A DNA stretch of 64,000 nucleotides from an uncultured Chromatiales bacterium. GTDB taxonomy: Bacteria > Pseudomonadota > Gammaproteobacteria > DATFLL01. How positions within the stretch are numbered: position 1 is the stretch's first letter; the number at the start of each line of letters is the position of its first letter. The notes beneath the pieces were generated by a model. That model made no database searches and was not told the DNA's origin. It saw only the letters and a program-made list of their open reading frames with translations. A program made the position numbers and the translations under genes. Positions 1 through 64,000 of this stretch are shown here, in pieces. The stretch is taken from the NCBI GenBank assembly GCA_964561765.1, contig CAZLQI010000004.1:54665-118664 (forward strand). The letters run 5' to 3'.

Positions 1-325
1 CCAGTCCTCCCTCCGTAGTCAACTCCGCACGACGCTCAGGAACAAGACAGCAATCATGAGGTTTAACCTGCTCGGCAATCGAGAGCATTTCTTCAGTGAC
101 GGCCATTTCAAGATTCATCTTCGTCTGCAAACAGGCGCGCAGCATCACAACATCCCGGTCCTGAATATGCCTTCGATCCTCACGTAGGTGCAAGGTAACA
201 GAATCAGCGCCCGCTTGTTCGACAAGCAATGCTGCGTGTAATGGCTCAGGATACCGGGTTCCACGTGCTTGCCTTAGCGTCGCCACGTGATCAATATTCA
301 CGCCGAGTAAAATATCGTGTTTCAT
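1..325 (-). CDS. pdxJ: Pyridoxine 5'-phosphate synthase PdxJ, N-terminal part; gene runs off the window start
   Basis: Minus-strand translation from the ATG at 325 gives [59 protein letters not shown]..., a clear PdxJ N-terminus. Its position downstream of recO matches E. coli. Confidence 0.8.
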
Positions 326-354
326 GTACAGTATGCCACTTTAATGATAACTCG

Positions 355-1065
355 TTATTTCATAAAAAAATATTCGCGTGTTTTCAATGCCACACCATTA
401 AGATGGTGCATGAGCACTGCTCGCATAAGTCGTTTGGATTCCTTTCCGGTGCGTTTATCATCGAAGCGACGCACAGAAAGATCAAGCAAAGTGCTGCCAT
501 ACACACAAACGCCATCATTGGAATCAATTTTTCTCAAAGGCCCCGATTCATAATCATATATATACAAACAATCGGGCCTTATTTTTTCACCACTCACTGC
601 CTCATGGGTCAACACCAAACCATACCCCATGGCCTCAAGAAGACCTATCTCATACTCACGCAGTACATATTCTTCCGGTTCATCAGAGGCGAGGCGCTGC
701 AACGTATAGCCATAAAGATCAAACAGTTCTGGATGTGGATCGTATCTATGTAAAAATCGCATGGTCAGTTCATTAACATAAAGAGCGCTGAATAACCGAA
801 CACCACCAATATGCAGGACTCTTCCTGCGATCTCGACATGGCACAGCGTCATGAGTTCTCCGCGTCCTGACCACAACAGCAACAGCGGCAGGAACGGCTG
901 TAGAGAACGACCCATTGCCGATTTGTTACGTCTTGCTCCTTTTGCTACCATGCCGACACGTCCTGCTTCCCTGCTGAAAACCTCTACCAATGCGCTCGTT
1001 TCTTTATAGGGACGTACGTGAAGAACAAATCCAGGTTGTAATACCTGATTGCAATCAGCCCTCAT
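355..1065 (-). CDS. recO: DNA repair protein RecO
   Basis: 236-aa ORF with RecO N-terminal similarity (VLHVRPYKETSALVEVFSREAGRVGMVAKGARR). era-recO-pdxJ synteny. Confidence 0.85.
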   Translation of the reverse strand: MRADCNQVLQPGFVLHVRPYKETSALVEVFSREAGRVGMVAKGARRNKSAMGRSLQPFLPLLLLWSGRGELMTLCHVEIAGRVLHIGGVRLFSALYVNELTMRFLHRYDPHPELFDLYGYTLQRLASDEPEEYVLREYEIGLLEAMGYGLVLTHEAVSGEKIRPDCLYIYDYESGPLRKIDSNDGVCVYGSTLLDLSVRRFDDKRTGKESKRLMRAVLMHHLNGVALKTREYFFMK

Positions 1066-1966
1066 CCCGATAACCCAGACTGTTCAATGCCCGCTCATTA
1101 TCAGACCAACCCGCCTTGACCTTGACCCATAATTGCAGGAACACATGTCGCGAGAATAAATTCTCCATATCTATCCGCGCCTCACGCCCAATCAGTTTGA
1201 GCATGTTACCCTGTTTGCCGATCACGATGGCCTTCTGATTATCACGCTCCACCCAGATTAGTCCCGAGATGCGCAACATCTCGCCGTCTATCTTGAATTG
1301 TTCTATTTCTACGGTCAATTCGTACGGTAACTCTTCATTGAGTCGACGCATAAGTTTTTCACGAATAATTTCTGCCGCCAAAAAACGTTCACTGCGGTCC
1401 GTAATTTGATCTTTCGGGTACAAGGGAAGAGACTCCGGCAAATAAGAACGGATAGTTTTTTCAAGCTCGTCAAGGTTGACGACATTGTATACAGAAATAG
1501 GAACAACAGCAGAAAACGGATATTTACCTGTAGTGATCTGCAGAAAAGGCAGCAGTTTTTCCTTATTCTGTATCAGATCTACCTTGCTTACTGCCAATAT
1601 AGTCAATGCTTTTACTGACAACAGTGCCTCCAGAACCAACGCATCATCATCGCCCCAACGCATCGCTTCCACCAAAAACACAACGACATCGACATCATGC
1701 AAAATGCTACTGGCAGCGCGATTCATATAACGATTCATCGCCCGTTTGGCCTTTCCGTGGATACCCGGAGTATCTACATAGACAATCTGAGTGTCCGCAC
1801 CAGTTTTTATGCCAAGAATTCGATGCCGAGTGGTTTGCGGTTTGTGTGAGGTTATACTCAATTTCTGTCCCAGCAGGGCATTGAGCAGCGTTGATTTCCC
1901 AACATTAGGGCGCCCTATCAGAGCGACATGGCCAGACCGGTAATGTGCAGATTTTTCCATGATCAA
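1055..1966 (-). CDS. era: GTPase Era
   Basis: G1 motif GRPNVGKSTLLN, DTPG, and C-terminal KH domain. Lies downstream of rnc. Confidence 0.9.
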   Translation of the reverse strand: MIMEKSAHYRSGHVALIGRPNVGKSTLLNALLGQKLSITSHKPQTTRHRILGIKTGADTQIVYVDTPGIHGKAKRAMNRYMNRAASSILHDVDVVVFLVEAMRWGDDDALVLEALLSVKALTILAVSKVDLIQNKEKLLPFLQITTGKYPFSAVVPISVYNVVNLDELEKTIRSYLPESLPLYPKDQITDRSERFLAAEIIREKLMRRLNEELPYELTVEIEQFKIDGEMLRISGLIWVERDNQKAIVIGKQGNMLKLIGREARIDMENLFSRHVFLQLWVKVKAGWSDNERALNSLGYRDEG

Positions 1967-2623
1967 TTAACTCAACTGTTCCAGTGCGCGACGGGCTGCA
2001 TCCTGTTCGGCCTTGCGTCGGCTGCTGGCCACGCCCACAGTATGGACATCACTACCATTGAGCGTACATACCACCGTAAAGGTCTGCAGGTGCGGTTCAC
2101 CCTCTATCGACTCGACATGGTACGTCGGTAAGGGGCGCGCCTGTGCTTGGAGAAATTCTTGCAAGCGAGTTTTAGGATCTTTCAGTGTGCCGTCAGGGTC
2201 ACATTTCTCAAGACGATCTTTGAAGTGATGTAAAATAAATGCTCTTACCGACTCGGCTCCGCCATCAAGATAAATGGCGCCGATCAACGCCTCCAGAGCA
2301 TCGGCCAAAATCGATGCACGACGAAATCCTCCGCTCTTTAACTCCCCGCCGCCCAGTTTGAGGTAATCACCGAGGGAAAGACTGCGTGCAATCTCGGCGA
2401 GTGTGTCACCTTTGACAAGATTGGAACGTAACCGGCTTAGCTGGCCTTCAGGGGCAGTAGGAAATCTGTGATAAATGTCATCGGTAATGATGTAACTCAG
2501 GATAGCATCCCCGAGAAATTCTAAACGCTCGTAGTGTTGTGGGCCGGCGCTGCGATGTGTTAACGCCGTGTCCAGTAGTGTTTCCGATTCAAACTCATAC
2601 CCTATGATGGAAGAAAGAGACAT
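1967..2623 (-). CDS. rnc: Ribonuclease III
   Basis: RNase III signature ERLEFLGDAIL and a C-terminal dsRBD. lepB-rnc-era order. Confidence 0.9.
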   Translation of the reverse strand: MSLSSIIGYEFESETLLDTALTHRSAGPQHYERLEFLGDAILSYIITDDIYHRFPTAPEGQLSRLRSNLVKGDTLAEIARSLSLGDYLKLGGGELKSGGFRRASILADALEALIGAIYLDGGAESVRAFILHHFKDRLEKCDPDGTLKDPKTRLQEFLQAQARPLPTYHVESIEGEPHLQTFTVVCTLNGSDVHTVGVASSRRKAEQDAARRALEQLS

Positions 2624-2634
2624 TGTTGCATCAT

Positions 2635-3039
2635 TTAATGTGTTGGTATGTTTGCTCGTTTGTCGAAACTGACGATAAGATCGACATTGCCGAACAACTT
2701 TGTACGTACATGATAGGCGACGTCAATGGTCAGCATACCACCCGATTTGGTGATATTAATATCGTCGCGATTTACGTCTGTGACCATATTAATATCCAAC
2801 CTGCGAAGCAGCAGTTTCTCAATATCGGCCGGTGATTTGTTGGCGACGCCGTATTCAGATTTGAATGAGGACACTGAGCTACCTACTTTAAATCCATCAT
2901 AATATATTGGTAACAGCGTTATTAAGAAATAGCCCACCATCCCGATAGGGATTAGTATCAGCAACCACCCGATCAAAGTCATACCTTTTTGTTTTTGTCT
3001 CATCATCATTTCCAAGTCCTCGCTAACTACTAAATCCAC
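2635..3039 (-). CDS. Small membrane-anchored protein, DUF4845-like
   Basis: 134-aa ORF with one N-terminal TM helix, sitting between lepB and rnc where DUF4845 proteins sit in many gammaproteobacteria. True start is possibly an internal Met. Confidence 0.55.
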   Translation of the reverse strand: MDLVVSEDLEMMMRQKQKGMTLIGWLLILIPIGMVGYFLITLLPIYYDGFKVGSSVSSFKSEYGVANKSPADIEKLLLRRLDINMVTDVNRDDINITKSGGMLTIDVAYHVRTKLFGNVDLIVSFDKRANIPTH

Positions 3040-3058
3040 GTCATGAATACATCAGCCA

Positions 3059-3889
3059 TTAATGCAGTGAAGAGCCGATTCTTCCCCAACGCACGGAGTC
3101 ATCTTGCGCATCCCAACTCATCCAGATCATAAAGGCACGACCGATCAAGTTCTTCTCCGGTACACAACCCCAATAACGACTATCGCGGCTGTTATCGCGA
3201 TTATCACCCATTGCAAAGTAACACTGTTTCGGTACCGTGACGGTGAAATTCACACTGGGATAGGCAGGATTGATAAGAATGGAGTGTTTCACGCCACTAA
3301 GGTCTTCAATACGACGTTCCAACCGTTGTCCATAGGTGCCTATATAGCTCCCGTCCGGCATCTGTGGCATCATTTTACCATTTATATACAAGACCTTATT
3401 ACGATAGCTCACCAGGTCACCGGGTAGACCGACAACACGTTTAATATAATCAATGGAAGGATCGTCCGGATAACGGAAGACTATCACGTCACCACGTTTT
3501 GGTTCGCCGACATTGATAATTCTATTATCAATGACAGGGAGTCTCATTCCATAAGTGAATTTGTTGACAAGAATAAAATCACCAATACGCAACGTTGGCA
3601 ACATTGAGCCAGAGGGGATACGAAACGGTTCGACCAGAAACGAGCGAAGTAGTAATACAATAAGGATAACAGGGAAAAAAGATCGAGCATATTCGACAAG
3701 CAGTGGTTCTTTATACCTTTGCGATGCTTCTCCCCGGGCGTCAGCAGTCGTTGAATCGCTATCTTCACCGCCAGTCGTAGACTGTAATTGCTTGCGCCGG
3801 TGGGGAGCAAAAAACAGTGCATCAATCACCCATATCACTCCGGTCGCGCCGGTTCCAATCACGAGCAACAATTCAAAATCCAAGTTCAT
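3059..3889 (-). CDS. lepB: Signal peptidase I
   Basis: Catalytic Ser motif region and the [14 protein letters not shown] box. lepA-lepB order. Confidence 0.9.
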
Positions 3890-5691
3890 TTTTCCTTCCC
3901 TACATGTAATACAGCGAGAAAGGCCTCCTGGGGAATTTCCACCTTGCCGACTTGTTTCATCCGACGTTTACCAGCCTTTTGTTTTTCTAGCAATTTCCGT
4001 TTCCGACTAATATCACCACCATAACATTTGGCGGTCACATTTTTTCTCAACGCCTTTACGTTAGAACGAGCAACTATCTTCGAGCCAATCGCAGCCTGAA
4101 TGACTACGTCGAACATCTGGCGCGGAATGATTCCTTTCATACTATCAACCAGATCCCGCCCGCGCTGTTGCGCCCGGCCCCTGTGCACAATAATTGATAA
4201 GGCGTCGACACGTTCAGTATTGATAAGTATATCAAGTTTTACCAAATCAGCCGCCATGAAACATTTAAAGTCATAATCCAGCGAAGCAAATCCACGGCTG
4301 ACTGATTTCAAACGATCAAAAAAATCAAGGACCACTTCGTTGAGGGGAAGTTCGTAAATCATGGATACTTGATTTCCCAGATACTGCATCTTTTTCTGAA
4401 TACCGCGTTTCTCCACGCACAGTGTAATCACATTACCTACATATTCGTGTGGAACCAGGATATTGGCATTGATAATCGGTTCACGAATTTCGTTGATATG
4501 ATTCGACTCCGGCAGCTTGGACGGATTATCGATATTGAATACTTCGCCCTTGGTCGTTTCGACTTCATAAATTACGGTTGGGGCAGTCGTAATGAGACTG
4601 AGATTATACTCACGTTCCAAACGCTCCTGCACGATCTCCATGTGCAACATGCCCAGAAAACCGCATCGAAAGCCAAAACCCAGTGCCTGTGAAGTTTCGG
4701 GCTCATAAAACAGGGCGGCATCGTTAAGGCCCAGCTTGGACAATGCGTCACACAGGGCCTCATAGTCTTTCGATTCGATAGGAAATAATCCGGCAAAAAC
4801 TCGTGGCTGTATCGGTTTGAAACCTGTCAGTGGTTTCTCTGCAGGACGATCGGCATGCGTTATTGTGTCACCTACGGGGGCACCGTTAATGTCCTTTATG
4901 CCCGCAATGACGAAACCGACCTCACCCGCTTTGAGACTGCCAATACCTTCTGGTTTAGGCGTAAAAATGCCCACCTTTCCCACCTGATAGGTCCGCCCTG
5001 TCGACATAATCAGCATTTTCTGGTGGGCACAGAGTGAACCTTGCATAACCCGCACCAGAGAGACGACACCCAGATAATTATCAAACCAGGAATCGATGAT
5101 GAGTGCCTGCAGTGGCGCGTCAGGATCCCCTTCGGGAGGCGGGATGCGTTGTACCAGTTGCTCAAGCAGCTTATCGACACCGAGTCCCGACTTCGCACTG
5201 ACCTTCAATGCATCGTGGGCATCAATACCGATAATTTCCTCAATCTGATTGATGACCTGCTCAGGTTCGGCCGCCGGCAAGTCAATCTTGTTGAGTACAG
5301 GCAATACCTCCAACCCCTGCTCAATGGCGGTGTAGCAGTTGGCAACGCTCTGCGCTTCTACACCCTGCGACGCATCCACTACCAGCAGTGCACCTTCACA
5401 GGCTGCCAGAGAGCGCGACACTTCGTAAGAAAAATCCACATGTCCGGGGGTATCAATGAAGTTGAGCTGATAGGATTTCCCGTCTCTTGACATGTACTTC
5501 AGGGTCACGCTTTGTGCCTTGATGGTAATGCCCCGTTCACGTTCCAGATCCATGGAATCCAGTACCTGTGCAGCCATTTCCCGCTCGCTCAATGCGCCAC
5601 ACATTTGAATAAAGCGGTCCGCCAAGGTCGATTTACCATGATCAATATGGGCTATTATGGAAAAGTTTCTAATGTGTGCCAGTTTGCTCAC
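3886..5691 (-). CDS. lepA: Elongation factor 4 (LepA)
   Basis: [17 protein letters not shown] near the N-terminus and full-length LepA similarity. The start is probably the GTG at 5691 ([10 protein letters not shown]). The ORF-track start at 5802 would run through an intrinsic terminator. Confidence 0.9.
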
Positions 5692-5710
5692 GTCAAATAT
5701 CACTTCTTTA

Positions 5711-5749
5711 CATGCAAAATACAAAAAGGGGCGCTTACCGCAGCGCCCC
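5711..5749 (-). terminator. Rho-independent terminator ending the rpoE-rseABC-grx transcription unit
   Basis: On the minus strand, GGGGCGCT-GCGGTA-AGCGCCCC (8-bp GC stem) is followed by TTTTTGTATTTTG. Confidence 0.45.
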
Positions 5750-5897
5750 GAATTTCGGGTTAGCCCCCCCTTGCCATACACGTGCGCAAAGGACACGAAC
5801 ACGGGAGGGGGTCAATACCCTTTTCCGTCCTGACATCACCGCCATCCCGGGTACACGATATATGACTGCGACAGCGTGTTGAAGTACCAAGTGCTTA

Positions 5898-6164
5898 TTA
5901 TATGGATTTTTTTGTCCCTTCGATATAGTCATACAACGTTGGTTTATCAAGAAAATAATGACACAATTCGTGCTCATCAGCCTTCAATACCGGGATCTTC
6001 TCACCATACAAGTCCTCGAGTACCTGATTATCCTCAATATCAATAACTGTCAGGCGAAAACCAAGGACTTCACGATGACGTCCAAGCTCCGCCAGCATCT
6101 CCTCGCACAAATGACAGTATGTGCGGACATATACCGTCAATTCTATTGCGGACTGCGAATTCAT
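5898..6164 (-). CDS. Glutaredoxin-like (thioredoxin-fold, DUF836-type) small protein
   Basis: 88 aa with a CHLC (CxxC) motif early in a thioredoxin-like fold. Lies downstream of rseC. Confidence 0.6.
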   Translation of the reverse strand: MNSQSAIELTVYVRTYCHLCEEMLAELGRHREVLGFRLTVIDIEDNQVLEDLYGEKIPVLKADEHELCHYFLDKPTLYDYIEGTKKSI

Positions 6165-6539
6165 TACTGTTTCACCTCATCGAGTCACAAGAGCGGGGAA
6201 AATGGACCGACCCGATTAGTGAATCAATACCTGTAGCCAACGATTCTGAGGCAATTATAGGCTCAAATACCATCGTTGATGCACATCTCCGAGCCAACTG
6301 TTCTGCAGCCTGACGATGGCATTGCCGGGCCGTATACCGGTATCAAAGGCGGTGCCATGCATCATCTCCCTGCTCGGTACCTCCGCCAGTGCCTGGACCG
6401 ATAGTCGGCAAAGTATCGAACAGGCTGGCGTACAGTGCCATCGCCCTTTCGATGCCTCGAAACCGGGCCAGCGCCCACGGAAATCGCTCTGTGGTGCCTA
6501 GTATAGCAGGAACGTAAATGATGCAGATGGGGATGGATA

Positions 6540-7016
6540 TCAGGTGGGTCGAGGCACGCTATGTCCGCTCGCAGCCCGTCGCAGGATAACGGGTTGATAG
6601 CGTGGGTTCTGGCTGATCTTCATACTGAATCGCCGCACCCAGAGCATGCCCAGAGCCAGTCCTATTCCACCAAAAAAAATACTCGCGAGTTGCGTGGAAT
6701 CAAATTTTAACTGTGCCGCCAGGAACTGGCCCAAGAGGGCGAATAAAAACAGGCACAATAGCGGTAAAATGTAGACGACTATCGATCCCCGCACCAGGGC
6801 GCCTTCATTTAGGCCGACTACGACTTCCTCTCCCGGTTTCGCGTCTATCCGGTTCAGCACGCGCAGGTGCACGGTCTTGCGCCCCAGCACCTTGGACAGC
6901 GCTCCGGTACCACAGTCCTTGCGCGCAGCGCAACTGCCACAGGTGGAACTACGCTGGGTCTCCACCCAGGCCTGCGCACCATTGCACTCTACGACAAGAG
7001 CGGTTTCCTCGATCAT
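6540..7016 (-). CDS. rseC: Sigma-E regulatory protein RseC/MucC
   Basis: 158 aa with an N-terminal Cys cluster and a C-terminal hydrophobic segment. Fourth gene of the rpoE-rseABC operon. Confidence 0.8.
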   Translation of the reverse strand: MIEETALVVECNGAQAWVETQRSSTCGSCAARKDCGTGALSKVLGRKTVHLRVLNRIDAKPGEEVVVGLNEGALVRGSIVVYILPLLCLFLFALLGQFLAAQLKFDSTQLASIFFGGIGLALGMLWVRRFSMKISQNPRYQPVILRRAASGHSVPRPT

Positions 7017-7018
7017 CG

Positions 7019-8029
7019 CTACTCGCCTTTATAAACCAATGAATTACCAATGAGCCGAACCGTGGCTTGTGGCACCTCGCCAACAACAGTCACATAATGT
7101 TCGTCCAAACGACGCCCAAAAGCATTGACTGCACCGATCCATGAGCTACCTACCAGAGGATCGGTGCGTGTTGATAATTTCTCAATAAAGACCGAGGCCA
7201 TGCCATCCGAAAAGACCATGTGCACTACCATAGGTCGTTCGGGAACGGAGTTGTAGCGGTGGTAGGCATCGAGTTTGAATCCTGAAGGTAGATTCGCTAC
7301 CATCCAGCGCCGCGGGGTATTCAATGTCGTATCCATATCAGGTTCTTTCGCCGCATACCAGGAGAACGTCTTCCCTGACATCGTAGGTTCCAGCAGTTTA
7401 TCCGATACCTGTTTCAGGTAGTGAATTTCGGTAAACATGAATTGCTCAATCGGCTTTCCAGAATCTCCCAACAAATCTGTGCGCAATAACAGTTCGGTTT
7501 TTTTATCGACCCACAAATTGTAACCATACCGGTAATGATCACGCGGACGAATGATGATTCTCTGCGTTTCATGGCCTGCCATACGTCCAGTCCCGTCAAG
7601 CGCAAAACTGTAATGGGCGCTCAGGGAATCGGCATTGATAGGAAAATTCGGTGGGAACTGTTTGGATGGATGCACTTTCTCGACAAGCGCGGAACGATTA
7701 TCCGACAGGATGCAGGTCAGGCGGTTGTGATCAAGCACCACTTCGCGTCTAGGTCCGTTGAGTGAAATCAATCGCTCACGTTCACCCGTTGTGCCTGCAC
7801 TGTGGATAATGCGCATGGCATGCAGGTGATTATCAAAACGGTACACGAAGGCGCCGTCATATTTGAGTGTGTGTGCTGCCCGGGCCATTTTGCGCAGCCA
7901 GACCTACACTTTATCGAGCGAACCGGAATCTGTTTTCTGCCTGTTCCGTCCAGCGGCAAAGGCCATCTCACCAGCCAACAGGGTAAACAAAAACAGGATC
8001 AGGAAAAATCTCTTAACGATTCTCATTGA
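7019..8029 (-). pseudogene. rseB: Sigma-E regulatory protein RseB/MucB interrupted by an in-frame amber codon
   Basis: The signal-peptide segment MRIVKRFFLILFLFTLLAGEMAFAAG...SLDKV is followed in the same frame by TAG (complement of 7904-7906). It then continues VWLRKMARAAHTLKYDGAFVY..., which aligns with the MucB mature N-terminus DWLNRLAEADRQNSFQGTFVY. The downstream part is full-length RseB. Confidence 0.6.
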
Positions 8030-8606
8030 CCATACGGCTAGGCAACGGATAACTCACTATACGCATATAGGGCATCATGCCTTGCACCCCCGAGGCCATC
8101 GAATACTCATTGTGGTTGACGAGAAAACGGCTCAGTCTGGTTCGCACATCGCGCGTCTCATTGACCAGCTTCGTCTTGTTAGCCACGCCAGCGGCTACCG
8201 GTCCAATGCTGAGCATCGCTGCCGGCCTGGTAGTCACCACCAGATTTTCATTGACTGAAGTGCTCGGCGAGCTTGCGTGCAGGCTCAGAATTGCAACGGT
8301 CGCGATCGTGGCTGCGACAGCCATACCAATCGCCTGCTTTGCAAGGGGCTGTGTCCGCCAACCCCGACGACGTGGCGCCAATACAACCGGCTCGTGTTCC
8401 AATGCCTGACTGACACGCCCCGCCAGTCCTTGCAGCATCACATTGGGAAGATTGTTACGCAACGCATCGCTGATCAGCTGGTAGCGTTCAAAACGGGTAA
8501 GGATGTCGCCGTCGGCATGCATGCTGCTCAACACGCCCCAATGCTCATCACCGTTTAGCTCGCCGTCCAGGAAGGCGGACAACTTCTCGCTGACTGTATC
8601 GCTCAT
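8013..8606 (-). CDS. rseA: Anti-sigma-E factor RseA/MucA
   Basis: MSDTVSEKLSAFLDGEL N-terminal anti-sigma domain and a central TM segment. Overlaps the rseB start by 17 nt. Confidence 0.8.
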   Translation of the reverse strand: MSDTVSEKLSAFLDGELNGDEHWGVLSSMHADGDILTRFERYQLISDALRNNLPNVMLQGLAGRVSQALEHEPVVLAPRRRGWRTQPLAKQAIGMAVAATIATVAILSLHASSPSTSVNENLVVTTRPAAMLSIGPVAAGVANKTKLVNETRDVRTRLSRFLVNHNEYSMASGVQGMMPYMRIVSYPLPSRMVNENR

Positions 8607-8652
8607 AACTGCACTACCTCGAATTGGCAAAATCCAACCGGGACACTCTGAA

Positions 8653-9228
8653 TCAACTCAACAAAGGCGCCAGCTTGGCATCAATCGCCTCTCGTGCCCT
8701 GAAAATCCGTGATCGCACGGTTCCAATCGGACAAGACATAGCTTGCGCGATCTCCTCGTAACTCATGCCTTCCAATTCGCGCAGCGTTATCGCCGTTCGC
8801 AGATCTTCGGGTAAATCATCGATCGCCTGGAAAACCACGCGTTCGATCTCGTCTTTGAACAACATGCGCTCCGGCGTAGCATTCTCGCGCAAAGCGCCTG
8901 CGCCCTCATAATACTCGGCGTCCATCACATCAACATCCGAATCCGGCGGGCGACGCCCTTGTGCCACCAGACAATTCTTTGCCGTGTTGATGGCGATGCG
9001 GTACAGCCAGGTGTAAAACGCGCTATCACCGCGAAATGACGGCAACGCCCGGTATGCCTTGATGAAGGTCTCCTGCGCTACATCCTGTGCTTCATACTGA
9101 TCCTGGACATAGCGCGAAATCAGCTTGACGATCTTGTGCTGATACTTGATAACCAGGACATCAAATGCCTTTTTATCACCTCGCTTAACCTTCTCGACTA
9201 ACGCCTGATCAACGTTCTCCTCGGCCAT
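8653..9228 (-). CDS. rpoE: ECF sigma factor sigma-E (RpoE/AlgU)
   Basis: 191 aa with region 2 and region 4 of an ECF sigma factor, highly similar to RpoE. Confidence 0.9.
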   Translation of the reverse strand: MAEENVDQALVEKVKRGDKKAFDVLVIKYQHKIVKLISRYVQDQYEAQDVAQETFIKAYRALPSFRGDSAFYTWLYRIAINTAKNCLVAQGRRPPDSDVDVMDAEYYEGAGALRENATPERMLFKDEIERVVFQAIDDLPEDLRTAITLRELEGMSYEEIAQAMSCPIGTVRSRIFRAREAIDAKLAPLLS

Positions 9229-9277
9229 GAGGACCCATCCCCTTTCAACTCTGACGGGCCATCCGACTCCTTATCAT

Positions 9278-9305
9278 TACGACACGTACATGTCGAATAA
9301 GTTCG
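9278..9305 (-). promoter_or_regulatory. Putative sigma-E-type autoregulated promoter of rpoE
   Basis: On the minus strand, CGAACTT (consensus GGAACTT), a 16-nt spacer, then TCGTA (consensus TCTGA/TCAAA), roughly 50 nt upstream of the rpoE ATG. Confidence 0.3.
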
Positions 9306-9447
9306 CCAGATGGCCATGCTTTTGGGTATAGTGTGTCCCACCCTCGGAGGCGACAATCAACCGTAGCCAGCCTTGGATTCCCACCGGGATTAGCCTTAAT
9401 GATAACTGCAACAAAAGTACACCGCGCCAGCACTTGCCCCTTGAACT

Positions 9448-11052
9448 GTGCCTATGCCCCGCCCCGTACAACAACACTCTGACGTACTGGTCATCGGCAG
9501 TGGAGCAGCCGGCCTGAGCCTGGCGCTGCGCCTCGCAGATACTCATTCTATCTCATTGATTTCAAAAGGCCCACTATTAGATGGTTGTACCTTGTGGGCA
9601 CAGGGTGGCATTGCCGCCGTACTCGACCCCGCCGACTCGGTCTGCGCACATATCAAGGATACGCTCGACGCCGGCGCCGGGCTGTGCAATTCTGACGTAG
9701 TCAGGCATGTGGTTGAGCAAAGTGCGGCCTGTATCCACTGGCTGATAGCGCGCGGTGTGCCCTTCACATCAGGCCAGTACTCCGACGGGCGCGACGGCTA
9801 TCACCTCACCCGCGAGGGGGGACACAGCCACCGGCGCATCATCCACGCCGCCGACGCCACTGGCCAGGCCGTGGAAACCACACTCGGCGAACAGGTTCGC
9901 CGACACTCGAATATCCGTATTTTTGAACGCCACAATGCGCTTGACCTGATCACCGCGCACGCATCCGATAACGTACCCCATCGCTGTCTGGGGGCCTATG
10001 TGCTGGATCGAGACAGCGGCCATGTTGGTGTATTTCGCGCCCGCCAGATCGTACTGGCAACCGGTGGTGCCAGCAAGGTCTATCTGTACACCAGCAATCC
10101 CGACAGCGCCAGCGGTGACGGCATCGCCATGGGCTGGCGTGCGGGTTGCCGGGTGGCCGACCTGGAGTTCAACCAGTTCCATCCGACCTGCCTCTATCAC
10201 CCCAAGGCAAAATCATTTCTCATCACCGAGGCCATTCGCGGCGAAGGCGGGCAACTACGGCTGGCCGATGGTCACCGTTTCATGGACCGATTCGACCCGC
10301 GGGGCGAACTCGCGCCGCGCGATATCGTCGCCCGTGCCATCGACCACGAGATGAAACGCACCGGTGCAGACTGTGTCTATCTGGATATCAGCCACAAGCC
10401 AATCAGCTTCATCAAGGCGCATTTTCCGACCGTCTACGAACGCTGCCTGGCATTCGGCCATGATCTGAGTCGAGAGTCCATACCCGTCGTACCGGCAGCC
10501 CATTATACCTGCGGCGGTCTGGTCACCAATATCCACGGTGGTACTGATGTCGAGGGGCTCTATGCCATCGGCGAGGTCGCCAGTACCGGCCTGCATGGTG
10601 CCAACCGCATGGCCAGCAACTCGCTGTTGGAATGCCTCGTCTTCGCCAAATCTGCCAGTGAACATATCCGCGACCAACACCGCCCCCTGCCCGGTCCCCT
10701 GCCAGAATGGGATGAAAGCCGAGTGACCGACTCCGATGAAGAGGTGGTAGTCTCACATAACTGGGATGAACTGCGCCGATTCATGTGGGATTACGTGGGT
10801 ATCGTTCGCACGACAAAACGCCTGCAGCGGGCCAAAAACCGGGTGGATCTGTTACAGCGTGAAATTCAGGAATATTACGGTAATTTCCGCGTCACCAGCG
10901 ATTTACTGGAACTACGCAATCTCGCCCAGGTCGCCGAACTCATCATCCGCTCTGCCCTGCTGCGGCGTGAAAGCCGTGGTCTGCATTACACCCTCGATTA
11001 CCCCGAAGCAGATGCCACCAGCGCTGCGCTGCACACCGTGCTGACACCCTGA
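9448..11052 (+). CDS. nadB: L-aspartate oxidase
   Basis: FAD-binding GSGAAGL N-terminus and full-length NadB similarity. Divergent from rpoE, as in E. coli. Confidence 0.9.
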
Positions 11053-11090
11053 ACGACACCCATCACGGCAACCTCGGTCGCAATCACCGT

Positions 11091-11561
11091 CTATTCGCTC
11101 GCCGATGTGCGGCCCACGCCCTCCAGGCACAGGCGCACCCGGAGGCGACGCAACAGATCCTCAGGCAGGCTGTCCACGGCCAGCACGACTGCCCGGTCGC
11201 GCGCACACGGACAGGAAAAACGCAATACGATCAAAACAGGCAGAACAAGACTATCAGCCAGCAAATGGCCCTCCAGCACCTCGCCAGATCGGGTAAACAG
11301 ACGCCAGCGCCCCTCACCGGACCAATCAAGCCGCACAATCGCCGCCGGATCTCGCAAGCGCACCCGGCGCAGTCCAAGGGACAGGCTCCAGAGCACCAGA
11401 CCCAATAACCCGATGCGCAGCCCGTACGGCACACTGAGGGGAGACAACAAGGCAGTGATGCCCAGCACATGCACCGCGATTAGTGCGCAGGTCAACTGTC
11501 GCGAGGGCTGCAGCTCAAGGCTCAACCGCGTTGCGAATTTGGACGACAACATCAGCGACAT
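11091..11561 (-). CDS. ygfX: YgfX/CptA-family inner-membrane protein (DUF1434)
   Basis: About 155 aa with two TM helices after a short N-terminal segment. Immediately downstream of sdhE, as in the E. coli sdhE-ygfX pair. The start is uncertain. Confidence 0.55.
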   Translation of the reverse strand: MSLMLSSKFATRLSLELQPSRQLTCALIAVHVLGITALLSPLSVPYGLRIGLLGLVLWSLSLGLRRVRLRDPAAIVRLDWSGEGRWRLFTRSGEVLEGHLLADSLVLPVLIVLRFSCPCARDRAVVLAVDSLPEDLLRRLRVRLCLEGVGRTSASE

Positions 11562-11763
11562 CCTTGTCAAAGGGCACGGCACGGCCCATCAGATATTCCA
11601 GTAGCAAGGGATCGGAGCACGCCAGCAGGGTTTCCAGTGCCGTGCGCTGTACCGCATCCAGTTCGGCATAACGCCGGTCCATAAAACCCTGCAACAGGGC
11701 ATCGAGTTCCAGCATACCACGCCGACATTGCCAATAGAGGCGCTGGAAGTCCCGCGTCTGCAT
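11515..11763 (-). CDS. sdhE: FAD assembly factor SdhE (YgfY/CptB)
   Basis: 82 aa: MQTRDFQRLYWQCRRGMLELD... aligns with E. coli SdhE (the conserved WACRRGM.ELD motif). Confidence 0.8.
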   Translation of the reverse strand: MQTRDFQRLYWQCRRGMLELDALLQGFMDRRYAELDAVQRTALETLLACSDPLLLEYLMGRAVPFDKDVADVVVQIRNAVEP

Positions 11764-11785
11764 TACCGAAGCATCGAGCACCACG

Positions 11786-11794
11786 CCCCCCCCC
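11786..11794. repeat. Homopolymeric C9 (G9 on the coding strand) tract in the sdhB-sdhE intergenic spacer
   Basis: Nine consecutive C at 11786-11794, about 22 nt upstream of the sdhE ATG. Confidence 0.8.
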
Positions 11795-11807
11795 GGACCC
11801 GTGTCCT

Positions 11808-12503
11808 TCAAACCATCTCCTGGAGCATCAGATGCTTGATGGCATGGATGGCTCGTGCCGGATTCAGCCCCTTGGGGCAGGCTTCGACACAGTTCATGAT
11901 GGTGTGACAACGGAACAGGCGATAGGGACCATCGAGTTCCTGCAACCGCTGAGCAGTGGCCTGATCCCGACTGTCGGCCAAAAAACGATAGGCTTGCAAC
12001 AAAGCGGCCGGACCACGGAACTTGTCCGGGTTCCACCAAAAAGACGGGCACGCAGTGGAACAACAGCCACACAGAATACACTCGTACAGACCATCGAGAC
12101 GCTCCCGTTCCTCAGGGCTTTGGCGGTATTCCACTTCCGGTTCAGGCTCGTTGACAATGAGGTAGGGCTTGACTGCCCGGTAGTGTTGAAAAAACTGGCT
12201 CATGTCGACCACCAGGTCACGCACCACCGGCATACCGGGTAGCGGGCGTACCTCCACCGGCTCACTAAGGTCCGCCAACGCGGTCACACAGGCCAGACCG
12301 TTGCGCCCATTGATATTCATGGCATCGGAGCCGCACACGCCTTCACCGCAGGAATGACGAAAGCTCAAACTCTCATCCTGGGCCTTGATGCGCAACAGCG
12401 CATCGCGCAACATCATGTCCGCACGAACCTCATCCAGCGCATACGCCTTCATATATGGCTTGGCGTCAGTCTCGGGATTGTAGCGGTAGATCAGAAACTG
12501 CAT
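11808..12503 (-). CDS. sdhB: Succinate dehydrogenase iron-sulfur subunit
   Basis: 2Fe-2S and 4Fe-4S Cys motifs (CGSCAMNING.., CILCGCCS). Full-length SdhB. Confidence 0.9.
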   Translation of the reverse strand: MQFLIYRYNPETDAKPYMKAYALDEVRADMMLRDALLRIKAQDESLSFRHSCGEGVCGSDAMNINGRNGLACVTALADLSEPVEVRPLPGMPVVRDLVVDMSQFFQHYRAVKPYLIVNEPEPEVEYRQSPEERERLDGLYECILCGCCSTACPSFWWNPDKFRGPAALLQAYRFLADSRDQATAQRLQELDGPYRLFRCHTIMNCVEACPKGLNPARAIHAIKHLMLQEMV

Positions 12504-12623
12504 CAGAAAGTCCTCAATCCTCAGTGGTCAGGCAAAAATACGCCGAGGTTCCTCGCCGCCACCACCGTCAACGCCCCCTCACGTCACACCACCCTCTGCT
12601 TCTTGCCAACCACGGAGATTAGC

Positions 12624-14384
12624 TCAGTAAACGCGTGCCTTTGGCGGAAACGAATCGACGCTAAGCGGCTTGATATGCACCGGTTTGTAATCCAGCCGAC
12701 GCCCCTGTTTGTAAAACAGACTGTGTTTGAGCCAGCTCTTGTCGTCACGTTCCGGATAATCGATCCGGCTATGCGCCCCACGGCTCTCCCGACGGGCCAG
12801 GGCAGAGGTTACCGTGGCAACGGCAAGATCGATCAGGTTCTCCAGCTCCATCGCCTCAATTCGGGCAGTATTGAACACCTTACTGTAGTCACGCAGGCGC
12901 ACATCCACCAACCGGGCCTCCAAAGCCAGTATCTTCTCCAGACCTTCCTGCAGCACTTCCTCGCGGCGAAACACGCCACAATAGTCTTCCATGGTTTCCT
13001 GCATCTCACTGCGCAGGGCGTCGACGCTCTCCCCGTCACCGCGCTGGTCCCACCGAGTCAGGCGCGCCATGGCCTGATCCAGGCTGTCCTGCGCCAGCGC
13101 GCGGTGATAATGGTTTTCCTGCAGATATTTGATGATGTGATTACCCGCAGCACGACCGAACACCACGATGTCGAGCAATGAATTACCACCGAGACGATTT
13201 GCACCATGCACGGAGACACAGGCACACTCTCCCGCGGCATACAGACCCGGGATGACCTCCTGGCCCTGCTCTATCGGCACCACCACCTGACCATGACGAT
13301 CGGTAGGGATGCCTCCCATCGTGTAGTGCGTGGTGGGAAAAACCGGAATCGGCGCGGTAACCGGGTCGATGTGCAGGAAGGTCCGCACCATGTCCCGGAT
13401 CCCGGGCAGGCGTTTGGCCACGACCCCTTCGCCGAGATGCTCAAGCTTGAGCAGGACATGGTCTGCCTTAGGACCACACCCTCTACCCTCACGCACCTCG
13501 ATGGCAATCGCCCGACTGACCACATCGCGACTGGCCAGATCCAACGCGTGGGGGGCATAGCGCGTCATGAAGCGCTCGCCATCTTTGTTGATGAGATAGC
13601 CTCCCTCGCCACGCGCACCTTCGGTGATCAGCATGCCCTTGCCAGCGATGCCGGTGGGGTGAAACTGGAAAAACTCCATATCCTGCAACGGAATACCGAC
13701 ACGCAGTGCCATGGCCAGGCCATCGCCCGTATTGATATGTGCATTGGTATTCGTGCGAAATAGCTGACCGGCCCCGCCGCTGGCGATGAGCGTCGTCTTG
13801 GCCTCGATCAACAGCGGTTCACCGGTCTCGATCTCCATGACCAGCGCCCCGAGGATGAAACCGTCGACATCCTTGATCAGATCAATACAGAAATATTCGT
13901 CGAAAAAATGTGTTTTGGCACGGATATTCTGCTGGTAGAGGGCGTGTAACAGTGCGTGGCCGGTGCGATCCGCTGCGGCACAAGTCCGTACGGCCTGCTC
14001 ACCACCGAAGTTCTGACTCTGCCCGCCGAAGGCACGCTGATAGATGCGGCCATCGTCCAGTCGTGAGAATGGCACTCCGGCATGTTCGAGCTCAATCACC
14101 AGATCCGCTGCCGCCCGACACATGTATTCAATGGCATCCTGATCGCCCAAGTAGTCGCTGCCCTTGATGGTGTCATACATATGCCAATGCCAATTGTCGG
14201 GCAGGACATTGCCCAGGGCAGCATTGATCCCGCCTTGGGCGGCCACCGTGTGCGAGCGGGTGGGGAATACCTTGGAGACCACGGCAACGGTAGCCTCCGC
14301 CTGCGCGAGCTGCAGGGCCGCCCGCAGACCGGCACCACCCGCACCAATGACTAGAGAATCGAATTTGCGTTTTGGTAGACTCAT
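12624..14384 (-). CDS. sdhA: Succinate dehydrogenase flavoprotein subunit
   Basis: FAD motif VIGAGGAGLRAA and the His-FAD attachment region RSHTVAAQGG. The start is probably MSLPKRKFD at 14384. Confidence 0.9.
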   Translation of the reverse strand: MSLPKRKFDSLVIGAGGAGLRAALQLAQAEATVAVVSKVFPTRSHTVAAQGGINAALGNVLPDNWHWHMYDTIKGSDYLGDQDAIEYMCRAAADLVIELEHAGVPFSRLDDGRIYQRAFGGQSQNFGGEQAVRTCAAADRTGHALLHALYQQNIRAKTHFFDEYFCIDLIKDVDGFILGALVMEIETGEPLLIEAKTTLIASGGAGQLFRTNTNAHINTGDGLAMALRVGIPLQDMEFFQFHPTGIAGKGMLITEGARGEGGYLINKDGERFMTRYAPHALDLASRDVVSRAIAIEVREGRGCGPKADHVLLKLEHLGEGVVAKRLPGIRDMVRTFLHIDPVTAPIPVFPTTHYTMGGIPTDRHGQVVVPIEQGQEVIPGLYAAGECACVSVHGANRLGGNSLLDIVVFGRAAGNHIIKYLQENHYHRALAQDSLDQAMARLTRWDQRGDGESVDALRSEMQETMEDYCGVFRREEVLQEGLEKILALEARLVDVRLRDYSKVFNTARIEAMELENLIDLAVATVTSALARRESRGAHSRIDYPERDDKSWLKHSLFYKQGRRLDYKPVHIKPLSVDSFPPKARVY

Positions 14385-14722
14385 AGCACCACGACAGACA
14401 GAACAATCATCAGGACCCACACCACCATGGCCAGCAGCGCGAGCAGAACCAGGCCGAGCAGGACCAGGCGCAAGGCCAAGGGGTGGACATAATCAATCAG
14501 GATATTGCGCAATCCGACCCAGGTATGGATCAGCAAGGCGGCAAAAAACAACGCAACAGCCACACTGACCACCGGCATCGCCAACAGCGCGTGCCATGCC
14601 GCAAAGTCCAAGGGGTACATGATGCCCAGCACGGGCAGCGCCGCCAGCACGAACACGACCAGATAGATCGCGCTCAGACGCTGCCACAGCCACGCCCTGA
14701 GGCCCTGCACACGCCAGTTCAC
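14381..14722 (-). CDS. sdhD: Succinate dehydrogenase membrane anchor subunit
   Basis: About 113 aa with three TM helices. A GTG start overlaps the sdhC TGA (GTGA). Confidence 0.75.
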   Translation of the reverse strand: MNWRVQGLRAWLWQRLSAIYLVVFVLAALPVLGIMYPLDFAAWHALLAMPVVSVAVALFFAALLIHTWVGLRNILIDYVHPLALRLVLLGLVLLALLAMVVWVLMIVLSVVVL

Positions 14723-15120
14723 CACAGGACCCCTGCTGCACCTACCAGCGCCGTGACCACCAGCGCCAGCAGACCAACGGCCCAAGCGCTACGACGTGCG
14801 GGACGCAGTGCCGTACCCCAGCCCATATCCAGGTACAGGTGGCGTAATCCGGTGAACAAGTGATGTGACAAGGCCCAAGTGGCCACCAACAGCACCACTC
14901 TGACCGGCAAGGCGTCAAACCAGGACCTCACCGCGGCAAAACCCTGGGCATCGTGCAACGAGCGCTGCAGGCCATAAATGAGGACAGGGGTCAGTAAAAC
15001 CAGCAGAATACCCGAAATCCGGTGTGCGACCGAGATCACGGCAATGATCGGTTGGTGTATCTTGAACAGATTGAGATACTTGGGACGGCGCTTACTCACG
15101 GGGTGTGTGCCTGGCAACAT
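14719..15120 (-). CDS. sdhC: Succinate dehydrogenase cytochrome b556 subunit
   Basis: About 133 aa: KRRPKYLNLFKIHQPIIAVISVAHRISG matches the SdhC N-terminus. The start is probably MLPGTHP. Confidence 0.85.
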   Translation of the reverse strand: MLPGTHPVSKRRPKYLNLFKIHQPIIAVISVAHRISGILLVLLTPVLIYGLQRSLHDAQGFAAVRSWFDALPVRVVLLVATWALSHHLFTGLRHLYLDMGWGTALRPARRSAWAVGLLALVVTALVGAAGVLW

Positions 15121-15309
15121 GGCGCTCAGTGAGGGGGGGATGACATCGGGGACAGCGCAGACCCTGCGCACCGGCATGCCTGATGCTGAATAAAGAGAAT
15201 CACTGTCACGCTGAACACACGCATTCATACCCTGCAATGTTGTATCATGCTTGTCTTTGATTCTAACCTAATTTCTGACAGAAAACAGACCAACCTGAAA
15301 CAGGGCCTG

Positions 15310-16368
15310 ATGATGAATGCAATTTGGCAAAGATACCTGGAACACGAAGGTGCCCACTTAGGCGCTAACCGTAGCGTCATTTTCAGTGATGAGTCAACTG
15401 AAATCGAGGCCATCGAGGGCGATGTTATTGCCGACCTCTCACACCTCGGACTCATTCGCGTCCACGGCGCAGATGCCCACGATTTTCTCCAGGGCCAGTT
15501 CAGCAATGATCTACGCCAGGTCGACGCGACCCACAGTCAACTCAGTGCCTATTGCAGTCCCAAGGGCCGCATATTGACCGGCTTTCGCCTATTCATGCGT
15601 GAGGAGGCCTTCTACCTTGTACTACCCCGTGAGCTGCTCGAGGCCACCCTCAAGCGCCTACGTCTGTTTGTGCTGCGCAGTCAGGTGGTGCTCGAAGAGG
15701 CAAGCGATACACTCGTCGCAATGGGCGTAGCCGGTGCCAAGGTGGACACCCACCTGCGCCCCTGGTTCACCGATGTGCCCACCGCACTCAACAGCGGCCG
15801 CACGGAGAACGGCATCACTGCCCTTTGTCTGTCGGATCACCACGCCCCCCGGTACATGCTGTTTGCCCCGCCCGAACGGCTTGTTACACTCTGGGCAGCA
15901 CTCCGGAAAACAACCCAGGCGGTGGGCACTGCAGCTTGGCGCATGCTGGATATCCGCGCGGGTATTCCCTTGATTCAGACCGCTACCGTCGAGGCCTTTG
16001 TCCCGCAGATGGTAAACTACCAGCTCATCGGCGGCGTCAGTTTTAAAAAGGGCTGCTATCCGGGTCAGGAGGTGGTCGCCCGTATGCAGTACCTGGGCAA
16101 GCTCAAACGCCGCATGTACCGGGCCCGTATTGACCACGACGACGACCTCACCACGCCCAGTGCCGGCGATGATCTCTACGATGCGCATGGCGATGACCAA
16201 AGTGCCGGGAAGATAGTCGACGCACAAGCCCTGCCCACAGGGGGTTACGAGTTGCTCGCCGTCATCCGGATCGCCGCGGCCGATGGCGGTGAACTGCGAC
16301 TGCACAGGCGCAATGGGGTCCCGGTCCATCTGCAGACCCTACCCTATGCGCTCGACCAGGCCAAGTAG
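15310..16368 (+). CDS. ygfZ: tRNA-modifying folate-binding protein YgfZ (CAF17 family)
   Basis: KGCYPGQE motif near the C-terminus and an aminomethyltransferase-like fold. Genomic association with sdhE-ygfX as in E. coli. Confidence 0.8.
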   Translation: MMNAIWQRYLEHEGAHLGANRSVIFSDESTEIEAIEGDVIADLSHLGLIRVHGADAHDFLQGQFSNDLRQVDATHSQLSAYCSPKGRILTGFRLFMREEAFYLVLPRELLEATLKRLRLFVLRSQVVLEEASDTLVAMGVAGAKVDTHLRPWFTDVPTALNSGRTENGITALCLSDHHAPRYMLFAPPERLVTLWAALRKTTQAVGTAAWRMLDIRAGIPLIQTATVEAFVPQMVNYQLIGGVSFKKGCYPGQEVVARMQYLGKLKRRMYRARIDHDDDLTTPSAGDDLYDAHGDDQSAGKIVDAQALPTGGYELLAVIRIAAADGGELRLHRRNGVPVHLQTLPYALDQAK

Positions 16369-16497
16369 TCGGAGACACCACAGCGTGCCTTTCTGGCTCA
16401 ATGGACCGGGACGAGCACATACGCTGGCTTTTGGCGTGATACCCGACCTCAACTCTTCCCGCAACCGGCCGATAGCCAGTAACAGAAAGGCACACCC

Positions 16498-17361
16498 TTG
16501 ACTACGATGGATGGCAGTATGATGGATGATCTGGAACAGCGCTTTATAACCGAACTGCTCGATGAGTTGACCCACGATCGTCTGGTCCTGCCCACCCTGC
16601 CCGAAGTCGCCCTCAAGGTGCGCGACGCACTGGAAAACGACGACGTCAATGTGGGGCAGATTGCTCTGGTAGTCGCCCTAGATGCCGCACTCTCGGCACG
16701 GCTGATTCAGGTCGTCAACAGCCCCCTGCTGCGTGCCAGCAAACACATCGACAGTCTGGAGGCGGCCATTACCCGCATGGGCCTGAATATGACCCGCAAC
16801 ATGGTCACAAGCATGGTCATGGAGCAGATGTTTCAGGCCACCTCCGATGTCACCGACCAGCGTTTGCGCACCGTCTGGGCCCATAGCACACAGGTCGCCG
16901 CCATCAGCTACGCTCTGGCCGGCCAATTCACCCGTCTGCAACCTGATCAGGCCCTACTGGCCGGACTGGTGCATGACATCGGCACCCTGCCCATCCTCAG
17001 TCGGGCCGAGGAGTATCCTGAACTGCTTGCCGATGAGACCATGCTCGACCGCATCGTGGCGCGTATGCATGGACACATCGGCGAGGCCATCCTCAAGCAC
17101 TGGGGTTTCAGCGAGGAACTGGTCATGGTGGCCGCCCAGCACGAGAACCTGCAACGCGACAGTCAGAGCGTAGATTATGTGGATGTCATCACGGTGGCCA
17201 ACCTGCAGAGCCACCTGGGCACCGATCACCCACTCACTGATGTTGACTGGAACACCGTACCCGCGTTCAGCAAATTGGGACTTGGTGCAGAGGTGAACGT
17301 CATCGAGATCGAGGAAGTCAACAATGACGTCGAGGCGGTAAAAACCGTACTGGGTCACTAA
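16498..17361 (+). CDS. HDOD domain signalling protein
   Basis: 287 aa with an HD-related output domain pattern (LPTLPEVALKV...; H/D residues HDIG-like at GLVHDIGTL). Confidence 0.65.
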   Translation: MTTMDGSMMDDLEQRFITELLDELTHDRLVLPTLPEVALKVRDALENDDVNVGQIALVVALDAALSARLIQVVNSPLLRASKHIDSLEAAITRMGLNMTRNMVTSMVMEQMFQATSDVTDQRLRTVWAHSTQVAAISYALAGQFTRLQPDQALLAGLVHDIGTLPILSRAEEYPELLADETMLDRIVARMHGHIGEAILKHWGFSEELVMVAAQHENLQRDSQSVDYVDVITVANLQSHLGTDHPLTDVDWNTVPAFSKLGLGAEVNVIEIEEVNNDVEAVKTVLGH

Positions 17362-17471
17362 CGCCCAGCCAGTCGGCAGTGATCGGACTCTGCTCAGACC
17401 TCATCAGCGCATACCTTCGTCCGGCTCCGGACGCGTGCGGCATTCAGCCGACAGGGGGGTTCGGCCGCTCA

Positions 17472-19019
17472 CTACTGTACGGCGTCATCGCCTGCCGGGC
17501 GCATGTGCGGAAACAACAAGACATCGCGAATTGACGGCGCATCCGTAAACAGCATAACCAGACGATCGATACCGATGCCCTCACCAGCCGTGGGTGGCAT
17601 GCCATGTTCGAGGGCACGCACATAGTCGGCATCGAAGTGCATGGCCTCTGCATCACCGGCCTCCTTCTCAGCCACCTGCCTGCGAAAACGCTCGGCCTGA
17701 TCCTCGTAATCGTTAAGCTCCGAGAAGCCATTGGCAATCTCGCGACCACCAACAAAGAATTCGAAACGATCCGTCACAAAGGGGTCCTGATCATTGCACC
17801 GCGCCAGCGGCGAAACCTCGGTGGGATAGGCAGTGATAAAAGTGGGGTCCTGCAATTGTCCTTCCACTGTTTTTTCGAATATCTCGATCTGTAGCTTGCC
17901 CAGCCCCCAACTTGCCTTGATGGGAATACCAAGGTGGCGCGCCACGCCACGGGCGCGATCCTGATCATCAAGATCGGCCGTCGACAAATCAGGGTTGAAG
18001 TGCAGGATAGACCCTTTGACGCTCATGCGTGCAAAGGGTTTGCTGAAATCATAGCACTCACCCTGATAGCTGATCTGCGCCGAGCCGATCACATCTTCGG
18101 CAATGCCGCGCAGGAGCGTCTCGGTCAGGTTCATCAAATCCGTGTAAGTTGCATAGGCCTCATAGAACTCCAGCATAGTGAATTCCGGATTGTGCCGGGT
18201 GGAGAGACCTTCGTTGCGGAAATTACGGTTGATCTCGTAAACACGCTCAAAACCACCGACGACCAAACGCTTGAGATACAGCTCGGGCGCTATGCGCAGG
18301 AACAGGGGCATATCCAGCGCATTGTGATAGGTCGTAAAGGGCCGGGCCGTGGCCCCCCCCGGAATCGCCTGCATCATCGGCGTCTCGACCTCGAGGAAGT
18401 CACGTCCATTGAGGAAATTGCGAATATAGTTGACGATGCGTGTGCGTGTGCGAAAAGTCTCGCGCACCGACTCATTCATGATGAGATCGACATAGCGCTG
18501 GCGGTAGCGCTGCTCGGTATCCACCATACCCTTGAACTTGTCCGGCAAGGGCCGCATGGCCTTAGTCAGTAGGCGCAGCGTGTCGACCTTGACCGAAAGC
18601 TCGCCTTTTTTGGTCTTGATGAGGGTACCCTCAGCACCGATGATATCGCCCAGATCCCAGCTCTTGAACCGTGCATAGTCCCCCTCGGGCAGGATATCGC
18701 GTTCCACCCACAGCTGTATGCGCCCGGACATATCCATGAGCTGGGCGAAACTGAGTTTACCCATCACCCGCTTGAGCATCATCCGCCCGGCAATGGCCAC
18801 ACGCACCTGTGCCTGTTTCAAGGCATCGTTGTCCTTTTCGCCGTATTGCGCGCGCAACTCACCGGTCATGACATCGCGATGAAAATCGTTCGGAAACGCC
18901 ACACCCTGTTCGCGCAGCCGTTGTAACTTCTCACGCCGCTGCGCGATCAGCGCATGCTCATCGTGTTGTCCGGTGCCTGCTGGCCCGGCGTGTCGTTCAC
19001 TCTCGTTTGAGTCACTCAT
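17472..19019 (-). CDS. lysS: Lysyl-tRNA synthetase class II
   Basis: Full-length similarity to E. coli LysS: an N-terminal anticodon-binding OB fold and class II motifs ([16 protein letters not shown]). Confidence 0.9.
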
Positions 19020-19099
19020 TGTCTCGCCATGTCAGGGCCCGTCTGCGCTCTACCTCGTTGTGCAGAGGGTCATCATCACCATTATCGTTTGATTTACAC

Positions 19100-20198
19100 C
19101 TAGAGTCCGCTCTTCAGACTGGCCTGAATAAACGCATCCAGCTCCCCGTCCAACACCGCCTGGGTATTGCCGGTCTCGACCCCCGTGCGCAGATCCTTGA
19201 TACGGGACTGGTCAAGCACATAGGAGCGAATCTGGCTGCCCCAGCCGATATCCGACTTGGCATCTTCCTGCGCCTGTTTCTCTTCGTTGCGCTTTTGCAG
19301 TTCCATTTCGTAGATCTTGGCCTTGAGCTGATTCATGGCATGCGCCTTGTTCTGGTGCTGGGAACGCTCACTCTGGCATTGCGCCACGATACCCGTCGGG
19401 TTATGCGTAATGCGCACTGCCGAATCGGTCCGGTTGACGTGCTGACCACCCGCACCACTGGCACGATAGGTGTCGATACGCAAGTCAACCGGATTAATCT
19501 CGATTTCGATGTCCTCATTCACTTCCGGGTAGATAAACACCGAGGCGAAGGAGGTATGGCGACGATTGCCCGAGTCGAACGGCGATTTGCGCACCAGCCG
19601 ATGCACGCCCGTCTCCGTGCGCAGCCAGCCATAAGCGTAGTCGCCGACAAATCGCACCGTAACACTCTTGAGACCAGCCACCTCTCCCCCCGAGAGTTCG
19701 ATGATCTCCGTGCTAAAACCACTGCGCTCACCCCAGCGCAGGTACATACGCAACAACATATTGGCCCAATCCTGCGCCTCGGTCCCCCCGGAACCGGCCT
19801 GAATATCCAAATAGGCATTCCTGGCATCCATGGCGCCGGAAAACATGCGCCGAAACTCCAAACCGGCCAGTTGCTGGTCGTAGGCCTCAAGCTCGTTGCT
19901 CACGGCATTGAAGGTCTCCGCATCATTCTCCTCTGCGGCCATTTCCAGCAATTCCTCAGTCTCCTGCAAGCCGGTGTCGAGTCTACGCAGGGTCTCGACG
20001 ATCTGTTCCAGACGCGCACGCTCACGGCCCAGTTCCTGGGCGTGTTCTGGGATATTCCAAACGGCGGGATCTTCCAGTTCGCGAATCACCTCTACCAGGC
20101 GTTCCTGCTTGGTATCGTAGTCAAAGATACCCCCTCAGGGCATGTGCGCGCCCTCGCATATCCTTGATACGGGTGCGCACCGCATTGCACTCCAACAT
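19100..20198 (-). CDS. prfB: Peptide chain release factor 2, with programmed +1 ribosomal frameshift
   Basis: A frame-0 leader [25 protein letters not shown] ends at CTT TGA C (complement of 20120-20126), preceded by an internal SD AGGGGG. The +1 frame continues [23 protein letters not shown]... through the GGQ motif (SGAGGQHVN). The shift site is identical to E. coli. Confidence 0.9.
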
Positions 20199-20343
20199 TT
20201 TGTTTCCACCTATTCGACATAAAATCAAAGCCGCTTATGATACAACAGGCGGGCAAGGCAGAGAAAGGCAAGACTGCCTTTCGCAGAGTCAAGGAGGGAA
20301 CTCGACCGAGAGAGGATACTACATCACCGGCGCCAGACCACAC

Positions 20344-20787
20344 TCAAGTCCCGCTGAGCAGGTGACTGCAACGGCTCATGAGTTCATCGGCCTTTTTCTC
20401 ATCAATAAAGAGCTGGACCATTTTCTTGCAGTTTGCCGCCACTTCCAGCAGGGCATCGTGCGTGGCCGGTGCCTCCTGCAACTTCTTGACCACCTTGCTG
20501 GCGTCGGCGCCCAACACTTCCTGCGCCAGGGCGACGAGCTGCTGTTTTATCAATTCGTAATCGGTCCCACCACCGTTAGCGGGACCAACATAGCCCTCGT
20601 TAATCAACTGCCTGAGACTGTCTTCCAGTTGCGGTAGCCCGCCACCTTTTTGCAGCAGATCCGTGATCGAGGAGTGACCGTCAACCAGTATCAAGGCCAC
20701 GCGCAGACCGCTCGACAGATGCGCGCCACGGGTCGCAATTTCCGTCTCACCCTTCTGGGTCTTTTGCAGGATATCCGCGTTGTGCAT
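20344..20787 (-). CDS. Hypothetical soluble protein, weakly roadblock/LC7/MglB-like
   Basis: 147-aa ORF of unknown family. The N-terminal helix followed by LRVALILVDGHSS loosely resembles the roadblock beta1 motif. C-terminal helical tail. Confidence 0.45.
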   Translation of the reverse strand: MHNADILQKTQKGETEIATRGAHLSSGLRVALILVDGHSSITDLLQKGGGLPQLEDSLRQLINEGYVGPANGGGTDYELIKQQLVALAQEVLGADASKVVKKLQEAPATHDALLEVAANCKKMVQLFIDEKKADELMSRCSHLLSGT

Positions 20788-20791
20788 GATA

Positions 20792-21109
20792 CTACTCAGA
20801 CATGATCCGGATGATGCGGTAGATCATCTTGACAGTGATAAGGACATATATCGCACCGAACAGAAAGATCAGAGAGGCAATCATATTCAGACTTGCCACC
20901 GGTATCCGCGAGAAAAACGGTGTGGTGAGATAGCCGATAGTAAACAGGCCGACAAGCCACGACATCACGGTCCACTGACGCCCCACGACGCCACCAGGCA
21001 CCTCGGCCTTAAGACTAAGGACCAGCCAGAGACAATAGACCATCACCAGGATAGCGATAAGACTGATGAGCAGACTGGGGTATTTCATAATGTTTTGGAA
21101 TAAAAACAT
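20792..21109 (-). CDS. Hypothetical small membrane protein
   Basis: About 105 aa with three predicted TM helices. GGAGGAAA SD 9 nt before the ATG. Lower GC than the flanking genes. 4-nt gap to the downstream gene. Confidence 0.45.
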   Translation of the reverse strand: MFLFQNIMKYPSLLISLIAILVMVYCLWLVLSLKAEVPGGVVGRQWTVMSWLVGLFTIGYLTTPFFSRIPVASLNMIASLIFLFGAIYVLITVKMIYRIIRIMSE

Positions 21110-21217
21110 GGTGGCCGCTTTCCTCCGAGGTCGCATCACTGTCTGGCGTAACACTATGTTTTATTTTTATTATTTTTCGTACCTTCCTGCTCTATTATCC
21201 CCCGTATTACTCGCGAT

Positions 21218-21246
21218 AACATAGTCGGAATGTGCACTGTGGTCAA
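21218..21246 (-). promoter_or_regulatory. Putative sigma-70 promoter in the AT-rich spacer upstream of the small-gene cassette
   Basis: On the minus strand, TTGACC, a 17-nt spacer, then TATGTT. The surrounding 200 nt (21155-21355) are conspicuously AT-rich. Confidence 0.3.
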
Positions 21247-21355
21247 TATTTTACAATATAATCATGCGATACTGCGCGATCGCGTCGGCGCAGACCTTAC
21301 GCGAAGTATGTCCTGAGTCGAGGCTCGTGGCCCACCGCCCGTACTGTCGACCAAT

Positions 21356-23095
21356 TCAGACCGGCTCCAGATACTCCACCCGTAGCTGTATACGCTTGAT
21401 GCCTTGATATTCATTGACATCCAGGCGATAGGCCATGCGCAACCGGGTGACCTGCGCCGGCCAATTCGTATCGTCCGCGTTGAAGGCAATGGCATCGAGC
21501 ACCTGAGCGGTCACAGGATGACACACGCGTAGCTTGAGATGGTGTTGTCCCACGATGCGGTATGATAACAACTGAAACTCGCCGTCGAACAACGGTTCGG
21601 CAAAACCCTGTCCCCAGGGACCGGCATAGCGCAGGGTCTCGGCCAAATCCAGACTAAAATCCTCTGCGGCCAGTTCACCGTCACTGAGTACCAATCCGCG
21701 CAGATCCTGTACCTGTAGATGACGGCGCGCCTCCGCGTCGAAGGCAGCGGCAAAGTCCTCGAAGTGACCCATCGGCAGACTCAGGCCCGCCGCCATGGCA
21801 TGACCACCAAATTTGCTGAGCAACCCGGGGTGGCGGGCAGCGACGGCATCGAGGGCATCACGGATATGCAGGCCAGGCACCGAACGGGCCGAGCCCTTTA
21901 GCCAACCGTCCTCACCCGACACGGCGAAGGCGATGACCGGCCGGTGCAGGCGCTCTTTGATGCGCGCCGCCAGGATACCAATCACCCCTTCATGCCAACC
22001 CGGCTCGAACAGGCATACCCCCACGGGTAATGTAGTCTGCGCCGGCGCGTCCATCATCGCGTCGAGCAGGGACAGGGCCTGAGCCTTCATTTGTGCCTCA
22101 ATGCTGCGCCGTTCCTGGTTGAGCGCATCGAGCCGGGCCGCCAATGCCCGCGCCTGTGCCAGATCATCTGCCAGCAGACAGGCAATACCCAACGACATAT
22201 CTTCCAGCCGGCCGGCCGCATTGAGACGTGGTGCGACACCAAAACCCAGGTCGCTGGCGACCAGATGGGTGCGTGGCCGTCTGGCCGTCTCCAACAAAGC
22301 CTGGATCCCTGGGCACAGCCGACCTGCACGCATGCGTGCCAGCCCCTGCGCCACCAGGATACGATTGTTCGCGTCCAACACCACCACATCGGCCACGGTG
22401 CCCAGTGTCACCAGGTCCAACAGCGCGGCCAGATTGGGGTCGGGAAGGCCGTGTGTGCCAAACCAGTCCCGCTCACGCAGACGCGCACGTAAGGCCAGCA
22501 TCACGTAGAAGATCACCCCTACGCCGGCCAGGTGCTTGCTGGGGAAAGCATCTTCGGGCTGATTGGGATTCACAATGGCATTCGCCCGGGGCAAGTCGGC
22601 ACCGGGCAGGTGGTGATCGGTGACCAGGACACGAATGCCAGCGGCCCGGGCGGCCTCGACACCGGCGAGACTCGATATACCGTTATCAACGGTAATGAGC
22701 AGATCGGGCTGCCGCCCGACGGCCACTGCGACAATCTCAGGCGTCAGGCCATAGCCGTATTCGAAACGATTGGGTACCAGGTAGTCGACCTCAGTCGCAC
22801 CCATGGCACGCAGGGCACGCAGCGCCAGAGCGGTGCTGGTGGCCCCGTCAGCATCGAAATCACCGACCACCAGTATACGCCACCCCTCATTGAGGGCACG
22901 CTCGAGCAACGCAACAGCGGTCTCGATACCCTTGAGTTCCTGATAGCCGAGCAGTCTGTCCAGCCCTGTGTCCAGTTCATCGGCCCGTACCCGCCGCGCC
23001 GCATAGATCCGGGCCAGAATCGGGTGCAGACTCTTCGGCAGGTCGTGCGTGAGCATGGTCTCATCCGCCCGCCGGACAATCACCTGTTCACTCAC
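21356..23095 (-). CDS. recJ: Single-stranded-DNA-specific exonuclease RecJ
   Basis: DHH motifs (ILVVGDFDADGATSTA, VTDHH) and the DHHA1 domain, collinear with E. coli RecJ. The start is probably a GTG near 23095. The ORF-track extension is a GC-rich artefact. Confidence 0.9.
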   Translation of the reverse strand: MSEQVIVRRADETMLTHDLPKSLHPILARIYAARRVRADELDTGLDRLLGYQELKGIETAVALLERALNEGWRILVVGDFDADGATSTALALRALRAMGATEVDYLVPNRFEYGYGLTPEIVAVAVGRQPDLLITVDNGISSLAGVEAARAAGIRVLVTDHHLPGADLPRANAIVNPNQPEDAFPSKHLAGVGVIFYVMLALRARLRERDWFGTHGLPDPNLAALLDLVTLGTVADVVVLDANNRILVAQGLARMRAGRLCPGIQALLETARRPRTHLVASDLGFGVAPRLNAAGRLEDMSLGIACLLADDLAQARALAARLDALNQERRSIEAQMKAQALSLLDAMMDAPAQTTLPVGVCLFEPGWHEGVIGILAARIKERLHRPVIAFAVSGEDGWLKGSARSVPGLHIRDALDAVAARHPGLLSKFGGHAMAAGLSLPMGHFEDFAAAFDAEARRHLQVQDLRGLVLSDGELAAEDFSLDLAETLRYAGPWGQGFAEPLFDGEFQLLSYRIVGQHHLKLRVCHPVTAQVLDAIAFNADDTNWPAQVTRLRMAYRLDVNEYQGIKRIQLRVEYLEPV

Positions 23096-23114
23096 TGCAC
23101 ACCTCCCGCATTCC

Positions 23115-24188
23115 TCACGATTTCTCACACACACCAAGTATATCGCGCAGTGGGCGTCGACGGTGCCACCCGTGTCGCCAGGCAGGGCGTTCCAGACACC
23201 ACTGCCTGCCGGTGTCACTGACCAGTGTGAGACGCCCCAATCGACCCCGGCCCAGCGCCTCCAGCAAGGGCGCCAGCCAGCAGGACTGCACCTCGCCCAG
23301 CGCCCCCAGCCAGTTGTCGGCATCCGCGGTCAATACTGCCGCATGCAGACTATCAAGCACTAACAGGGATGTCTCGTGTGCATCACACGCAGCCAGCAAG
23401 GCATCCGCATCATCCGGTAGGGCACGTCCTGGCGTATCGGTATGGCAGGCCAATCCCCGTGCCAGGGGATGATCGGCCATAACCGTGTTGAACCGGGCCG
23501 GGACCGTGGGTGGCAGCGTGCCGCCTCCCCAGAACCAGAGGCTATTGACAGGCAGACGTCCCGCCTCTTCGCGCACCGTATTGAGCGCACAGGCGTGCAG
23601 AATCATCTGCACATCGTTGAGATACCGACGCCAGCAGCGTGCCGCCTTGCCCCGTGGCAAGGCGGTGTGCATGTCCCGGCCCAACACCTCGGTCAATGGG
23701 GTGGTCTGCAGTTGCGGCGGCCCACCCGCGTCGCCACCAAGTCTGAGATACCAGCGATGTGGATGCGCCACCTCCAGATGCCAGCCCTGTTCCGCAAAGC
23801 CCGCAGCGACAGCATCGGCCAACTGCCGGGCCTCCTCCACACACAAGGCCAATGCGTCATGCGCCAGCACAAGGGCACGGTCGCGATCGATCTGCACGTA
23901 GATGGGATCGGCACGCAGCCACCAAGATCCGTCAGGTGTACCCCTATCGTGCAGCCGGGTCAGCGCCGCCACCGGCAAATCTTCCTGGGTCCCGACAGGC
24001 AGGCCAAACAGGGCAAACAGCCCGGCTTCGAGTCCCTGCACACCGGTCGTCTGGCCCCGTGCCCGCGTCAGGGCAATCTCCAGCCCGCGTAGCGCTGGCC
24101 AATCTGACAACGGCCGTTCAGACAGGCCAGACAGTGGACCACACAGTCCCGGCATATAGACGGTGAGATGAGGAGAGAATCGACTCAT
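23115..24188 (-). CDS. Conserved hypothetical protein; possibly RpfE-type / alkaline-phosphatase-superfamily phosphoglycerate-mutase-like
   Basis: 357-aa ORF between hom and recJ. The family is not recognised with certainty from sequence alone. The RpfE-type assignment is a recollection of recJ-adjacent genes in Xanthomonas. Confidence 0.4.
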   Translation of the reverse strand: MSRFSPHLTVYMPGLCGPLSGLSERPLSDWPALRGLEIALTRARGQTTGVQGLEAGLFALFGLPVGTQEDLPVAALTRLHDRGTPDGSWWLRADPIYVQIDRDRALVLAHDALALCVEEARQLADAVAAGFAEQGWHLEVAHPHRWYLRLGGDAGGPPQLQTTPLTEVLGRDMHTALPRGKAARCWRRYLNDVQMILHACALNTVREEAGRLPVNSLWFWGGGTLPPTVPARFNTVMADHPLARGLACHTDTPGRALPDDADALLAACDAHETSLLVLDSLHAAVLTADADNWLGALGEVQSCWLAPLLEALGRGRLGRLTLVSDTGRQWCLERPAWRHGWHRRRPLRDILGVCEKS

Positions 24189-24316
24189 GGAGCTATGGCG
24201 TAAGTGAAAAGTGGTGGGCCGTCGGCGCTGCAGCTGACTATCGGGTTAATTCAGTGACAGGCTGGCGTATCGTGATGTATCAGCGATGTTGAAAGGCCTT
24301 GCCGGGATCAAGGAGG

Positions 24317-25630
24317 TCATGCACTCAGTCCTTCGACCCGGATCCGTGTCACCGTGCCGGGAACGGCTGACAGTCCTTCGATACGGGAAATGGCCTCATC
24401 CATCGCGCCTTCCCGTACCCGGTGGGTCAGCATGATGATCGTCGCCTCGGAGACCGCGTCGTCGAGCCCTTTTTGAATAATGGCCTCGATGCTGATCTGC
24501 GAATCGGCCAGCATGCGGGTGATATCGGCCAGCACGCCGGGACGGTCCTGGGCGCGCATACGCAGATAGTATGCCGTCTCGACCTCGGTCATGGGCAATA
24601 TCGGCAGATCGGACAGCGCATCGGGCTGGAAGGCCAAGTGCGGCACCCGGTTTTCCGGATCCGAGGTCAAGGCGCGCACCACATCGACCAGATCGGCAAC
24701 CACCGCCGAGGCCGTCGGATCGGCGCCAGCCCCGGCACCATAGTACAGAGTGGGCCCCACGGCGTCCCCCTTGACCAGCACCGCGTTCATCACCCCGTCC
24801 ACATTGGCGAGCAGGCGCCGTGCCGGGATCAGGGTCGGGTGCACGCGCATCTCGATACCCACTGCGGTTTTTCGTGCCAGGCCCAGGTGCTTAATACGAT
24901 AACCCAACTCCTCGGCATAGATGATATCCTCGCGGGTGATCCGGCTGATACCCTCGGTGTAGACCTCATCGAACTGCAGGGGCACACCGAAGGCGATGGC
25001 GGCAAGGATAGTCAGCTTATGGGCGGCATCGATACCCTCCACGTCAAAGCTCGGATCGGCCTCGGCATAGCCCAGTGCCTGTGCCTCGGCCAGCACATCG
25101 GCAAAATCACGACCCTTGTCGCGCATCTCGCTCAGGATAAAATTACCGGTACCATTGATGATGCCGGCCAGCCACTGAATGTCGTTGCCAGCCAATCCCT
25201 CACGGATTGCCTTGATGATCGGTATGCCACCGGCCACTGCGGCCTCGAAGGCCACCATCACGCCCTTGTCGCGCGCCGCAGCAAAGATCTCGTTGCCATA
25301 TCTGGCGATCAACGCCTTGTTGGCGGTCACCACATGCTTGCCTCTGGAGATGGCCCGCAGCACCATCTCCCGCGCCAGGGTGTCACCGCCGATGAGTTCC
25401 ACCACAATCTCGATGTCCGGATTATCGACGACCTCCGCGGGATGGTTCGTCAAACGGATCCCGCCAGTATCGCAGATACGCGCGCGGCCCAGGTCACGGG
25501 CGGCGGCATGGGTGATGGTGATGCCACGGCCTGCGCGCCGAGCAATCTCTGCGGCATTGCGCTTGAGTACATTGACCGTTCCCCCGCCCACAGTACCCAG
25601 ACCCAGCAGGCCAACCTGAACCGGATTCAC
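24317..25630 (-). CDS. hom: Homoserine dehydrogenase
   Basis: NAD-binding GLGTVGGG N-terminus, a catalytic domain and a C-terminal ACT domain. 437 aa. Confidence 0.9.
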
Positions 25631-26841
25631 GCGCGCTCCTCCTTCGCCAAGCGTTTGTCATTGCGAAACATATCCCGGATGCCACGCACGGCCTGGCGCG
25701 TACGATGCTCGTTTTCAATCAGACTGAAGCGCACATGATTATCACCGTATTCACCGAAACCAATGCCCGGTGACACCGCCACCTTTGCCTCTGCCAGCAA
25801 CTTCTTGGCGAACTCCAGTGAACCCAGATGACGGTACTCTTGTGGGATCGGCGCCCATACAAACATGGTCGCCTTGGGTTTTTCCACCCGCCAGCCCAGG
25901 GCATTGAGTCCCTCACACAAAACATCACGGCGGCATTTATACATTGTGCGGATATCCTCGACACACTCCTGTGGGCCTTCCAGGGCGGCGATCGCTGCGA
26001 CCTGAATCGGGGTGAACATGCCATAGTCCAGATACGATTTCATCCGTGCCAGTGCCGCCACCAGGGTCGAATTGCCACACATGAAACCCACACGCCAGCC
26101 TGGCATGTTATAGCTCTTGGACAGGGTAAAGAACTCGACCGCGACGTCCTTGGCACCTGCTACCTGCAGGATGGATGGCGCAGCATAGCCATCGAAGACG
26201 ATGTCCGCATAGGCCAGATCATGAATGACCCAGATCTCGTTTTCGCGGGCGATTGCCACCACTTTTTCGAAGAATTCACGATCCACGCACTGGGTGGTGG
26301 GGTTACCGGGGAAGTTGAGCACGAGCATCTTCGGGCGCGGCCAGGAGTCCTTGATGGCTTTTTCCAGCTCAGCGAAAAAATCCACCCCGGGCACGAGAGG
26401 AACATGACGGATATCTGCCCCGGCGATCACAAATCCGTAGGGATGAATGGGATAGGAGGGGTTGGGTACGAGTACGGCATCACCAGGCCCGACTGTCGCC
26501 AATGCCAGGTGGGCCAGACCCTCTTTCGAGCCGATGGTGACGATCGCCTCACTCTCGGGGTCCAGCGCCACATCGAAACGCCGGGCGTACCAGCGGGTGA
26601 TCGCTCGGCGCAAGCGTGGGATACCCTTGGACAGGGAATAGCGATGGGTATCACGGCGCTGTGCCACCTCGACCAGCTTGTCGACGATGTGTGGCGGCGT
26701 GGGCTGATCCGGATTGCCCATCCCGAAGTCGATGATATCTTCACCCCCTGCCCGCGCCTCGGCCTTGAGTGCATTGACGATGTTGAAGACATAAGGGGGT
26801 AAGCGCTTGATTCTTTGAAAGTCGTCTATCAAGGGGCTCAT
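25627..26841 (-). CDS. PLP-dependent aminotransferase class I (AlaC-like)
   Basis: Full-length fold type I aminotransferase (the [12 protein letters not shown] Lys-PLP region). Upstream of hom, as in many proteobacteria. Confidence 0.8.
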
Positions 26842-27005
26842 CCAGAATGTGTGCCGGGACAGCGACAAACCGGGGGTAATGGCCACATTGGCGCAGGACC
26901 CGACCGGGAGAGTACCGCAATCCCCGCCAAAGCTGATAACATTAACTGGACCCGGTTGGCGCTGTCAATCGCATCCCGTTGCTACGGACAAGGAATCCCG
27001 CCCTG

Positions 27006-27434
27006 ATGAAACTTCACCTGCAAACCAGCGGCGGCATCCACATCCACTCATACGGCCCCGGACAAGTCACCCTCGTGCTCCCCTCGCATCTGTCCGAAGC
27101 ACGTGATGCGGCGCCCGGCACGGACGGCCAAGCGGCCCTGGAGACGCTCAAGCACAGTTTTTTGCTCACCCCAACACAGCGGGTTCAGGACTGGGCGCCG
27201 GAGTGCTTCGAACAGCTCACCCGCACAGATATCGAACCGATCCTGGCGCTGGAACCCGAACTGGTTCTGCTGGGCACCGGCCCCAGTCAGCGCTTTCCGT
27301 ATCCCACGTTCGGAGTCCCGCTGATGGAACGGGGCATTGGCATGGAGGTGATGGACACCGCGGCCGCCTGCCGAACTTACAACATCCTCATGGCGGAAGG
27401 CCGCAAGGTTCTGATCGCGGCGTTGATGATCTAA
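27006..27434 (+). CDS. Mth938-like domain protein (DUF498)
   Basis: About 140 aa. The GPGQVTL...LVLLGTG pattern is typical of the Mth938/NDUFAF3-like family. Confidence 0.55.
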   Translation: MKLHLQTSGGIHIHSYGPGQVTLVLPSHLSEARDAAPGTDGQAALETLKHSFLLTPTQRVQDWAPECFEQLTRTDIEPILALEPELVLLGTGPSQRFPYPTFGVPLMERGIGMEVMDTAAACRTYNILMAEGRKVLIAALMI

Positions 27435-27475
27435 CACCTTAGTCCCTAATCGCACCCTTTAATCCTCCGCCTGTT

Positions 27476-28426
27476 CTATTCCTTGAGCAGGGCATCTCCC
27501 GAGAAACCCTCACTTTCGAGGATCTCGCGCAACCGCTTGAGTGCCTCGATCTGAATCTGGCGCACGCGCTCGCGCGTCACGCCAATGATATTGCCCACCT
27601 CTTCCAGCGTGGCCACATCATGGCCGTGCAAACCAAAACGTCGTTCGACCACCTCACGCTGCTTGTCATTGAGCTGGGACAGCCACAAATCGATATTCAC
27701 CCGGACATCATTGTCTTGTAACAGGGCCGCGGGATCGAGGTTGTTCTCGTCGGGAATAGCATCCAGTAAGGACTTGTCGGCATCTCGACCCAGTGGCACA
27801 TCAACGGAGGTGACGCGCTCATTGAGTCCTAGCATCCGCTTGACCTCCGCGATGGACTTGTCCAGCAGTTGGGCAATCTCCTCCGGGGTAGGTTCGTGGT
27901 CGAGAGTCTGTGCCAAGTACCGGGCGGCACGCAGGTAGATGTTGATTTCCTTAACCACGTGAATAGGCAGGCGGATGGTGCGGGTCTGGTTCATGATCGC
28001 CCGCTCGATGGTCTGGCGTATCCACCAGGTGGCATAAGTGGAGAAGCGGAATCCCCGCTCGGGATCGAATTTTTCCACTGCCTTGATCAGACCCAGATTA
28101 CCTTCCTCGATGAGATCGAGCAGTGCCAAGCCGCGATTGAGATAACGTCGCGCAATCTTGACCACCAGACGCAGGTTGCTCTCGATCATCTTCTTGCGTG
28201 CGCTTTCATCACCTTTTTGAATCTTGCGCGCGTAGAACACTTCCTCCTCGGCCGTCAACAACGGCGAGAAACCGATCTCACCGAGATACAACCGCGTAGC
28301 ATCGATCTGCCCGTCCGGGATATCGCCCGGTTCAAACTTCTTCTCTTCGTCCAGGCCGGCATCCTCCGGTTCGGCGTTCCCCTCTTTCTGCGTGTGCGCG
28401 AGGTCGCCATACAGTGTCAGTGTCAT
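27476..28426 (-). CDS. rpoS: RNA polymerase sigma factor RpoS (sigma-38)
   Basis: Near-identical regions 2-4 to E. coli RpoS ([20 protein letters not shown]..., [12 protein letters not shown]). Downstream of nlpD. Confidence 0.9.
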
Positions 28427-28501
28427 CGCGGTTTTGCTCAACACGCTCAGGTCTTGCTTCCTGGTCACATTGATCCGCCATCTTATGGCGCCCAAGTAAG
28501 A

Positions 28502-29266
28502 TTAATGTCGCCTGGGCAAATATTTCATTGGATTCACCGGCTTGCCGTTACGGCGTATTTCAAAGTAAAGCATGACGCGATTGGCACCACTGTCACCCAT
28601 ATCAGCTATACGCTGACCACGCCTGACCTGTGCGTTCTCACTGACCAGCAAACGACTATTGTGCGCGTAGGCGCTGAGGTACGTGTTGTTGTGGTTAATG
28701 ATAATAAGCTTACCGTATCCGCGAAGTCCACTCCCGCTGTAGACCACCCGACCGGATGCCGCTGCGTAAACAGGTTGCCCGAATTTACCGGCGATATCCA
28801 GTCCCTTCCTGCCCACCTGAGCGGGCGAGAAACCTGAGATAATGGTTCCCTGCGTGGGCCACTGCCAGCGCAGGGGACCCTGTCGTGCAACGACCACACG
28901 CGGCACCGGAGCACGGCGCAAGCGCTTGGGTGCAGGGGCAGAGTGTCGCGCTGGCATGCGGTGCACCAAAACAGGCGCTGTCACGGGTGGCGTAAGGCGG
29001 ATGTGCTGCCCAGGGTAGATTGTGTAGGGGGGGGGGATCGAGTTCCAGCCAGCGACTGCCCGATAATCAAGGCGATAACGCCAGGCGATGGAATACAGGG
29101 TCTCGCCTTGCAGAACCATAGCGTAGCGTGGTCGCTGTGCATGCTGCTGGGGAAGGCTCCCCGCCACGGCATAGTACGGACGGTAGCGGGCATAATTGCC
29201 GCAGCCTGACAACAATGACGAGACCAGCAGCAGGCCGATAAAAGGTAGCCACGTAACGCGCATCAA
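28502..29266 (-). CDS. nlpD: Lipoprotein NlpD (LysM plus M23 peptidase domain)
   Basis: Lipobox LLSGC, a LysM segment and a C-terminal M23 domain. Confidence 0.85.
   Translation of the reverse strand: MMRVTWLPFIGLLLVSSLLSGCGNYARYRPYYAVAGSLPQQHAQRPRYAMVLQGETLYSIAWRYRLDYRAVAGWNSIPPPYTIYPGQHIRLTPPVTAPVLVHRMPARHSAPAPKRLRRAPVPRVVVARQGPLRWQWPTQGTIISGFSPAQVGRKGLDIAGKFGQPVYAAASGRVVYSGSGLRGYGKLIIINHNNTYLSAYAHNSRLLVSENAQVRRGQRIADMGDSGANRVMLYFEIRRNGKPVNPMKYLPRRH
29027..29036. repeat. Homopolymeric G10 (C10 on the coding strand) tract inside nlpD, encoding IPPPY
   Basis: Ten consecutive G at 29027-29036. Confidence 0.8.
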
Positions 29267-29841
29267 GACCGTAATATCAGGTAGAGCACGAGCGCTGCGA
29301 GCACCACCGCCCAGCCGATGCGCTCAATGTAGCGGCGCAGCATCTCATCCATGCGCGTACCGCCCCAGCGCATCAGGCCCGCAACCAGGAAAAATCGCAC
29401 ACCGCGCCCAATAGCCGAGGCCAAGATAAACGGCGCGAGGGCCATCGAGACCACACCCGCCGTGATCGTGAACAATTTGTACGGTATCGGTGAGACCCCG
29501 GCCAGAAACACCGCCCAGAAACCCCAGGTATTGAACCAGTGGTGCACCTCCAGGTAGCGTTCCCAGTACCCGACCCGATGCAGCAGGGGTTGCACCAGTT
29601 CAAAGGCGAAGTAGCCGATCACATAGCCCAGCAAACCACCCAGCACCGAACCCAGTGTGCTCAGTAGCGCATAACGCCAGGCGTTGTGCGGTTTACCCAG
29701 GGTCATGGGGGCCAACATGACATCCGGCGGCAGGGGAAAGAATGAGGCCTCGGCAAAGCTCAGTCCGAACAGGTAATACGTCGCGTGACGGTGTGCAGAC
29801 CAGCGCATGACACGGGTATAGAGGTGTGAGAACAGGGTCAT
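29263..29841 (-). CDS. yqaA: YqaA-family (DedA/SNARE-associated-like) inner membrane protein
   Basis: 192 aa with multiple TM helices and a YqaA-like pattern. Translationally coupled between pcm and nlpD. Confidence 0.65.
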   Translation of the reverse strand: MTLFSHLYTRVMRWSAHRHATYYLFGLSFAEASFFPLPPDVMLAPMTLGKPHNAWRYALLSTLGSVLGGLLGYVIGYFAFELVQPLLHRVGYWERYLEVHHWFNTWGFWAVFLAGVSPIPYKLFTITAGVVSMALAPFILASAIGRGVRFFLVAGLMRWGGTRMDEMLRRYIERIGWAVVLAALVLYLILRS

Positions 29842-30501
29842 CTAGATGGTTCCACCCAACAGGGGGACGAAACTGACTCGGTCCAGAGTGTGGCGCTGGA
29901 AGGCGTCTCCGCTGCGCACAATGACCTCCAGGGCCTGCCCGGATTCCGCACCGACGGGGATCACCAGTCGCCCCCCGTCAGCGAGTTGTGCCATCAGGTC
30001 CGCAGGGATATCCTGCGCCGCCGCGGTGACAATGATACCCTCGTACGGTGCATGTTCTGCCCAGCCCGAACTGCCATCAGTGTGTCTGAGCATGACATTG
30101 TGCAGTTGCAACAGACGCAGATGCTTGCGCGCACAAACCTGCAATGCGCCGATGCGTTCCACACTGTAGACCTGATCGACAAGGTGAGCGAGGATTGCGC
30201 TTTGATAACCGCAACCCGTCCCGATCTCCAGCACATGCGCCGGTCTACCCTGGCCCAGCAACGCCTCGGTCATGCGGGCCACGACATAGGGTTGGGAGAT
30301 GGTCTGGCCGTACCCAATGGGCAGGGCCGTGTCCTCATAGGCACGGCTCGACAGGGCCTCATCGACAAAGATATGCCGCGGCACCCGACGCATGACGTCC
30401 AGGACCTGCAGGTCCTGTATCCCCTCCTCACGCAGGCGCTGCACCAGCCGGTCGCGGGTACGCTGAGAGGTCATTCCGATACCATGCAGATGCCTACTCA
30501 T
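29842..30501 (-). CDS. pcm: Protein-L-isoaspartate O-methyltransferase
   Basis: SAM motif [11 protein letters not shown]. surE-pcm order. Confidence 0.9.
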
Positions 30502-31253
30502 AGTGTACCTGTCTCACTCAGCCAGTCGGCCACCGTCTCTAACGCGGTATAGCGGGTCAGATCGACCTGCAATGGGCTGATCGACACGTGCTGGCGGCGC
30601 ACTGCATGAAAGTCGGTACCAAGACCGGCGTCCTGCTCGCCACCGGGGGGTCCTATCCAGTAGATATCGCGGCCGCGGGGGTCGCGGGCATGGATGACCG
30701 GCTCGGCCTTGTGGCGATGCCCCAGGCGTGTCGCCTCGAAACCCTCCAGCGCCTCCCAGGTACAATCCGGCACGTTGACATTGAGTATGGTGTCCGCTGG
30801 CAACGGGGAGTGGTGCAGGCGCGCGATCAACTGCGCAACGACCCGCGCCGCGGTCTCATAGTGGCGCAACTCAGGGCCGATCAGTGAGACCGCAATCGCC
30901 GGCAATCCGAGAAAACGCCCCTCCATCGCCGCGGCCACGGTGCCGGAGTACAACACATCGTCACCCAGGTTTGCCCCGGCATTGATGCCGGCAATGACCA
31001 TGTCGGGTTCCTCGGTCAGCAAACCGGTAATGGCAAGGTGCACACAGTCGGTCGGTGTCCCGTCGACGGCAATGACATCCGCGGCAATATGGCGAGCCCG
31101 GATAGGATTGTCCAGCGTCAACGAGTTACTAGCGCCGCTGCGATCGCGATCCGGTGCCACCAGCGTGACCTGGGCCAGCTCGCGCAAGACCCCGGCAAGG
31201 CAGACAATGCCCGGGGCCAGATAACCATCATCATTACTCAACAAAATACGCAT
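30498..31253 (-). CDS. surE: 5'/3'-nucleotidase SurE
   Basis: [11 protein letters not shown]-terminus. Full-length SurE. Confidence 0.9.
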
Positions 31254-31524
31254 CTGGGTGCCATCACTCCACATATTTTCATTCCACTCCCCCCCGCCGC
31301 GCGGGCACAGCCTGGTGCAGACCGCTCACCCGCACGACTATACGCGAAAGCCCGATAACGGACACCGTCTGCACACGCCCGAACAAGGTCATCTGGAGGT
31401 AGCACCGCGCCTGCATCTGACCTCGCTGATCTGTCCGCTCCCAGCCGATACAGGTTAATGTCTATTCTTTGCGTTGAGCGTGCTTTTCGGCGATCATAAA
31501 CCCTGAACTTCCGCCCAAAATGCC

Positions 31525-32112
31525 ATGAACGATGATCACGACACGCCGCGCCGCCCCGGCGACACCTCGAAATCGCAGCAACCCGACGCGAGTGAAGACG
31601 ACAATGCCCTGTTCCGTAAGGCCATGGCACAGGTACGCCCATTGCATCACAACAAAGTCAATCTTCTCCTCCCGCCTCCCCCACCCCATACCCGGCAACG
31701 AGAACATGAGCGCTCGGAGGCGGTGTCACTCCTGCTCAGCGATCCACCCGACAATGCGGACATGGAGGCCGGCGAAGAAGTGCTGTTCTCCCGCCCGGGA
31801 TTACAGTACGGCCTGATACGCAAGCTGCGCCGCGGACAACTGAGCATGCATGGCGAACTCGATCTGCACGGAATGAGCGTGCCCGAGGCACGCGAGGCAC
31901 TCACCGGTTTCCTGCACGATGCACTTGCCCGCGGCCTCCGTGGTGTGCGTATCATCCACGGCAAGGGACATGGTTCGCCAAACCGTCGGCCTGTTCTCAA
32001 GACCCACATCAATTACTGGCTGCGCCAACGCGATGAGATCCTCGCCTTCTGCTCGGCCCGTCCCGTCGATGGCGGCACCGGTGCTGTCTACGTCCTGCTC
32101 CGACGCGTCTGA
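31525..32112 (+). CDS. Smr-domain protein (SmrA-like)
   Basis: C-terminal Smr domain LDLHGMSVPEAREAL...IIHGKG. Low-complexity acidic/Pro-rich N-terminus. Confidence 0.7.
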   Translation: MNDDHDTPRRPGDTSKSQQPDASEDDNALFRKAMAQVRPLHHNKVNLLLPPPPPHTRQREHERSEAVSLLLSDPPDNADMEAGEEVLFSRPGLQYGLIRKLRRGQLSMHGELDLHGMSVPEAREALTGFLHDALARGLRGVRIIHGKGHGSPNRRPVLKTHINYWLRQRDEILAFCSARPVDGGTGAVYVLLRRV

Positions 32113-32162
32113 ACCGAATCCCATCACACGACGGCAAGTCGGCTCACGCACAATGGCCCCAT

Positions 32163-32676
32163 TCAGCCCTCGATCTCCACCCGCTTCTCTATCGCGGGAT
32201 TGGCCGGATCATCACCGATCAGCTCACGCACCACGGCGGTGGCATAGCTCCCCGCTGGCAGACTAAAACGCAACGTCAATTCACCGGCAACACCCTGCTC
32301 CCACGCCAGATCCGTCAGCCCGAGTCGCAAGGCACGCCGTTCCTGTCGCAATCCCACACCGGCCAGTGCGAGACACCACTCATCCAGTCCCACCAGCGCC
32401 TCAGCCTCCACGGCGGCGGCCTGGGCGCACACCGGCAAACTGCGCCAGACGCCGGGCCAGCCAGTCAGTGTTCAGGCCACGTTTGCGCAATTGCAACCAG
32501 ACATGTTCACCATCGACCACCGTACCCGCACTGACCTGCAGATCGGGCACCGGGCCGGGCGTATAGCCGAGGATTTCCTCGACGACGAAATCCTCCGGTC
32601 GGGCACGCAGGATGGCGTGTGCAACCGCTGCACCGTGGGCCAGGGCGAGGGGGTGACAAACAGGGTGATCAGACAT
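32163..32676 (-). pseudogene. truD: tRNA pseudouridine(13) synthase TruD remnant with internal deletion and frameshift
   Basis: The ORF 32401-32718 encodes the TruD N-terminus (RARPEDFVVEEILGY...). The ORF 32163-32438 encodes the TruD C-terminus (LTLRFSLPAGSYATAVVRELI). The frames differ, and roughly 180 central codons are missing. Confidence 0.65.
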
Positions 32677-32830
32677 GGGGTAGAGACTGCAAGCGGGGCC
32701 GTGGACAATATCGGCCAATGAATGATTCGATGAGACTGTACACTACGGGGCGGCAATGCCGATATCACGCACTATGCGCAGCCCCGCTGACAGCACGCAA
32801 TCTGCCATCGTCCGGTACGCAGCGGACCAC

Positions 32831-33730
32831 TCACTTGGCCGTGGCCAGAGTCTTGCGCAATCCGGTCACCACACACCGCGCCAGCTCACCGGGAACAAAC
32901 TTGGTGAGAATATCATCAGCACCGCATTGGCGGGCCCTTTCCGAGTTGATGGCGCCATTGAGTGAGGTGTGTAACAACACATACATATGTGAAAAACGTG
33001 GATCCGCCCGCAGGGCCTCGGTCAAGCCGTAACCGTCGATCTCGGGCATCTCAATATCGGAGATCACCATCGCGACCGGGGCTTCGTCATCGCGGCGCTT
33101 ACGCAACGCCTCCAACGCCTCGCGTCCATCGCGTGCCAGGATATAACTCACGCCTATCTCATCCAGCATGCGGGTGGTCTGCGCGCGCGCCATGGCCGAG
33201 TCATCGACGACCAGTATCGGTTGCCTATGCAAGGCAGGGTCATCCAGCCCGCTAATGTCCTCATCCAGTGCCATCGCTGCAGGTTCGACCACCTCGACCA
33301 ACACACGTTCGATATCCAGAATCTGCACCAGAGCGTCATCCACGCGGGTTACACCGGAAATATAGGACCGCGCCCCGGAGCCATGCGGTGGTGGCGTCAC
33401 CTGATTCCAATCGCAAACCACAATCCGTTCAACGCGCTCGACCAGAAAGCCCTGGGTGGCACGGTTGAATTCGGTCACCAGCACAGAGGAACCGTGCGTC
33501 TCGATCGCCGCGCGTCCTATCGCCCGACTCAGATCAATGACCGACAACGCGACACCACGCAAGGTGGCAACACCGCAGACCGTGGCATGCGCATGCGGTA
33601 CGTGGGTCAGCGCTGGACAGGGGATTACTTCCTTGACCTTGAGCACATTGATCCCGAAACGCTGTCGACCGCCCAGGTTGAACAGCAGCAGTTCCAGGCG
33701 ATTATCGTTGCGATGGGTTGGGTCATTCAT
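32831..33730 (-). CDS. cheV: Chemotaxis protein CheV (CheW-like plus receiver domain)
   Basis: An N-terminal CheW-like domain and a C-terminal REC domain (ILVVDDSAMAR...DIEMPEIDG). Confidence 0.8.
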   Translation of the reverse strand: MNDPTHRNDNRLELLLFNLGGRQRFGINVLKVKEVIPCPALTHVPHAHATVCGVATLRGVALSVIDLSRAIGRAAIETHGSSVLVTEFNRATQGFLVERVERIVVCDWNQVTPPPHGSGARSYISGVTRVDDALVQILDIERVLVEVVEPAAMALDEDISGLDDPALHRQPILVVDDSAMARAQTTRMLDEIGVSYILARDGREALEALRKRRDDEAPVAMVISDIEMPEIDGYGLTEALRADPRFSHMYVLLHTSLNGAINSERARQCGADDILTKFVPGELARCVVTGLRKTLATAK

Positions 33731-33850
33731 GCGCGTAGGCGAATCGTAGGTCACGGTGTCTTGGCTATCGGCCGCGCGGACTATTTCTTGAATCTCGGAC
33801 ACGCCCCGCGCAGCCGCGAGGCGCTGGAGGCGCTGGAGGCGCAGCATGCA

Positions 33851-34333
33851 TCAGGACGTCGCCAGGGTGGTGAGCAAGACCACGGCGTGGGTGGCAATCC
33901 CCTCAGACCGTCCGATAAACCCCATGCCCTCAGTGGTCGTGGCCTTGACGTTGATCTGCCCCGGGGCAATACCGAGATCATCGGCAAGCTGCGTGCACAT
34001 GGTGGAAATATGCGGCCCCAGGCGAGGCAACTGGGCCACGACAGTGACATCCGCGTTGCCTACGACATACCCCTGATCAGCGAGCAATAGCACAACACGA
34101 CGCAGCAATATCCGGCTGTCGATATCCTTGAAGGCCGCGCTGGCGTCAGAAAAGTGTCGGCCAATGTCCCCCAGTCCGGCCGCCCCAAGCAGGGCATCAC
34201 ACAGGGCATGAATCACGACATCACCATCGGAGTGTGCCGCCAGACCCTGCTCGTGCGCAATGTGCACGCCACCGAGGATCAGACGACGCCCGTCGGTAAA
34301 GCGGTGGGCATCATAGCCATGACCTATGCGCAT
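33851..34333 (-). CDS. ispF: 2-C-methyl-D-erythritol 2,4-cyclodiphosphate synthase
   Basis: MRIGHGYDAHRF N-terminus. Full-length IspF. Confidence 0.9.
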   Translation of the reverse strand: MRIGHGYDAHRFTDGRRLILGGVHIAHEQGLAAHSDGDVVIHALCDALLGAAGLGDIGRHFSDASAAFKDIDSRILLRRVVLLLADQGYVVGNADVTVVAQLPRLGPHISTMCTQLADDLGIAPGQINVKATTTEGMGFIGRSEGIATHAVVLLTTLATS

Positions 34334-35082
34334 ACCCCCTCCTGCTGTCGGCGCAGATACAACTCGGCCAGCGCGAGGTCCTGCGGGTGGGTGATCTTGA
34401 TGTTGTCCGGGTGTCCGGACACCATTCGTGGATGCAGTCCCTGGGCCTCGATGGCGGCGGCCTCATCGGTGACCACCTCCCCCTGTGCCAGGGCTGCCTC
34501 CAACGCGGCACGCAACACGCCGAGACGAAACATCTGCGGTGTCAGCGCCCGCCACAATCCGTCCCGGCTCACCGTCTCCCGCACGCGACCGGCACGGTCA
34601 CAACGCTTCACTGTATCACTGACTGGCAGACCCAGCAGGCCACCCACCGGATCGCTCGCCAGGGTGGTCAGCAGTATGTCGATATCGGCATGGCGCAAAC
34701 AGGGTCGAGCGGCATCGTGGACCAGCACCCAGTCGTGCTCGTCGGCATGGCCGGCCAGCAGGACTAGAGCATTGAGAACAGAATGGCACCGCTCCTCACC
34801 CCCCGCTGCGGTATACACCGGCACGCTGGTTTCGGGACGGTGCGCAGACCAGTATGGATCATCTGCGGCAACGGCCACCACGATGCCAGCGATGGCCGGG
34901 TGGCCGGCGAGTCGCAACAGGGTATGGGCAATCACGGCACGGCCCGCCAGCGGCAAATACTGCTTGGGCAGAGGTTTACCCATACGCAAACCCACTCCCG
35001 CCGCCGGGACGACCGCCCAGTATCGCGGAGTAGAACAACGCTCGGGAAACGGTGGGGAGATGACAACATCGGTGGGCATGGC
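34324..35082 (-). CDS. ispD: 2-C-methyl-D-erythritol 4-phosphate cytidylyltransferase
   Basis: AVVPAAGVGLRMG motif. Overlaps ispF by 10 nt. Confidence 0.85.
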   Translation of the reverse strand, partial: AMPTDVVISPPFPERCSTPRYWAVVPAAGVGLRMGKPLPKQYLPLAGRAVIAHTLLRLAGHPAIAGIVVAVAADDPYWSAHRPETSVPVYTAAGGEERCHSVLNALVLLAGHADEHDWVLVHDAARPCLRHADIDILLTTLASDPVGGLLGLPVSDTVKRCDRAGRVRETVSRDGLWRALTPQMFRLGVLRAALEAALAQGEVVTDEAAAIEAQGLHPRMVSGHPDNIKITHPQDLALAELYLRRQQEGVCA

Positions 35083-35113
35083 GATGGACCGGATAGCGTG
35101 GAAACGCAATGAT

Positions 35114-35392
35114 TCAGCGTTTTTCTTCAACAATCTGATAGTAAGTCTCGCCCGGTTTGATCATGCCCAGTTCGTTGCGGGCACGCGCCTCGATCGCCGC
35201 CAACCCGTGTTTGAGATCACGGACCTCGGCCAGCAGCGTCTGATTGCGTTCTGCCAAGTGGGTATTTTCTTGCCGCTGGGTCGACAGCGTGTGCTCTAGG
35301 CGCCATACCGGGCGCATGCCGTCGGCACCGATCCAGAGATCGTATTGCAACACAACGAACAGGTACAACAGGATGGCGAAAACAACTTTCAT
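35114..35392 (-). CDS. ftsB: Cell division protein FtsB
   Basis: 92 aa with an N-terminal TM helix and a coiled coil. Upstream of ispD. Confidence 0.8.
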   Translation of the reverse strand: MKVVFAILLYLFVVLQYDLWIGADGMRPVWRLEHTLSTQRQENTHLAERNQTLLAEVRDLKHGLAAIEARARNELGMIKPGETYYQIVEEKR

Positions 35393-35474
35393 GTGCTGGA
35401 CTGGCCCCCCCGGCACGCGCCCTGTCAGCATGATAGCAGATTATCGCGGGCAACCGCATTCGTCTTCTCGGCCC

Positions 35475-35845
35475 TCATCCATCACCAGAGAGGAACTGTC
35501 CCTTCTTGATGTTCACCGGCAGTCCTGGCGTGCCACGTTCTGGATAAAGTTGGTCTGCCGACACAAAAAGGCCGGTGTCTGCAACACATCGACCACTGCC
35601 GCCACCTCATTGATGGGCGTATCTTCATGCACGTCGGTGAGCACCGCCACACCGAGCTGGCGTTTGACCGACTCCAGGATACGCAGACCTTTCTCCAGCC
35701 CTAGTCCGCGGAAACTCCCGCTCGAGGTTCGGTTGGCCTTGTCGAAGGAGGATTTGTAAATGAGCGACATGCCTAGCCGCGCGGTAATGACCTGAATCGC
35801 CTCGGCCGTGTCCAGCGCCAGTTGTCTCGATCACACAGGGCCCGG
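35475..35845 (-). pseudogene. kdsA: 2-dehydro-3-deoxyphosphooctonate aldolase (KdsA) remnant
   Basis: [46 protein letters not shown]...TDVHE...[15 protein letters not shown] aligns with KdsA residues about 30-135. There is an in-frame TGA at 35831-35833 where the conserved Glu of VLESRD sits. A frameshift occurs near 35513 ([13 protein letters not shown] then stop). Both the N-terminal 25 codons and the C-terminal half are absent. Confidence 0.65.
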
Positions 35846-35891
35846 CTATCAGGAACAGGGGCAGCCTTGAAATCGCACAGCGACATCGCGC

Positions 35892-37655
<1,764 letters not shown>

Positions 37656-37712
37656 TTACAAATCGCCGCGAACCTGCCGGGGTCACAAATCGCTGGACGC
37701 GCCAACACCCGG

Positions 37713-39218
37713 TCATCGATCTGCTGACGGCCCGGGCGGTTCAAAACCGAACACACAGCCCAACTCGTCCGACCTGGCGGCATAAGGCTCACACAGACAA
37801 TACCCTATCACCTGGACCAATTCCCCGTCGACATACACCAGCGGGATCTGTCCGCGCTGCCAGGGCGGCACGCCCCACTCCTGGAAGAGTTTTTTCAGGC
37901 TGTGGCGATGATGACCCCGCCCCTGCGGGCGGCACGCCTCTCCGCCGCGGCGAAAACGCAGCTCGACACGGCGACCCGCCAGTCGTGCCTGGCTCAGCCC
38001 TTGGCCCGCCACACCTCGCACGACCAGCCGTCCTGTTGGCATAACAACGAGCGTTTGCACCCCATTCGAGGGCCACTGCCCACGAACCTCCTTGTCTAGG
38101 TCAATGCGGCCCAACGCGATGGGTGCCAGCGAGGATACCGGGGCAGCCACCGAGCCGGCTCCCAGGTGCGTGTGCGCACCCGGTGCCAAGGCCATTCGCA
38201 GGCCATAAAGGGCATCCCGGTAGCGGCGCACCGCGCCACCCGGCCAAGTGACACAGGGTGCGGCATCGTTGCGCGCGGGCAGTATCTCATGCTGAATGCG
38301 CGAGAGCACTACCGTCGCCGGTATGGGCACTGCGTTGCCACGCAACCAGCAACGCAAGACATTGCGCTGGCGAGCCGGTGTGAGACGCTGCAAGGCGCCG
38401 ATCGACAACGTGCTATTACCACTGCCAGGCACGCCGCGACCGGCCACCTGGGGCGCTGCAGGCCTCACAAGGGTACTGTCGGCCACGGGATCCACCATCG
38501 CCGCCAGATCGGACTCACCCAGCATATCGAGCAGGGCGGCGGCCTCGGCTTGATGCGCAGCGGCGCGCGACAGGGTGCGCGCACAGGCCGGCCAGCGTGC
38601 GCTCAGCCGTGGCATGAGTTGATGGCGTAGATAGTTGCGGTCCAGATTCAGGTCCCGGTTGCTCGGGTCCTCGACCCAGACCAGTCCTTGCACCTCGGCA
38701 TAGTGGCGTAACGCCGCCCGGGACACCGCCAACAGGGGCCGGCCAAGCCAACCCTGTCCCAACAGGGCCTGTCGCGGCATGGCTGCCAGGCCACGCACCC
38801 CAGCGCCACGCAACAGTTGCAACAATAGGGTCTCGGCCTGATCGTCGCGGTGATGGGCCGTCAGCACCGCTTCACCGGTACTGACCACTTTGGCCAAGGC
38901 CGCATAGCGGGCCCGCCGGGCCGCGGCCTCTGGGCTCTCACCCGTGCCAGGGCGGGCCACAACCACGCGCACGACGCAAGGAATCCCCAGCGCATGACAG
39001 GTCGCCACACAGTGTTCGGCCCAGCCATCGGCCTCGGGCTGCAGGCCATGGTGGATATGCACCGCACCCAGTGCGCCACGCGGCCAGTGCGCACGCACAG
39101 CCACCAGGGCATGCAACAAGACATGGGAGTCGACACCACCGCTGTAGGCGACCCAGTAACGCGAAGCACCGGGCAACCCCTGCAGGGTATACAACAGATG
39201 GGTGGGGGAAAAGTCCAT
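37713..39218 (-). CDS. tilS: tRNA(Ile)-lysidine synthetase
   Basis: PP-loop SGGVDSHVLL. accA-tilS-pyrG order. Confidence 0.85.
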   Translation of the reverse strand: MDFSPTHLLYTLQGLPGASRYWVAYSGGVDSHVLLHALVAVRAHWPRGALGAVHIHHGLQPEADGWAEHCVATCHALGIPCVVRVVVARPGTGESPEAAARRARYAALAKVVSTGEAVLTAHHRDDQAETLLLQLLRGAGVRGLAAMPRQALLGQGWLGRPLLAVSRAALRHYAEVQGLVWVEDPSNRDLNLDRNYLRHQLMPRLSARWPACARTLSRAAAHQAEAAALLDMLGESDLAAMVDPVADSTLVRPAAPQVAGRGVPGSGNSTLSIGALQRLTPARQRNVLRCWLRGNAVPIPATVVLSRIQHEILPARNDAAPCVTWPGGAVRRYRDALYGLRMALAPGAHTHLGAGSVAAPVSSLAPIALGRIDLDKEVRGQWPSNGVQTLVVMPTGRLVVRGVAGQGLSQARLAGRRVELRFRRGGEACRPQGRGHHRHSLKKLFQEWGVPPWQRGQIPLVYVDGELVQVIGYCLCEPYAARSDELGCVFGFEPPGPSADR

Positions 39219-39414
39219 AGTGACAATAGTATGTGGGACCTGCTAAGACCGCATTGGCAGCGACTCGACCCTGCGCGACAGGGGTGAGATCACCCGCCCC
39301 CGGTCAGCCACAGCCACACTGGCAGGGCCTCAGTTCCCCCGGCAAGCCCCACACGTCAGGTACGGGAAGTGGACTCTGGCAGCAAACTCGAGGGCTTGGT
39401 CCCACGCCGCCGGG

Positions 39415-40377
39415 TCACTGCTCTTCCTTGAAATGACCCGACTGCATCAGATGCGTATAGCGTTGTTCGAGCAGCATGTCCATAGGGATGGCGTCCAACT
39501 GCGCGAGGGCCGTGTTCAGTCCGGCCTTGAGGCGCTGAGCGGTGACTTCGATGTCACGGTGGGCACCACCGAGCGGTTCCATGATCACCTCATCGATCAG
39601 CTCGAGCTGCTTGAGCCGCCCGGAAGTAATCCCCAGCGCCTCAGCCGCATCCGGTGCCTTCTCCGCGCTCTTCCACAGGATAGAGGCACAACCCTCGGGC
39701 GAGATCACCGAATAGATGCCGTATTCCAACATCATCACCCGGTCGCCGACACCGATCGCCAGCGCACCACCGGAACCGCCTTCGCCGATAACGGTGCAGA
39801 CAATCGGCGTTTTGAGCTGTGACATGATGAACAGGCTACGGGCAATGGCCTCGCTCTGCCCCCGCGCCTCGGCATCCACACCAGGGTAGGCGCCGGGGGT
39901 GTCAATAAAGGTCAGTATCGGCAGGGAAAAGCGCTCTGCTATTGCCATCAGCCGCTGTGCCTTGCGATAGCCCTCGGGGCGAGGCATAGCAAAATTACGG
40001 TAGACCTTTTCCTTGGTATCACGTCCCTTCTGATGACCAATTAACATCACCGGGCGCGCATCGAGTCGCGCCAGGCCACCCACGATCGCCGGATCATCGG
40101 CATAGGCACGATCACCGTGGAGTTCCTGAAAATCCGTGAAGATGTGCTCGACATAGTCCAGCGTGTAGGGACGTTGCGGATGACGGGCCAGTTGGGCGAT
40201 CTGCCAGGCACTGAGGTTGTCAAAGATGGATTCTGTCAGCTCGCGGCTCTTGGCCTGCAGGCGGTCGATCTCCTCACTCAGATTGATCGCCGAGTCGCTG
40301 TCAACATAGCGCAGCTCCTCGATCTTCGCCTCAAGCTCGGCGATAGGTTGTTCAAAATCCAGGAAATTCAGATTCAT
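39415..40377 (-). CDS. accA: Acetyl-CoA carboxylase carboxyltransferase alpha subunit
   Basis: Full-length AccA similarity. Confidence 0.9.
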
Positions 40378-40571
40378 GGCAATAGCGTATTGTTATCTGG
40401 GCAAAGGGATCAAACCGAGAGCAAGTATATAGGAGCACACCCCGCCTGCCTACACTATTGCCTGTGCGACGAGGGCTGTTTCACACCGTCCCGGTCAATC
40501 GAGCACGAACGCACTGGCAGGGGCCAGGGCGGGAACTCGCCCATTCGGTAGGTTCGTGCGCACCTGTAGGC

Positions 40572-43500
40572 TCAATAATCGAGATGCACGGCCGCACGAC
40601 CGGCGAGCGCGATCAGCCGGTGCAACAATTCATCGCTCGGTTGCACCCGCCACGCCTCGCCCAGGCCCAGGCGTGCGCGGGCAGCGCTGTTTTCGTAATC
40701 GAGCACCACCGGGCAGTCACCCTCACGGAAGGGTGACAGGGTGCGCTCCAGTGACCCCACGAAACCGGTACCGGTCTGTACCTGATCGAGCTTAATCACC
40801 AGGCACCGTGCATAGTGCGCACGGGCATGTTCCAGGTCATAGATAGTGCGCGCACTCATTTTGTAACCACCGCTGTACTCATCCACGCTGATCTCGCCCT
40901 CGACGACGATCAAGCGGTCCTTGGCCAACAGATCCCGATAAGACTGAAACACTTCGGCGAACACCGCCAGTTCAATACGCCCGCTGCGATCGTCGATGGT
41001 GATGAAGGCCATTCTGCCGCCGCGTCGAGTATTCATGGTGCGCATGGACATCACCAGACCTGCCACCGTCACGCTTTGGTCGCGGGTGGGTTTGAGTTGT
41101 GCAATACGCGACGTGGTGAACTTCGCCAGTTCGGGCAAATGCCGGTCAATGGGATGACCTGTGAGATACAAACCCAGCGTCTGTTTCTCTGCCGCCAGAC
41201 GCTGCTCCTCATCCCAGTCAGGCTGTACGTGGTAGACACCGCCACCGGTATCCCCTTCCCCGCTCGGCTCAAAACCGAACATGTCCTCCACACCCACCTG
41301 GTGATTCTGCATGTGCTGCTCGGCGCACTTTAGCGCATCGGGCAGGGTTGCCATGAGCGTGGCGCGGTTGACATCAAAGACATCCAACGCACCGGCAAGA
41401 ATCAGGGCCTCGAACACACGGCGATTGACACGTCGGTGGTCCACCCGGCAGCACAGGTCAAAGAGATTGACATAAGGCCTGTCGTCACCGCGCGCGGCCA
41501 CAAGGGCCTCGATCGCCGCCGCACCAACGCCCTTGATCGCCCCCAGACCATAGAGGATGGCACCGTCGCCACGCACAGTGAAGTGGTGGCTGCAGCGGTT
41601 CACATCCGGCGGTTCGACGACCAGTTTCATGTCGCGGCACTCGTCGATGAGCGTCACCACCTTGTCGGTGTTGTCCATATCGGCCGAAAGCACGGCGGCC
41701 ATGAAGGCGGCGGGAAAATGCGCCTTGAGCCAGGCCGTCTGGTAGGACACCAGGGCATAGGCGGCAGAGTGCGACTTGTTGAAACCGTAACCGGAAAAAA
41801 ATTCCATGAGGTCGAAGATGGTGCTCGCTGCCTTCTCATCGACACCGCGTGCCAGTGCGCCCTGGGTGAATATCTCGCGTTGCCTGGCCATCGCCTCGGC
41901 GTTTTTCTTGCCCATGGCGCGACGTAGCAGGTCGGCACCACCGAGTGTGTAGCCGGCCAGGACCTGGGCAATCTGCATCACCTGTTCCTGGTAGAGGATC
42001 ACGCCATAGGTAGGCTTGAGGATGGGCAATAGGTCCGGATGCGGGTATTCGACCTTGGCGCGACCTTGTTTGCGATTGATGAAGTCATCCACCATCCCTG
42101 ACCCTAGAGGACCGGGACGAAACAAGGCAACCAGCGCCACGATATCCTCGAAGGTATCGGGTTGCAGACGCTTGATCAGATCCTTCATGCCGCGGGATTC
42201 GAGTTGGAACACTGCAGTGGTCTGGCAGGCCTTGAGCAGCTCAAAGGTTAATGTGTCATCCAGCGCAATCGCCGTCATGTCGATCAGCGTCTCGCCCTGC
42301 GTGCGCCGCTGTTCATTGATGGTCTTGAGCGCCCAGTCGATGATAGTGAGGGTACGCAGACCCAGAAAGTCGAACTTGACCAGTCCAACGGCCTCGACGT
42401 CATCCTTGTCGAACTGGCTCACCAGGTTGGGCGAACCCTGCTCGCAGTACAGCGGCGTAAAGTCGGTCAATTTTGACGGCGCAATGACCACACCGCCAGC
42501 GTGCTTTCCGGCATTGCGAACCAGGCCTTCCAGCGACTGCGCCAAGTCGATGAGCATACGCACATCTTCCTCGGACTCGTAGAGCGTGCGCAGTACCTCT
42601 TCATCCTCCAGAGCCTTGGCCAGGGTCATTTTAAGTTCAAAGGGGATCAGCTTGGCAATCTTATCGACAAAACCATAAGGGTGACCCAGGACCCGGCCGA
42701 CATCACGTACTACCGCTTTGGCCGCCATCGAACCATAGGTGATGATCTGGGAAACCTTGTCTCGACCATAGCGATCAGCGACATACTCGATAACCCGGTC
42801 ACGCCCCTCCATACAAAAGTCGATATCAAAATCGGGCATGGACACACGCTCGGGATTGAGGAAGCGTTCAAACAGCAAATCATAGGCCAGCGGATCGAGG
42901 TCGGTGATGGTCAGGGCGTAGGCCACCAGCGAACCGGCACCTGAACCACGCCCCGGACCCACCGGAATGCCGTTTTCCTTCGCCCACCGGATGAAATCGG
43001 CCACGATAAGGAAGTAACCGGGAAAACCCATCGCGGTGATCACCTCCAGCTCGACGTCCAGACGCTCGTCATAGGGACGTCGGCGCTCGGTGAAATCCGC
43101 AGCGCCAGGATCGAGAAGGCGTTGCAGGCGCCGCTCCAGACCCGCCCGGGCCTCGTGTTCGAAATAGGTCTCCATACTCATCCCCGCGGGGATAGGAAAG
43201 TCCGGCAGAAAATTCTTGCCCAGAGTGAGTTCCAGATTGCAGCGTCGGGCAATCTCAACGCTGTTCTCCAGCGCCTCGGGTACATCGGCGAACAGCTCCA
43301 CCATCTCCTGCGGGCTGCGCAGATACTGCTGATCACTGTAAAGATGCGCCCGACGCGGATCGTCCAGCGTACGTCCCTCATGAATGCACACGCGGGCCTC
43401 GTGGGCCGCGAAGTCTTCACTTGAAATGAAGCACACATCGTTGGTCGCCACGATCGGCAGACCGCGTGCCAGTGCCAGGCTCACCGTTTGGTGCAGGCAC

Positions 43501-44051
43501 TCCTCCTCGCCTTCCCGACCCGTGCGTTGCAATTCCAGGTAATAGCGATCAGGGAACAAGCGCTGCCATTCATCCAGGTAACGCGCGGCCTGCTCAGAGT
43601 GTCCCGCCAGCAACGCCCGGCCGACATCGCCACTGCGACCACCGGATAAGGCAATCAGCCCGGCATTCTTGCCCTCCAACCATTCCCGACGCGCGATAGG
43701 GATGCCACGTTGCTGACCCTCGGTATAGGTGCGCGACACCAGTTCGGTGAGATGGCGGTAACCCTGTTCGTTCTGACAGAGCAACACCAGACGCGAGGGG
43801 GCATTGTCATGCCCCTCGTTGTGCAGCCACAGGTCAACACCCACAATGGGCTTGACGCCCACCGCCATGGCGGCGCGGTAGAATTTGACCATGGCAAACA
43901 GATTGCTCTGGTCCGTGAGCGCAACGGCCGGCATGCCGGCTTCGACCACGGCCTGGACCAGCGGTGTGATCCGTACCACGCTGTCAACGAGTGAGTACTC
44001 GGTGTGCAGGTGCAGGTGAACAAAATTCGGCTGAGAGCGGGGCTCGGACAT
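40572..44051 (-). CDS. dnaE: DNA polymerase III alpha subunit
   Basis: 1159 aa with a PHP domain (HLHLHTEYSLVDS) and the polymerase core. Confidence 0.95.
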   Translation of the reverse strand: MSEPRSQPNFVHLHLHTEYSLVDSVVRITPLVQAVVEAGMPAVALTDQSNLFAMVKFYRAAMAVGVKPIVGVDLWLHNEGHDNAPSRLVLLCQNEQGYRHLTELVSRTYTEGQQRGIPIARREWLEGKNAGLIALSGGRSGDVGRALLAGHSEQAARYLDEWQRLFPDRYYLELQRTGREGEEECLHQTVSLALARGLPIVATNDVCFISSEDFAAHEARVCIHEGRTLDDPRRAHLYSDQQYLRSPQEMVELFADVPEALENSVEIARRCNLELTLGKNFLPDFPIPAGMSMETYFEHEARAGLERRLQRLLDPGAADFTERRRPYDERLDVELEVITAMGFPGYFLIVADFIRWAKENGIPVGPGRGSGAGSLVAYALTITDLDPLAYDLLFERFLNPERVSMPDFDIDFCMEGRDRVIEYVADRYGRDKVSQIITYGSMAAKAVVRDVGRVLGHPYGFVDKIAKLIPFELKMTLAKALEDEEVLRTLYESEEDVRMLIDLAQSLEGLVRNAGKHAGGVVIAPSKLTDFTPLYCEQGSPNLVSQFDKDDVEAVGLVKFDFLGLRTLTIIDWALKTINEQRRTQGETLIDMTAIALDDTLTFELLKACQTTAVFQLESRGMKDLIKRLQPDTFEDIVALVALFRPGPLGSGMVDDFINRKQGRAKVEYPHPDLLPILKPTYGVILYQEQVMQIAQVLAGYTLGGADLLRRAMGKKNAEAMARQREIFTQGALARGVDEKAASTIFDLMEFFSGYGFNKSHSAAYALVSYQTAWLKAHFPAAFMAAVLSADMDNTDKVVTLIDECRDMKLVVEPPDVNRCSHHFTVRGDGAILYGLGAIKGVGAAAIEALVAARGDDRPYVNLFDLCCRVDHRRVNRRVFEALILAGALDVFDVNRATLMATLPDALKCAEQHMQNHQVGVEDMFGFEPSGEGDTGGGVYHVQPDWDEEQRLAAEKQTLGLYLTGHPIDRHLPELAKFTTSRIAQLKPTRDQSVTVAGLVMSMRTMNTRRGGRMAFITIDDRSGRIELAVFAEVFQSYRDLLAKDRLIVVEGEISVDEYSGGYKMSARTIYDLEHARAHYARCLVIKLDQVQTGTGFVGSLERTLSPFREGDCPVVLDYENSAARARLGLGEAWRVQPSDELLHRLIALAGRAAVHLDY

Positions 44052-44119
44052 GCGCAGAACTTAACGCCCGGACCGCGGGCTTTCAAGCATGATTTTTTGC
44101 CTGTGCATCGCGTGTCGCC

Positions 44120-44731
44120 TCAACCCTGTTCCGCCTCCAGCAGGCGCCGGACGGGGGCATAGGAGCGCCGATGTACGGGCGTGACGCCCAGGCTCGCCAG
44201 GGCTTCCAGGTGCTGTTTCGAGGGGTAACCCTTGTGTTTCGCCAGACCGTAACCGGGATACCTGGCATCCAGCTCAACCAGTTCCCGGTCGCGTACTACC
44301 TTGGCCAGGATCGAGGCGGCGCTGATCGAGGCGACCCGTGCATCGCCCTTGATCACCGCCTCGGCCGGGCACGGCAAGCTGGGGCAACGGTTGCCGTCGA
44401 TCAAGGCAAACTGTGGCGCCACCGACAGGGCTGCGATGGCGCGCTGCATGGCCAGCAAGCTCGCCTGCAGGATATTGATGCGGTCGATCTCCTCGACCTC
44501 GGCACGGCCCACGCCCCAGGCCAGCGCCCGCTGGCGGATTTCCTCAGCCAGACACTCGCGTTTCGCCGCGCTCAGGACCTTGGAATCGGCCAACCCCTCG
44601 ATGGGGCGCTCAGGGTCGAGAATCACCGCCGCAGCCACCACCGGCCCGGCCAAGGGGCCCCGCCCTACCTCATCCACACCGGCTACATATCGGTAACCCC
44701 GAGTGAAATCAAACCCGACTTGTGCTGACAC
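44120..44731 (-). CDS. rnhB: Ribonuclease HII
   Basis: [15 protein letters not shown] active-site motif. GTG start with a GAGGA SD. Confidence 0.9.
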
Positions 44732-44982
44732 GGTTATCCTCGCGTGACCTGTACCATGTGGGCGTCAAGCTTACCCGGACATCGGACCGCTGTCATGTCC
44801 CTGAGGACACATCTGCATCACGCATTTCACCCGGCTCGCTCACAAAGTAAAGGAACCCCTGAGTCAAGACAGAAACACGCCGAGTTTAAGCTGTGCATTC
44901 CCCTTCATACGCAGCAGGTCGGCATCGCCCCGGTGGTGGTATAAGTCTCTGATTTTCCATCACTGCCAAATCTGTCCACGAT

Positions 44983-45135
44983 CACCGCCCCGCCACCCTG
45001 GCGGCTCGCATACACCCGATCCGGCTGCCTGCATCAATGTCCACCTCCGGGCCAATCACCGTGAACAGCCCGACAGTCACACCGTCGCCTATCCTGGCAT
45101 CGGGGTCTACAACCGCGCGCGGATCGACACTCATA
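44983..45135 (-). pseudogene. lpxA: UDP-N-acetylglucosamine acyltransferase LpxA N-terminal stub (50 codons)
   Basis: The ATG overlaps the fabZ TGA (ATGA), as canonical. [40 protein letters not shown] aligns with the hexapeptide-repeat start of LpxA, then a stop. There are only about 250 nt before rnhB and no lpxB. Confidence 0.6.
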
Positions 45136-45577
45136 CCGCCTCGCGTTCGGCGCACATCAACTCAGCACTACAAACCACCTTGTCATCAACCAGCGCCTTG
45201 CCAACAAATTTCCATACCCCGCGCATGCTCTTCACAACATCGACCTCAAGACGTAACTGGTCGCCTGGTTCGACCGGCTGCTTGAAACGCACATTGTCGA
45301 TACCCACCAGATAATACAGCGATCCTTCATCCGGTTTCTTACCTACGCTCAGGAAGGCCAGTATTCCAGTTGCCTGGGCCAATGCCTCGACGATAAGTAC
45401 ACCCGGCATCACCGGACGTTGTGGAAAGTGTCCGCAGAAGTAAGGCTCGTTGAACGAAACATTCTTGATGGCCACAAGCGAGCGGCCTGGTTCACACGCC
45501 AACACCCGATCCACCAATAAAAAGGGATAACGGTGCGGGAGATATTGAAGTATTTCGTGTATATCCAGTGAGCTCAA
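45131..45577 (-). CDS. fabZ: 3-hydroxyacyl-ACP dehydratase FabZ
   Basis: [13 protein letters not shown] and GHFP motifs. Probable TTG start with an AAAAGGAG SD. Confidence 0.9.
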
Positions 45578-45581
45578 GGCG

Positions 45582-46622
45582 TCACTCCTTTTGTGCTTGA
45601 GATTGTAATTGTTTCTCCAACACCTTGAGGCGCCGCGCCATAGCGTCGAGTTGTTTAAAACGTACAAAATTCCTGTGCCATTGGCGGTTGGGTTCCAGTG
45701 GCACACCGGACGAGTACACCCCGGGCTCGGAAATGGAATGAGTCACCATCGACATACCGGTGATTTGTACGTTATCGGCTATTTCCAGATGTCCGACTAC
45801 ACCCACACTTCCGGCCAGGACACACGCCCGTCCAATCTTCGCACTACCTGCGATGGCCGTACACGCAGCAACTGCGCTATGTGCACCAATGTGCACATTA
45901 TGGCCAACCTGGATCAGGTTATCGAGTTTTACACCCTCCTCCAGGATGGTGTCCTCCAACGCTCCACGGTCAATCGTCGTATTGGCACCCACCTCCACAT
46001 CATCACCGATACGCACTGTGCCAAGCTGTGGCACCTTGACCCAGCGGCCCTGATCATTGGCAAGACCAAAACCTTCTGCACCGATCACCACACCCGGGTG
46101 TAACAACACACCCTGGCCGACAATAACATCATGGCACAGCGTGACATTGGCAATCAGCTGTGTGTTGCGGCCGATCTCCACCCCGGCACCCACAACACAG
46201 CCCGGGCCGATAAAAACGTCTTCAGCAATATGGGCACCGGATTCTATGACGCTGTTAGGTCCAATCCAGGCACCGTTGGCCACGCGGGCATCTGCAGCGA
46301 CCACCGCGGTAGCGTGTATGCCCTGTGGGTGCTCCTGCTCACCGAGTAGCAAAGTCGCAATCCGCGCATAAGCAAGATAGGGGTCAACCACGATTAGGGC
46401 GGCTGTCGGACAGGCATCAATATCCGGGCGGCGTAAAATCACGGCTGCCGCCTGCGTCTGTGGCAACTGTTTGCGAAATGGCGCACGGGTCAGGAAGGTT
46501 ATCTGTCCCGCACTGGCAAGGTGCAGAGGGGCAACACCCTCAATAATGAGTTCGGCATCACCGTGAACCTCACCCGCTACATACTCCGCTAGCATGCCGA
46601 GGGTATATTTTATCGGCGAGAC
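45582..46622 (-). CDS. lpxD: UDP-3-O-acylglucosamine N-acyltransferase
   Basis: Full-length LpxD with left-handed beta-helix hexapeptide repeats and the conserved C-terminus. Confidence 0.9.
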
Positions 46623-46648
46623 ACCCTGTTGTTGATCTCTTTCCATCA

Positions 46649-47206
46649 TCACTTTTTCGCGGGCGCACCCGGTTTTCCACTACCCGTGGCGCTGTTCTCG
46701 CGGCGCAGTACATCCAGTACTTTTTGCGTCACATCAACGCGTTCACTCGCATACAACACGCTGTTGTCCCCAAGGATCATGTCATAGTGCTGTTCTTTGG
46801 CCAGGGTGGCTATCGCCAGCAGAACTTGGCGTTGCAGCTTGCTGAGTTCTTCATTTCGACGGATATTGAAATCCTCGCGAAATTCATCCTGGGAACGTTT
46901 TATATCACGTTTTTTCGACAAGATGGCACTCTCAAGTTCACCCTGTTTGTTATCACTCATCAGCGCGCCATTACGCGCCAGTTTGTCCTCAAGTTTTGCG
47001 AGCTGTTTTTGCGCCTTGACCAACGCCTTATCGCGAGGCGCAAACTCTGTCTGTAATTTATGCCGTGCCACTTCCGCCTGTGGGGCTTCTTCGAGCACCT
47101 TAGCCGTGTTGACGAAGCCCAGTTTGACTTCGGCGGCCCACAACGGTGTCGCCAAACACAGCAACAGACTAAACGAGACTGCCATATAGATATTGTATTT
47201 TTTCAA
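46649..47206 (-). CDS. skp: Periplasmic chaperone Skp (OmpH)
   Basis: Signal peptide followed by a coiled-coil OmpH domain. Between bamA and lpxD. Confidence 0.8.
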   Translation of the reverse strand: MKKYNIYMAVSFSLLLCLATPLWAAEVKLGFVNTAKVLEEAPQAEVARHKLQTEFAPRDKALVKAQKQLAKLEDKLARNGALMSDNKQGELESAILSKKRDIKRSQDEFREDFNIRRNEELSKLQRQVLLAIATLAKEQHYDMILGDNSVLYASERVDVTQKVLDVLRRENSATGSGKPGAPAKK

Positions 47207-47252
47207 AGCTGCCTCCATCGCATCCGGAACAAAGTCCTCACACAGATCATCC

Positions 47253-49529
47253 TCAGAACGGCGAGCCCATGGTGAACTGGAAGGATTGCTTTTCATCACC
47301 TGGCTTGGCATTGAGCGGTGTCGCCAGGCTGAAGCGCAGGGCCCCGACCGGTGTCAGCCAGATGGCTGATATGCCCGCAGAATAACGCAACTCACTCAGT
47401 TTGACCTTCTGGATTGATGTATCAAACACATTGCCGGCATCCAGAAAGGTGCTAAATCGTACAGAGTTACTATTTTTCGCAAACGGATTGGGAAAGATCA
47501 GCTCCACACTGCCAACGATACTCACATTGCCGCCAATCGGCAGATTGGTCACCGGATCATGCGGTCCCAGGGTATTTGCTTTAAAGCCACGCACCGAATC
47601 GGTACCGCCAGCATAGTAATTCTCAAAAGGCGGTAGCTGTGTCGTGTTACCAAAACTTGCACCATAGCCCAACTGCGCCCGCATCGACAGGGTAATCTTT
47701 TTGCTCAGCGGAATATAGCCACGTTGCAGATAGCCCAGTTTGTAGAATTTGAGACTGCTACCTGGTGCTGTCACCTCGGCCGTTACTTGGGCCAGCGTAC
47801 CCCGGTCAGCAAAGATCGCGCGATTACGGGTGTCGTGTGTCCAGCTTGTAGTGAACTTATAAAGATGATAGCTACTACCTTCTTTTCTAATAAAATCAAG
47901 TATTTGTTGAGCTGTCTGGGTGCCCGTCAATAAGTCCGTGCTCTCATAGCCGAGCCCGGCACGCACGGTATCATTTTCGCTGAGCGGGATACCATAGTTG
48001 ACAGAAGCCCCGTAACTGTTGGTCGTGTAATATGTCAGATTGGCCTGGGAGGCGTTGACCTTACGCGAATAAATCTGGAAACCACGGCTGATCCCGTTCA
48101 GCGTATAGTATGGATTGGTATAGTTGAAGCTGTAGACCTGGGTCACCTGGCTGTTGTTGATGTTGATGCCCACCCGCTTGCCGGTACCGAGGAAGTTGTT
48201 CTGGGTCACACTGAAATTGAGCAACAGTCCCTGACTGCCGGAATAACCGACACCCGCCTGCAAACTCCCGGTCGCCCGTTCGCTGACATGGTAGTTGAGA
48301 TCGACCTGATCATTGGTACCCGGCACCACCGGTGTATTCACGCTGACATTACTGAAATACCCCAGACGTTGAAGACGAGTGCGTGAACGGGCAACCTTTC
48401 TGGTAGACATCATGCCGGCCTCCATTTGTCGCATCTCGCGGCGAATCACCTCATCACGGGTGGTCGTATTACCGGTGATATTGATACGGCGCACATAGAC
48501 GCGTCGACCTGGATCGACAAAAAATGTCAAGGCAACAGTTTGTTTCTTTTTGCTAACCTCCGGCACGGCATTAACATTGGCGAACGCGTAGCCTTCATCG
48601 CCAAGACGATCAGAAATGGCCTTGGTGGTTGCGGTGATTTTCTTGCGCGAGAAGATATCCCCCGGATTGATGCTGATCAGTTTCTCTACCTGCGCCTTTG
48701 GCAGGACTAGATTTCCTGCCAAATTTACGGCACTGACCGTGTACTTCTTGCCCTCAGTGACATTAATCGTCACGTAGATATCTTTCATGTCAGGCGTCAA
48801 CGAAACTTGTGTGGAGTCGATATTGAAGTTGATATAACCCCGATCGAGATAATACGAGCGCAGGGTTTCAAGATCGCCGGCCAGTTGCTGTTTGGAGTAT
48901 TTACTGTGGCCAGTAAAAAAACTGACTTTGCTGAGCTTGAGAAAACTGCGCAGATCATCCTCACTGTAGGCATGGTTGCCAACAATGTTGACGCGGTGAA
49001 TCACCGCCGAATCACCTTCGGCGATCTTGACCTTGATATCTACCCGGTTACGCTCCAACGGCGTTACCGCAGTCTTGATCGACACCGCATACTTGCCCAA
49101 ACTATCGTACTGTCGACGCAACTCCTGCTCGATACGCGCAAGCATGGAGCGATCGAACACGCGGCCCTCCGTCAAACCGATTTGTTTGAGCGCGGAATTG
49201 AGTTGTTCAGTGGGGATAGCGCTATTGCCGGTAACAGAAATGCTGGCAATCGCCGGGCGCTCAGCCACGAAGACCACCAATGCATCACCTTCGCGTTGCA
49301 AACGCACGTCCTTGAAAAAACCGGTTTTGTAGAGGTCGCTAATGGCCTTGCTGGCTAGCCTGTCATCAAGCCGCTCGCCAACCTTGACGGGAAGGTAATT
49401 AAAAACAGTCCCGACCGATATGCGTTGCAGACCTTCGAGACGGATATCCCGGATAGTAAAAGGCTCGAAGGCGTAAGCGGGCAGTACGAACACATAACAA
49501 AATAAAAGCACCAGAAAAAATTTTTTCAT
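47253..49529 (-). CDS. bamA: Outer membrane protein assembly factor BamA
   Basis: Signal peptide [10 protein letters not shown]..., five POTRA domains and an Omp85 beta-barrel. About 760 aa. Confidence 0.9.
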
Positions 49530-49578
49530 GAAATACCCGCGTCTATCCTGCTTGTCATATTGACGGTTGACCCCGGGT

Positions 49579-50946
49579 CTAACCAAACAACCCGGAAAGA
49601 TCGTTATAAAAAGCCAGGCTCATAAGCATAACCAGGATTACTATACCTACACGTTGCCCCACGGCCTCGGTTTGTTCCGAGACCGGACTACCTTTTACAA
49701 TCTCGATAAAATAGTACAACAGGTGACCACCATCCAGGATGGGGATCGGCAACAGGTTCAGCACGCCCAGGCTGAGGCTGACAATGGCGATAAAATCAAG
49801 ATAATGAGTCGGTCCAGCGCTGGCAGACTCGCCGGCATAACGGGCGATATTGATGGGACCGCTGAGATTCTTCACCGAGGCCTCGCCAATGAGGATTTTG
49901 CCCAACATATTCAACGTCAGTGTCGACATTGTCCAGGTCTTGTGTACTGCCTCGTTGATGGCGCCCAGCACCGGATAACGATAGATCGCCTTCATGCTTT
50001 GCGGCATTGGCGTACGCTGCGCCGGTGTGATGCCTACTTGTGCCACCCGCGCGCCATTTTCCATAACGCGATGCGGTGTTACCGATACCACACGACTGCG
50101 ACCTTCCCGATCGATGCGAAATACTATCGGTTTACCGGTATTTTTCCGTACCACATCGACCAGAGCCTGCCAGTCATCAAGCGCCTTGCCATTGGCAGCA
50201 ACAATGTGATCGCCCGGTTCGAGACCGGCTTGCTGCGCCGCCGAACCGGGCAATATCTTGCCGATGATCGTAGCCACCCGGGGCAACCAGGGCACGATAC
50301 CGAGGTGCTCAAATATCCGCTTGGTGATCTCATGAGCCTTGAGCCTGCGAAAATCGAGTTGCGCGTGCCGCGTATCGCCATTGCGTTCGCGTAGCGTCAA
50401 CGCCACCTCGCTACGGTCGATCATCGCCGGCAACAAGGCCTGCAGGGCGGCATCCCAAATTGGAGTAATCCGACCATTGACCGCCACGATCTCCTCACCC
50501 GCATGCAGACCCGCCACCGCAGCCACCGAGCCGGACCTGACCTCACCAATCACGGGTTTGATGCCGCTCACACCGACGATAAACACCAGCCAGTAGATCA
50601 CGATGGCGAGCAAAAAATTGAACAACGGGCCGGCCAACACGATTGCGAAGCGTTTGTAGACTGGCTGACGATTGAAAGCGCGATGCAGCTCGTGCGCGGC
50701 CACCTCTCCCTCGCGCTCATCAAGCATTTTGACATAGCCACCCACAGGCAAGACGGCAACGACATATTCGGTTTGATCCGCACCGGCCCGGTGACGCCAC
50801 AGCGGGCGTCCGAAACCGATCGAATAGCGCAACACCTTGACACCGAGAGTCTTTGCCACCCAGAAGTGGCCAAACTCATGGACGGCAACCAGCACCGAGA
50901 TGGCGACAATAAAGGCAACAAGGGTAAACAAAACACTGCCGAACAT
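49579..50946 (-). CDS. rseP: Sigma-E protease RseP (S2P zinc metalloprotease)
   Basis: HEFGH zinc motif, PDZ domains and a C-terminal LDG motif. Confidence 0.9.
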
Positions 50947-50950
50947 GACT

Positions 50951-52132
50951 CTATCCTGCCAATTTCATGAGTTGCTGGTGAGCGACACGGCGTGCAGATG
51001 CGTCGGCTTCCAGAACAGTATCCAGCGAATCGGCAACGTGCACCGGTAGTGCATCGAGTACCCCTTCTATCAGGCAATGAATGCCGGTGAAACGCAGTTG
51101 ACCGTCAAGGAACGCCTGCACGGCCACCTCGTTGGCGGCATTAAGTACGGTCGATGCCGTACCACCCGCTGCCATGGCCTCGCCCGCGAGACGCAGACAG
51201 GGAAAGCGCACCGGATCTGGCACTTCGAAATCCAGGTGAGCGACATCGAACAGATCCAGACTATGCACGCCGGCTGCAATACGCTCCGGCCAGGCCAGGG
51301 CATGGGCAATCGGCGTGCGCATGTCGGGATTGCCGAGTTGCGCAAGCACCGTTCCGTCGGCGTATTCTACCATGGAATGGATCACGCTTTGTGGGTGCAC
51401 GACCACCTGGATCTGCTCAGGCCGGGCATTGAACAGCCAACAGGCCTCGATCACCTCCAACCCCTTGTTCATCATGGTGGCCGAATCCACCGATATCTTG
51501 CGCCCCATGCGCCAATTGGGGTGGGCAATGGCCTGCTCCGGTGTGACCTGCTCCAGGGCGTCCATGGGTGTCGTGCGAAATGGTCCACCGGAGGCGGTCA
51601 GCAGGATGCGCTGAACCCCTACCTCACCCAGGCCGCGCTGAAAATCGGCGGGCATACACTGAAAGATGGCATTGTGCTCGCTGTCAATCGGCAACAATTG
51701 TGCGCCATGCGCCTTGATCTCATCCATGAAAAGTCGACCCGACATGACCAGGGCTTCCTTGTTGGCCAACAGGATGCGCTTGCCGGCACGTGCCGCCGCC
51801 AGGGTGGGCTGCAGGCCAGCTGCCCCGACAATGGCCGCCATGACGTAGTCGACCTCATCGAGTGCGGCCACCACCTTCAGCCCGTCCATACCGGAGAGCA
51901 CACGGGTGCATGCGCCGGCATCGCTGAGCCTCGCCGCCAGTTGCCCGGCCGCATCTTCGTCACCCATCACGGCATAATCCGGCATATGGCGCAGACACTG
52001 TGTATAGAGGCGTTCAACCTGCCGGTGTGCCGTCAGGGCAACAACACGGTAACGCCCGGGATGTCGGGCGATGACGTCCAGTGTACTCATGCCGATGGAG
52101 CCGGTTGCCCCAAGTATGGTCACGCCCTTCAT
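50951..52132 (-). CDS. dxr: 1-deoxy-D-xylulose 5-phosphate reductoisomerase
   Basis: [14 protein letters not shown] motif. Full length. Confidence 0.9.
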
Positions 52133-52959
52133 CGCGACACCCCCATCAAAATCAGCCCCAACATGAACACTGGTGCCGCCGCCGTCAGGCTGTCCAGACG
52201 ATCGAGGATCCCGCCATGCCCAGGCAATAGCTGGCCGCTATCCTTCACGCCAGCCATACGCTTGAACAGGCTTTCAAACAGATCGCCCAGGATCGAGCAC
52301 ACTACCGTCACCAGGCAAAGCACAACGAACAACCCCAGATAGGCCGCTGACATCCTGAAGACAACATCACCGGCGATCAGTGCGATCAGTACAGTGCCCA
52401 GCAGCGCCCCGCCTACCCCTTCCCACGTCTTGCCAGGGCTGACCCGGGGGGCCAGTTTGCACCTGCCCCAGCGTCGACCGGCAAAATAGGCACCACTGTC
52501 CGCCACCCACATCAACAGGATGAGAAACAACAGATAAGAACGGCCGCTACCGGGTATCTCACTGAGGGCGACCAGGGCCACCCAGGATGCCACGAGTACC
52601 AGGATCCCGGTCAGCAGGCGATGTAAACGCCCCCTGCCCCGTTCGCTGATCGCCGGGTACACCCTGATCAGCCGCCAGGCCAGTAGCCACCACAAGACCG
52701 TCAGGGTCAGGATCACCGGTAACACCCAGTTCGCCACCATGGCGATATCGGCCATGACCATCAGGATGAGGATAAAAAGGACATAGAAACCGCGCCCCGG
52801 TAGTGAATGAAGACCGGCGAGCGTGCCCCATTCCCAGGCCCCAATCGCCAGAACACCACCCAGCACGATAGCTAACCAGGGGGGTGGTAGTGCAATCACC
52901 CCCCAGATCACCAGGGGCACCAGGATGGCGGCGGTGAGTACGCGCAGCCTAAGCATCAT
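52129..52959 (-). CDS. cdsA: Phosphatidate cytidylyltransferase
   Basis: Multi-TM CdsA with a C-terminal signature. Confidence 0.85.
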
Positions 52960-53716
52960 GCAGCCGCTCGATCTGCTCACCCGTACGGCCGAAACGACGC
53001 TGGCGAAAGGCATAGGCCTTCAGGGCGGCATCCAGCTCCTGCGCTTTGAAATCGGGCCACAGAGTGGGAGTGAAATATAGCTCGGTATAGGCCAGCGGCC
53101 ATAACAGGAAATTACTGATACGCTGCTCGCCACCCGTGCGGATAAACAGATCCGGCTCCGGGAGATCTGCCATGCATAGCGCTGCCTGTACATGCTCGGG
53201 AGTAATATCCGCGCTGCGTATCTTCCCCTGCTCGGCCTGCTCGGCAAGCTGGCGGACCGCCTGCGTGATATCCCAGCGGCCACCGTAGTTGGCTGCAATA
53301 TTGAGCACCAGACCGCTGTTATTGCGGGTTGTGTCTTCAGCCGCGCAAATCGTGTCCTGCAACTTGGGCGCAAAGACACTGCGATCACCGATAACGCGCA
53401 TGCGCACATTGTTCCGATGTAGTTTGTCGGCCTCGTGCTCCAATGCACTCAAAAACAGCTCCATCAGCAGGCCCACTTCTTTCTTCGGGCGGCGCCAGTT
53501 CTCGCTGCTGAATGCGAACAAGGTGAGAACATCAATATGCCGCTCGGCGCAGCCCTGCACCGTCTGGCGTACTGCCCCGACGCCGGCCCGGTGCCCAGCA
53601 AAGCGTGGCAGACTGCGTTGTTTGGCCCACCGACCGTTGCCGTCCATGATGATGGCGACATGCCGAGGCGTCTCGCAGAGGGCTTCTGGGCTCGTATTGG
53701 CCGTAATGTCGGACAT
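52949..53716 (-). CDS. uppS: Undecaprenyl pyrophosphate synthase
   Basis: [13 protein letters not shown] motif. Confidence 0.9.
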
Positions 53717-53893
53717 ACCCCGTGTATTTCGATTTAAGTCGGGCCAACAAGGGGCAATCAACCCGCTGACGACTGACAGCCAGATGGTCACCGCGCACCC
53801 TATTCCGTGGCGAATGACCCGCACGCGCTTCTGAGTGAAACCATGCGCCGCAGCCATCCCCCGGTCTGCGGCACCACATCAGAAGGCTGTGGG

Positions 53894-54451
53894 CTAAATG
53901 ATCAGGAGATCCTTCTCCTTGCTCTCCAGTTGCTTGTCCACCGTAGCCACGTACTTGTCAGTAATCTTCTGCACCTCGTCCTGCGCACGATGTTCCATGT
54001 CTTCGCTGATGGCCTTTTCCTTGAGCAGTGTCTTGAGATCACCGAGCACATCACGGCGGATATTGCGAATTGCCACGCGGGTATTCTCGCCCTCATGGCG
54101 CACGATCCTAACCATATCCTTTCGCCGCTCCTCGGTCAGGGGCGGGATTGGTACCCGGATTACCGTGCCCGCTGAGGCCGGATTGAGGCCCATACCCGAG
54201 GTCATGATGGCCTTTTCGACCGTTTGGACCATGCTCCGTTCCCAAGGTGTCACGGTCAGGGTGCGGGCATCCTCGGTGCCAATATTGGCCACCTGGCTGA
54301 GCGGCACCTCGGAACCATAATACGCCACCGTCAAGTGATCGAGCAGGCTGGGATGGGCACGACCGGTGCGCAATTTGGTCAGTTCGATCTTCAGGGACTC
54401 GATACTTTTTCCCATGCGCTGTTCGGCGTCTTTTTTCAGTTCCTCGATCAT
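53894..54451 (-). CDS. frr: Ribosome recycling factor
   Basis: Full-length Frr similarity. Confidence 0.9.
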
Positions 54452-55236
54452 GCGCATTCTCCAGATTTTCCAGCCGCCTCCACCAGAGTGCCCTCATGAC
54501 CACCTTGCACGATGCGCATCAACGCACCAGACTTGTTCATGTCATAGACTCGAATCGGCATATTATGGTCACGACACAACACGATCGCCGTGGCATCCAT
54601 CACCATCAGCTTGTTCTCGATGATTTCGTCGTAGTTGAGGCGTTCATAGCGTACCGCATTTGGATCCTTGAACGGATCCGCTGAGTAAATCCCGTCGACC
54701 TTGGTCGCCTTGATAACCAGCTCGGCATTGATCTCGATGCCACGCAGGCTGGCCGCCGTGTCGGTGGTGAAAAAAGGATTGCCGGTGCCAGCGGCCAGGA
54801 CTACCACTCGCCCCTTTTCCAGGTGCCGAATGGCGCGACGATGTATGTAATCCTCACAGACCTGATGAATGGAAATAGCCGACATGACCCGCGCGGGCAA
54901 GGTCTCTTGCTCCAGGGCATCCTGCAATGAGAGGGCATTGATGACCGTAGCCAACATGCCCATCTTGTCCGCTGCAGCGCGATCCATACCGACATTAGCC
55001 AGACTCACGCCGCGAAAGATATTGCCGCCACCGATAACGACGGCCACCTCGACACCCATCTCGACCAGTTCCCCGATCTCCCGAGCAACCCGTTTGAGTA
55101 TGTCGGGATCGATGCCGAAGGCGTTGTCACCCATCAGGGCCTCACCGCTGAGCTTGAGCAGCACGCGGCGGTAGCGCAGGCCGCAACCCGTATCGCTGGA
55201 ATGACCTGTCGGGTGATCCGCCGCGCCCATACTCAA
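54448..55236 (-). CDS. pyrH: UMP kinase
   Basis: [10 protein letters not shown] motif. The true start is possibly downstream of the first Met. Confidence 0.85.
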
Positions 55237-56117
55237 CCCCCACGAACCTGGGACATCACCTCATCGACAAAATTGTCAGCCTTCTTCTCAATACCTTCAC
55301 CCACCTCGAAACGCACAAACCCCTTCACGCGTGCGCCCGCCTGGTCCAGTAATTTCTCTACTGTGGTATCTGAGTCCTTGATGAAGGGCTGACCCAGCAG
55401 TGTCACTTCCTTGAGATACTTCTTGATACGACCCTGCACCATCTTCTCGACAATCTCGGCCGGTTTACCACTCTCGGCGGCCTGGGCAGCGTAAATATCC
55501 TTCTCTTTCGCCAACGTCCCGGCCGGAACCTCATCCTCGCTCACACACAACGGCCGACTGGCGGCGACGTGCATGGCGATATCCCTGGCCAGCGCATCAG
55601 TGCCTCCGTCCATGCTCACCACAACACCAATGCGGATACCGTGCAGGTAGATACCCAGGCGCGGTGCATCTTCAATGAGATGAAACCGGCGCACACTGAT
55701 GTTCTCACCGATTTTGGCGATGAGGCCCTTGCGCGCCGCCTCCACCGTGGGCGTCTCGCCGTCAGACAGCGCCAACTCCGCCAGGGCATTGACATCACCC
55801 GGACGGCTGCTCACCACGCGCTGGGCCACAGCATCGACAAAGCGGGTGAAATTATCATCACTGGCGACAAAATCGGTCTCACAGTTGACCTCGACCATGG
55901 CCGCCGTCGTACCCTCCTTGGAAACAACGACCGCTATACGACCCTCGGCAGCGGTACGGTCAGCCTTCTTGTCGGCCTTGGCCTGACCCGATTTGCGCAG
56001 GTGCCCGATGGCCTTTTCGATATCACCATCGGTCTCCACCAGGGCCTTCTTACATTCCATCATGCCTGCCCCGGTCCGCTCGCGCAGTTCTTTTACCTGC
56101 GCCGCTGTAATTGCCAT
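55233..56117 (-). CDS. tsf: Elongation factor Ts
   Basis: [27 protein letters not shown]-terminus. Confidence 0.9.
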
Positions 56118-56184
56118 GTCATCGTCCCCTCACTAATACGTACGCTTCAGTTCCCCCATGCACAGGGAGCTGATTTGAATTTTG

Positions 56185-56210
56185 AAAAAAGGGGGCGATG
56201 CCCCCTTTTT
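56185..56210 (-). terminator. Intergenic rpsB-tsf hairpin (attenuator/terminator), bidirectional form
   Basis: AAAAAA-GGGGGCGATGCCCCC-TTTTT. The 6-bp GC stem is flanked by A and T runs, in the position of the known rpsB-tsf partial terminator. Confidence 0.55.
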
Positions 56211-56232
56211 CTGTCTGCCCTGTTTCGTCGAC

Positions 56233-57153
56233 TTACTTTGCCGCCACGTCAGCAGCGGCATCGGCGGGTTTAGCGGTTTCTGCCTTGACCTCGGTATCGA
56301 CCTTGGTCTCGCTTATCTGCGGTTTCTCGGTCGTCTGCGGTTTCCTGGGGGCTACTTTTTTCTTGCTTGTCGTCTTTTTGGCCGTCTTCTTCGGCCTAGC
56401 GTCAACCGCAGGCATACCGGACTCGTCGAGTTCGACAAAATCATCACCCGCACCGCTGGCAATGTGGCCTACCGACTCGCGCCCGACAATGACGGCGTCG
56501 GCTGCACCTGTGACGTAGATCTGGATGGCGCGGATGGCATCATCATTGCCCGGGATAATATAATCCACACCCTCGGGACTATTATTGGTATCGACCACGC
56601 CAATCACCGGAATGCCCAGCTTGACGGCTTCGCTGATGGCAATCTTCTCATGACCGACATCAACGATAAATAGCGCATCGGGTATCCCCGGCATGTCTTT
56701 GATGCCACCCAGACTGCGCTCCAGCTTCTGCATCTCGCGGGTGCGCATCAACGCCTCTTTCTTGGACAAATGTTCGAAGGTACCGTCGGCAGCCATGGCC
56801 TCCAACTCCTTCAGGCGCTTGATGGACTGGCGCACGGTCTTGAAGTTGGTCAGCATGCCACCCAGCCAGCGGTGATCGACATAGGGCATGTCGCAGCGCA
56901 GCGCCTCTTCGCGGATCACCCCACCCGCCGCACGCTTGGTGCCGACAAACAGCACCCTGCCACGCCGTGCTGCCAGCGAACCGATGAAATTCATCGCATC
57001 GTTGTACAACGGCAAGGTCTTTTCCAGATTAATAATGTGGATTTTATTGCGGTCCCCGAAGATATAGGGGGCCATCTTGGGATTCCAGAAACGGGTCTGG
57101 TGACCGAAGTGAACACCGGCCTCCAGCATCTGACGCATCGTCACGTCTGCCAT
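56233..57153 (-). CDS. rpsB: 30S ribosomal protein S2, with a Lys-rich C-terminal extension
   Basis: [28 protein letters not shown]-terminus. About 60 extra C-terminal residues ([17 protein letters not shown]...). Confidence 0.9.
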
Positions 57154-57452
57154 GATTAACTCCTGATTGTGTTGGGTTGGTCCTCCATGCACCCCATCTG
57201 CCAACCCCCGGTCAAAACCGTTGTCGCTGTGGCCCGTGGTGGGCCAGCGGCAGGGGCACCCAGGCAGGTGTGCCGGTGCATGTGTGGATTTTCCCCTTTA
57301 CGGGGCCGTAATATACCCGCACCGAACCCGATGCAGACGGAAGCCTGATTTGCTTACCAGGCGCGCGCTTTATACCATAAAAGGGCTTGGAACAACAAAT
57401 CCGCTCCCCCAGTGTGGCATCGTGCCACGCTGGCCGGAACCTGGCCTTCAGG

Positions 57453-57490
57453 CCGCTATCCCTTGACAGACGCCCGTCAAGGGATAGCGG
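57453..57490. promoter_or_regulatory. Perfect 14-bp inverted repeat (10-nt spacer) 40 nt upstream of map
   Basis: CCGCTATCCCTTGA-cagacgcccg-TCAAGGGATAGCGG. No flanking U-tract on either strand. Confidence 0.4.
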
Positions 57491-57529
57491 GATACGCCTC
57501 CATTCAACCCACACAGCGATCTACTATTA

Positions 57530-58303
57530 ATGAGTATCACTATCAAAACCCCGGAAGAGATCGAGAAAATGCGCACGGCCGGACGACTGGCGGCCGAGGT
57601 CCTGGAAATGATCGAACCCCACGTCAAGGCCGGCACCACCACCGACGAACTCGACACCCTCTGCCATGACTATATTGTCAACGAACAGCAAGCCATCCCT
57701 GCACCATTGAACTATCACGGCTTCCCCAAATCCATCTGTACCTCGGTCAATCATGTGGTGTGTCATGGCATCCCCGGAAACAAGAAACTCAAAAAGGGCG
57801 ATGTCATCAATATCGATATCACCGTCATCAAAGATGATTACCACGGCGACACCAGCAAGATGTTTTTCATTGCCACCCCTCCCCGCATCGCTGATCGCGT
57901 CAGCCGCATCAGCTATGAGTGCTTGCGCCGTGGTATCGAGATGGTCAGGCCGGGAATTCAGCTCGGTGATATCGGTCATGTTATTCAGGAATATGCCGAG
58001 ACCAACAACTGCTCGGTGGTGCGCGAATACTGCGGTCACGGCATCGGCCGTGAGTTCCACGAGGAACCACAGGTGCTGCACTATGGCGAACCCGGCACCG
58101 GGATCATACTGGAGACCGGTATGACCTTTACCATCGAGCCGATGATCAATGCCGGGCGCCGGCATGTGAAGGTTCTTCCCGATGGCTGGACGGTCATCAC
58201 CAAGGACCGTTCAGTTTCTGCACAATGGGAACACACCCTGCTGGTCACCGAGAACGGTTTCGAGGTGCTCACCCGGCGTCACGAGGAAAACTGGTCGGCA
58301 TGA
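57530..58303 (+). CDS. map: Methionine aminopeptidase type I
   Basis: Full-length Map with conserved metal ligands. Confidence 0.9.
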   Translation: MSITIKTPEEIEKMRTAGRLAAEVLEMIEPHVKAGTTTDELDTLCHDYIVNEQQAIPAPLNYHGFPKSICTSVNHVVCHGIPGNKKLKKGDVINIDITVIKDDYHGDTSKMFFIATPPRIADRVSRISYECLRRGIEMVRPGIQLGDIGHVIQEYAETNNCSVVREYCGHGIGREFHEEPQVLHYGEPGTGIILETGMTFTIEPMINAGRRHVKVLPDGWTVITKDRSVSAQWEHTLLVTENGFEVLTRRHEENWSA

Positions 58304-60945
58304 ACCTGCCTGTATCACTGCTCGATACCGCCTTGGCCGATGCGCAGGCCAGCGTACCCCTGTTCCGCCAGGCCCTGCGCGATGGTGCTGAGGCACTCAA
58401 GGCACGCTTCCTCGCCGGCGAGACTGTGGCCTCTCTGGTCGGCGCACGGGCCAGTCTCGTCGACACAGTCCTGCGCCACACCTGGCAGCGTTTTTTCGAT
58501 GGCAACGAGGCCCTTGCACTGGTGGCGGTCGGTGGCTATGGCCGTGGCGAGCTGCACCCAGGGTCAGATATTGATGTCCAAATCCTGCTATGTGATGACT
58601 GCAATCTTGGCGCCCAGCAGGAAAATATTGAAACCTTCCTGAGGTTTTTATGGGATATCGGTCTGGAAATCGGCCACAGCGTGCGCACGGTGACCGAGTG
58701 TATTCACGAGGCAGAAAAAGACATCACCGTGGCAACCAACCTGCAGGAGGCCCGTCTTCTCGCCGGCCCAACGCGTCTGTTTGAACAACAGCGCACGGCC
58801 TGCTCGTCGGAGCGTATCTGGCCAAGCCGCGCCTTTTTCAGCGCCAAACTCAAGGAACAATTCAAACGTCACCGCAAGTACAACGACACCGCCTATAACC
58901 TGGAACCCAATATAAAAGAAAGTCCGGGTGGACTACGTGATATCCAGATGATCGGCTGGGTGGCTAAACGTCATTTCCACGCCACGACCCTGCACGACCT
59001 GGTTGCTCACGGCTTCCTCACCGAGCCGGAATATGCCTCACTCATGGAGGGTCAGGACTTACTGTGGAAGATCCGTTTCGGCCTGCACACCCTCGCCGGC
59101 CGACGCGAGGATCGCCTGCTGTTTGACCACCAGCGCAGTCTGGCAAAACTGTTCGGCTATCAGAGCGATGACACCCACCTGGCGGTAGAGCACTTCATGA
59201 AGCAGTACTACCGCACCGTCATGGAACTCAATCGCCTCAACGAAATGTTGTTGCAGCTATTCCAGGAAAACCTCCTCTACGCCGAAGAGCCCGCTGATCC
59301 GGTACAGCTCAATAAACGATTTCAGACACGCAGAGGATTCCTCGAAGTCACCCACGAAGGTATTTTCAAACGCTACCCCTTTGCCTTGCTGGAGGTATTT
59401 TTACTGCTCACTCAACACCCCGAAATCATGGGTGTGCGCGCCAACACCGTGCGCCTGATGCGTGAACACCGCTACCTCATCAATGACCATTTTCGCAGTG
59501 ATCTGCGCGCTCGCACCCTATTCATGGAGATACTGCGCCAGCCACACGGGGTCACCCATGAACTGCGCCGCATGAACCGCTATGGCATTCTCGCCGCCTA
59601 TTTGCCCGTATTCGCCAACATCGTCGGACAGATGCAACATGATCTGTTCCACATCTATACCGTCGATGAGCACACGCTGTTTGCCATCCGCAACCTGCGC
59701 CGGTTCACCGTGCCTGAGTTTCATGACGAGTTCCCCCTGTGCAGCGCGCTCATCTCCCGGGTACCCAAGGAAGAACTACTCATTATCGCCGCCCTATTTC
59801 ACGACGTCGCCAAGGGACGCGGCGGGGATCACTCGACACTGGGCGCTCACGACGCCGAGCAGTTTTGCCGGCTGCACGGGCTGAGTCATTATGACACCCG
59901 CATCGTAGCCTGGCTGATCGAACACCATCTGGTCATGTCCACGACGGCACAGCGCAAGGACATCAGCGACCCGGAACTCATCCACGCCTTTGCCGAACAG
60001 GTCGGTGACAAGGACCATCTCGACTACCTCTATCTGCTCACTGTCGCCGACATTCGCGCCACCAGCCCCACTGTATGGAATAGCTGGAAAGATGCCCTGC
60101 TCAAGGATTTGTACCACGCCACTGCCCGTGCCCTGCGTCGGGGACTGGAAAATCCACTGGTACAATCCGAACGCGTCGCTGAAGTGCAACTACAGGCCCA
60201 TACCCGACTCCTCATGGCGGGGGTAAACCCCGAAGCGCTGACCTTGCTGTGGGATGAACTGGGTCATGAATATTTCCTGCGCTACTCGGTCGATGAAGTC
60301 ATTTGGCACACCCGCTCCATCATCGACTATGCCACCAAGGCACTGCCCCTGGTACTCCTGCGCCAGGAGACACATCGCGGCGGTACGGAAATCTTCGTCT
60401 ATATGCAGGGCCATGCCGGCGTCTTCGCCCAGATCACGGCCATTCTTGCCCAACTTGGGCTCAATGTCACCGAGGCGCGCATCATCAGCTCCACCGACGG
60501 CTTTACCCTGGACAGTTTCATCGTGCTGGAGGAAGACGGGGTCCCCATCAGCGACGCCTACCGAGGCCAGGAACTGCTCGATACCCTGCGTCGGGAACTG
60601 GCACGCCCGCAGTGCATACCGACGGTCATTTCGCGGCGTCTACCGCGCCAGATTCATCACTTCAAATTTCCGACCGCTGTGTATTTCAGCGAAGATAACC
60701 GTAATCAGCGTACGATCATGGAAGTCGTGGCCTATGACCGACCCGGCCTGCTCTGCCTCATCGGTGCAACCCTGGTGGCCTGTGGGATCGGGCTGCATAA
60801 CGCCAAGATATCCACCTTCGGTGAACGTGCCGAGGATATTTTTTTCATTACCAATGAACAAGGTGCCCCGATACAGAGTCCGCAGCGCCTCGACACCCTG
60901 CGCCGTGCCGTGATTGAACAACTCGACGATGAGACGGCACACTGA
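58300..60945 (+). CDS. glnD: Bifunctional uridylyltransferase/uridylyl-removing enzyme GlnD
   Basis: Nucleotidyltransferase, HD and two C-terminal ACT domains. The ATG overlaps the map stop (ATGA). Confidence 0.9.
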   Translation: MNLPVSLLDTALADAQASVPLFRQALRDGAEALKARFLAGETVASLVGARASLVDTVLRHTWQRFFDGNEALALVAVGGYGRGELHPGSDIDVQILLCDDCNLGAQQENIETFLRFLWDIGLEIGHSVRTVTECIHEAEKDITVATNLQEARLLAGPTRLFEQQRTACSSERIWPSRAFFSAKLKEQFKRHRKYNDTAYNLEPNIKESPGGLRDIQMIGWVAKRHFHATTLHDLVAHGFLTEPEYASLMEGQDLLWKIRFGLHTLAGRREDRLLFDHQRSLAKLFGYQSDDTHLAVEHFMKQYYRTVMELNRLNEMLLQLFQENLLYAEEPADPVQLNKRFQTRRGFLEVTHEGIFKRYPFALLEVFLLLTQHPEIMGVRANTVRLMREHRYLINDHFRSDLRARTLFMEILRQPHGVTHELRRMNRYGILAAYLPVFANIVGQMQHDLFHIYTVDEHTLFAIRNLRRFTVPEFHDEFPLCSALISRVPKEELLIIAALFHDVAKGRGGDHSTLGAHDAEQFCRLHGLSHYDTRIVAWLIEHHLVMSTTAQRKDISDPELIHAFAEQVGDKDHLDYLYLLTVADIRATSPTVWNSWKDALLKDLYHATARALRRGLENPLVQSERVAEVQLQAHTRLLMAGVNPEALTLLWDELGHEYFLRYSVDEVIWHTRSIIDYATKALPLVLLRQETHRGGTEIFVYMQGHAGVFAQITAILAQLGLNVTEARIISSTDGFTLDSFIVLEEDGVPISDAYRGQELLDTLRRELARPQCIPTVISRRLPRQIHHFKFPTAVYFSEDNRNQRTIMEVVAYDRPGLLCLIGATLVACGIGLHNAKISTFGERAEDIFFITNEQGAPIQSPQRLDTLRRAVIEQLDDETAH

Positions 60946-61053
60946 TAGACCGCAGGGGAGGCCTCCGGGAAGGTCAGACTCACCATACTGTGTCAGCCCT
61001 TTCTCAATGCACCCATCGTACGACACCGGACAACCTGTGTCTGCACACGCCAC

Positions 61054-62004
61054 TCATCCCTGCGCCTGTTCCCGACTGGACAGCACAGCGGCGAGCAGGA
61101 TCAGTCCCCCCCCAATCCAGTCACGCCTCTGGACAACCTCAGCGGTTAACCAGAGCGAGGATGCACTGCCAACGACGATTTCAAATAATAGGATTACCGC
61201 AGATCGGTGTACTGGCATGTGTGTCACACCGTAGAGCACAGCAAAGGACATCACGACGATGCCAAGAGCACCAAGCAACAGGGCGCCGAGCCAGACCAGC
61301 ACTGGTGCCGCATCCGCCCCCGCTCCCAGAATCGCTCCCTGAATCAATCCAGGCGCCACGGTCGTCGCCAGGATCAGTACACCGGCCACGACGATCACCC
61401 CCACCCAGGACGTGACGGTCTTGACTTGGACCGAGACATTGCCAAGGTAGCGGGTCGCAACATTGGCCAACGCAAAGGCCATACCCGAAGACAGGGCCAA
61501 CCAGTCACCCCGCGCCAGTGGCCAGGGCAGGCCCACTGCCGGCGACCAGAGCATAATCACCGCCCCGATCAGCGCCAATAGCAAGGCCAGTAGCGCGAGG
61601 GGTCGAGGCCGCTCTCCCAGTACCACGATGGCCAGCAGGGTCGCCCACACCGGCGAGAGGTAAAACAACAACAGTACCCGCACCACCGTGCCATCAAGGA
61701 TGGCCAGGATGAAGGCCGTATTACACCAGCCACTGGCCAGGGCAAGGACCAACAATGCCACCGGGTAGCGGGCCGGTTCAGACCAACGCCCCCGCATCAG
61801 GGGCAGTGCCGCGACCAGCGTGCCGCAATAGATGGTAAAGGTCTGCCACAACCCACCCAGGCCACCGGTCTCCAGCAGACGCAATGGATACCACATCAGT
61901 CCCCACAGGCCTGCGGCCAGCAGCAACCCTGCGACCGGTCGATAGCGGGGCGGTTTGGAAGGCCCACGGCCTTGCTCTATACTGGACACCCGATGTGACA
62001 TCAA
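61054..62004 (-). CDS. DMT-superfamily (EamA) transporter
   Basis: About 10 TM helices in two EamA-like repeats. Confidence 0.65.
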   Translation of the reverse strand: MMSHRVSSIEQGRGPSKPPRYRPVAGLLLAAGLWGLMWYPLRLLETGGLGGLWQTFTIYCGTLVAALPLMRGRWSEPARYPVALLVLALASGWCNTAFILAILDGTVVRVLLLFYLSPVWATLLAIVVLGERPRPLALLALLLALIGAVIMLWSPAVGLPWPLARGDWLALSSGMAFALANVATRYLGNVSVQVKTVTSWVGVIVVAGVLILATTVAPGLIQGAILGAGADAAPVLVWLGALLLGALGIVVMSFAVLYGVTHMPVHRSAVILLFEIVVGSASSLWLTAEVVQRRDWIGGGLILLAAVLSSREQAQG

Positions 62005-62102
62005 TGCATCATACGCGAATCGCGTGTCCTGCCTTAACCGAGCGCTGAAAATGTCTCCGGCCCAAACCGGTTAAACCCACACAGGGACCTCGCGCACCCA
62101 TG

Positions 62103-63320
62103 ATGAATCTCGATCTGGATCGGCTACAACCCTACCCGTTTGAGAAACTCACCGCACTCAAGGCGCGCGTGACACCACCCACGGACCGCCACCCCATCGC
62201 CCTGTCCATCGGCGAACCCCGGCATGCGCCGCCCGGCCTGGTCATCGAGGCACTCGTGGCCCACCTGCACGGCCTGTCCCACTACCCCAGCACCCACGGC
62301 TCACCCGAGTTGCGCACCGCGATCTGTGACTGGCTTGTGAACCGCTTCGGTGTTCCACCCGGCAGCCTGGACCCAGAATGCAACGTATTGCCGGTCAATG
62401 GCACCCGCGAGGCCCTGTTCGCCTTCGCTCAGGCCGTGATCGAGCGCACGGACAGTGCCTGTGGACACACGGTCCGACCGCTGGTGATGATGCCCAACCC
62501 CTTCTACCAGATCTACGAAGGTGCGGCCCTGCTCGCAGGCGCTGAAGCAGGCTTCATCAACGCCTTGGAGGATACCGGTTTTCTGCCCGACTTCGAGCGT
62601 ATCCCCGAGACCGACTGGGCGCGCTGTCAACTGCTCTACCTGTGCTCGCCCGGTAATCCTACCGGTGCGGTCATGGGCTTGGCGGACCTACAGCGTCTTA
62701 TTCGTCTGGCCGAGGAACACGACTTTATCATCGCCGCCGATGAGTGTTATTCGGAGATCTATTTCGACGAAGCCCATCCCCCCGTCGGTCTGCTGGAGGC
62801 CGCAGCACGCATGGGGCATACGGACTATCGGCGCTGCGTGGTGTTTCACAGTCTGTCCAAGCGCTCCAATCTACCGGGGATGCGCTCCGGGTTCGTTGCC
62901 GGTGATGCCAACATCCTGGCACGCTTCTTTAAATACCGGACCTACCACGGCAGCGCCATGCCGGCTTATCATCAAAACGCGAGTATCCAGGCCTGGCGCG
63001 ACGAGACCCATGTGCAGGCCAACCGCGCGTTGTATCGCGAAAAGTTCACGGCAGTCCTCGACATCCTACGCCCGGTCCTCGACGTCCAGGCCCCGGACGC
63101 GGCCTTCTACCTGTGGCCCAGAACTCCCATCGATGACGAGACTTTCGCCCGAGACCTCTTCGCCACGCAACATGTCAGCGTCCTGCCCGGTCGTTATCTC
63201 TCACGCACCGTAGACGGCGTGAATCCGGGCGATAACCGTGTGCGTCTGGCTCTGGTCGCACCAAGAGATGAATGCATCGAGGCCGCTCAGCGTATTTGCC
63301 GCTACATAGAATCACTTTAA
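62103..63320 (+). CDS. dapC: Succinyldiaminopimelate aminotransferase (DapC-type, class I PLP aminotransferase)
   Basis: Aminotransferase fold type I. glnD-dapC-dapD synteny, as in Pseudomonas and Bordetella. Confidence 0.75.
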
Positions 63321-63514
63321 CCCCGTGCTCCGAGAAGATGCACGCCCTGGAACACCCGCCTCAGGGAGGAGATAACGACCCCATGGGCGCGGAAGGTACA
63401 ACGCCAGGAACGGCGACATGTCCGGCCACACGAACCGGTCTGGATACGGTAGAATACCCCCTTCGTGCCGCCCGCATTCCTGCGCGCAGCCCGTTTTTTG
63501 GAGAACGACAGACC

Positions 63515-64000
63515 ATGAACGACATCCGGCACATCATTGACCAGGCCTTCGAGAACCGCGCCGAGATCACCCCGCGTAATGTCGACACCCTGGTGGCCGA
63601 GGCGATCACCGAGGCCATTCGCAGACTCGACACGGGCGAGGCCCGGGTAGCGGAAAAACGCGATGGTCAGTGGGTGGTCAACGAATGGCTGAAGAAGGCC
63701 GTGCTACTGTCCTTTCGCATTGAGGACAATGTCTTCATGAAGGGTGGGTTTACCAACTATTTTGACAAGGTGACCCCAAAATACGCCGACTACAACTCAC
63801 GTGACTTCCGCGCCAGTGGCGTGCGTGTTGTGCCCCCGTCCACCGTGCGCAAAGGCGCCTATCTCGCCTCGGGCGTCGTGTTGATGCCCTCGTATGTGAA
63901 CATCGGCGCCTATGTCGACAGTGGTACCATGGTCGACAGCTGGGCCACGGTCGGTTCCTGCGCCCAGATCGGCAAGAATGTGCACCTCTCCGGTGGCGTC
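63515..64000 (+). CDS. dapD: Tetrahydrodipicolinate N-succinyltransferase, N-terminal part; runs off the window end
   Basis: ATG at 63515. [24 protein letters not shown]... matches the DapD N-terminus. Confidence 0.85.

Follow-up and report, generated by a model that had tools for sequence, protein, structure and literature searches.

A premature amber stop separates the signal peptide from the mature domains of rseB in an uncultured gammaproteobacterium

The interrupted rseB gene and its operon

We analysed the sigma-E regulatory genes carried on a 64-kb stretch of DNA (64,000 nucleotides, hereafter the window) from an uncultured gammaproteobacterium. The features of the locus, all on the minus strand, are listed below with the evidence for each.

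6165..6539, minus: non-coding gap of 375 bp in place of a degP/mucD-like gene (gene order of relatives)
6540..7016, minus: rseC, intact, beginning 2 nt past the rseB stop (Pfam RseC_MucC, E 6.8e-38)
7019..7903, minus: remainder of rseB, an open frame with both MucB/RseB domains and no signal peptide (Pfam, PDB)
7886..7888, minus: internal ATG, the conserved Met47 of the WLxKM motif (20-sequence alignment)
7904..7906, minus: premature amber TAG (CTA on the plus strand), ancestrally CAG for Gln (orthologous codons; Logan assemblies)
7907..8026, minus: 5' part of rseB, now a 40-codon ORF with its ATG at 8026-8024 and a Sec-type signal peptide (translation)
8013..8606, minus: rseA, anti-sigma-E factor, apparently intact (Pfam RseA_N, E 1.5e-15)
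8653..9228, minus: rpoE, sigma-E, intact (NCBIfam TIGR02939, 325 bits against a cutoff of 236)
49579..50946, minus: rseP, site-2 protease, intact and full length (Pfam Peptidase_M50 and PDZ)

Translated in a single frame, the minus strand from 8026 to 7019 reads MRIVKRFFLILFLFTLLAGEMAFAAGRNRQKTDSGSLDKV (stop) VWLRK MARAAHTLKYDG...KGE (stop). A 40-codon ORF is thus followed by the TAG, five sense codons and a 289-codon ORF, all in frame, with the ATG at 7888-7886 as the sixth codon past the TAG and the natural stop of the gene at 7021-7019. The 5' ORF holds a signal peptide of about 24 codons and about 16 codons of the mature protein; by eye, its N-terminus shows the basic residues R2/K5/R6, the hydrophobic core FFLILFLFTLLAG and an A-F-A cleavage motif. 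Using Pfam, we found MucB_RseB (PF03888) at residues 41-216, covering profile positions 3-178 of 178 (E 1.1e-56), and MucB_RseB_C (PF17188) at residues 238-330 (E 1.6e-19). Since the first of these matches begins at residue 41, the start of the domain coincides exactly with the stop. The product also matches the solved structures of MucB (6in8, E 2.8e-26) and RseB (2p4b/3m4w, E 5e-15), and it scores 119 bits against the NCBIfam equivalog, which has a cutoff of 368. Translation, Pfam and homology together confirm the in-frame amber codon that the initial annotation had placed between the signal peptide and the mature part of rseB.

The short 5' ORF belongs to the same gene. Counted on the alignment, it shares 26 of 40 residues with the N-terminal end of P0002, the closest orthologue, to which the whole protein is 71.6% identical; the two parts are about equally similar to it, indicating that the 40-codon part is homologous and not a chance open frame. 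The gene has both domains of the RseB/MucB family, homology to its solved structures and a place in an rpoE-rseA-rseB-rseC operon, whereas the signal peptide, contiguous with the mature domains in the family, is here split from them by the TAG at 7906-7904. On this sequence evidence the locus is rseB by descent but is predicted to encode no functional member of the RseB/MucB family.

The order rpoE-rseA-rseB-rseC is shared with relatives (L014-L017). The end of rseA overlaps the start of rseB by 14 nt, as it does in L014; the RseA protein has 197 residues (199 in L014), and its C-terminal motif LVNHNEYS.ASG.QGMMPYMRIVSY is conserved. RseP has a dN/dS of 0.09 against a 93%-identical relative (L020). 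Directly after rseC, the contigs of L014, L015, L016 and P0003 carry a degP/mucD-like gene for a Trypsin-PDZ protease of about 490 residues, at the place of the 375-bp gap. No degP/mucD-like copy was found by tblastn anywhere in the 64-kb window, and no remnant of one was detected in the gap by Pfam on three frames or by blastn against L014 and L015. The best tblastn match in the gap, 56 residues at 29% identity and colinear with PDZ2, had an E-value of 0.03 in a 411-nt database, and we found it unconvincing.

Origin and reality of the stop

We compared the codon at the TAG site with its counterparts in relatives. It is CAG in all five readable orthologous loci (L014, L015, L016, L017 and L002), indicating that the rseB stop is a single derived C>T nonsense transition. 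At the protein level, 19 orthologues have Q (12), E (5), R (1) or G (1) at this position, and the eight closest all have Gln, in line with the D/E or Q that the initial annotation expected there.

Three runs assembled independently of one another (SRR6439361, SRR6439356 and SRR6439355; Logan assemblies L001, L018 and L019) all show the identical TAG, and their assemblies are 100% identical across the site, over 6.3-10.3 kb. All six public contigs that bear the RpoE or RseC of this operon encode the truncated 289-aa RseB. In a collection of about 15 billion proteins there was no intact rseB allele above 72% identity, and among GTDB species-representative genomes the best match reached only 48%, with no close intact allele. 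JGI metagenomes gave no exact match to the TAG/NAG context. An exact look-up of the window's RpoE, aimed at the rse genes of the relative with 93% identity (SRR25425416), returned only the known six contigs. The samples differ elsewhere: SRR6439355 carries seven SNPs in 12.4 kb, and a strain in SRR14803402 shows 99.6% identity over other parts of the window, so neither a single clone nor one copied sequence accounts for these records. A sequencing or assembly error, in which the true codon would be CAG and RseB intact, had been offered in the initial annotation as the alternative to gene loss, and the one-base difference from the orthologous CAG and the fully open downstream ORF would suit it. 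The same TAG in three per-run assemblies and six contigs, the lack of an intact version in the protein collection and the SNPs elsewhere lead us to reject it, and we regard such an error as extremely improbable. The TAG is a genuine stop; it falls at codon 41, some 17 residues past the start of the mature protein. A sharp compositional boundary at the TAG, as might mark a recombination breakpoint, was also considered and set aside; over 1-10 kb there is a gradual rise in GC, with values of about 47% at one end and about 59% at the other.

We then asked how the part downstream of the stop has evolved. At columns with 90% or higher conservation, RseB has eight changes specific to its lineage, compared with 0-2 in relatives; one of them is a 2-aa deletion in the DGMA(SV)SVFIE strand of MucB_RseB_C, where MucB has residues. 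Leave-one-out HMM scoring gives it 437 bits and the six nearest relatives 487-502. Because protein identities of 60-72% would saturate dS, comparisons of the window with L014-L017 used amino-acid relative-rate counts instead of dN/dS. With L015 as outgroup the counts are 45:10 for RseB, an excess over the 54:29 of its pooled neighbours (p = 0.035) that loses significance with a second outgroup (p = 0.23). The lineage is faster than L014 in all five operon genes compared, even rpoE (9:1), and GC3 lies below that of the orthologues in the eight genes compared in the rse-lep region. From these sequence comparisons, the acceleration of RseB appears only marginal, in a lineage that is fast as a whole. 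Its disabling lesion arose after the split from orthologues that are intact and is reproduced in independent data, and rseB is best read as a recent null allele or unitary pseudogene; the 289 codons still open and the conserved C-terminal motif of RseA indicate that the lesion is young, and some residual function may persist.

Could the stop be bypassed? Were it leaky or suppressed, by read-through or by an amber suppressor tRNA, some full-length RseB would still be exported and the allele would be a hypomorph. The 289 downstream codons with no further stop or frameshift fit this, as does the conservation of RseA's presumed RseB-binding tail. The 64-kb window has no tRNA genes, and a suppressor, if present, would be encoded elsewhere in the genome. 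However, the stop is found in none of the 19 orthologues, and it is thus not a programmed recoding site; the mature part has accumulated the eight changes at conserved positions, the deletion included, and the genome carries several other unambiguous pseudogenes. An efficient suppressor would also be costly, since housekeeping genes in the window ordinarily end in TAG. We consider a leaky or suppressed stop unlikely. That TAG might be a sense codon, through a reassigned code or pyrrolysine, has nothing in its favour beyond the in-frame TAG itself. TAG ends 15 of the 62 long ORFs in the window, including rseB, and the genes with full-length Pfam matches that it terminates are lysS, rseP, uppS, frr and an rpoS-like gene; orthologues, moreover, carry Gln/Glu at the site. 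Its use as an ordinary terminator leads us to reject code reassignment, to which we attach almost no credence.

Re-initiation at Met47 could instead yield a cytoplasmic RseB fragment whose acquired or kept function would explain the open ORF. The ATG lies just 18 nt past the stop, a distance compatible with termination-reinitiation, and the ORF continues unbroken to its usual stop, 2 nt ahead of rseC. Against this, the Met is a conserved internal residue, nearly invariant across the 20-sequence RseB alignment, and no Shine-Dalgarno sequence occurs at a useful spacing, the sole AGG upstream of the ATG at 7888-7886 sitting about 14 nt away. The RseA tail and LPS, with which RseB is known to interact, lie in the periplasm, and in so young a lesion an open frame is expected anyway. 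A functional fragment of this kind is very unlikely. The initial annotation had pointed to the same ATG and to a cytoplasmic product; any product re-initiated there would have no signal peptide, and the ATG itself is an internal codon of the ancestral gene with no usable Shine-Dalgarno sequence.

Other lesions in the window

We surveyed nearly all long ORFs in the window with Pfam and NCBIfam scans. These replaced a crude codon-score scan for ORF pairs split by a single stop, which returned, besides rseB, antisense shadows and adjacent genes and was unable to separate real genes from antisense shadow ORFs. Two candidate split genes, the pairs pcm/DedA-like and ispF/CheW-REC, turned out on testing to belong to different families. 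Two genes of LPS synthesis are reduced to remnants at their canonical loci.

35525..35830, minus: kdsA remnant, residues ~25-126 of ~276 (NCBIfam NF003543, profile 50-131 of 273, E 3e-38)
45015..45134, minus: lpxA stub, LpxA residues 1-40 only (NCBIfam NF003657, profile 5-43 of 264, E 5.7e-9)

Alignment with L020 and L021, by tblastn and at the DNA level, places the end of lpxA homology to its relatives at 45016; the stub is followed by 284 bp of unrelated sequence and then by rnhB, and the junction is reproduced in the Logan contig L022. The 5' part of kdsA holds in-frame stops on translation, and its 3' part and the entire eno gene are missing in tblastn searches with KdsA and enolase of L027. 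The distance from pyrG to ftsB is 461 bp, compared with about 1.4-3.2 kb in 44 related loci, and strain L025 likewise has a called kdsA fragment of 85 aa. An internal deletion affects truD. The canonical start codon of lpxD is lost (ATG>ATA); the gene is otherwise full length, with a dN/dS of 0.13 against the 93%-identical relative, and any loss of LPS would thus be recent. We found no repeats within the window of the sequences at the lpxA junction, the truD junction or the gap after rseC, and a repeat-mediated origin of these three has no supporting repeats there.

In all, the window has at least five lesions among its about 58 genes, those of truD and eno being unrelated to the envelope. The genes rpoE, rseA, rseC, rseP, bamA and skp are kept; dN/dS is 0.07-0.15 where measured, indicating purifying selection.

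Consequences for sigma-E signalling and comparison with known systems

We conclude that rseB is very probably a genuine, population-wide null in which the brake on sigma-E activation has been lost, one of several envelope-clustered inactivations in an eroding genome. Ribosomes would terminate after a 40-residue pre-peptide, and any product re-initiated at Met47, 18 nt downstream of the stop, would be expected to stay in the cytoplasm, unable to bind RseA's periplasmic tail. The reading favoured by the sequence is that periplasmic RseB is gone, in agreement with the loss of RseB function proposed in the initial annotation. RseB/MucB blocks site-1 cleavage of RseA/MucA, and LPS or lipid A releases it (PMC6358824, citing Lima et al. 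2013 (PMC3928677); PMC8545111). With this brake absent, cleavage of RseA by a DegS-type site-1 protease and then by RseP would need no LPS-derived signal, and sigma-E activation would become a response to the OMP signal only, one that is easier to trigger. By analogy with work in E. coli and Pseudomonas, a more easily induced sigma-E response is plausible.

Why the brake was lost is a separate matter. The rseB lesion appears as one of several recent inactivations in an eroding gammaproteobacterial genome, probably host- or consortium-restricted, in which the operon has lost its degP/mucD-like gene, lpxA and kdsA are dead at their canonical loci and LPS synthesis seemingly is being abandoned. 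As to lifestyle, the one hint is a record that is contig number 119,093 of a very large assembly (GCA_006240935.1). If LPS has been abandoned, RseB would lose its releasing ligand and become useless or harmful, so that its loss would be tolerated or favoured. This link, if it holds, rests on two genes read as dead at their canonical loci within the window. In its stronger form, suggested by the dead lpxA and kdsA and the lost lpxD start, the lineage would recently have given up lipid A/Kdo synthesis but kept an outer membrane with BamA/Skp and the sigma-E core, and the rseB stop and the loss of the mucD/degP-like gene would be a matching rewiring to an OMP-only sensor; here, RseB without LPS would never be displaced from RseA and the brake would have had to be lost. 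We put this forward tentatively, as possible but doubtful. The review that describes the LPS-release model of sigma-E activation also describes it as needing further study (PMC6358824).

The nonsense mutation may be real and yet a neutral by-product of general erosion, with no connection to LPS loss and no selective benefit. The tally of lesions, reaching beyond the envelope to truD and eno, fits such erosion, and the lowered GC3 in eight genes and the faster evolution of five operon genes are a signature of weak selection. On the other hand, four lesions (rseB, the degP/mucD-like gene, lpxA and kdsA) and the lpxD start change concern the envelope, rpoE, rseA, rseC, rseP, bamA and skp have been retained under purifying selection, and the established LPS-release mechanism predicts an RseB brake that could not be released without LPS. 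Neutral erosion is a serious contender, if somewhat short of an even chance; it differs from the population-wide null set out above in cause only, not in the nature of the lesion.

Since the TAG is verified in several samples, annotation should mark rseB as a pseudogene, and it would be a mistake to call a 289-aa "RseB" that starts at the internal Met. The lesion also flags a genome in active decay, with lesions concentrated in LPS synthesis and envelope quality control. If loss of LPS were confirmed genome-wide, the co-loss of RseB would give comparative, in-nature support to the LPS-release model; were that reading true, nature would have performed in this lineage the experiment that confirms LPS sensing as the purpose of RseB.

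Inactivation of rseB is a known kind of event, and rseB/mucB null alleles and their general effect are textbook material. In P. aeruginosa, loss alleles of mucB (algN), in the operon algU-mucA-mucB-mucC-mucD, give mucoid conversion. The protein is of the same family (6in8, E 2.8e-26), and the operon shares the ancestral architecture, relatives of the lineage having a mucD-like Trypsin-PDZ gene after rseC/mucC. The expected consequence is shared as well: when mucB is lost, the anti-sigma factor has no periplasmic protector and AlgU/sigma-E is de-repressed (PMC8545111). The present allele differs in that it seems fixed in an uncultured lineage instead of arising in clinical isolates, and in that mucD is missing too and LPS-synthesis genes are dead. 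The same rpoE-rseA-rseB-rseC operon, with rseP also in the window, underlies the E. coli rseB deletion and its dual-signal (OMP and LPS) model, in which RseB binds the periplasmic domain of RseA and blocks DegS cleavage until LPS displaces it (PMC6358824). Between the window sequence and E. coli RseB the relationship is only distant, and the loss here occurred in nature, alongside broken lpxA and kdsA.

Some Gram-negatives live without lipid A, including lpxA/lpxC/lpxD mutants of Neisseria meningitidis, Moraxella and Acinetobacter baumannii and several insect endosymbionts. As in these, lpxA is disrupted here, a Kdo gene is dead and the BamA/Skp/sigma-E core is retained, whereas in the present lineage a loss of LPS is suggested by the two loci inspected. 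We are aware of no description that connects LPS loss in nature with the loss of RseB/MucB. Multiple nonsense and deletion lesions in a short stretch, together with lowered GC3, faster substitution in the five operon genes and near-clonal populations across samples, recall the pseudogene accumulation of recently host-restricted or otherwise small-population bacteria.

The amber stop between the signal peptide and the domains of RseB

We examined rseB within its operon, which has the gene order expected for the family:

adjoining the operon, divergently transcribed: nadB
9228-8653, minus strand: rpoE
8606-8013, minus strand: rseA, whose 3' end shares 14 nt with the start of rseB
ATG 8026 to stop 7021-7019, minus strand: rseB, between rseA and rseC
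7016-6540, minus strand: rseC

From its ATG, the rseB frame reads MRIVKRFFLILFLFTLLAGEMAFAAGRNRQKTDSGSLDKV up to a premature TAG (7906-7904, minus strand), and past it the same frame continues as VWLRK-MARAAHTLKYDGAFVYRF... to the terminal stop. Read from the sequence, the N-terminus is tripartite like a Sec signal peptide, with basic residues, a hydrophobic core and A-F-A as its cleavage motif. The MucB/RseB N-terminal domain (Pfam) spans residues 41-216 (profile 3-178 of 178, E 1.1e-56), so its start coincides with the stop, and the C-terminal domain spans residues 238-330 (E 1.6e-19). With the stop between them, the export signal is no longer joined to either domain. Translation, Pfam matches and operon context show that the initial annotation, which had reported an in-frame amber stop after the signal peptide, was right to the base. 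Among solved structures, the protein matches MucB of P. aeruginosa (6in8, E 2.8e-26) and RseB of E. coli (2p4b, E 5e-15). By its domains, its structural homology and its place in the operon, the gene is rseB/mucB by descent. Unlike a functional member, it does not encode signal peptide and mature protein as one unbroken precursor.

Of the 40 residues before the stop, 26 match those at the N-terminus of the closest orthologue, and these 40 codons are therefore rseB's own 5' end. ATG 7888, the start that ORF finders use, corresponds to the near-invariant internal Met of WLxKM in a 20-sequence alignment, and inspection of the sequence upstream of it revealed no Shine-Dalgarno at a useful spacing.

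When about 15 billion proteins were searched for RseB orthologues, the closest relatives showed identities of 71%, 68% and about 60%, and all were full length (328-340 aa). At the column of the stop, the 20-sequence alignment has Q in 12 orthologues, E in 5, R in 1 and G in 1, in agreement with the D/E or Q anticipated by the initial annotation. The residue is Q in all eight closest orthologues, inside the motif V-Q-x-W-L-x-K-M, and its codon is CAG in 5/5 orthologous loci (L014, L015, L016, L017 and L002) vs TAG in the window. The difference is a single C>T transition.

Sequencing error, which had been offered as the alternative to loss of RseB, does not account for the public record. The TAG is present in three per-run assemblies (SRR6439361, SRR6439356 and SRR6439355), which match the window at 100% identity over 6.3, 10.35 and 10.26 kb of the rse locus. 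The 289-aa truncated product is recorded from six contigs and is found on every contig bearing this operon's RpoE or RseC, and the collection of about 15 billion proteins holds no intact allele above 72% identity. The samples are not one copied sequence, as they differ at strain level: 7 SNPs separate the SRR6439355 assembly from the window within 12.4 kb (window 39131-51577), and a strain from another project (SRR14803402) has 15 mismatches and 2 indels in 7.5 kb (window 29842-37410), at 99.6% identity. A variant genetic code in which TAG is a sense codon is ruled out, since TAG terminates 15 of the 62 long ORFs in the window, rseB itself among them. It is an ordinary terminator here; lysS, rseP, uppS and frr end in TAG with full-length Pfam matches. 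The stop is lacking in all orthologues, which rules out a conserved programmed read-through site. By these comparisons, the stop is not a site of recoding, and it does not reflect a variant code. The 64-kb window contains no tRNA genes, so a suppressor tRNA could lie elsewhere in the genome. The nonsense mutation in rseB is real, derived and common to every sampled instance.

Constraint on the rseB frame

All 289 codons beyond the stop are still open, and the C-terminal motif of RseA is conserved. At columns of mature RseB that are at least 90% conserved, the window has 8 lineage-specific changes (R98L, V103L, V113A, R119H, G178E, P208S, T222S and a 2-aa deletion in DGMA(SV)SVFIE, where MucB has two residues) vs 0-2 in each of the seven closest relatives. 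Its leave-one-out profile score is 437 bits vs 487-502 for the six nearest relatives. In a relative-rate count of the window against L014, a relative with an orthologous operon, RseB has 45 window-specific and 10 L014-specific changes (outgroup L015). The window lineage is also faster in every other gene (window:L014 rpoE 9:1, rseA 17:11, rseC 12:7, nadB 16:10), and the excess in RseB over these genes pooled is marginal (p = 0.035 with outgroup L015, p = 0.23 when repeated with L017). We read rseB as a young null allele, with weak evidence of relaxed constraint.

Lesions elsewhere in the window

A scan covering nearly all long ORFs shows that the window otherwise contains mostly intact housekeeping genes. 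The other genes of the RseB pathway (rpoE, rseA, rseC and rseP, the last at 49579-50946) are among them, as are bamA and skp, which serve in outer-membrane assembly. Further loci are damaged or missing, among them:

44732-45134, minus strand: lpxA stub region, between fabZ and rnhB
35432-35891, minus strand: remnant of kdsA (Kdo-8-P synthase gene), between pyrG and ftsB
32163-32718, minus strand: truD, which has lost about 200 internal residues and changes frame
6165-6539, minus strand: 375-bp gap where a degP/mucD-like gene is missing, between rseC and a glutaredoxin-like gene

The lpxA stub (45134-45015, minus strand, 3' of lpxD-fabZ) encodes LpxA residues 1-40 only (NCBIfam NF003657, profile 5-43 of 264, E 5.7e-9). 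In alignments with a 93%-identical relative (L020) and with a relative at 76% (L021), homology breaks off at exactly 45016, while lpxA runs on in both; beyond the breakpoint, 284 bp of unrelated sequence precede rnhB-dnaE. The junction recurs in an independent assembly (Logan contig L022), which extends through rnhB-dnaE, and the SRR6439361 contig stops 23 nt beyond the breakpoint. Another relative has fabZ-lpxA followed by lpxB, which is absent from the 64-kb window. The canonical start of lpxD (46611-46652 region, minus strand) is ATG in L020, GTG in L021 and ATA in the window. A 1-nt insertion upstream puts ATG 46649/46646 in frame, and translation may be rescued with an N-terminal extension of 12-13 residues. 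Apart from its start, lpxD is full length, and its dN/dS vs L020 is 0.13, similar to tsf and skp and slightly above bamA (0.07) and rseP (0.09).

The pyrG-ftsB spacing is 461 bp in the window. Among 44 related loci it is about 2.2-3.2 kb in 40, which carry kdsA and eno, and about 1.4 kb in the 4 without kdsA there. The kdsA remnant comprises residues about 25-126 (NF003543, profile 50-131 of 273, E 3e-38); its 5' part is interrupted by in-frame stops and its 3' part is deleted, and the same 85-aa fragment is called in the 99.6% strain from SRR14803402. Enolase, whose gene follows kdsA in nearly all related loci, has no match within the window. TruD is split into two small ORFs (profile 7-70 and 269-340 of 353), both also called in that strain and in an NCBI record (GCA_006240935.1, contig VAOZ01119093.1). 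This record is 100% identical to window 29851-35825; its assembly has more than 119,000 contigs, which suggests that the organism was sequenced within a host genome or a large metagenome.

Directly 3' of rseC, a gene for a Trypsin-PDZ protease of about 490 aa is present in L014, L015 and L016 and on the contigs of P0003, an RseB orthologue. It was identified by the sequence of its product in L014, and for the P0003 contigs, with no Pfam match or DNA on record, it is inferred from gene position and length. The arrangement is that of algU-mucABCD, with a protease gene after mucC, and the window lacks this gene. We found no copy by tblastn in the 64-kb window and no recognisable remnant in the 375-bp gap.

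A 357-aa ORF adjoining hom (23115-24188, minus strand) matches the apgM/'proposed homoserine kinase' family only in part, from about 97 to 256 of about 400 profile positions, at 44-50 bits vs family cutoffs of 320-446, and may be another degraded gene. prfB (19100-20170, minus strand, upstream of lysS) is not a pseudogene, as its interruption is the expected programmed +1 frameshift, at a normal CTTTGAC site (20126). The sole Rfam family above threshold in the window is the t44 RNA, an rpsB leader element (57176-57304, minus strand, 68 bits).

Possible loss of LPS synthesis and genome erosion

As described in PMC6358824 (citing Lima et al. 2013) and PMC8545111, RseB/MucB binds the periplasmic tail of RseA/MucA and blocks the site-1 protease, and LPS or lipid A releases it. 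Without exported RseB, the OMP signal alone should suffice for sigma-E activation, which would be triggered more easily. Because two independent genes of the lipid A/Kdo pathway, lpxA and kdsA, are dead in one window, our results suggest, with moderate confidence, that the lineage is abandoning LPS. Without LPS as the ligand that releases it, RseB would be a brake that stays on permanently, and its loss would hence be tolerated or favoured. The loss of the degP/mucD-like gene points the same way. Alternatively, the rseB lesion might reflect plain drift in an eroding genome, a reading that only the whole genome would separate from the link to LPS. Drift would fit the truD and eno lesions, the generally fast rates of the window lineage and its low GC3, which is below that of orthologues in 8/8 rse-lep region genes compared (lepA, 0.51 vs 0.85 in L015). 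GC is 47-52% in the first 8 kb (recO, era, rnc, lepB, lepA, glrx, rseC, rseB) vs about 59% elsewhere, with a gradual change, and together with the low GC3 this is consistent with AT-biased drift.

That the joint loss of LPS synthesis and its sensor holds genome-wide is a tentative idea, which we consider rather doubtful; if confirmed, it would have significance beyond the stop itself. The nonsense inactivation of rseB is a new instance of a type of event already known, and the window allele would be expected to work like the known mucB/rseB null alleles.

Follow-up and report, generated by a model that had tools for sequence, protein, structure and literature searches.

Pseudogenes accumulate in recently host-restricted bacteria such as Sodalis glossinidius, the primary endosymbiont of Sitophilus oryzae, Mycobacterium leprae and Shigella. 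Gram-negative bacteria that are deficient in lipopolysaccharide (LPS) include the colistin-resistant lpxA, lpxC and lpxD mutants of Acinetobacter baumannii, the lpxA mutants of Neisseria meningitidis and Moraxella catarrhalis, and endosymbionts of the Buchnera type, which have no lpx genes. Kdo-deficient suppressor strains of Escherichia coli (KPM22 type) survive on lipid IVA alone. Loss of RseB/MucB function is represented by E. coli rseB null mutants and by Pseudomonas aeruginosa mucB (algN) mutants, in which it leads to mucoidy. Deletions between short direct repeats are typical of the classical lacI deletion spectrum. Apart from reduced endosymbionts of insects and mutants from the laboratory or the clinic, no gammaproteobacterium is known to lack lipid A.

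The locus that is compared here to these systems is a stretch of approximately 64 kb (the window) from the genome of an uncultured gammaproteobacterium whose closest placed relative matches Thiohalomonadaceae MAGs. It was examined together with approximately 22 kb of a sister lineage, which is present in SRR25425416 and has about 92–93% nucleotide identity to the window. Cultures of the green alga Haematococcus are a candidate lead to the lifestyle of the organism. The initial annotation had described four lesions in core genes of the window. All four (rseB, truD, kdsA/eno and lpxA/lpxB) were confirmed on the minus strand, with corrected coordinates, and the features discussed below are as follows:

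7019..8026, minus strand: rseB pseudogene with an intact signal-peptide start, a CAG to TAG nonsense mutation and a 2-aa deletion
32163..32676, minus strand: truD pseudogene with a 611-nt deletion, a frame shift and a premature stop
32426..32436, minus strand: truD deletion junction, where one copy of an 11-nt direct repeat, GCCGGTGTGCG, is left
35478..35886, minus strand: kdsA pseudogene, in which codons ~1–146 of ~277 remain
35825..35826, no strand: assembly seam inside the kdsA remnant
44732..45015, minus strand: unassignable spacer at the site of the rest of lpxA and lpxB, ~285 nt, followed by rnhB
44982..45134, minus strand: lpxA stub, with the first ~40 codons of LpxA and then 10 unrelated codons ahead of a stop
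45582..46649, minus strand: lpxD, intact, 355 aa, the lipid A gene still left in the operon

The core genes hit in their native chromosomal copy are six (rseB, truD, kdsA, eno, lpxA and lpxB), of which kdsA, lpxA and lpxB are LPS building genes. These are very probably real, lineage-specific inactivations that have become fixed in a natural population. The idea that the lesions result from assembly, binning or sequencing errors, which had been raised initially for assembly and MAG artefacts, was rejected as extremely improbable because independent per-run assemblies reproduce the lesions. Two NCBI contigs and the Logan assemblies of SRR6439355, SRR6439356 and SRR6439361 match the window at 100% identity, and a second strain (99.77–99.90% identity) has the same truD, kdsA/eno and lpxA/lpxB junctions, gap-free. 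The assemblies are fragmented by co-occurring strains, and there is one real join of two contigs, VAOZ01119093.1 and VAOZ01069199.1 of GCA_006240935.1, which abut within the kdsA remnant. However, this seam (between 35826 and 35825) hides only 6 nt, which contiguous independent assemblies supply as TCTGAT or TCCGAA, and it is harmless. Every junction is spanned with the same sequence in contiguous independent assemblies (four), and the sister has the same kdsA frameshift with its own, different deletion.

The truD pseudogene starts with an ATG at 32676 and has 84 native codons ahead of the deletion junction. Codons 85–288 (611 nt), which include the catalytic GLKD aspartate, are deleted and the frame is shifted, with a premature stop at 32403-32401 and a C-terminal remnant that extends to about 32163. 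In the sister lineage (L174), truD is intact and encodes 374 aa; two copies of the 11-nt repeat (10/11 identical) lie there 611 nt apart, compared to the one copy in the window. As judged from the two sequences, the deletion happened in the window lineage only. The 611 nt were removed via slipped misalignment between the 11-nt direct repeats. This event is a textbook case, no different from lacI-type deletions, in that exactly one of the two repeats disappeared along with the 600 nt that separated them.

In rseB, the ATG at 8026-8024 and the signal peptide MRIVKRFFLILFLFTLLAGEMAFA are followed by an in-frame TAG at 7906-7904 (codon 41), at a position that aligns with a Gln conserved among the closest homologs. 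A CAG to TAG nonsense mutation was gained immediately 3′ of the signal-peptide region. The lesion is probably young because the reading frame downstream is still open, up to the normal stop at 7021-7019. The gene also has a 2-aa deletion inside the conserved DGMASVSVFIEK motif and 8 unique changes at columns that are invariant across 7 relatives. Its best 119 homologs, with the window's own fragment excluded, are 288–348 aa long (nearly all >305 aa), and the closest two (71% and 68% identity), each of which carries a signal peptide, are 340 and 337 aa long. The rseB sequence is identical in the Logan assemblies of SRR6439355 and SRR6439356, and the sister gene is visible to codon 14, where L175 ends. 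The setting is the conserved rpoE-rseA-rseB-rseC operon, as in the known RseB/MucB systems, and the periplasmic shield of the anti-sigma factor RseA/MucA is truncated here as in the E. coli rseB and P. aeruginosa mucB mutants. Unlike those mutants, the window lineage is known from sequence alone, and its ORF 3′ of the stop has stayed open.

The kdsA remnant extends from an ATG at 35886 to about 35478-35487, breaking off after KKGQFL. The window and the sister lineage have in common a +1 frameshift after CVIES(D). Beyond this, the window has a deletion of its own (11 nt, near codon 9) and another frameshift near codon 134. The 3′ half of kdsA and the entire eno gene are missing ahead of ftsB (ATG at 35431), and no enolase sequence was found anywhere within the 64-kb window. 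In the sister, a different internal part of kdsA is deleted, and eno is absent from both lineages alike. This pattern indicates that kdsA was killed by the +1 frameshift before the window and sister lineages split (dS about 0.22), and that a different part of the dead gene was deleted in each lineage after the split. The remnant is decaying, with 4 of 35 conserved columns changed compared to 2.1% in intact genes (p = 0.008). When compared to strict neutrality since the split, only 1 of the 27 columns conserved at 97% or more was changed, while about 6 were expected (p = 0.008); for columns conserved at 90% or more, the 4 changes in 35 gave p = 0.07. Because the remnant is somewhat better conserved than neutral, the frameshift may postdate the split, for example via exchange between the lineages. 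Alternatively, the sample may be too small.

In lpxA, the breakpoint lies between 45016 and 45015, and lpxB is absent between the lpxA stub and rnhB. The spacer at 44732..45015 was searched for an LpxA or LpxB remnant, a promoter-like sequence, a terminator-like site and a repeat, and none was seen. The ORF at 45131-45706 is fabZ rather than lpxA. The lpxA ORF of the sister reads past the breakpoint of the window with canonical LpxA sequence and is visible to codon 56, where the contig ends; a search for its full-length product gave fragments only. Comparison of the two ORFs strongly suggests that one deletion removed lpxA from codon 41 on, plus lpxB, in the window lineage only.

The absence of these genes is more than chance, as syntenic lpxA, lpxB, kdsA and eno are full length in nearly all related loci. 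Between fabZ and rnhB, lpxA is full in 83/84 related loci and lpxB in 82/84, and between pyrG and ftsB, kdsA is full in 33/37 and eno in 36/37. All of the more distant relatives (64–73% DnaE identity) have either lpxA and lpxB intact near dnaE, or kdsA-eno-ftsB-ispD-ispF-truD intact, with the gene order retained.

The other genes of the window (~58) have kept their full length, the coding density is 90%, and no IS elements or repeats were found in the window. The median dN/dS (omega) compared to the sister was 0.09 over 24 comparable genes. Changes at near-invariant residues (6/810, 0.74%) placed the window at rank 54 of 108 related loci, which is the median, while an insect endosymbiont control had 7.3%. 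Because of these full-length neighbors, dense coding, lack of IS elements, low dN/dS and ordinary change of conserved residues, our data indicate that the loss is gene-specific and is not general genome decay. It is centred on LPS and stepwise. The lesions were acquired successively, in no single burst, and we infer that relaxed selection was confined to the affected genes while the genome as a whole was spared.

Relaxed selection in a host-restricted symbiont had been put forward initially, and one part of that proposal held: the erosion does exist, is specific to the lineage and extends over time. Nothing points to genome-wide relaxation, and it is unlikely that the lesions are a local sample of pervasive pseudogenization in a recently host-restricted symbiont. 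Consistent with such a lifestyle, four lesions occur within 64 kb of core operons and accumulated through time, the same organism or its sister is seen again across unrelated sequencing projects, and the accession numbers of one run set differ by 20 from that of a genome run of Haematococcus pluvialis. The window is also similar to Sodalis, the S. oryzae endosymbiont, M. leprae and Shigella in having several independent inactivations of mixed ages, with point lesions before deletions. In contrast to this set, there is no IS expansion, the dN/dS is normal, as is the turnover of conserved residues (ten-fold higher in the endosymbiont control), and the losses are limited in number and concentrated in function. 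Regulatory and motility-related genes (rpoS, rpoE, glnD, a cheV-like gene and an HDOD gene) are intact. It had been suggested as well that a chromosome segment was duplicated and that the region is the second copy, now decaying. This proposal has the lesions themselves and no other support in its favor and was rejected as highly improbable. Normally single-copy essential genes (dnaE, rpsB, tsf, lysS and prfB) are intact, the 24 testable genes are under strong purifying selection, no repeat is present in the window, and each protein that was looked up had one contig per assembly.

In lpxD, the near-invariant columns are all conserved (40/40), none of the 54 columns conserved at 90% or more was changed, and the dN/dS compared to the sister was 0.13, over a dS of ~0.27. 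Purifying selection continued to act on lpxD long after kdsA had died, which favors a second kdsA, and we lean toward the native kdsA (and probably eno) most likely having been redundant with a copy elsewhere. The chances are about even that intact kdsA, eno, lpxA and lpxB, as paralogs or horizontal copies, lie elsewhere in the genome, which would make the native genes redundant with no function lost; coverage elsewhere of every lost function is given the same even weight. The start of the sister lpxA is still canonical, enolase is near-universal, the region resembles that of a metabolically complete bacterium (sdhCDAB, nadB, glnD and rpoS), and adjacent gene pairs were lost, as expected for a relocated segment. 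However, redundancy leaves the truD and rseB losses unexplained, as well as the LPS focus of three of the four events. An enolase with the database signature of the organism (NCBI and Logan, 3–4 contigs) was not found among the best 120 matches to the enolase of the closest relative, which is a weak test, as a foreign copy would rank lower. The lpxA-lpxB, truD and rseB losses, which are recent, may be true functional losses.

It is possible, though doubtful, that Kdo2-lipid A synthesis is being dismantled stepwise, with Kdo lost first and lpxA-lpxB next, RseB silenced, and lpxD left as an orphan that has not yet decayed. Two of the four events fall on LPS synthesis genes, of which there are four in ~64 gene slots (post hoc p ~0.02), and when RseB is counted, three of four fall on LPS functions (p ~0.002). 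RseB releases RseA when LPS is bound (PMC3944529). The RseB changes at invariant columns and the 2-aa deletion point in the same direction, as do the polarised amino-acid changes in LpxD, with 8 on the window branch and 2 on the sister branch compared to 25:25 in ten control genes (p = 0.08). The long purifying selection on lpxD and its intact near-invariant residues argue against dismantling. The remainder of the pathway (lpxC, lpxH, lpxK, waaA and the lpt genes) falls outside the window. A loss of lipid A production in the window lineage is a tentative reading, and a smaller share of our belief is assigned neither to this loss nor to coverage elsewhere.

A state similar to that of the KPM22-type strains, in which Kdo-8-phosphate synthesis is gone and the early lpx genes are still in use, would account for the constraint on lpxD once kdsA was dead. 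Unlike the window lineage, the KPM22 type was constructed in the laboratory and depends on a suppressor in msbA or yhjD. As in LPS-deficient Gram-negatives, the window has lost lpxA, the first gene for lipid A, plus lpxB and kdsA. In contrast to them, fixation of the lesions is seen in a wild population and in two strains, lpxD, bamA, skp and rseP have been kept and are conserved, and the absence of lipid A is here only a possible reading. The truncation of rseB would be expected to make the sigma-E response more readily triggered, with its LPS gating gone. If the stepwise dismantling of Kdo2-lipid A synthesis is true, the window lineage would be a naturally LPS-free gammaproteobacterium.

The window carries gammaproteobacterial chromosome with Pseudomonas-type gene order at a coding density of 90%. 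No tRNA genes were found in it, and the t44 RNA was its sole Rfam match. The gene blocks of the window and the sites needed for the analysis are the following (window coordinates).

Gene blocks and located features of the window
Gene block: recO-era-rnc-lepB-lepA; rseC-rseB-rseA-rpoE; nadB, sdhCDAB, ygfZ, lysS-prfB, recJ, hom
Gene block: rpoS-nlpD-pcm-surE; truD, ispF-ispD-ftsB; pyrG-tilS-accA-dnaE-rnhB
Gene block: fabZ-lpxD-skp-bamA-rseP-dxr-cdsA-uppS-frr-pyrH-tsf-rpsB; map-glnD, dapC
8026, minus strand: ATG of rseB, overlapping the end of rseA, as in relatives
7906-7904, minus strand: in-frame TAG at rseB codon 41
20120-20140: programmed +1 frameshift site of prfB (AGGGGG TAT CTT TGA C), intact
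32676, minus strand: ATG of truD
32436-32426, minus strand: the one copy left of the truD 11-nt repeat
35886 to about 35480, minus strand: kdsA remnant, codons ~1-146 of ~277
35826|35825: assembly seam
45016|45015, minus strand: lpxA breakpoint
57176-57304: t44 RNA (rpsB leader), upstream of rpsB, 68 bits

The initial annotation had reported four lesions in this backbone, and all of them are present in the sequence and could be sharpened: a nonsense codon in rseB, a deletion in truD, a kdsA remnant with eno missing, and an lpxA stub with lpxB missing. The four pseudogenes are homologous to functional families at the syntenic position (NCBIfam and tblastn matches), within the orders rpoE-rseABC, ispDF-truD-surE, pyrG-kdsA-eno-ftsB and lpxD-fabZ-lpxA-lpxB-rnhB. 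The reading frame is broken with loss of essential parts in each of rseB, truD, kdsA and lpxA, and the orthologues of these genes are intact in relatives. For counts of gene presence, 160 related loci around dnaE were fetched. Full lpxA lies between fabZ and rnhB in 83 of 84 related loci and full lpxB in 82 of 84; between pyrG and ftsB, kdsA is full in 33 of 37 loci and eno in 36 of 37. The closest relatives found have 64-73% DnaE identity, and the genes are intact in all of these whose contigs extend far enough. L002, a Thiohalomonadaceae-like MAG that is among the nearest relatives by DnaE and is the closest one in the genome collection, has an enolase matching Thiohalomonadaceae MAGs. The rnhB-lpxB-lpxA-fabZ-lpxD block of L002 was not found upstream of dnaE (10 kb upstream), and the otherwise very stable gene order is thus broken there also, by a different route.

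Misassembly or sequencing error, which had been offered as one explanation of the lesions, is rejected because independent per-run assemblies reproduce them. The rseB lesion recurs at 100% identity in the SRR6439355 and SRR6439356 assemblies, and the kdsA/eno and truD junctions recur in SRR14803402. The lpxA stub without lpxB recurs in SRR6439355_1804, a contig of a near-identical second strain that aligns without gaps over 16.7 kb at 99.90% identity and whose DnaE differs from that of the window by one residue. The window itself is 100% identical to two contigs of GCA_006240935.1, VAOZ01119093.1 (window 1-35825) and VAOZ01069199.1 (35826-64000), which abut exactly and leave an assembly seam that coincides with the +1 frameshift which the kdsA remnant has in common with the sister lineage. 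This seam is bridged by a contiguous independent assembly of the second strain (SRR14803402, L085, 99.77% identity) with six extra bases, TCTGAT. The sister lineage likewise has six bases at this position. These six bases, TCTGAT or TCCGAA in the two independent assemblies, are missing from the window; nothing is hidden in the seam. Sequence could be followed for only ~1.5 kb and ~2.5 kb beyond the window ends. Two independent per-run contigs (L090 and L091) stop at the same place ~1.5 kb beyond window position 1, with pdxJ, acpS and an Hpt-domain gene as the last genes, a sign that a repeat or a region varying between strains may lie directly beyond the window.

All remaining genes of the window are full length against curated family models. 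Two candidates for an additional lesion were rejected. The split frame of prfB is the normal programmed +1 frameshift, with its site AGGGGGTATCTTTGAC, and the 357-residue ORF at 23115-24188, between hom and recJ, aligns end to end with thousands of homologues of ~350 residues. This ORF gave weak scores against phosphoglycerate-mutase-like and "proposed homoserine kinase" models, and is a member of a large, apparently unnamed family, here beside threonine-pathway genes. Between prfB and recJ lie two adjoining ORFs of 147 and 120 residues (20344-21154); their codon composition is normal, and they have no match in NCBIfam or Pfam.

The order of the losses was addressed with a sister lineage, which was found by cluster look-ups of LpxD, FtsB, IspD, IspF and CheV-like variants that are at least 90% identical to those of the window and come from SRR25425416. 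Two of its contigs (L173 and L174) share 92-93% nucleotide identity with the window, with a median dS of 0.22 over 24 genes. In the window, the C-terminal half of kdsA is absent, eno is absent before ftsB together with the kdsA 3' half, and what is left of the gene carries two frameshifts besides a deletion of 11 nt. The whole window is devoid of enolase-like sequence, and searches relaxed to E = 10-50 detected no trace in it of eno, lpxB or the 3' end of kdsA. The extra nucleotide that follows the ...AGPCV(I/F)ES(D/E) motif of kdsA is common to the window and the sister when compared with five outgroups; the gene was therefore already frameshifted in the common ancestor. Afterwards the two copies were eroded differently, as the sister lost an internal block and keeps codons ~1-27 and the last ~50, while the window copy lost its end instead. 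Eno is missing in both lineages. The kdsA remnant of the window shows signs of decay: among the 35 columns that at least 90% of relatives conserve, 4 are changed, compared with a rate of 2.1% for intact genes (p = 0.008), and there are extra indels; at a threshold of at least 97%, 26 of 27 residues are kept. Among the best 120 matches to the enolase of the closest relative, where a foreign copy would not rank, there was no second enolase with the source pattern of this organism.

The truD gene of the sister is intact, with 374 codons. In the window, the gene keeps 84 native codons; beyond the junction come seven codons out of frame, a stop codon and then what is left of the C-terminal part. 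The 611 nt missing from the window lie in the sister between two 11-nt direct repeats, GCCGGCGTGCG (sister position 4760) and GCCGGTGTGCG (sister position 5371). Codons 85-288 are lost, and with them the catalytic aspartate in its GLKD motif, and the frame is shifted; this is a classical slipped-misalignment deletion. Changes in the truD remnant were found at 0 of 8 columns at the threshold of at least 90% and at 2 of 11 at that of at least 80%, both small numbers of columns. The window differs from the co-occurring second strain (L085) by 16 substitutions, of which 14 lie in a 1.7-kb patch, 31095-32780, that spans the surE 5' end, smr and what remains of truD. The changes are without exception transitions, four of them synonymous in surE, and the patch looks like a recombination patch rather than relaxed constraint. 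Two genes in this neighbourhood, a CheV-like (CheW-plus-receiver) gene between ispF and truD (32831-33847) and an Smr-domain gene that is flanked by truD and surE and runs on the opposite strand (31525-32112), are not at these positions in more distant relatives, and both are present in the sister. The CheV-like gene shows a 9-nt in-frame indel (33834-33842) between the two strains, and its protein has 299 residues in the sister compared with 338.

At the lpxA locus, only the first ~40 codons of a 50-codon ORF correspond to LpxA, so that 40 of ~260 codons are left. Between the breakpoint and rnhB lie ~285 nt with no recognisable remnant, in which no promoter-like or terminator-like sites were found; lpxB is absent, and the native locus thus has no functional lpxA or lpxB. 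The ORF at 45131-45706, which could be mistaken for lpxA, is fabZ. The lpxA of the sister reads as 56 residues of canonical LpxA up to the contig end, beyond the window breakpoint at which homology to the window stops, and the lpxA-lpxB deletion therefore seems to have occurred in the window lineage only. A search for the full-length lpxA of the sister with this 56-residue start returned short fragments only. Taken in sequence, kdsA (and probably eno) was lost first, and truD and lpxA-lpxB later.

The fabZ-lpxD-skp-bamA tract (45131-49529) has a third-position G+C of 0.55-0.59, compared with 0.65-0.75 elsewhere. Other islands of low third-position G+C extend from recO to a glutaredoxin-like gene (355-6164; 0.41-0.51) and over rseB (7019-7888; 0.52). 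Skp and BamA are most similar to other relatives than DnaE, AccA and PyrG are, and an old horizontal replacement is one possible origin of the islands. The fabZ-bamA island predates the lpxA-lpxB deletion because the sister shares it. Horizontal acquisition of a tract that ends at the deletion, with the low third-position G+C as its mark, was rejected as the cause of the deletion, as the sister has the tract (93% identity) and yet has lpxA.

In rseB, a typical signal peptide is followed by the TAG, which cuts it from the protein body, and beyond this codon the frame is open as far as the normal stop. Codon 41 is a conserved glutamine in the closest homologues, and the change is for this reason read as CAG to TAG. 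The best 119 RseB homologues, excluding the fragment of the window itself, have 288-348 residues, nearly all more than 305, and the two closest (71% and 68% identity) have 340 and 337 residues with a signal peptide; the 68%-identical protein belongs to another organism and not to the sister. The remnant has 8 unique changes, a count that is confounded by tree shape. The sister contigs found for rseB stop at codon 14 or earlier, ahead of the TAG. In the periplasm, RseB shields the anti-sigma factor RseA from DegS until RseB binds lipopolysaccharide (PMC3944529). Its loss should leave a sigma-E response that is gated by the outer-membrane-protein signal alone. Parallels for the loss of RseB are the Escherichia coli rseB and Pseudomonas aeruginosa mucB mutants.

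Relaxed selection across the genome, as in a recently host-restricted symbiont, had been offered as another explanation of the lesions. Across all 24 genes comparable between the window and the sister, omega (dN/dS) ranges from 0.016 to 0.365, with a median of 0.09. Near-invariant residues are changed at 6 of 810 positions (0.74%), the exact median of 108 loci, among which the insect endosymbiont control Candidatus Dasytiphilus stammeri is an extreme outlier at 7.3%. There was neither raised dN/dS in the intact housekeeping proteins (24 genes) nor loss of conserved residues in them (810 residues), and mobile-element proliferation or low coding density was not seen in the window. IS elements, MITEs and junction repeats are absent from the window, as are repeats of at least 25 nt beyond chance matches. 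The regulatory genes rpoS, rpoE and glnD and those of a CheW-receiver protein and an HDOD protein are intact. Given ordinary constraint elsewhere and the signs of decay in kdsA, selection therefore appears to have been relaxed on particular genes and not on the genome: the proposal holds only in a gene-specific form, and the window gives no sign of whole-genome decay. That the region is a second, decaying copy of a duplicated segment is excluded by the omega values of all 24 testable genes. The window contains no internal repeat, and in each assembly the proteins looked up were confined to a single contig apiece.

Of the four events, three affect lipopolysaccharide (kdsA, lpxA-lpxB and rseB). 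The product of KdsA is Kdo-8-phosphate; lipid A synthesis begins with the LpxA reaction, and LpxB carries out its disaccharide step. With four lipopolysaccharide genes among ~64 gene slots, the post hoc probability that two of four events fall on them is ~0.02; for three of four, including RseB, it is ~0.002. This focus suggests a coherent story, in which the window lineage would no longer make lipid A. A strong argument against it is that lpxD has been under purifying selection over a divergence that began after the kdsA frameshift: the gene is intact, with an omega of 0.13 at a dS of 0.27 from the sister, 0 of 54 conserved columns changed and 40 of 40 near-invariant residues kept. The near-invariant-residue test on LpxD alone cannot separate a functional from a recently orphaned gene, and the thresholds of at least 90% and at least 80% and dN/dS against the sister are more informative. 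Lipid A was therefore still being made after the native kdsA had failed. The simplest explanation would be a further copy of kdsA elsewhere in the genome and perhaps, by the same reasoning, one of eno. Whether copies elsewhere in the genome cover all of the lost functions is, in our judgement, evenly balanced. In a bacterium free of lipopolysaccharide, the remaining lipid A gene would be expected to be absent or decaying, and lpxD is neither. A weak excess of derived LpxD changes on the window branch over the sister branch (8 to 2, compared with 25 to 25 in ten control genes; p = 0.08) points the other way, and we consider the loss of lipid A unlikely but worth entertaining. A stepwise natural dismantling of Kdo2-lipid A synthesis in an otherwise ordinary, compact and well-conserved genome is similarly doubtful; if it occurred, kdsA would have gone first, in the common ancestor, and lpxA-lpxB afterwards.

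The organism or its sister is present in at least three unrelated run sets, from 2018, 2021 and 2023. The sister runs SRR25425414 and SRR25425416 are numbered 22 and 20 below SRR25425436, which holds PacBio data of the Haematococcus pluvialis genome project (PMC10400597). For the 2018 H. pluvialis draft, seven libraries went through SOAPdenovo2, with multi-library scaffolding, and GapCloser (PMC6330051). Such a build would fit the consecutive runs, the very fragmented assembly and the scaffold seams, as a lead only. The two Haematococcus papers contain no confirming accession and no matching taxon, and apart from the neighbouring run number in the H. pluvialis paper, no mention of the sample and run accessions, including GCA_006240935 and VAOZ, was found in the paper collection searched. 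An association with Haematococcus cultures is only a lead.

Pseudogenes and deletions in a bacterial lineage are a known kind of thing. What is unusual here is which genes were hit (lpxA, lpxB, kdsA and eno) and that the steps form a clean series with dates. The sister lineage supplies this series, and the like is rare among uncultured organisms. In terms of method, per-run public assemblies make it possible to confirm lesions seen in metagenome-derived sequence and to place them in a time order. Almost all Gammaproteobacteria are considered unable to do without lipid A synthesis; the known exceptions are insect endosymbionts with strong reduction and a few mutants from the laboratory or the clinic. 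With lpxA, lpxB and kdsA deleted from conserved operons and the rest under normal selection, two meanings are possible: the genes may have moved, or the lineage may be giving up lipopolysaccharide. A move would be an uncommon rearrangement, since this gene order is very stable. If the dismantling is true, this would be a wild, nearly or entirely lipopolysaccharide-free gammaproteobacterium caught in transition, possibly with a green alga, and it would offer a natural system in which to study how an outer membrane, BamA, Skp and the sigma-E stress circuit work without lipopolysaccharide.

Follow-up and report, generated by a model that had tools for sequence, protein, structure and literature searches.

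Spontaneous deletions between short direct repeats are reported in the lacI gene of Escherichia coli, the classic case (Albertini et al., 1982, Cell). Short-repeat deletions are explained by replication-slippage and RecA-independent models. The enzyme that concerns us here is represented by the profiles NF002153/TIGR00094 and PF01142, the families of TruD, tRNA pseudouridine(13) synthase. E. coli TruD has D80 as its catalytic residue, and its conserved core includes K79, Q87, N129, and F131 (PMC12084886). Disruptants of truD in Thermus thermophilus grow as wild type, and the same paper, relaying Kaya and Ofengand (2003), describes the E. coli truD disruption as being without a growth phenotype in LB (PMC12084886). 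The absence of a growth phenotype in disruptants of either species supports the original prediction that loss of truD is tolerable because the gene is nonessential (PMC12084886).

The window, by which we mean the whole 64-kb stretch of DNA analyzed, contains on its minus strand the genes ftsB, ispD, ispF, cheV, two TruD-like open reading frames (ORFs), surE, pcm, a VTT/DedA-family gene, nlpD, and rpoS, in that order. The order ispD-ispF-truD-surE-pcm, which the original prediction had given as the E. coli type, is supported as ancestral by the order of genes in relatives. Coordinates of the features discussed are listed in Table 1.

Table 1. Features of the truD locus and other elements of the window discussed in the text
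Feature	Position	Strand	Basis or remark
truD pseudogene, 5' fragment	32401-32676	-	tblastn against L087 TruD; NF002153 match; ORF on 4 public contigs
truD pseudogene, 3' fragment	32163-32436	-	codons ~285-374 plus stop; frame differs from that of the 5' fragment
Deletion junction, where one copy of an 11-nt direct repeat, GCCGGTGTGCG, is kept	32426-32436	-	flank alignment to L087
surE, downstream anchor	30498-31274	-	Pfam SurE, 205 bits
Smr-domain gene, SmrA-like, convergent with truD	31525-32112	+	Pfam Smr, 96.9 bits (cutoff, 25.7)
cheV, intact	32831-33730	-	longest ORF extends to 33847; start at 33730 by relatives
ispF, upstream anchor of the conserved cluster	33851-34333	-	Pfam YgbB, 221.6 bits
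ispD	34324-35133	-	
ftsB	35114-35431	-	
kdsA pseudogene	35478-35891	-	between pyrG (35892-37652) and ftsB
lpxA, truncated after codon 40	45015-45134	-	between fabZ (45131-45577) and rnhB (44120-44731)
t44 RNA	57176-57304	-	Rfam, 68 bits, E value of 5e-13; immediately upstream of rpsB, its usual place

An internally deleted truD between ispF and surE

Relatives of the locus were reached through a protein search with CheV, which led to a 100%-identical variant of 335 amino acids (aa), to relatives with 80% and 77% identity, and to a 299-aa member of the same 90% cluster. One of the contigs, L087 (Logan SRR25425416), has ~92% nucleotide identity to the window and is collinear with it over about 9 kb apart from a 611-bp gap. 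Its gene order is ftsB-ispD-ispF-cheV-truD-smr-surE-pcm-VTT-nlpD-rpoS, with smr on the opposite strand, and its truD is intact at 374 codons.

In the ORF listing, the two TruD-like ORFs of the window occupy 32401-32718 and 32163-32438 of the minus strand and are in different frames. Using tblastn, it was found that residues 1 to 81 of L087 TruD match window positions 32676-32434 with 89% identity (E value of 5e-41), while residues 285 to 374 match positions 32435-32166 with 88% identity (E value of 9e-39). The remnant, at 32163-32676, keeps only the first ~84 and the last ~87 codons of the gene. Its start is the ATG at 32676 rather than the TTG at 32718, which corrects the earlier coordinates. 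The 5' fragment is a 91-codon ORF made up of 84 native codons (Met1 to Arg84) followed by seven out-of-frame codons (PGRRRGG) and a stop.

Profile searches gave the same picture. The first ORF matched positions 16 to 71 of the 412 positions of the Pfam TruD profile PF01142 (E value of 1e-7, 31.7 bits), and the second matched positions 368 to 412 (E value of 5e-7, 29.4 bits), both just above the 27-bit domain cutoff of this profile. Against the NCBIfam TruD equivalog NF002153, the 5' fragment matched positions 7 to 70 of 353 (E value of 2e-17, 62.6 bits) and the 3' fragment matched positions 269 to 340 (E value of 4e-18, 65.0 bits); both scores are well under the family cutoff of 413 bits, and neither fragment gives a full-length family match. 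The TruD profiles are thus matched at their two ends only, and the observation is correct and far beyond chance. The ORFs, Pfam, NCBIfam, and tblastn to L087 all confirm the earlier statement that truD retains only N- and C-terminal codons in different frames. There is no single uninterrupted TruD reading frame, since the 5' fragment stops seven codons past the junction, and the remnant sits at the orthologous position, the ispF-surE interval, where collinear L087 carries an intact truD, and is descended from truD. The segment is an internally deleted, frameshifted, and nonfunctional truD remnant, and the two small ORFs at 32163-32676 should be annotated together as a truD pseudogene.

To define what has been lost, L087 TruD was aligned to its E. 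coli counterpart (PDB 1sb7). The missing block corresponds to L087 codons ~85 to 284 and to E. coli residues ~70 to 267, about 200 codons, and D95 of L087 (in GLKD95) aligns to E. coli D80. The catalytic Asp of the G-x-K-D motif and the residues equivalent to K79, Q87, N129, and F131 are all absent from the truD of the window; the deleted segment carried these five residues together with the TRUD insertion domain. Lacking them, the locus has lost the capacity to encode an active pseudouridine-13 synthase. No second truD was found in the 64-kb window by tblastn with L087 TruD, and among the best 120 homologues in the protein database no full-length TruD of more than 74% identity was found besides that of L087 itself. 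The organism would have lost pseudouridine-13 from its tRNA, provided that its genome has no further truD.

The deletion junction and the age of the loss

The junction was mapped by blastn and by manual alignment of the flanks to L087. When the remnant was aligned globally (MAFFT) to truD of the more distant contig L083, the 5' fragment was misplaced, and this alignment was discarded. The blastn comparison of the window with L087 returned two blocks, 35477-32426 matching 1724-4770 and 32436-26211 matching 5371-11622, which overlap by 11 window bases. The alignment of 32100-32800 to intact truD genes of relatives, suggested along with the original prediction, therefore places the junction, through L087, at 32426-32436.

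The 11 shared bases are the footprint of a direct repeat. The truD gene of L087 contains GCCGGCGTGCG at 4760-4770 and GCCGGTGTGCG at 5371-5381, two copies lying 611 bp apart that are identical at 10 of 11 positions (consensus GCCGGYGTGCG). In the intact gene, the first copy covers codons 81 to 84 and the second, in another reading phase, codons 284 to 288. The window consists of the left flank of the first L087 copy and the right flank of the second, with one copy, GCCGGTGTGCG, between them. The remnant is 514 bp long, compared with 1,125 bp for the intact L087 gene, a difference of exactly 611 bp; as 514 bp and 611 bp add up to exactly 1,125 bp, no other gain, loss, or indel has occurred in the remnant. 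The deletion is wholly intragenic, with its endpoints 240 bp and 270 bp from the ends of truD. Since 611 (3 × 203 + 2) is not a multiple of 3, the reading frame is shifted: seven foreign codons follow the 5' part before a stop is reached, and the 3' part is no longer in phase with it.

Such near-repeats are common in this GC-rich gene. The truD gene of L087 has 21 position pairs of 11-mers with no more than one mismatch, among ~630,000 possible pairs, and shuffled truD gives about 14.5 such pairs. With 21 pairs among ~630,000, it is very unlikely that both endpoints of the deletion would fall on such a pair by chance. The junction has the signature expected when DNA is deleted between short direct repeats: in L087 the segment that was lost has a repeat copy at either end, one copy is kept in the window, and neither filler nor mobile DNA is present. 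In all probability, truD was inactivated by a single 611-bp deletion between 11-nt direct repeats and is a young pseudogene, with no involvement of cheV or smr. The ancestral truD, of about 374 codons, would have carried two near-identical 11-nt direct repeats, and misalignment of these copies would have removed one of them along with everything between, 611 bp in total. The junction signature points to slippage or illegitimate recombination, the likely route being replication slippage or another short-homology, RecA-independent illegitimate recombination. The exact length and identity of the repeats at the time of the deletion are estimated from L087, which at 92% identity is a relative and not a direct ancestor.

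As the source appears to be an uncultured organism known from metagenome-type assemblies (NCBI and Logan contigs), and as assemblers can in principle collapse repeats, we considered whether the gap could come from collapse or misassembly, with an intact truD in the organism itself. A repeat of 11 nt is, however, far too short for assembly collapse, and point errors cannot explain 611 bp. Both fragment ORFs are recorded with identical sequence on four NCBI/Logan contigs. Furthermore, the identical junction and split truD are found in L081 (Logan SRR6439355), a separately assembled contig that matches the window with 99.7% identity over 9.5 kb and represents a slightly different population, with 14 single-nucleotide polymorphisms (SNPs), a 9-bp indel, and a 6-bp indel. 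We therefore regard an artifact of sequencing or assembly as extremely unlikely. The possibility raised at the outset that an intact frame might be recovered by small corrections in 32380-32460 fails for the same reasons, as 611 bp are missing and four contigs agree.

The distribution of the deletion dates it. As it is present in the window and in L081 and absent from L087, its origin falls between two splits, being later than the ~8% nucleotide divergence from L087 (dS of about 0.2) but earlier than that of 0.15% from L081. Compared with L087, the fragments have no extra stops, frameshifts, or indels, and their dN/dS values are 0.27 (5' fragment) and 0.40 (3' fragment), with 0.08 to 0.37 for the neighboring intact genes. 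Values below 1 and the lack of further lesions imply that most of the divergence accrued while truD was functional and that the deletion is recent. Between the window and L081, the 514 bp of the remnant contain three SNPs, while all intact genes of the 9.5-kb stretch together contain six; the SNP density of the remnant is ~5 times that of the intact genes and is at the intergenic level, in line with a relaxation of constraint once the deletion had occurred. In the old frames, the three remnant SNPs are all synonymous (nominal P of about 0.05, too few to interpret), at most a very weak hint of residual constraint.

These values bear on a further explanation, in which the fragments have been retained for a function, either as a 91-aa N-terminal peptide or as a mini-TruD without the catalytic core, produced by recoding or frameshifting and acting in RNA binding or regulation. 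The native start codon kept in the N-terminal ORF, the absence of further stops from both fragments, dN/dS below 1, and the synonymous SNPs would all be in line with such retention. However, a recent deletion is also expected to give dN/dS below 1, since the divergence from L087 mostly built up beforehand, three SNPs are a poor basis for any conclusion, and SNP density in the remnant is as high as in intergenic DNA. The fragments are devoid of every catalytic residue, and the best 120 TruD homologues, at 332 to 379 aa each, include no mini-TruD family. Retention for function is accordingly judged exceedingly improbable, and decay of a recently deleted truD is the preferred reading.

cheV, smr, and the gene order of the locus

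The original prediction placed an orphan cheV between ispF and the remnant and a plus-strand Smr-domain gene between the remnant and surE, and from these it suggested a rearrangement or insertion hotspot that had destroyed truD. Both genes are real and are where they were said to be. CheV is encoded by one intact ORF with a Pfam CheW domain (residues 52 to 184, 116 bits) and a Response_reg domain (residues 211 to 317, 60.6 bits); the receiver motifs VVDDS, SDIEMP, HTS, and TKF were read by eye, and the closest database homologues are annotated as CheV. Its dN/dS of 0.094 relative to L087 indicates strong purifying selection. A Pfam survey found no other che genes in the 64-kb window, and the description of cheV as an orphan holds in this local sense only. 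The CheV proteins of relatives start at the codon equivalent to M40, and the part of the ORF at 33731-33847 is probably intergenic. A 9-bp tandem-repeat unit, CTGGAGGCG, at 33834-33842, just upstream of the likely cheV start, is the site of an indel between the window and L081; the polymorphism would then be intergenic as well. The 335-aa CheV variant lacks one such unit relative to the 338-aa ORF of the window, for which an exact database look-up gave no match. The smr product scored 138 bits against NCBIfam SmrA (NF033154), for which the cutoff is 180 bits, and 68.5 bits against SmrB, for which it is 128 bits.

Gene order was compared with that in GTDB representative relatives collected by an IspF scan, which have no more than 71% IspF identity, include none of the window's own species, and were used for gene-order statistics only. 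None of the 80 GTDB representative loci had cheV within 10 kb downstream of ispF. Closer to the window, three related lineages have cheV with ispF on one side and an intact truD on the other: L087, L082 with its sister contigs (CheV identity, 80%), and L083/L084 (CheV identity, 77%). The last two share the order ispF-cheV-truD-smr-surE, with an intact TruD of 378 to 379 aa and smr on the opposite strand. As cheV is absent from all 80 GTDB loci and present in close relatives, it entered the ispF-truD interval in an ancestor common to a narrow clade, long before the damage to truD. CheV homologues of ~60% identity occur in other contexts, beside cheW in one contig and beside a GGDEF/EAL gene in another, and are uninformative on this locus.

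An opposite-strand smr between truD and surE was also found at three further loci, one of them from a Sedimenticola sp., and truD and smr are adjacent at another three. The search for cheV and smr at this position in related genomes that had been recommended was thus positive for both, with cheV in three related lineages and smr in many Gammaproteobacteria. By comparison of gene orders, smr is an ancestral neighbor of truD that is older at the locus than cheV, and it is no insertion scar. At six loci, smr lies near ispF with no TruD-like sequence between them, in some cases 30 to 1,700 bp after ispF, and at two others ispF is followed directly by pcm. The existence of such truD-less loci among relatives implies that truD has been lost or moved from the cluster repeatedly.

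The hotspot explanation, in which insertion of cheV and smr was the event that destroyed truD, draws on the absence of cheV from all 80 GTDB representative loci examined, which does mean that cheV was inserted at some point in the clade, and on the presence of other remnants nearby (kdsA/eno at 35478-35891 and lpxA at 45015-45134), which suggests that the wider region has suffered several deletions. It is contradicted by the full-length truD genes found beside the same cheV and smr in the three related lineages, by the wide occurrence of smr between truD and surE, and by the deletion itself, both endpoints of which are inside truD at a short direct repeat, with flanks collinear with L087. No transposase, integrase, insertion sequence, or other mobile element was seen in the 64-kb window in the Pfam survey. 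A hotspot as the cause of the loss is therefore very unlikely, and this part of the original prediction could not be upheld. With the 611-bp deletion as the preferred account, cheV and smr are long-standing, intact genes of the locus that took no part in the event, and the two genes should not be read as insertion scars.

Other gene remnants and comparison with known systems

The rest of the window contains only housekeeping genes: recO, era, rnc, lepB, lepA, rpoE-rseABC, nadB, sdh genes, lysS, prfB, recJ, hom, pyrG, tilS, accA, dnaE, rnhB, fabZ, lpxD, skp, bamA, rseP, dxr, cdsA, uppS, frr, pyrH, tsf, rpsB, and map. ORFs in window positions 1 to 5000 (recO, era, rnc, DUF4845, lepB, and the 3' part of lepA) have a third-position GC content of ~0.48 to 0.55, compared with ~0.65 to 0.75 elsewhere, and these low-GC3 ORFs are core genes. 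In an Rfam scan of the window, the t44 RNA was the sole match, and a tRNA scan of the window found no tRNA genes. It was considered whether dxr, cdsA, lpxD, and fabZ are missing; this was rejected, as all four are intact and are overlaid by antisense ORFs, e.g., 51077-52342 and 45609-46103 on the plus strand. No further obvious remnants were seen when the long intergenic gaps were inspected by eye in six-frame translation.

Two further remnants, both of genes that are normally essential, were identified in the window. Nearly all relatives have the order pyrG-kdsA-eno-ftsB, but in the window the whole of eno is missing between pyrG and ftsB and the kdsA remnant covers only KdsA residues ~14 to 140, in three frames, its 3' half being gone; the ORF at 35513-35770 matches positions 50 to 131 of the 270 positions of Pfam DAHP_synth_1. 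A 6-bp indel at 35826, in this remnant, distinguishes the window from L081. A different kdsA remnant (L087 positions 1278-1560), with about 26 N-terminal and about 55 C-terminal residues, is present in L087, which also lacks eno there, while in the more distant L083 eno is still directly upstream of ftsB. When protein sequences were searched with the kdsA fragment, most matches were partial KdsA entries and none was a near-identical intact copy, a result that is uninformative on a paralogue. The canonical order bamA-skp-lpxD-fabZ-lpxA-lpxB-rnhB-dnaE is otherwise kept in the window, but the lpxA cut lies only about 285 bp before rnhB and no lpxB follows. The lpxA fragment, a 50-aa ORF recorded on four public contigs, has 87.5% identity to the first 40 residues of the intact 257-aa LpxA of L089, a 95%-identical relative in which lpxA is followed by a convergent ORF whose C terminus is LpxB-like, as judged by eye only.

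Taken together, these remnants could suggest that the truD deletion is one symptom of an ongoing erosion of core genes in the lineage that also affects kdsA, eno, and lpxA/lpxB. The sister lineage, at 92 to 95% nucleotide identity, has an intact truD, an intact 257-aa lpxA, and its own different kdsA remnant. We consider such erosion unlikely; functional copies of kdsA, eno, and lpxA elsewhere in the genome, of which 64 kb are visible here, are much likelier. The kdsA/eno and lpxA remnants would matter more if the whole genome held no replacements, as they would then indicate loss of lipopolysaccharide biosynthesis in an uncultured gammaproteobacterium. If there were indeed no second copies, Kdo/lipid A biosynthesis would be breaking down in this gammaproteobacterium and enolase would be disappearing as well, implying a reductive and possibly host- or partner-dependent lifestyle.

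The case of truD itself is real but ordinary gene decay. It provides a clean natural example of the loss of a dispensable tRNA-modification gene through a short-repeat deletion. The event is recent enough that one can still see the junction, the repeat, and an intact allele of the ancestral type. Around the remnant, the genes have the same order and orientation as in the ispD-ispF-truD-surE-pcm-nlpD-rpoS cluster of E. coli and Pseudomonas, and of its two fragments one is orthologous to the N-terminal end and the other to the C-terminal end of E. coli TruD (PDB 1sb7, 1si7, and 1szw). Compared with that cluster, truD of the window lacks ~200 central codons, including the one for the catalytic D80, and is split between frames, while the ispF-truD interval contains an inserted cheV and the truD-surE interval an opposite-strand smr, two neighbors that are also present in close relatives with an intact truD. 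The locus resembles the truD-less loci of other Gammaproteobacteria in that truD is gone from the ispF cluster; those loci, however, have no detectable remnant, which fits older losses, whereas here the ends of the gene still have ~88% protein identity. As in the short-repeat deletions of E. coli lacI, the lost segment is delimited by a pair of short direct repeats (11 nt here), of which a single copy remains, and the junction contains no foreign DNA. The truD deletion differs from these in being natural and fixed in an environmental lineage, with its mechanism read from the junction.

Follow-up and report, generated by a model that had tools for sequence, protein, structure and literature searches.

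The window analyzed here is a 64-kb stretch of DNA in which a decayed remnant of kdsA lies between pyrG and ftsB (Table 1). The remnant, the two genes that flank it and all other genes discussed below are on the minus strand. In tblastn, E. coli KdsA matched positions 35830–35528 of the window over its residues 30–130 (48% identity, E = 2e-28). By blastn, the remnant shares 78% DNA identity over approximately 375 nt with the intact kdsA genes of two relatives, L003 and L101, so the kdsA remnant that a first-pass annotation of this DNA had described between pyrG and ftsB is indeed there. The longest open reading frame in it encodes 85 amino acids (35513–35770); public assemblies have it annotated as a gene, with a match to PF00793 (DAHP_synth_1). 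A tblastn search with E. coli KdsA gave no second match within the 64-kb window. E. coli enolase had no match anywhere in the 64 kb, and eno is absent between pyrG and ftsB, as had been claimed.

Table 1. Features of the window discussed in the text, with their positions.
Feature	Position	Strand	State and extent	Evidence
truD pseudogene	32163–32718	−	residues ~11–72 and ~285–344 left; ~210 internal codons deleted	tblastn with L003 TruD
cheV (CheW and receiver domain)	32831–33847	−	inserted between ispF and truD	Pfam CheW and Response_reg
ispF	33851–34333	−	intact	Pfam YgbB
ispD	34324–35079	−	intact; called gene shorter, from 34983	Pfam IspD
ftsB	35114–35392	−	intact, 92 aa from ATG 35392 (MKVVFAILL...)	alignment to L003 and L101 FtsB; Pfam DivIC
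deletion junction zone	35393–35489	−	possible weak trace of kdsA codons ~140–168; a range for the breakpoint, not one position	
kdsA pseudogene, unambiguous part	35490–35886	−	codons 1 to ~140	tblastn, frameshift-aware alignment, DNA alignment
6-bp (TCTGAT) indel polymorphism	35825–35826	−	inside the kdsA pseudogene	alignment of the window with L001 (L001 1585–1590)
pyrG (CTP synthase)	35892–37541	−	intact, 549 aa; stop TGA 35892–35894	Pfam CTP_synth_N and GATase; 82% identical to L101 PyrG
lpxA remnant	44982–45134	−	first ~45 codons	50-aa Hexapep product called
lpxD	45582–46649	−	intact, 355 codons (1068 nt)	Pfam LpxD and Hexapep

The ATG of kdsA itself is found at 35886, 5 nt past the pyrG stop, and the start of the remnant relative to that stop is the place that kdsA takes in relatives, as expected of a pseudogene left in position. 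Codons 1–8 read MSLCDFKA, where the KdsA proteins of relatives begin with MKLCGFEAG. The frameshift-aware alignment places an 11-nt deletion after codon 8 (approximately 35862). The bases from 35861 to 35826 code for a stretch of 12 residues, which ends at a frameshift at 35825/6. Positions 35824–35527 correspond to KdsA residues ~27–125, and a third lesion, a 1-nt deletion, lies at 35526. Past it, a further 13 residues can be read to about 35483, with more lesions beyond 35482. Clear KdsA homology stops at 35490, codon ~140. The first-pass annotation held that both ends of kdsA are lost. The 3′ part is gone, but from the ATG at 35886 onward the 5′ end survives, though in different frames. The in-frame TGA that it assigned to a conserved glutamate (VIES, 35830) had been read in the wrong frame, upstream of the frameshift at 35825/6.

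The bases between the end of clear homology and ftsB gave no blastn match to L101. A weak trace of kdsA may continue to approximately 35405. Its protein-level alignment score was equaled in 6 of 1000 shuffles, and in this alignment the TGA at 35425–35427 sits on the Glu of VCERG. A competing DNA match of junction bases to DKARAVG was equaled in 2 of 300 shuffles. The two alignments (35405–35482) are mutually exclusive and about equally good, so the breakpoint of the deletion is not fixed. No homology to the C-terminal half of the KdsA barrel (residues ~170–280) was found past codon ~140–168 anywhere in the 64-kb window.

A functional KdsA is expected to occupy an uninterrupted frame of ~280 codons; here at least three breaks interrupt it. 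The conceptual translation preserves without change the conserved N-terminal substrate-binding motifs, 27 residues together with NIKKGQF. The remnant cannot code for an enzyme; the stump is dead.

We gathered relatives from the protein collection and from scans of species-representative genomes and JGI metagenomes. In all 29 of the 29 relatives that have both flanking genes, kdsA and eno stand at near full length between pyrG and ftsB, and the strong conservation of the pyrG-kdsA-eno-ftsB order stated at first pass is confirmed by this synteny comparison. The pyrG–ftsB spacing is 2.2–2.6 kb in the relatives (4.1 and 5.2 kb in two outliers) against 503 nt in the window, which puts the missing stretch at ~1.75–2.1 kb; the initial estimate of ~1.8 kb lies in this range. 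The closest relatives are L101 (PyrG 82%, DnaE 78% and SurE 82% identical), L146 and L147 (NCBI MAGs), L014 and L003. These five share the order dnaE-accA-tilS-pyrG-kdsA-eno-ftsB-ispD-ispF-truD-smr-surE, and L146 and L147 continue with pcm-VTT-nlpD-rpoS-DUF498-aminotransferase, the same as in the window. The comparison points clearly to an ancestral string lpxD-fabZ-lpxA-lpxB-rnhB-dnaE-accA-tilS-pyrG-kdsA-eno-ftsB-ispD-ispF-truD-smr-surE. From this string, as the gene orders show, one deletion took kdsA from codon ~140–170 onward, all of eno and the eno–ftsB spacer. The kdsA stump now directly abuts the start of ftsB. The fixed deletion and the decaying pseudogene are real; events of this kind are known, and the lineage that shows one here is undescribed. 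Gene decay of this sort is ordinary in kind, and it is unusual only in striking genes that are normally essential.

Other loci that at first resembled this one were rejected. L011 (CP070733.1, "bin408 chromosome"; 8057–13400) was considered as a second kdsA truncation, with kdsA ending after residue 103 beside mraY. In L011 dnaE is also cut, with a C-terminal fragment directly after asd, and unrelated genes are found at both ends. This locus therefore looks like concatenated contigs and was discarded as evidence for truncation. The truncated KdsA proteins P0009, P0063 and P0010 were considered as shared deletions; they are frameshifted genes in otherwise intact kdsA-eno loci and are probably sequencing errors. 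In L003, L004, L010 and L030 kdsA, pyrG or truD is split into two called genes, and the loci are otherwise intact. The 1-Mb contig of L003 shows base-loss errors where nucleotides repeat in runs, and the split genes of all these relatives look like sequencing errors, not pseudogenes.

By PyrG, the nearest named relatives are Thiohalophilus, Thiohalobacter and Sulfurivermis, together with Gammaproteobacteria MAGs. By TilS, the nearest among the matches listed are Candidatus Thiodiazotropha, Ectothiorhodospiraceae and Chromatiales MAGs, at no more than 49% identity. The best TilS identity among the matches listed from species-representative genomes and JGI metagenomes is 49–51%, and the organism itself is not among them. 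It is a rare, uncultured organism, with its sequence found in only four public datasets. We place it as a sulfur-oxidizer-like gammaproteobacterium in the neighborhood of Thiohalobacter and Thiohalophilus.

Each assembly of this organism that crosses the site carries the deletion. Among these are two independent Logan assemblies, made from the separate runs SRR14803402 (L001) and SRR6439361 (L006), which cover the entire stretch from pyrG through the remnant to ftsB. The contig of SRR14803402 is 99.77% identical to the window over 13.5 kb and that of SRR6439361 is 100% identical; all four datasets are near-clonal, at 99.8–100% identity. An assembly artefact or a minority defective genotype, that is, a collapsed or chimeric join or the coexistence of intact and deleted alleles, could be suspected because the NCBI metagenome assembly breaks within the remnant. 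In GCA_006240935.1, contig VAOZ01069199.1 ends and VAOZ01119093.1 starts exactly at 35825/6, and both match the window exactly. However, this break coincides with the site of a 6-bp indel and lies away from the deletion junction, which speaks for a polymorphism within a dead gene and not for a bad join. The remnant also bears several old lesions, and no intact, allele-like KdsA was found in a collection of 5.8 billion proteins. With the two Logan assemblies spanning the junction, the misassembly raised as an alternative at first pass can be set aside, and we regard an artefact or a minority genotype as extremely improbable.

The remnant bears signs of relaxed constraint. Its conceptual translation, compared over 133 ungapped columns, is 73–80% identical to six intact KdsA orthologs, which over the same columns are 77–91% identical to each other. 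Of the 89 columns at which all six agree, it is altered at 7, with changes that include G to E, P to S and E to K, whereas most of the intact orthologs show only one or two changes at invariant columns when each is treated in turn as the odd one out. At least four indels are found in the 480 nt of the kdsA remnant. At 35825/6, L001 has an allele that reads IESEQL with one inserted T; the window allele lacks another 6 bp and is also the allele of L006. Because this 6-bp indel is polymorphic between populations, the stump appears to be still decaying. The changed invariant columns, set against the N-terminal catalytic motifs that are still intact, indicate that the kdsA pseudogene predates the population diversity (0.1–0.2%), yet is not ancient.

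The genes downstream of the stump are intact. The ftsB frame stays open as far as a second ATG upstream, at 35431; a start there would lengthen FtsB by 13 residues from remnant or junction sequence (35393–35431), and gene callers give both a 92-aa and a 105-aa form of FtsB. The first reading had put ftsB ~80 nt beyond the kdsA fragment; its start is corrected to ATG 35392 on the basis of relatives and of the 92-aa called form. The N-terminal WAVVPAAG motif of IspD lies upstream of the called start and agrees with the IspD of L101. A scan of 35000–36100 found neither a sigma-70-like promoter nor an intrinsic terminator. The simplest expectation is thus that ftsB-ispD-ispF would be transcribed by read-through from pyrG across the kdsA stump.

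The kdsA-eno deletion is one of three within 13 kb; the others removed the 3′ part of lpxA with lpxB, and the core of truD. The lpxA stump aligns to residues 8–42 of E. coli LpxA and to L014 LpxA with 40% identity (E = 9e-10). The gap between fabZ and rnhB, both of which are retained, is 403 nt (44732–45134), and lpxB is absent from it. In 12 of 12 relatives lpxA and lpxB lie between these two genes, at a spacing of 1.9–2.2 kb (3.7 kb in one relative). No remnants of lpxB, gnnA or gnnB were found between the lpxA stump and rnhB. In L101 (179–3700), lpxB, a DegT-type aminotransferase (gnnB-like) and a Gfo/Idh/MocA oxidoreductase (gnnA-like) lie immediately before rnhB on the other strand; this inversion suggests that the lpx region was already rearranged in the clade. 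Two short TruD products are called in the window, where the intact TruD proteins of relatives have 314–347 aa. The cheV gene is absent from its position between ispF and truD in every relative examined. No repeat or IS scar common to the three deletion junctions was found.

In other respects the window looks like intact, ordinary housekeeping DNA. It carries recO, era, rnc, lepB, lepA, rpoE-rseABC, nadB, sdh, lysS, prfB, recJ, hom, rpoS and glnD, and the string from rpsB to bamA is unbroken, with bamA and skp intact. The GC content ranges from 50 to 68% and is ~60% around the locus; cheV, rpoS, rpoE-rseABC, glnD and sdh are present. The approximately 10 kb past one window edge holds dapC-dapD-dapE and nothing relevant, and no called gene matched past the other edge. 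The sole Rfam match in the window is a t44 RNA at 57176–57304 on the minus strand (68 bits, E = 4.7e-13), in its usual place upstream of rpsB. A 357-aa protein encoded beside homoserine dehydrogenase (23115–24188, minus strand) has a borderline match to Pfam PF10143, the cofactor-independent phosphoglycerate mutase family (E = 2e-4). The contigs SRR14803402_16468 and SRR6439361_10210 both end at ~14120 inside sdhA (12624–14420). This shared contig end may reflect a repeat or strain variation; nadB (9448–11052) is a paralogue.

We propose that other genes of the genome, divergent or horizontally acquired, would provide the activities of Kdo-8-P synthase, enolase, LpxA and LpxB. Such substitutes would have made the native kdsA, eno, lpxA and lpxB redundant and free for deletion, in an instance of gene displacement. 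The argument starts from lpxD, whose product is useless without LpxA and Kdo. A neutral gene of its length would be expected to carry ~9 indels at the indel density of the remnant (at least 4 per 480 nt). lpxD is intact, which suggests that it has been under selection since kdsA died. Its identity to relatives (46.9%, compared with 45.5% among the relatives) is not lowered and its evolution not accelerated; the catalytic His-Asn is retained, and where invariant columns differ the substitutions are all conservative. Selection on lpxD would in turn mean that LpxA and Kdo-8-P synthase activities are still in the cell and hence that other loci encode substitutes. As far as the state of lpxD can tell, the cell probably still makes lipid A. 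This reasoning could be weakened if the lpxA deletion were much younger than the kdsA lesion.

The nature of the substitutes was narrowed by searches of the 5.8-billion-protein collection, which includes other proteins of this organism from the four datasets. It contained no KdsA more than 82% identical to the repaired remnant. Proteins of this organism carry a source signature of ncbi and lgn (NCBI and Logan) with ~4 contigs. In a search with the L101 enolase this signature was absent among the best 120 matches listed (at least 76% identity), and a native enolase copy somewhat more divergent than 76% would escape this list. As a control, a search with L101 PyrG recovered the PyrG of the organism (P0263) at rank 15, with 82% identity, 4 contigs and a longest contig of 187,970 bp. 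As the control recovered PyrG and no enolase with the signature was listed, a native-type enolase is probably absent, judged by the best 120 matches. With no close KdsA and no native-type enolase listed, any substitutes would be divergent or foreign. P0134 and P0136 were considered as relocated enolases and rejected, as both come from other MAGs with the canonical locus. Displacing genes elsewhere in the genome are, on these grounds, the most likely explanation. We give the account as a whole, from the ancestral string through the ~1.75–2.1-kb deletion, the dead stump and the read-through to displacement by divergent or horizontally acquired genes, a probability of about 55%.

Displacement requires substitutes for four genes (kdsA, eno, lpxA and lpxB), and a single relaxation of the LPS pathway would be more parsimonious. 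The organism may have truly lost these functions, with no Kdo, lipid A or enolase: once LPS was no longer needed, decay would have taken kdsA, lpxA and lpxB, and eno would have been lost as collateral, in keeping with a life that depends on a host or partner. Of the five lost genes, three (kdsA, lpxA and lpxB) are part of a single pathway, Kdo2-lipid A synthesis, and were lost at their native loci, which suggests a pathway that is being abandoned. No close KdsA paralogue is in the collection and no native-type enolase is among the 120 listed, yet PyrG was recovered; the sequence is near-clonal, 99.8–100% identical across four datasets. There is a precedent in the Pantoea-derived symbionts of stink bugs, in which lpxA, lpxB and lpxD were lost stepwise from the fabZ-rnhB string, with fabZ and rnhB kept (PMC8032781). 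Against this, lpxD is intact and conserved here, with its catalytic residues complete, and bamA, skp and rseABC are intact. A GC content of 61% and an otherwise complete housekeeping set with cheV, rpoS, rpoE, sdh and glnD are unlike a reduced symbiont. The loss of lpxA and lpxB matches LPS loss of the reduced-symbiont type, but decay of the remaining Raetz-pathway genes is not seen, lpxD being the only one of them in the window. Enolase, moreover, is required by nearly all autotrophs and heterotrophs. We therefore treat true functional loss as a tentative possibility, on the whole unlikely. That a GC-rich gammaproteobacterium with chemotaxis genes truly does without Kdo-8-P synthase, LpxA, LpxB and enolase, with lpxD kept for another reason or not yet decayed, we consider doubtful.

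The simplest form of the idea that copies exist elsewhere is a recent relocation, in which the native kdsA-eno pair, and lpxA-lpxB with it, was duplicated or transposed within the genome before the originals decayed. Local rearrangement does occur in the lineage, as seen in the inserted cheV and in the lpxB-gnnB-gnnA genes of the L101 lineage, inverted beside rnhB. However, a moved kdsA is expected to be at least ~90% identical to the remnant, and the best database match is 82%. A moved eno is expected to be ~80% identical to the L101 enolase and to carry the ncbi and lgn signature; none is among the 120 listed, with PyrG at rank 15 in its own search. The junctions also share no repeat or IS scar. 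A recent move of the native genes is, in our judgment, a slim prospect, and displacement by divergent or foreign genes is the reading that we retain.

The finding itself, deletional pseudogene decay in an undescribed organism, is well supported. kdsA, lpxA, lpxB and eno are regarded as essential and close to universal in Gram-negative bacteria, and they serve as antibiotic targets. Here the native copies of all four have been deleted, from two gene strings that rank among the most conserved in the Proteobacteria. A conserved operon can evidently shed "essential" members while neighboring essential genes (ftsB-ispDF, rnhB-dnaE) stay in place. The lineage would offer an example from nature of gene displacement on a wholesale scale; the less likely reading is a gammaproteobacterium that is naturally free of LPS and enolase. 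True loss would imply life without canonical LPS and without the step between 2-phosphoglycerate and PEP.

Compared with KdsA (3-deoxy-8-phosphooctulonate synthase, PF00793), what is left in the remnant is the N-terminal half, motifs included (28 residues and VNIKKGQF); the C-terminal half of the barrel is missing and the frame has at least three breaks. The locus resembles the canonical gammaproteobacterial pyrG-kdsA-eno-ftsB-ispD-ispF string in its flanks, order, strand and wider neighborhood, from dnaE-accA-tilS to truD-smr-surE-pcm-nlpD-rpoS. It differs from the string of L101, L146, L147, L014 and L003 in that the 3′ 40–50% of kdsA and the entire eno are gone. As in the stink-bug symbionts, the string fabZ-lpxA-lpxB-rnhB-dnaE has lost lpxA and lpxB and still has fabZ and rnhB, and decay extends to kds genes (PMC8032781). 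Unlike in those symbionts, lpxD is intact and conserved, the GC content is ~61% and chemotaxis, stress-sigma and respiratory genes are present. Loss of enolase, seen here at the native locus, is not mentioned in the stink-bug symbiont paper (PMC8032781). Compared with xenologous or non-orthologous gene displacement followed by decay of the resident copy, the displacing genes are here inferred from indirect evidence. The likeness to such displacement is in what remains at the locus: the resident copies decay in place, the dependent lpxD appears to stay under selection and no close paralogue is detectable.

Follow-up and report, generated by a model that had tools for sequence, protein, structure and literature searches.

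LPS is essential in almost all Proteobacteria, and to our knowledge its natural loss is documented mainly in highly reduced insect endosymbionts, together with a few drug-selected mutants. In a survey that covered 61 bacterial genomes, no sampled gammaproteobacterium lacked the early lipid A genes, and the two exceptions among the Proteobacteria were Wolbachia and Nitrosomonas europaea (PMC3087551). The 64,000-nt stretch of gammaproteobacterial DNA analysed here (the window) contains only a short lpxA reading frame and no lpxB between fabZ and rnhB. It thus raises the question of whether this reading frame is a working gene, an assembly error or a remnant, how much was lost with it, and whether the cell has given up LPS or makes it with genes located elsewhere. 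We put the probability that the locus is a genuine, evolutionarily recent deletion scar, and not a working gene, at about 85%. The features on which the analysis is based are collected in Table 1.

Table 1. Position and state of the genes and sequence segments discussed in the text.
Feature	Position in window	Strand	Description
rseP	49579-50946	-	intact
bamA	47253-49586	-	intact
skp	46649-47311	-	intact
lpxD	45582-46649	-	full-length, 355 aa as called in public assemblies; LpxD full profile, 431 bits
fabZ	45131-45577	-	intact, 148 aa, TTG start; FabZ equivalog, 204 bits, full profile
lpxA stub ORF	44982-45134	-	50 codons + stop
LpxA N-terminus (stub codons 1-40)	45015-45134	-	homology to relatives
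filler	44848-45014		167 nt, stands in for 4,133 nt of REF
retained rnhB 5' region	44732-44847	-	~91% identical to L082/REF; match begins precisely at 44847
rnhB	44120-44731	-	intact, 203 aa, GTG start; RNase HII equivalog, 306 bits; dN/dS 0.11
dnaE	40572-44051	-	
accA	39415-40377	-	
kdsA pseudogene	35487-35886	-	codons 1-139 survive, two frameshifts; codons 140-277 absent
truD remnant	32163-32718		two short ORFs, TruD profile positions 16-71 and 368-412 of 412

Structure of the lpxA reading frame

As the preliminary description of this DNA had reported, lpxA begins on the minus strand at an ATGA overlap with fabZ and runs for 50 codons to a stop; fabZ ends ...GTA TGA, and the ATG of the stub (45134) lies inside that overlap. 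The upstream gene is closely conserved, FabZ being 98.6% identical in amino acid sequence to that of the closest relative with a dN/dS of 0.03. Codons 1-40 of the stub align without gaps to lpxA of relatives, in which the ATGA overlap with fabZ is conserved, placing the stub at the orthologous position, and tblastn with LpxA of Thiohalobacter and of closer relatives recovered residues 1-40 at 45134-45015. Over these residues the stub is 67.5% identical to the intact LpxA of one relative (L084), and with the first 39-40 residues of LpxA in the closest relative (REF, described below) it shares ~85% identity; at base level, homology to lpxA of REF ends after ...AGC CGG ATC GG, at 45016/45015. The earlier reading of all 50 residues as hexapeptide repeats thus stood for the 40 codons that are LpxA and failed for the last 10, since codons 41-50 and the stop at codon 51 are read-through into non-homologous filler.

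Membership in the LpxA family was judged by a whole-protein score above the curated cutoff (226 or 231 bits) across about 255-264 residues. The stub matched profile positions 5-43 of 264 only (NF003657, E=5.7e-9) and fell below both cutoffs, with 35.4 bits vs 226 for NF003657 and 29.2 vs 231 for TIGR01852; the intact LpxA of the closest relative scored 372 bits. The LpxA HMM found nothing beyond residues 1-41 in any frame of 44700-45140. With homology stopping at codon 40, the stub is without a complete left-handed beta-helix, the catalytic histidine (His125 in E. coli LpxA) and the C-terminal helical domain (PF13720). Two substitutions at conserved LpxA positions, P23L and W38R, are specific to the window, and the dN/dS of the stub is 0.36. 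The stub, which is annotated as a gene in public assemblies, appears to be dead; lacking most of the beta-helix as well as the catalytic and C-terminal portions, it would be unable to acylate UDP-GlcNAc.

Between the stop of the stub and the GTG of rnhB (44731) lie 250 nt (44732-44981), a gap that the preliminary description had measured correctly and regarded as unassignable throughout. The 116 nt nearest to rnhB are in fact upstream region conserved at 91% identity, and the other 134 nt are filler.

Ancestral gene order in relatives

The best RnhB matches among GTDB species representatives were 74-75% identical and came from gammaproteobacteria of the Thiohalobacter, Sedimenticola and Thiodiazotropha type, and closer relatives, with RnhB identities of 94, 88, 86 and 82%, were found in a collection of 5.8 billion proteins. 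In L084, which encodes the 82% RnhB, lpxD-fabZ-lpxA on the plus strand are followed on the minus strand by lpxB and the genes for a DegT-family aminotransferase and a GFO/IDH/MocA oxidoreductase (6415-9645), and this inverted cassette is followed by rnhB-dnaE-accA-tilS-pyrG-kdsA-eno, with rnhB again on the plus strand. The inverted lpxB-degT-gfo cassette is present in at least eight independent relatives, including contigs L006, L008, L035, L085 and L091 and those of SRR26421369/70, with L083 partial; the canonical orientation of lpxB was seen in 65 more distant loci. The order lpxA-lpxB-rnhB, which the preliminary description had taken as ancestral, is therefore wrong for this lineage. The inverted order lpxB-gnnB-gnnA matters for annotation, as the lost content is misjudged when the E. 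coli order is assumed.

The LpxB of the relative scored 320 bits. Its GFO protein was best matched by the UDP-GlcNAc 3-dehydrogenase model, although below the cutoff (217 vs 450 bits), and its DegT protein is a sugar aminotransferase by family match. GnnA and GnnB convert UDP-GlcNAc to UDP-GlcNAc3N, the precursor of diamino-sugar lipid A (PMC5644692). The position of gfo and degT beside lpxA and lpxB suggests that they encode a GnnA/GnnB-like pair, and the Thiohalobacter-related clade, with its inverted lpxB and gnnB-like and gnnA-like genes, is predicted from sequence to make lipid A of the GlcN3N type. The pairing of GFO/IDH/MocA and DegT genes beside lpxA/lpxB resembles the GnnA/GnnB loci of Acidithiobacillus ferrooxidans, Leptospira, Mesorhizobium and Campylobacter. 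Unlike at those loci, the function here is assigned only by family and neighbourhood, and both genes, present next to the lpx genes in relatives, are absent from the window.

Extent of the deletion

The reference used for the closest relative (REF, 16,419 nt) is our own join of three short Logan contigs from one metagenome (SRR25425416), with contig overlaps of 30 and 26 nt. L086 contributes tsf through lpxD, fabZ and the first 56 lpxA codons; L088 the lpxA C-terminus, lpxB and most of degT; and L082 the degT N-terminus, gfo, rnhB and the start of dnaE. Alignment to REF placed window 56314-45016 on REF 16-11319 (93.1% identity across 11.3 kb) and window 44847-43881 on REF 15453-16419 (91.7% identity, 0.97 kb). 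Between the two, REF 11320-15452 (4,133 nt) is swapped for the 167 nt of filler at 44848-45014. The lost sequence comprises lpxA codons 41-257, lpxB (400 aa), degT (364 aa), gfo (323 aa) and 153 nt of the gfo-rnhB intergenic region; colinearity with REF thus raises the loss from the ~1.7 kb estimated earlier to 4,133 nt and four genes. Colinear on both sides, with an internal segment gone and a premature stop, the locus has the structure of a deletion-type pseudogene.

The reported absence of lpxB, the gene for lipid-A-disaccharide synthase (TIGR00215, PF02684), was confirmed, there being no remnant in the junction or elsewhere in the window. A tblastn search with three LpxB proteins (from Thiohalobacter and closer relatives) gave a best E value of 0.38 in the junction and no match at or below 1e-2 in the whole 64 kb, and an LpxB HMM built from 73 sequences gave negative scores only in six frames. 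Remnants of DegT and GFO were likewise not detected in the junction or the window by tblastn or by HMMs in six frames. An LpxB C-terminus within 44732-44981 was rejected as a candidate, having no tblastn or HMM signal, and in this lineage lpxB lies on the other strand and not beside rnhB. The check that had been proposed for such a C-terminus at 44732-44982 found none, and it is inapplicable to the architecture of the relatives.

In the ancestor, lpxD-fabZ-lpxA lay on one strand and the lpxB, DegT and GFO genes on the other, followed by rnhB-dnaE. One deletion, or a few nested events, took out 4,133 nt and left 167 nt of filler. The right breakpoint spared 116 nt upstream of rnhB, so that the essential rnhB-dnaE unit keeps its own 5' region, and rnhB-dnaE would be expressed from that region, by read-through from fabZ, or both. 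With lpxA reduced to a stub and lpxB and degT/gfo deleted, the inherited genes for the first and fifth steps of the Raetz pathway and for the sugar-amination branch are gone.

The filler and the retained rnhB upstream region

In shuffle tests the filler resembled neither strand of the deleted segment, nor the sequence upstream of rnhB, more than expected by chance. Three origins were considered and rejected. For derivation from the deleted segment, the best alignment, to lpxA codons ~98-110 ('GGGAVIVDRFGSDGK' vs 'GGGVTRVGSDNW'), was insignificant, its score being reached by 34 of 500 shuffles, and it was also missed by the LpxA HMM. Duplication of the rnhB upstream region was not significant by the shuffle test. 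An origin as a repeat or mobile-element scar was not borne out either, as the filler occurs only once in the window and is matched by nothing in plasmids, phages or JGI metagenomes, the last searched by exact pattern. At the edges of the filler lies an imperfect 13-nt direct repeat (11/13; 45002-45014 and 44832-44844, CGGCTCGCTCACA / CGGCTCGCATACA), which may be microhomology from the joining event or may be chance.

Homology on the rnhB side starts with CTTTGTGA at 44847. In relatives, the sequence corresponding to 44732-44847 forms the end nearest rnhB of the spacer between the divergent genes gfo and rnhB, and it presumably holds the promoter or leader of rnhB-dnaE. Positions 44760-44810 are almost identical to those of the relative with 94% identity and contain short inverted repeats (GTCCTCAGGGAC; GGACAT...ATGTCC), and they may be a conserved regulatory element for rnhB-dnaE. 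Across the junction, Rfam returned no family (one match with E=0.44, inside rnhB, is noise), and a consensus scan found neither a promoter nor a terminator, including none of the latter between the stub and rnhB.

State of lpxD, kdsA and eno

The suggestion that lpxD is also affected did not hold up, as its ORF (maximal extent 45582-46652) is full-length and covers the full profile. Its pairwise dN/dS relative to the closest relative is 0.13, and that of neighbouring genes ranges from 0.016 to 0.27. The gene has nevertheless changed in two respects. Its ancestral ATG, as found in the closest relative, is ATA here (46611-46613), and a 1-nt insertion puts an upstream ATG (46649, at the skp stop) in the lpxD frame, giving a 12-residue N-terminal extension. 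Outgroup-polarised amino acid changes also show a modest lineage-specific excess (11 window-specific vs 4 relative-specific, compared with 17 vs 25 in control genes; Fisher p=0.038), which suggests a recent relaxation of selection on lpxD.

A separate lesion lies in kdsA, ~9 kb from the lpxA scar, and the inactivation of kdsA is independent of the lpxA-lpxB deletion. The eno gene, which is downstream of kdsA in L084, is absent from the window, where pyrG lies almost directly before ftsB-ispD-ispF with the ftsB junction near 35290. It is unexpected for a bacterium that is not parasitic to lose enolase. Since eno is nearly universally needed and rarely dispensable, its deletion makes a second eno elsewhere likely; either such a copy exists or the organism depends on a partner. 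The earlier count of three decayed loci, two of them in lipid A/Kdo synthesis, stands with the lpxA stub, the kdsA pseudogene and truD as its members; lpxD, which had been drawn into it, is not decayed.

Alternative explanations of the scar

The deletion is real and not an assembly error. A collapsed repeat or misjoin that dropped lpxA-lpxB is already largely refuted and is now barely credible. The assembly behind the window is probably a draft or metagenome-derived one, and contig L001 (SRR6439361), which is 100% identical over 45022-43884, stops 8 nt past the left breakpoint, which could hint at a branch in the assembly graph. Against this, another run (SRR6439355) yielded the 29-kb Logan contig L089, which matches window 48134-41982 through both breakpoints with one mismatch in 6,153 nt (99.98%), and the exact 50-aa stub product is encoded on five contigs (20-200 kb) from NCBI and Logan, the junction being reproduced in at least two other sequencing runs. 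The collapsed repeat that the preliminary description had raised as a possible refutation was not found, the only repeat at the junction being the 13-nt imperfect match; moreover, the sequence of the filler is unique, and two more pseudogenes of the deletion type are close by. The end of L001 would also fit a population in which the deletion genotype exists beside cassette-keeping cells (as LPS-less cheaters, or as a culture- or host-adapted subclone), in which case the lineage as a whole would not be LPS-free. Such a polymorphism would agree with recent inactivation, to which the intact lpxD points, as does the kdsA remnant, 78-80% identical to the KdsA of a distant relative, or about as much as intact neighbours. 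We nonetheless consider it improbable, as no contig of this organism with an intact allele was found, five of five contigs with the flank carry the stub, an LpxB partner at 90% or more was found in no sample among the best matches listed, and decay at three separate loci of a single contig suggests that the changes are fixed. It is barely credible that the 50-codon ORF has become a small protein coupled to fabZ, or the filler a regulatory RNA or leader for rnhB-dnaE. The coupling through ATGA is kept, the ORF is called as a gene and no terminator separates it from rnhB, but its substitutions at conserved LpxA positions are radical, its tail is arbitrary read-through into filler, the junction matches no Rfam family and shows neither a promoter nor a terminator consensus, and no homologue of the filler was found in plasmids, phages or JGI metagenomes.

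Loss or replacement of LPS synthesis

Accepting a recent deletion scar leaves the fate of LPS in this organism to be weighed. Because the lpxA/lpxB cassette is deleted and kdsA is broken 9 kb away, the inherited LPS genes are being lost; within the 64 kb, lpxA, lpxB and kdsA are dead and lpxD is intact. These losses suggest that LPS synthesis as a whole is gone, or is disappearing, from the lineage. Joint removal of lpxA and lpxB would block the pathway at its entry and avoid toxic late intermediates, in line with Acinetobacter baumannii, which tolerates loss of the early step catalysed by LpxC, whereas blocks at late steps are toxic through accumulation of intermediates (PMC5555675). Against loss of LPS, bamA, skp and rseP are intact, as are the envelope-stress genes rpoE-rseABC, and lpxD is full-length, has a dN/dS like that of its neighbours and has an in-frame upstream ATG to match the one it lost; a full-length lpxD under selection is unexpected if the pathway has long been useless.

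These observations would be accounted for if working copies of lpxA, lpxB (with or without gnnA/gnnB), kdsA and eno lie elsewhere in the genome and the cell still makes LPS, the copies having been acquired horizontally or by an older duplication and the native ones having decayed as redundant. With the normally indispensable eno deleted beside kdsA, one or more of the 'lost' genes are probably present at another site in the genome, and by analogy with eno there could be replacement LPS genes elsewhere. Purifying selection on lpxD with an apparently compensated start codon, and intact outer membrane biogenesis and sigma-E stress genes, point in the same direction. The search for such an lpxB speaks against it. 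No LpxB more than 80% identical to that of the relative (P0244), as expected of the lineage type, was among the best matches listed in the search of 5.8 billion proteins, although LpxD, FabZ, RnhB and the 50-aa stub of this organism are all in the collection, and the nearest LpxB matches came from other samples; the search is sensitive to an LpxB of the lineage type and not to a distant xenolog. The ranked list of matches was used for this comparison, as cluster membership alone is unreliable as a test of orthology: LpxD and FabZ of the organism cluster with the proteins of the closest relative, but RnhB proteins 94% identical fall in separate clusters. On balance, replacement by copies elsewhere is a serious possibility that we hold to be somewhat doubtful.

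The competing conclusion, that this gammaproteobacterium naturally lacks lipid A and Kdo and is seen here soon after the loss, with an otherwise unreduced genome of the free-living type, is tentative and on present evidence rather unlikely. If it were true, BamA, Skp, RseP, sigma-E/RseABC and a not-yet-decayed lpxD would have been kept, and the organism would be a natural experiment in rebuilding a proteobacterial outer membrane without LPS; as eno is also deleted, it may depend metabolically on a partner or host. Confirmation from the whole genome would establish a recent loss of LPS in an environmental lineage related to sulfur oxidisers. The closest relatives, at 93% nucleotide identity, keep the full cassette and would offer a near-isogenic contrast, which could show what envelope changes accompany loss of LPS and whether the loss marks a dependent lifestyle. 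If replacement genes lie elsewhere, the locus is a routine pseudogene scar.

Comparison with known cases of LPS loss

Laboratory or clinical null mutants in lpxA, lpxC or lpxD that are LPS-deficient exist in A. baumannii, Neisseria meningitidis and Moraxella catarrhalis. As in these mutants, the block here falls early in the lipid A pathway, where inactivation is tolerated. Those mutants are single-gene, colistin-selected or lab-engineered, whereas here a natural 4.1-kb multi-gene deletion is combined with a kdsA pseudogene in an environmental lineage.

A closer parallel at the same locus is found in the genome-reduced, Pantoea-derived symbionts of stink bugs, in which lpxA, lpxB and lpxD are progressively lost between fabZ and rnhB (PMC8032781). 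In both cases the LPS genes are gone with fabZ and rnhB-dnaE kept, kds genes decay in parallel, and pieces of genes persist together with short stretches of intergenic DNA (PMC8032781). In contrast to these members of the Enterobacterales, the lineage here is related to Thiohalobacter, Sedimenticola and Thiodiazotropha, its genome looks unreduced, lpxD is intact, the ancestral cassette was an inverted lpxB-gnnB-gnnA, and symbiont status is not indicated by the sequence of the window. Loss of LPS genes of this kind is thus already known, and what differs here is the lineage, which is apparently unreduced, and the ancestral gene order.

Other features of the window

The truD remnant reflects an internal deletion of about 300 codons, and a gene for a CheW-receiver (CheV-like) protein lies between ispF and this remnant. 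An extra pseudogene at 23115-24188, with a weak apgM/homoserine-kinase-like match, was considered and dropped, the ORF being continuous. Intact genes in the window include recO-era-rnc-lepB-lepA, rseC-rseB-rseA-rpoE, nadB, the sdh genes, lysS, prfB, recJ, hom, rpoS-nlpD-pcm-surE, cheV, the block from rpsB to rseP, map, glnD and dapC. The window looks like part of an unreduced genome of roughly 58% GC that carries CheV, rpoS and rpoE-rseABC.

The prfB ORF (19100-20089) matches the RF2 profile only from position 30, and this is no sign of decay; prfB is expected to contain a natural programmed +1 frameshift. A longer antisense ORF on the plus strand (19007-20167) has no family match and is probably spurious. 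The G+C content is 0.47-0.49 at recO-era-rnc-lepB-lepA (window 1-6000) and 0.51-0.53 at skp-bamA (46000-50000); it reaches 0.65-0.70 in rnhB and is 0.58-0.65 elsewhere.
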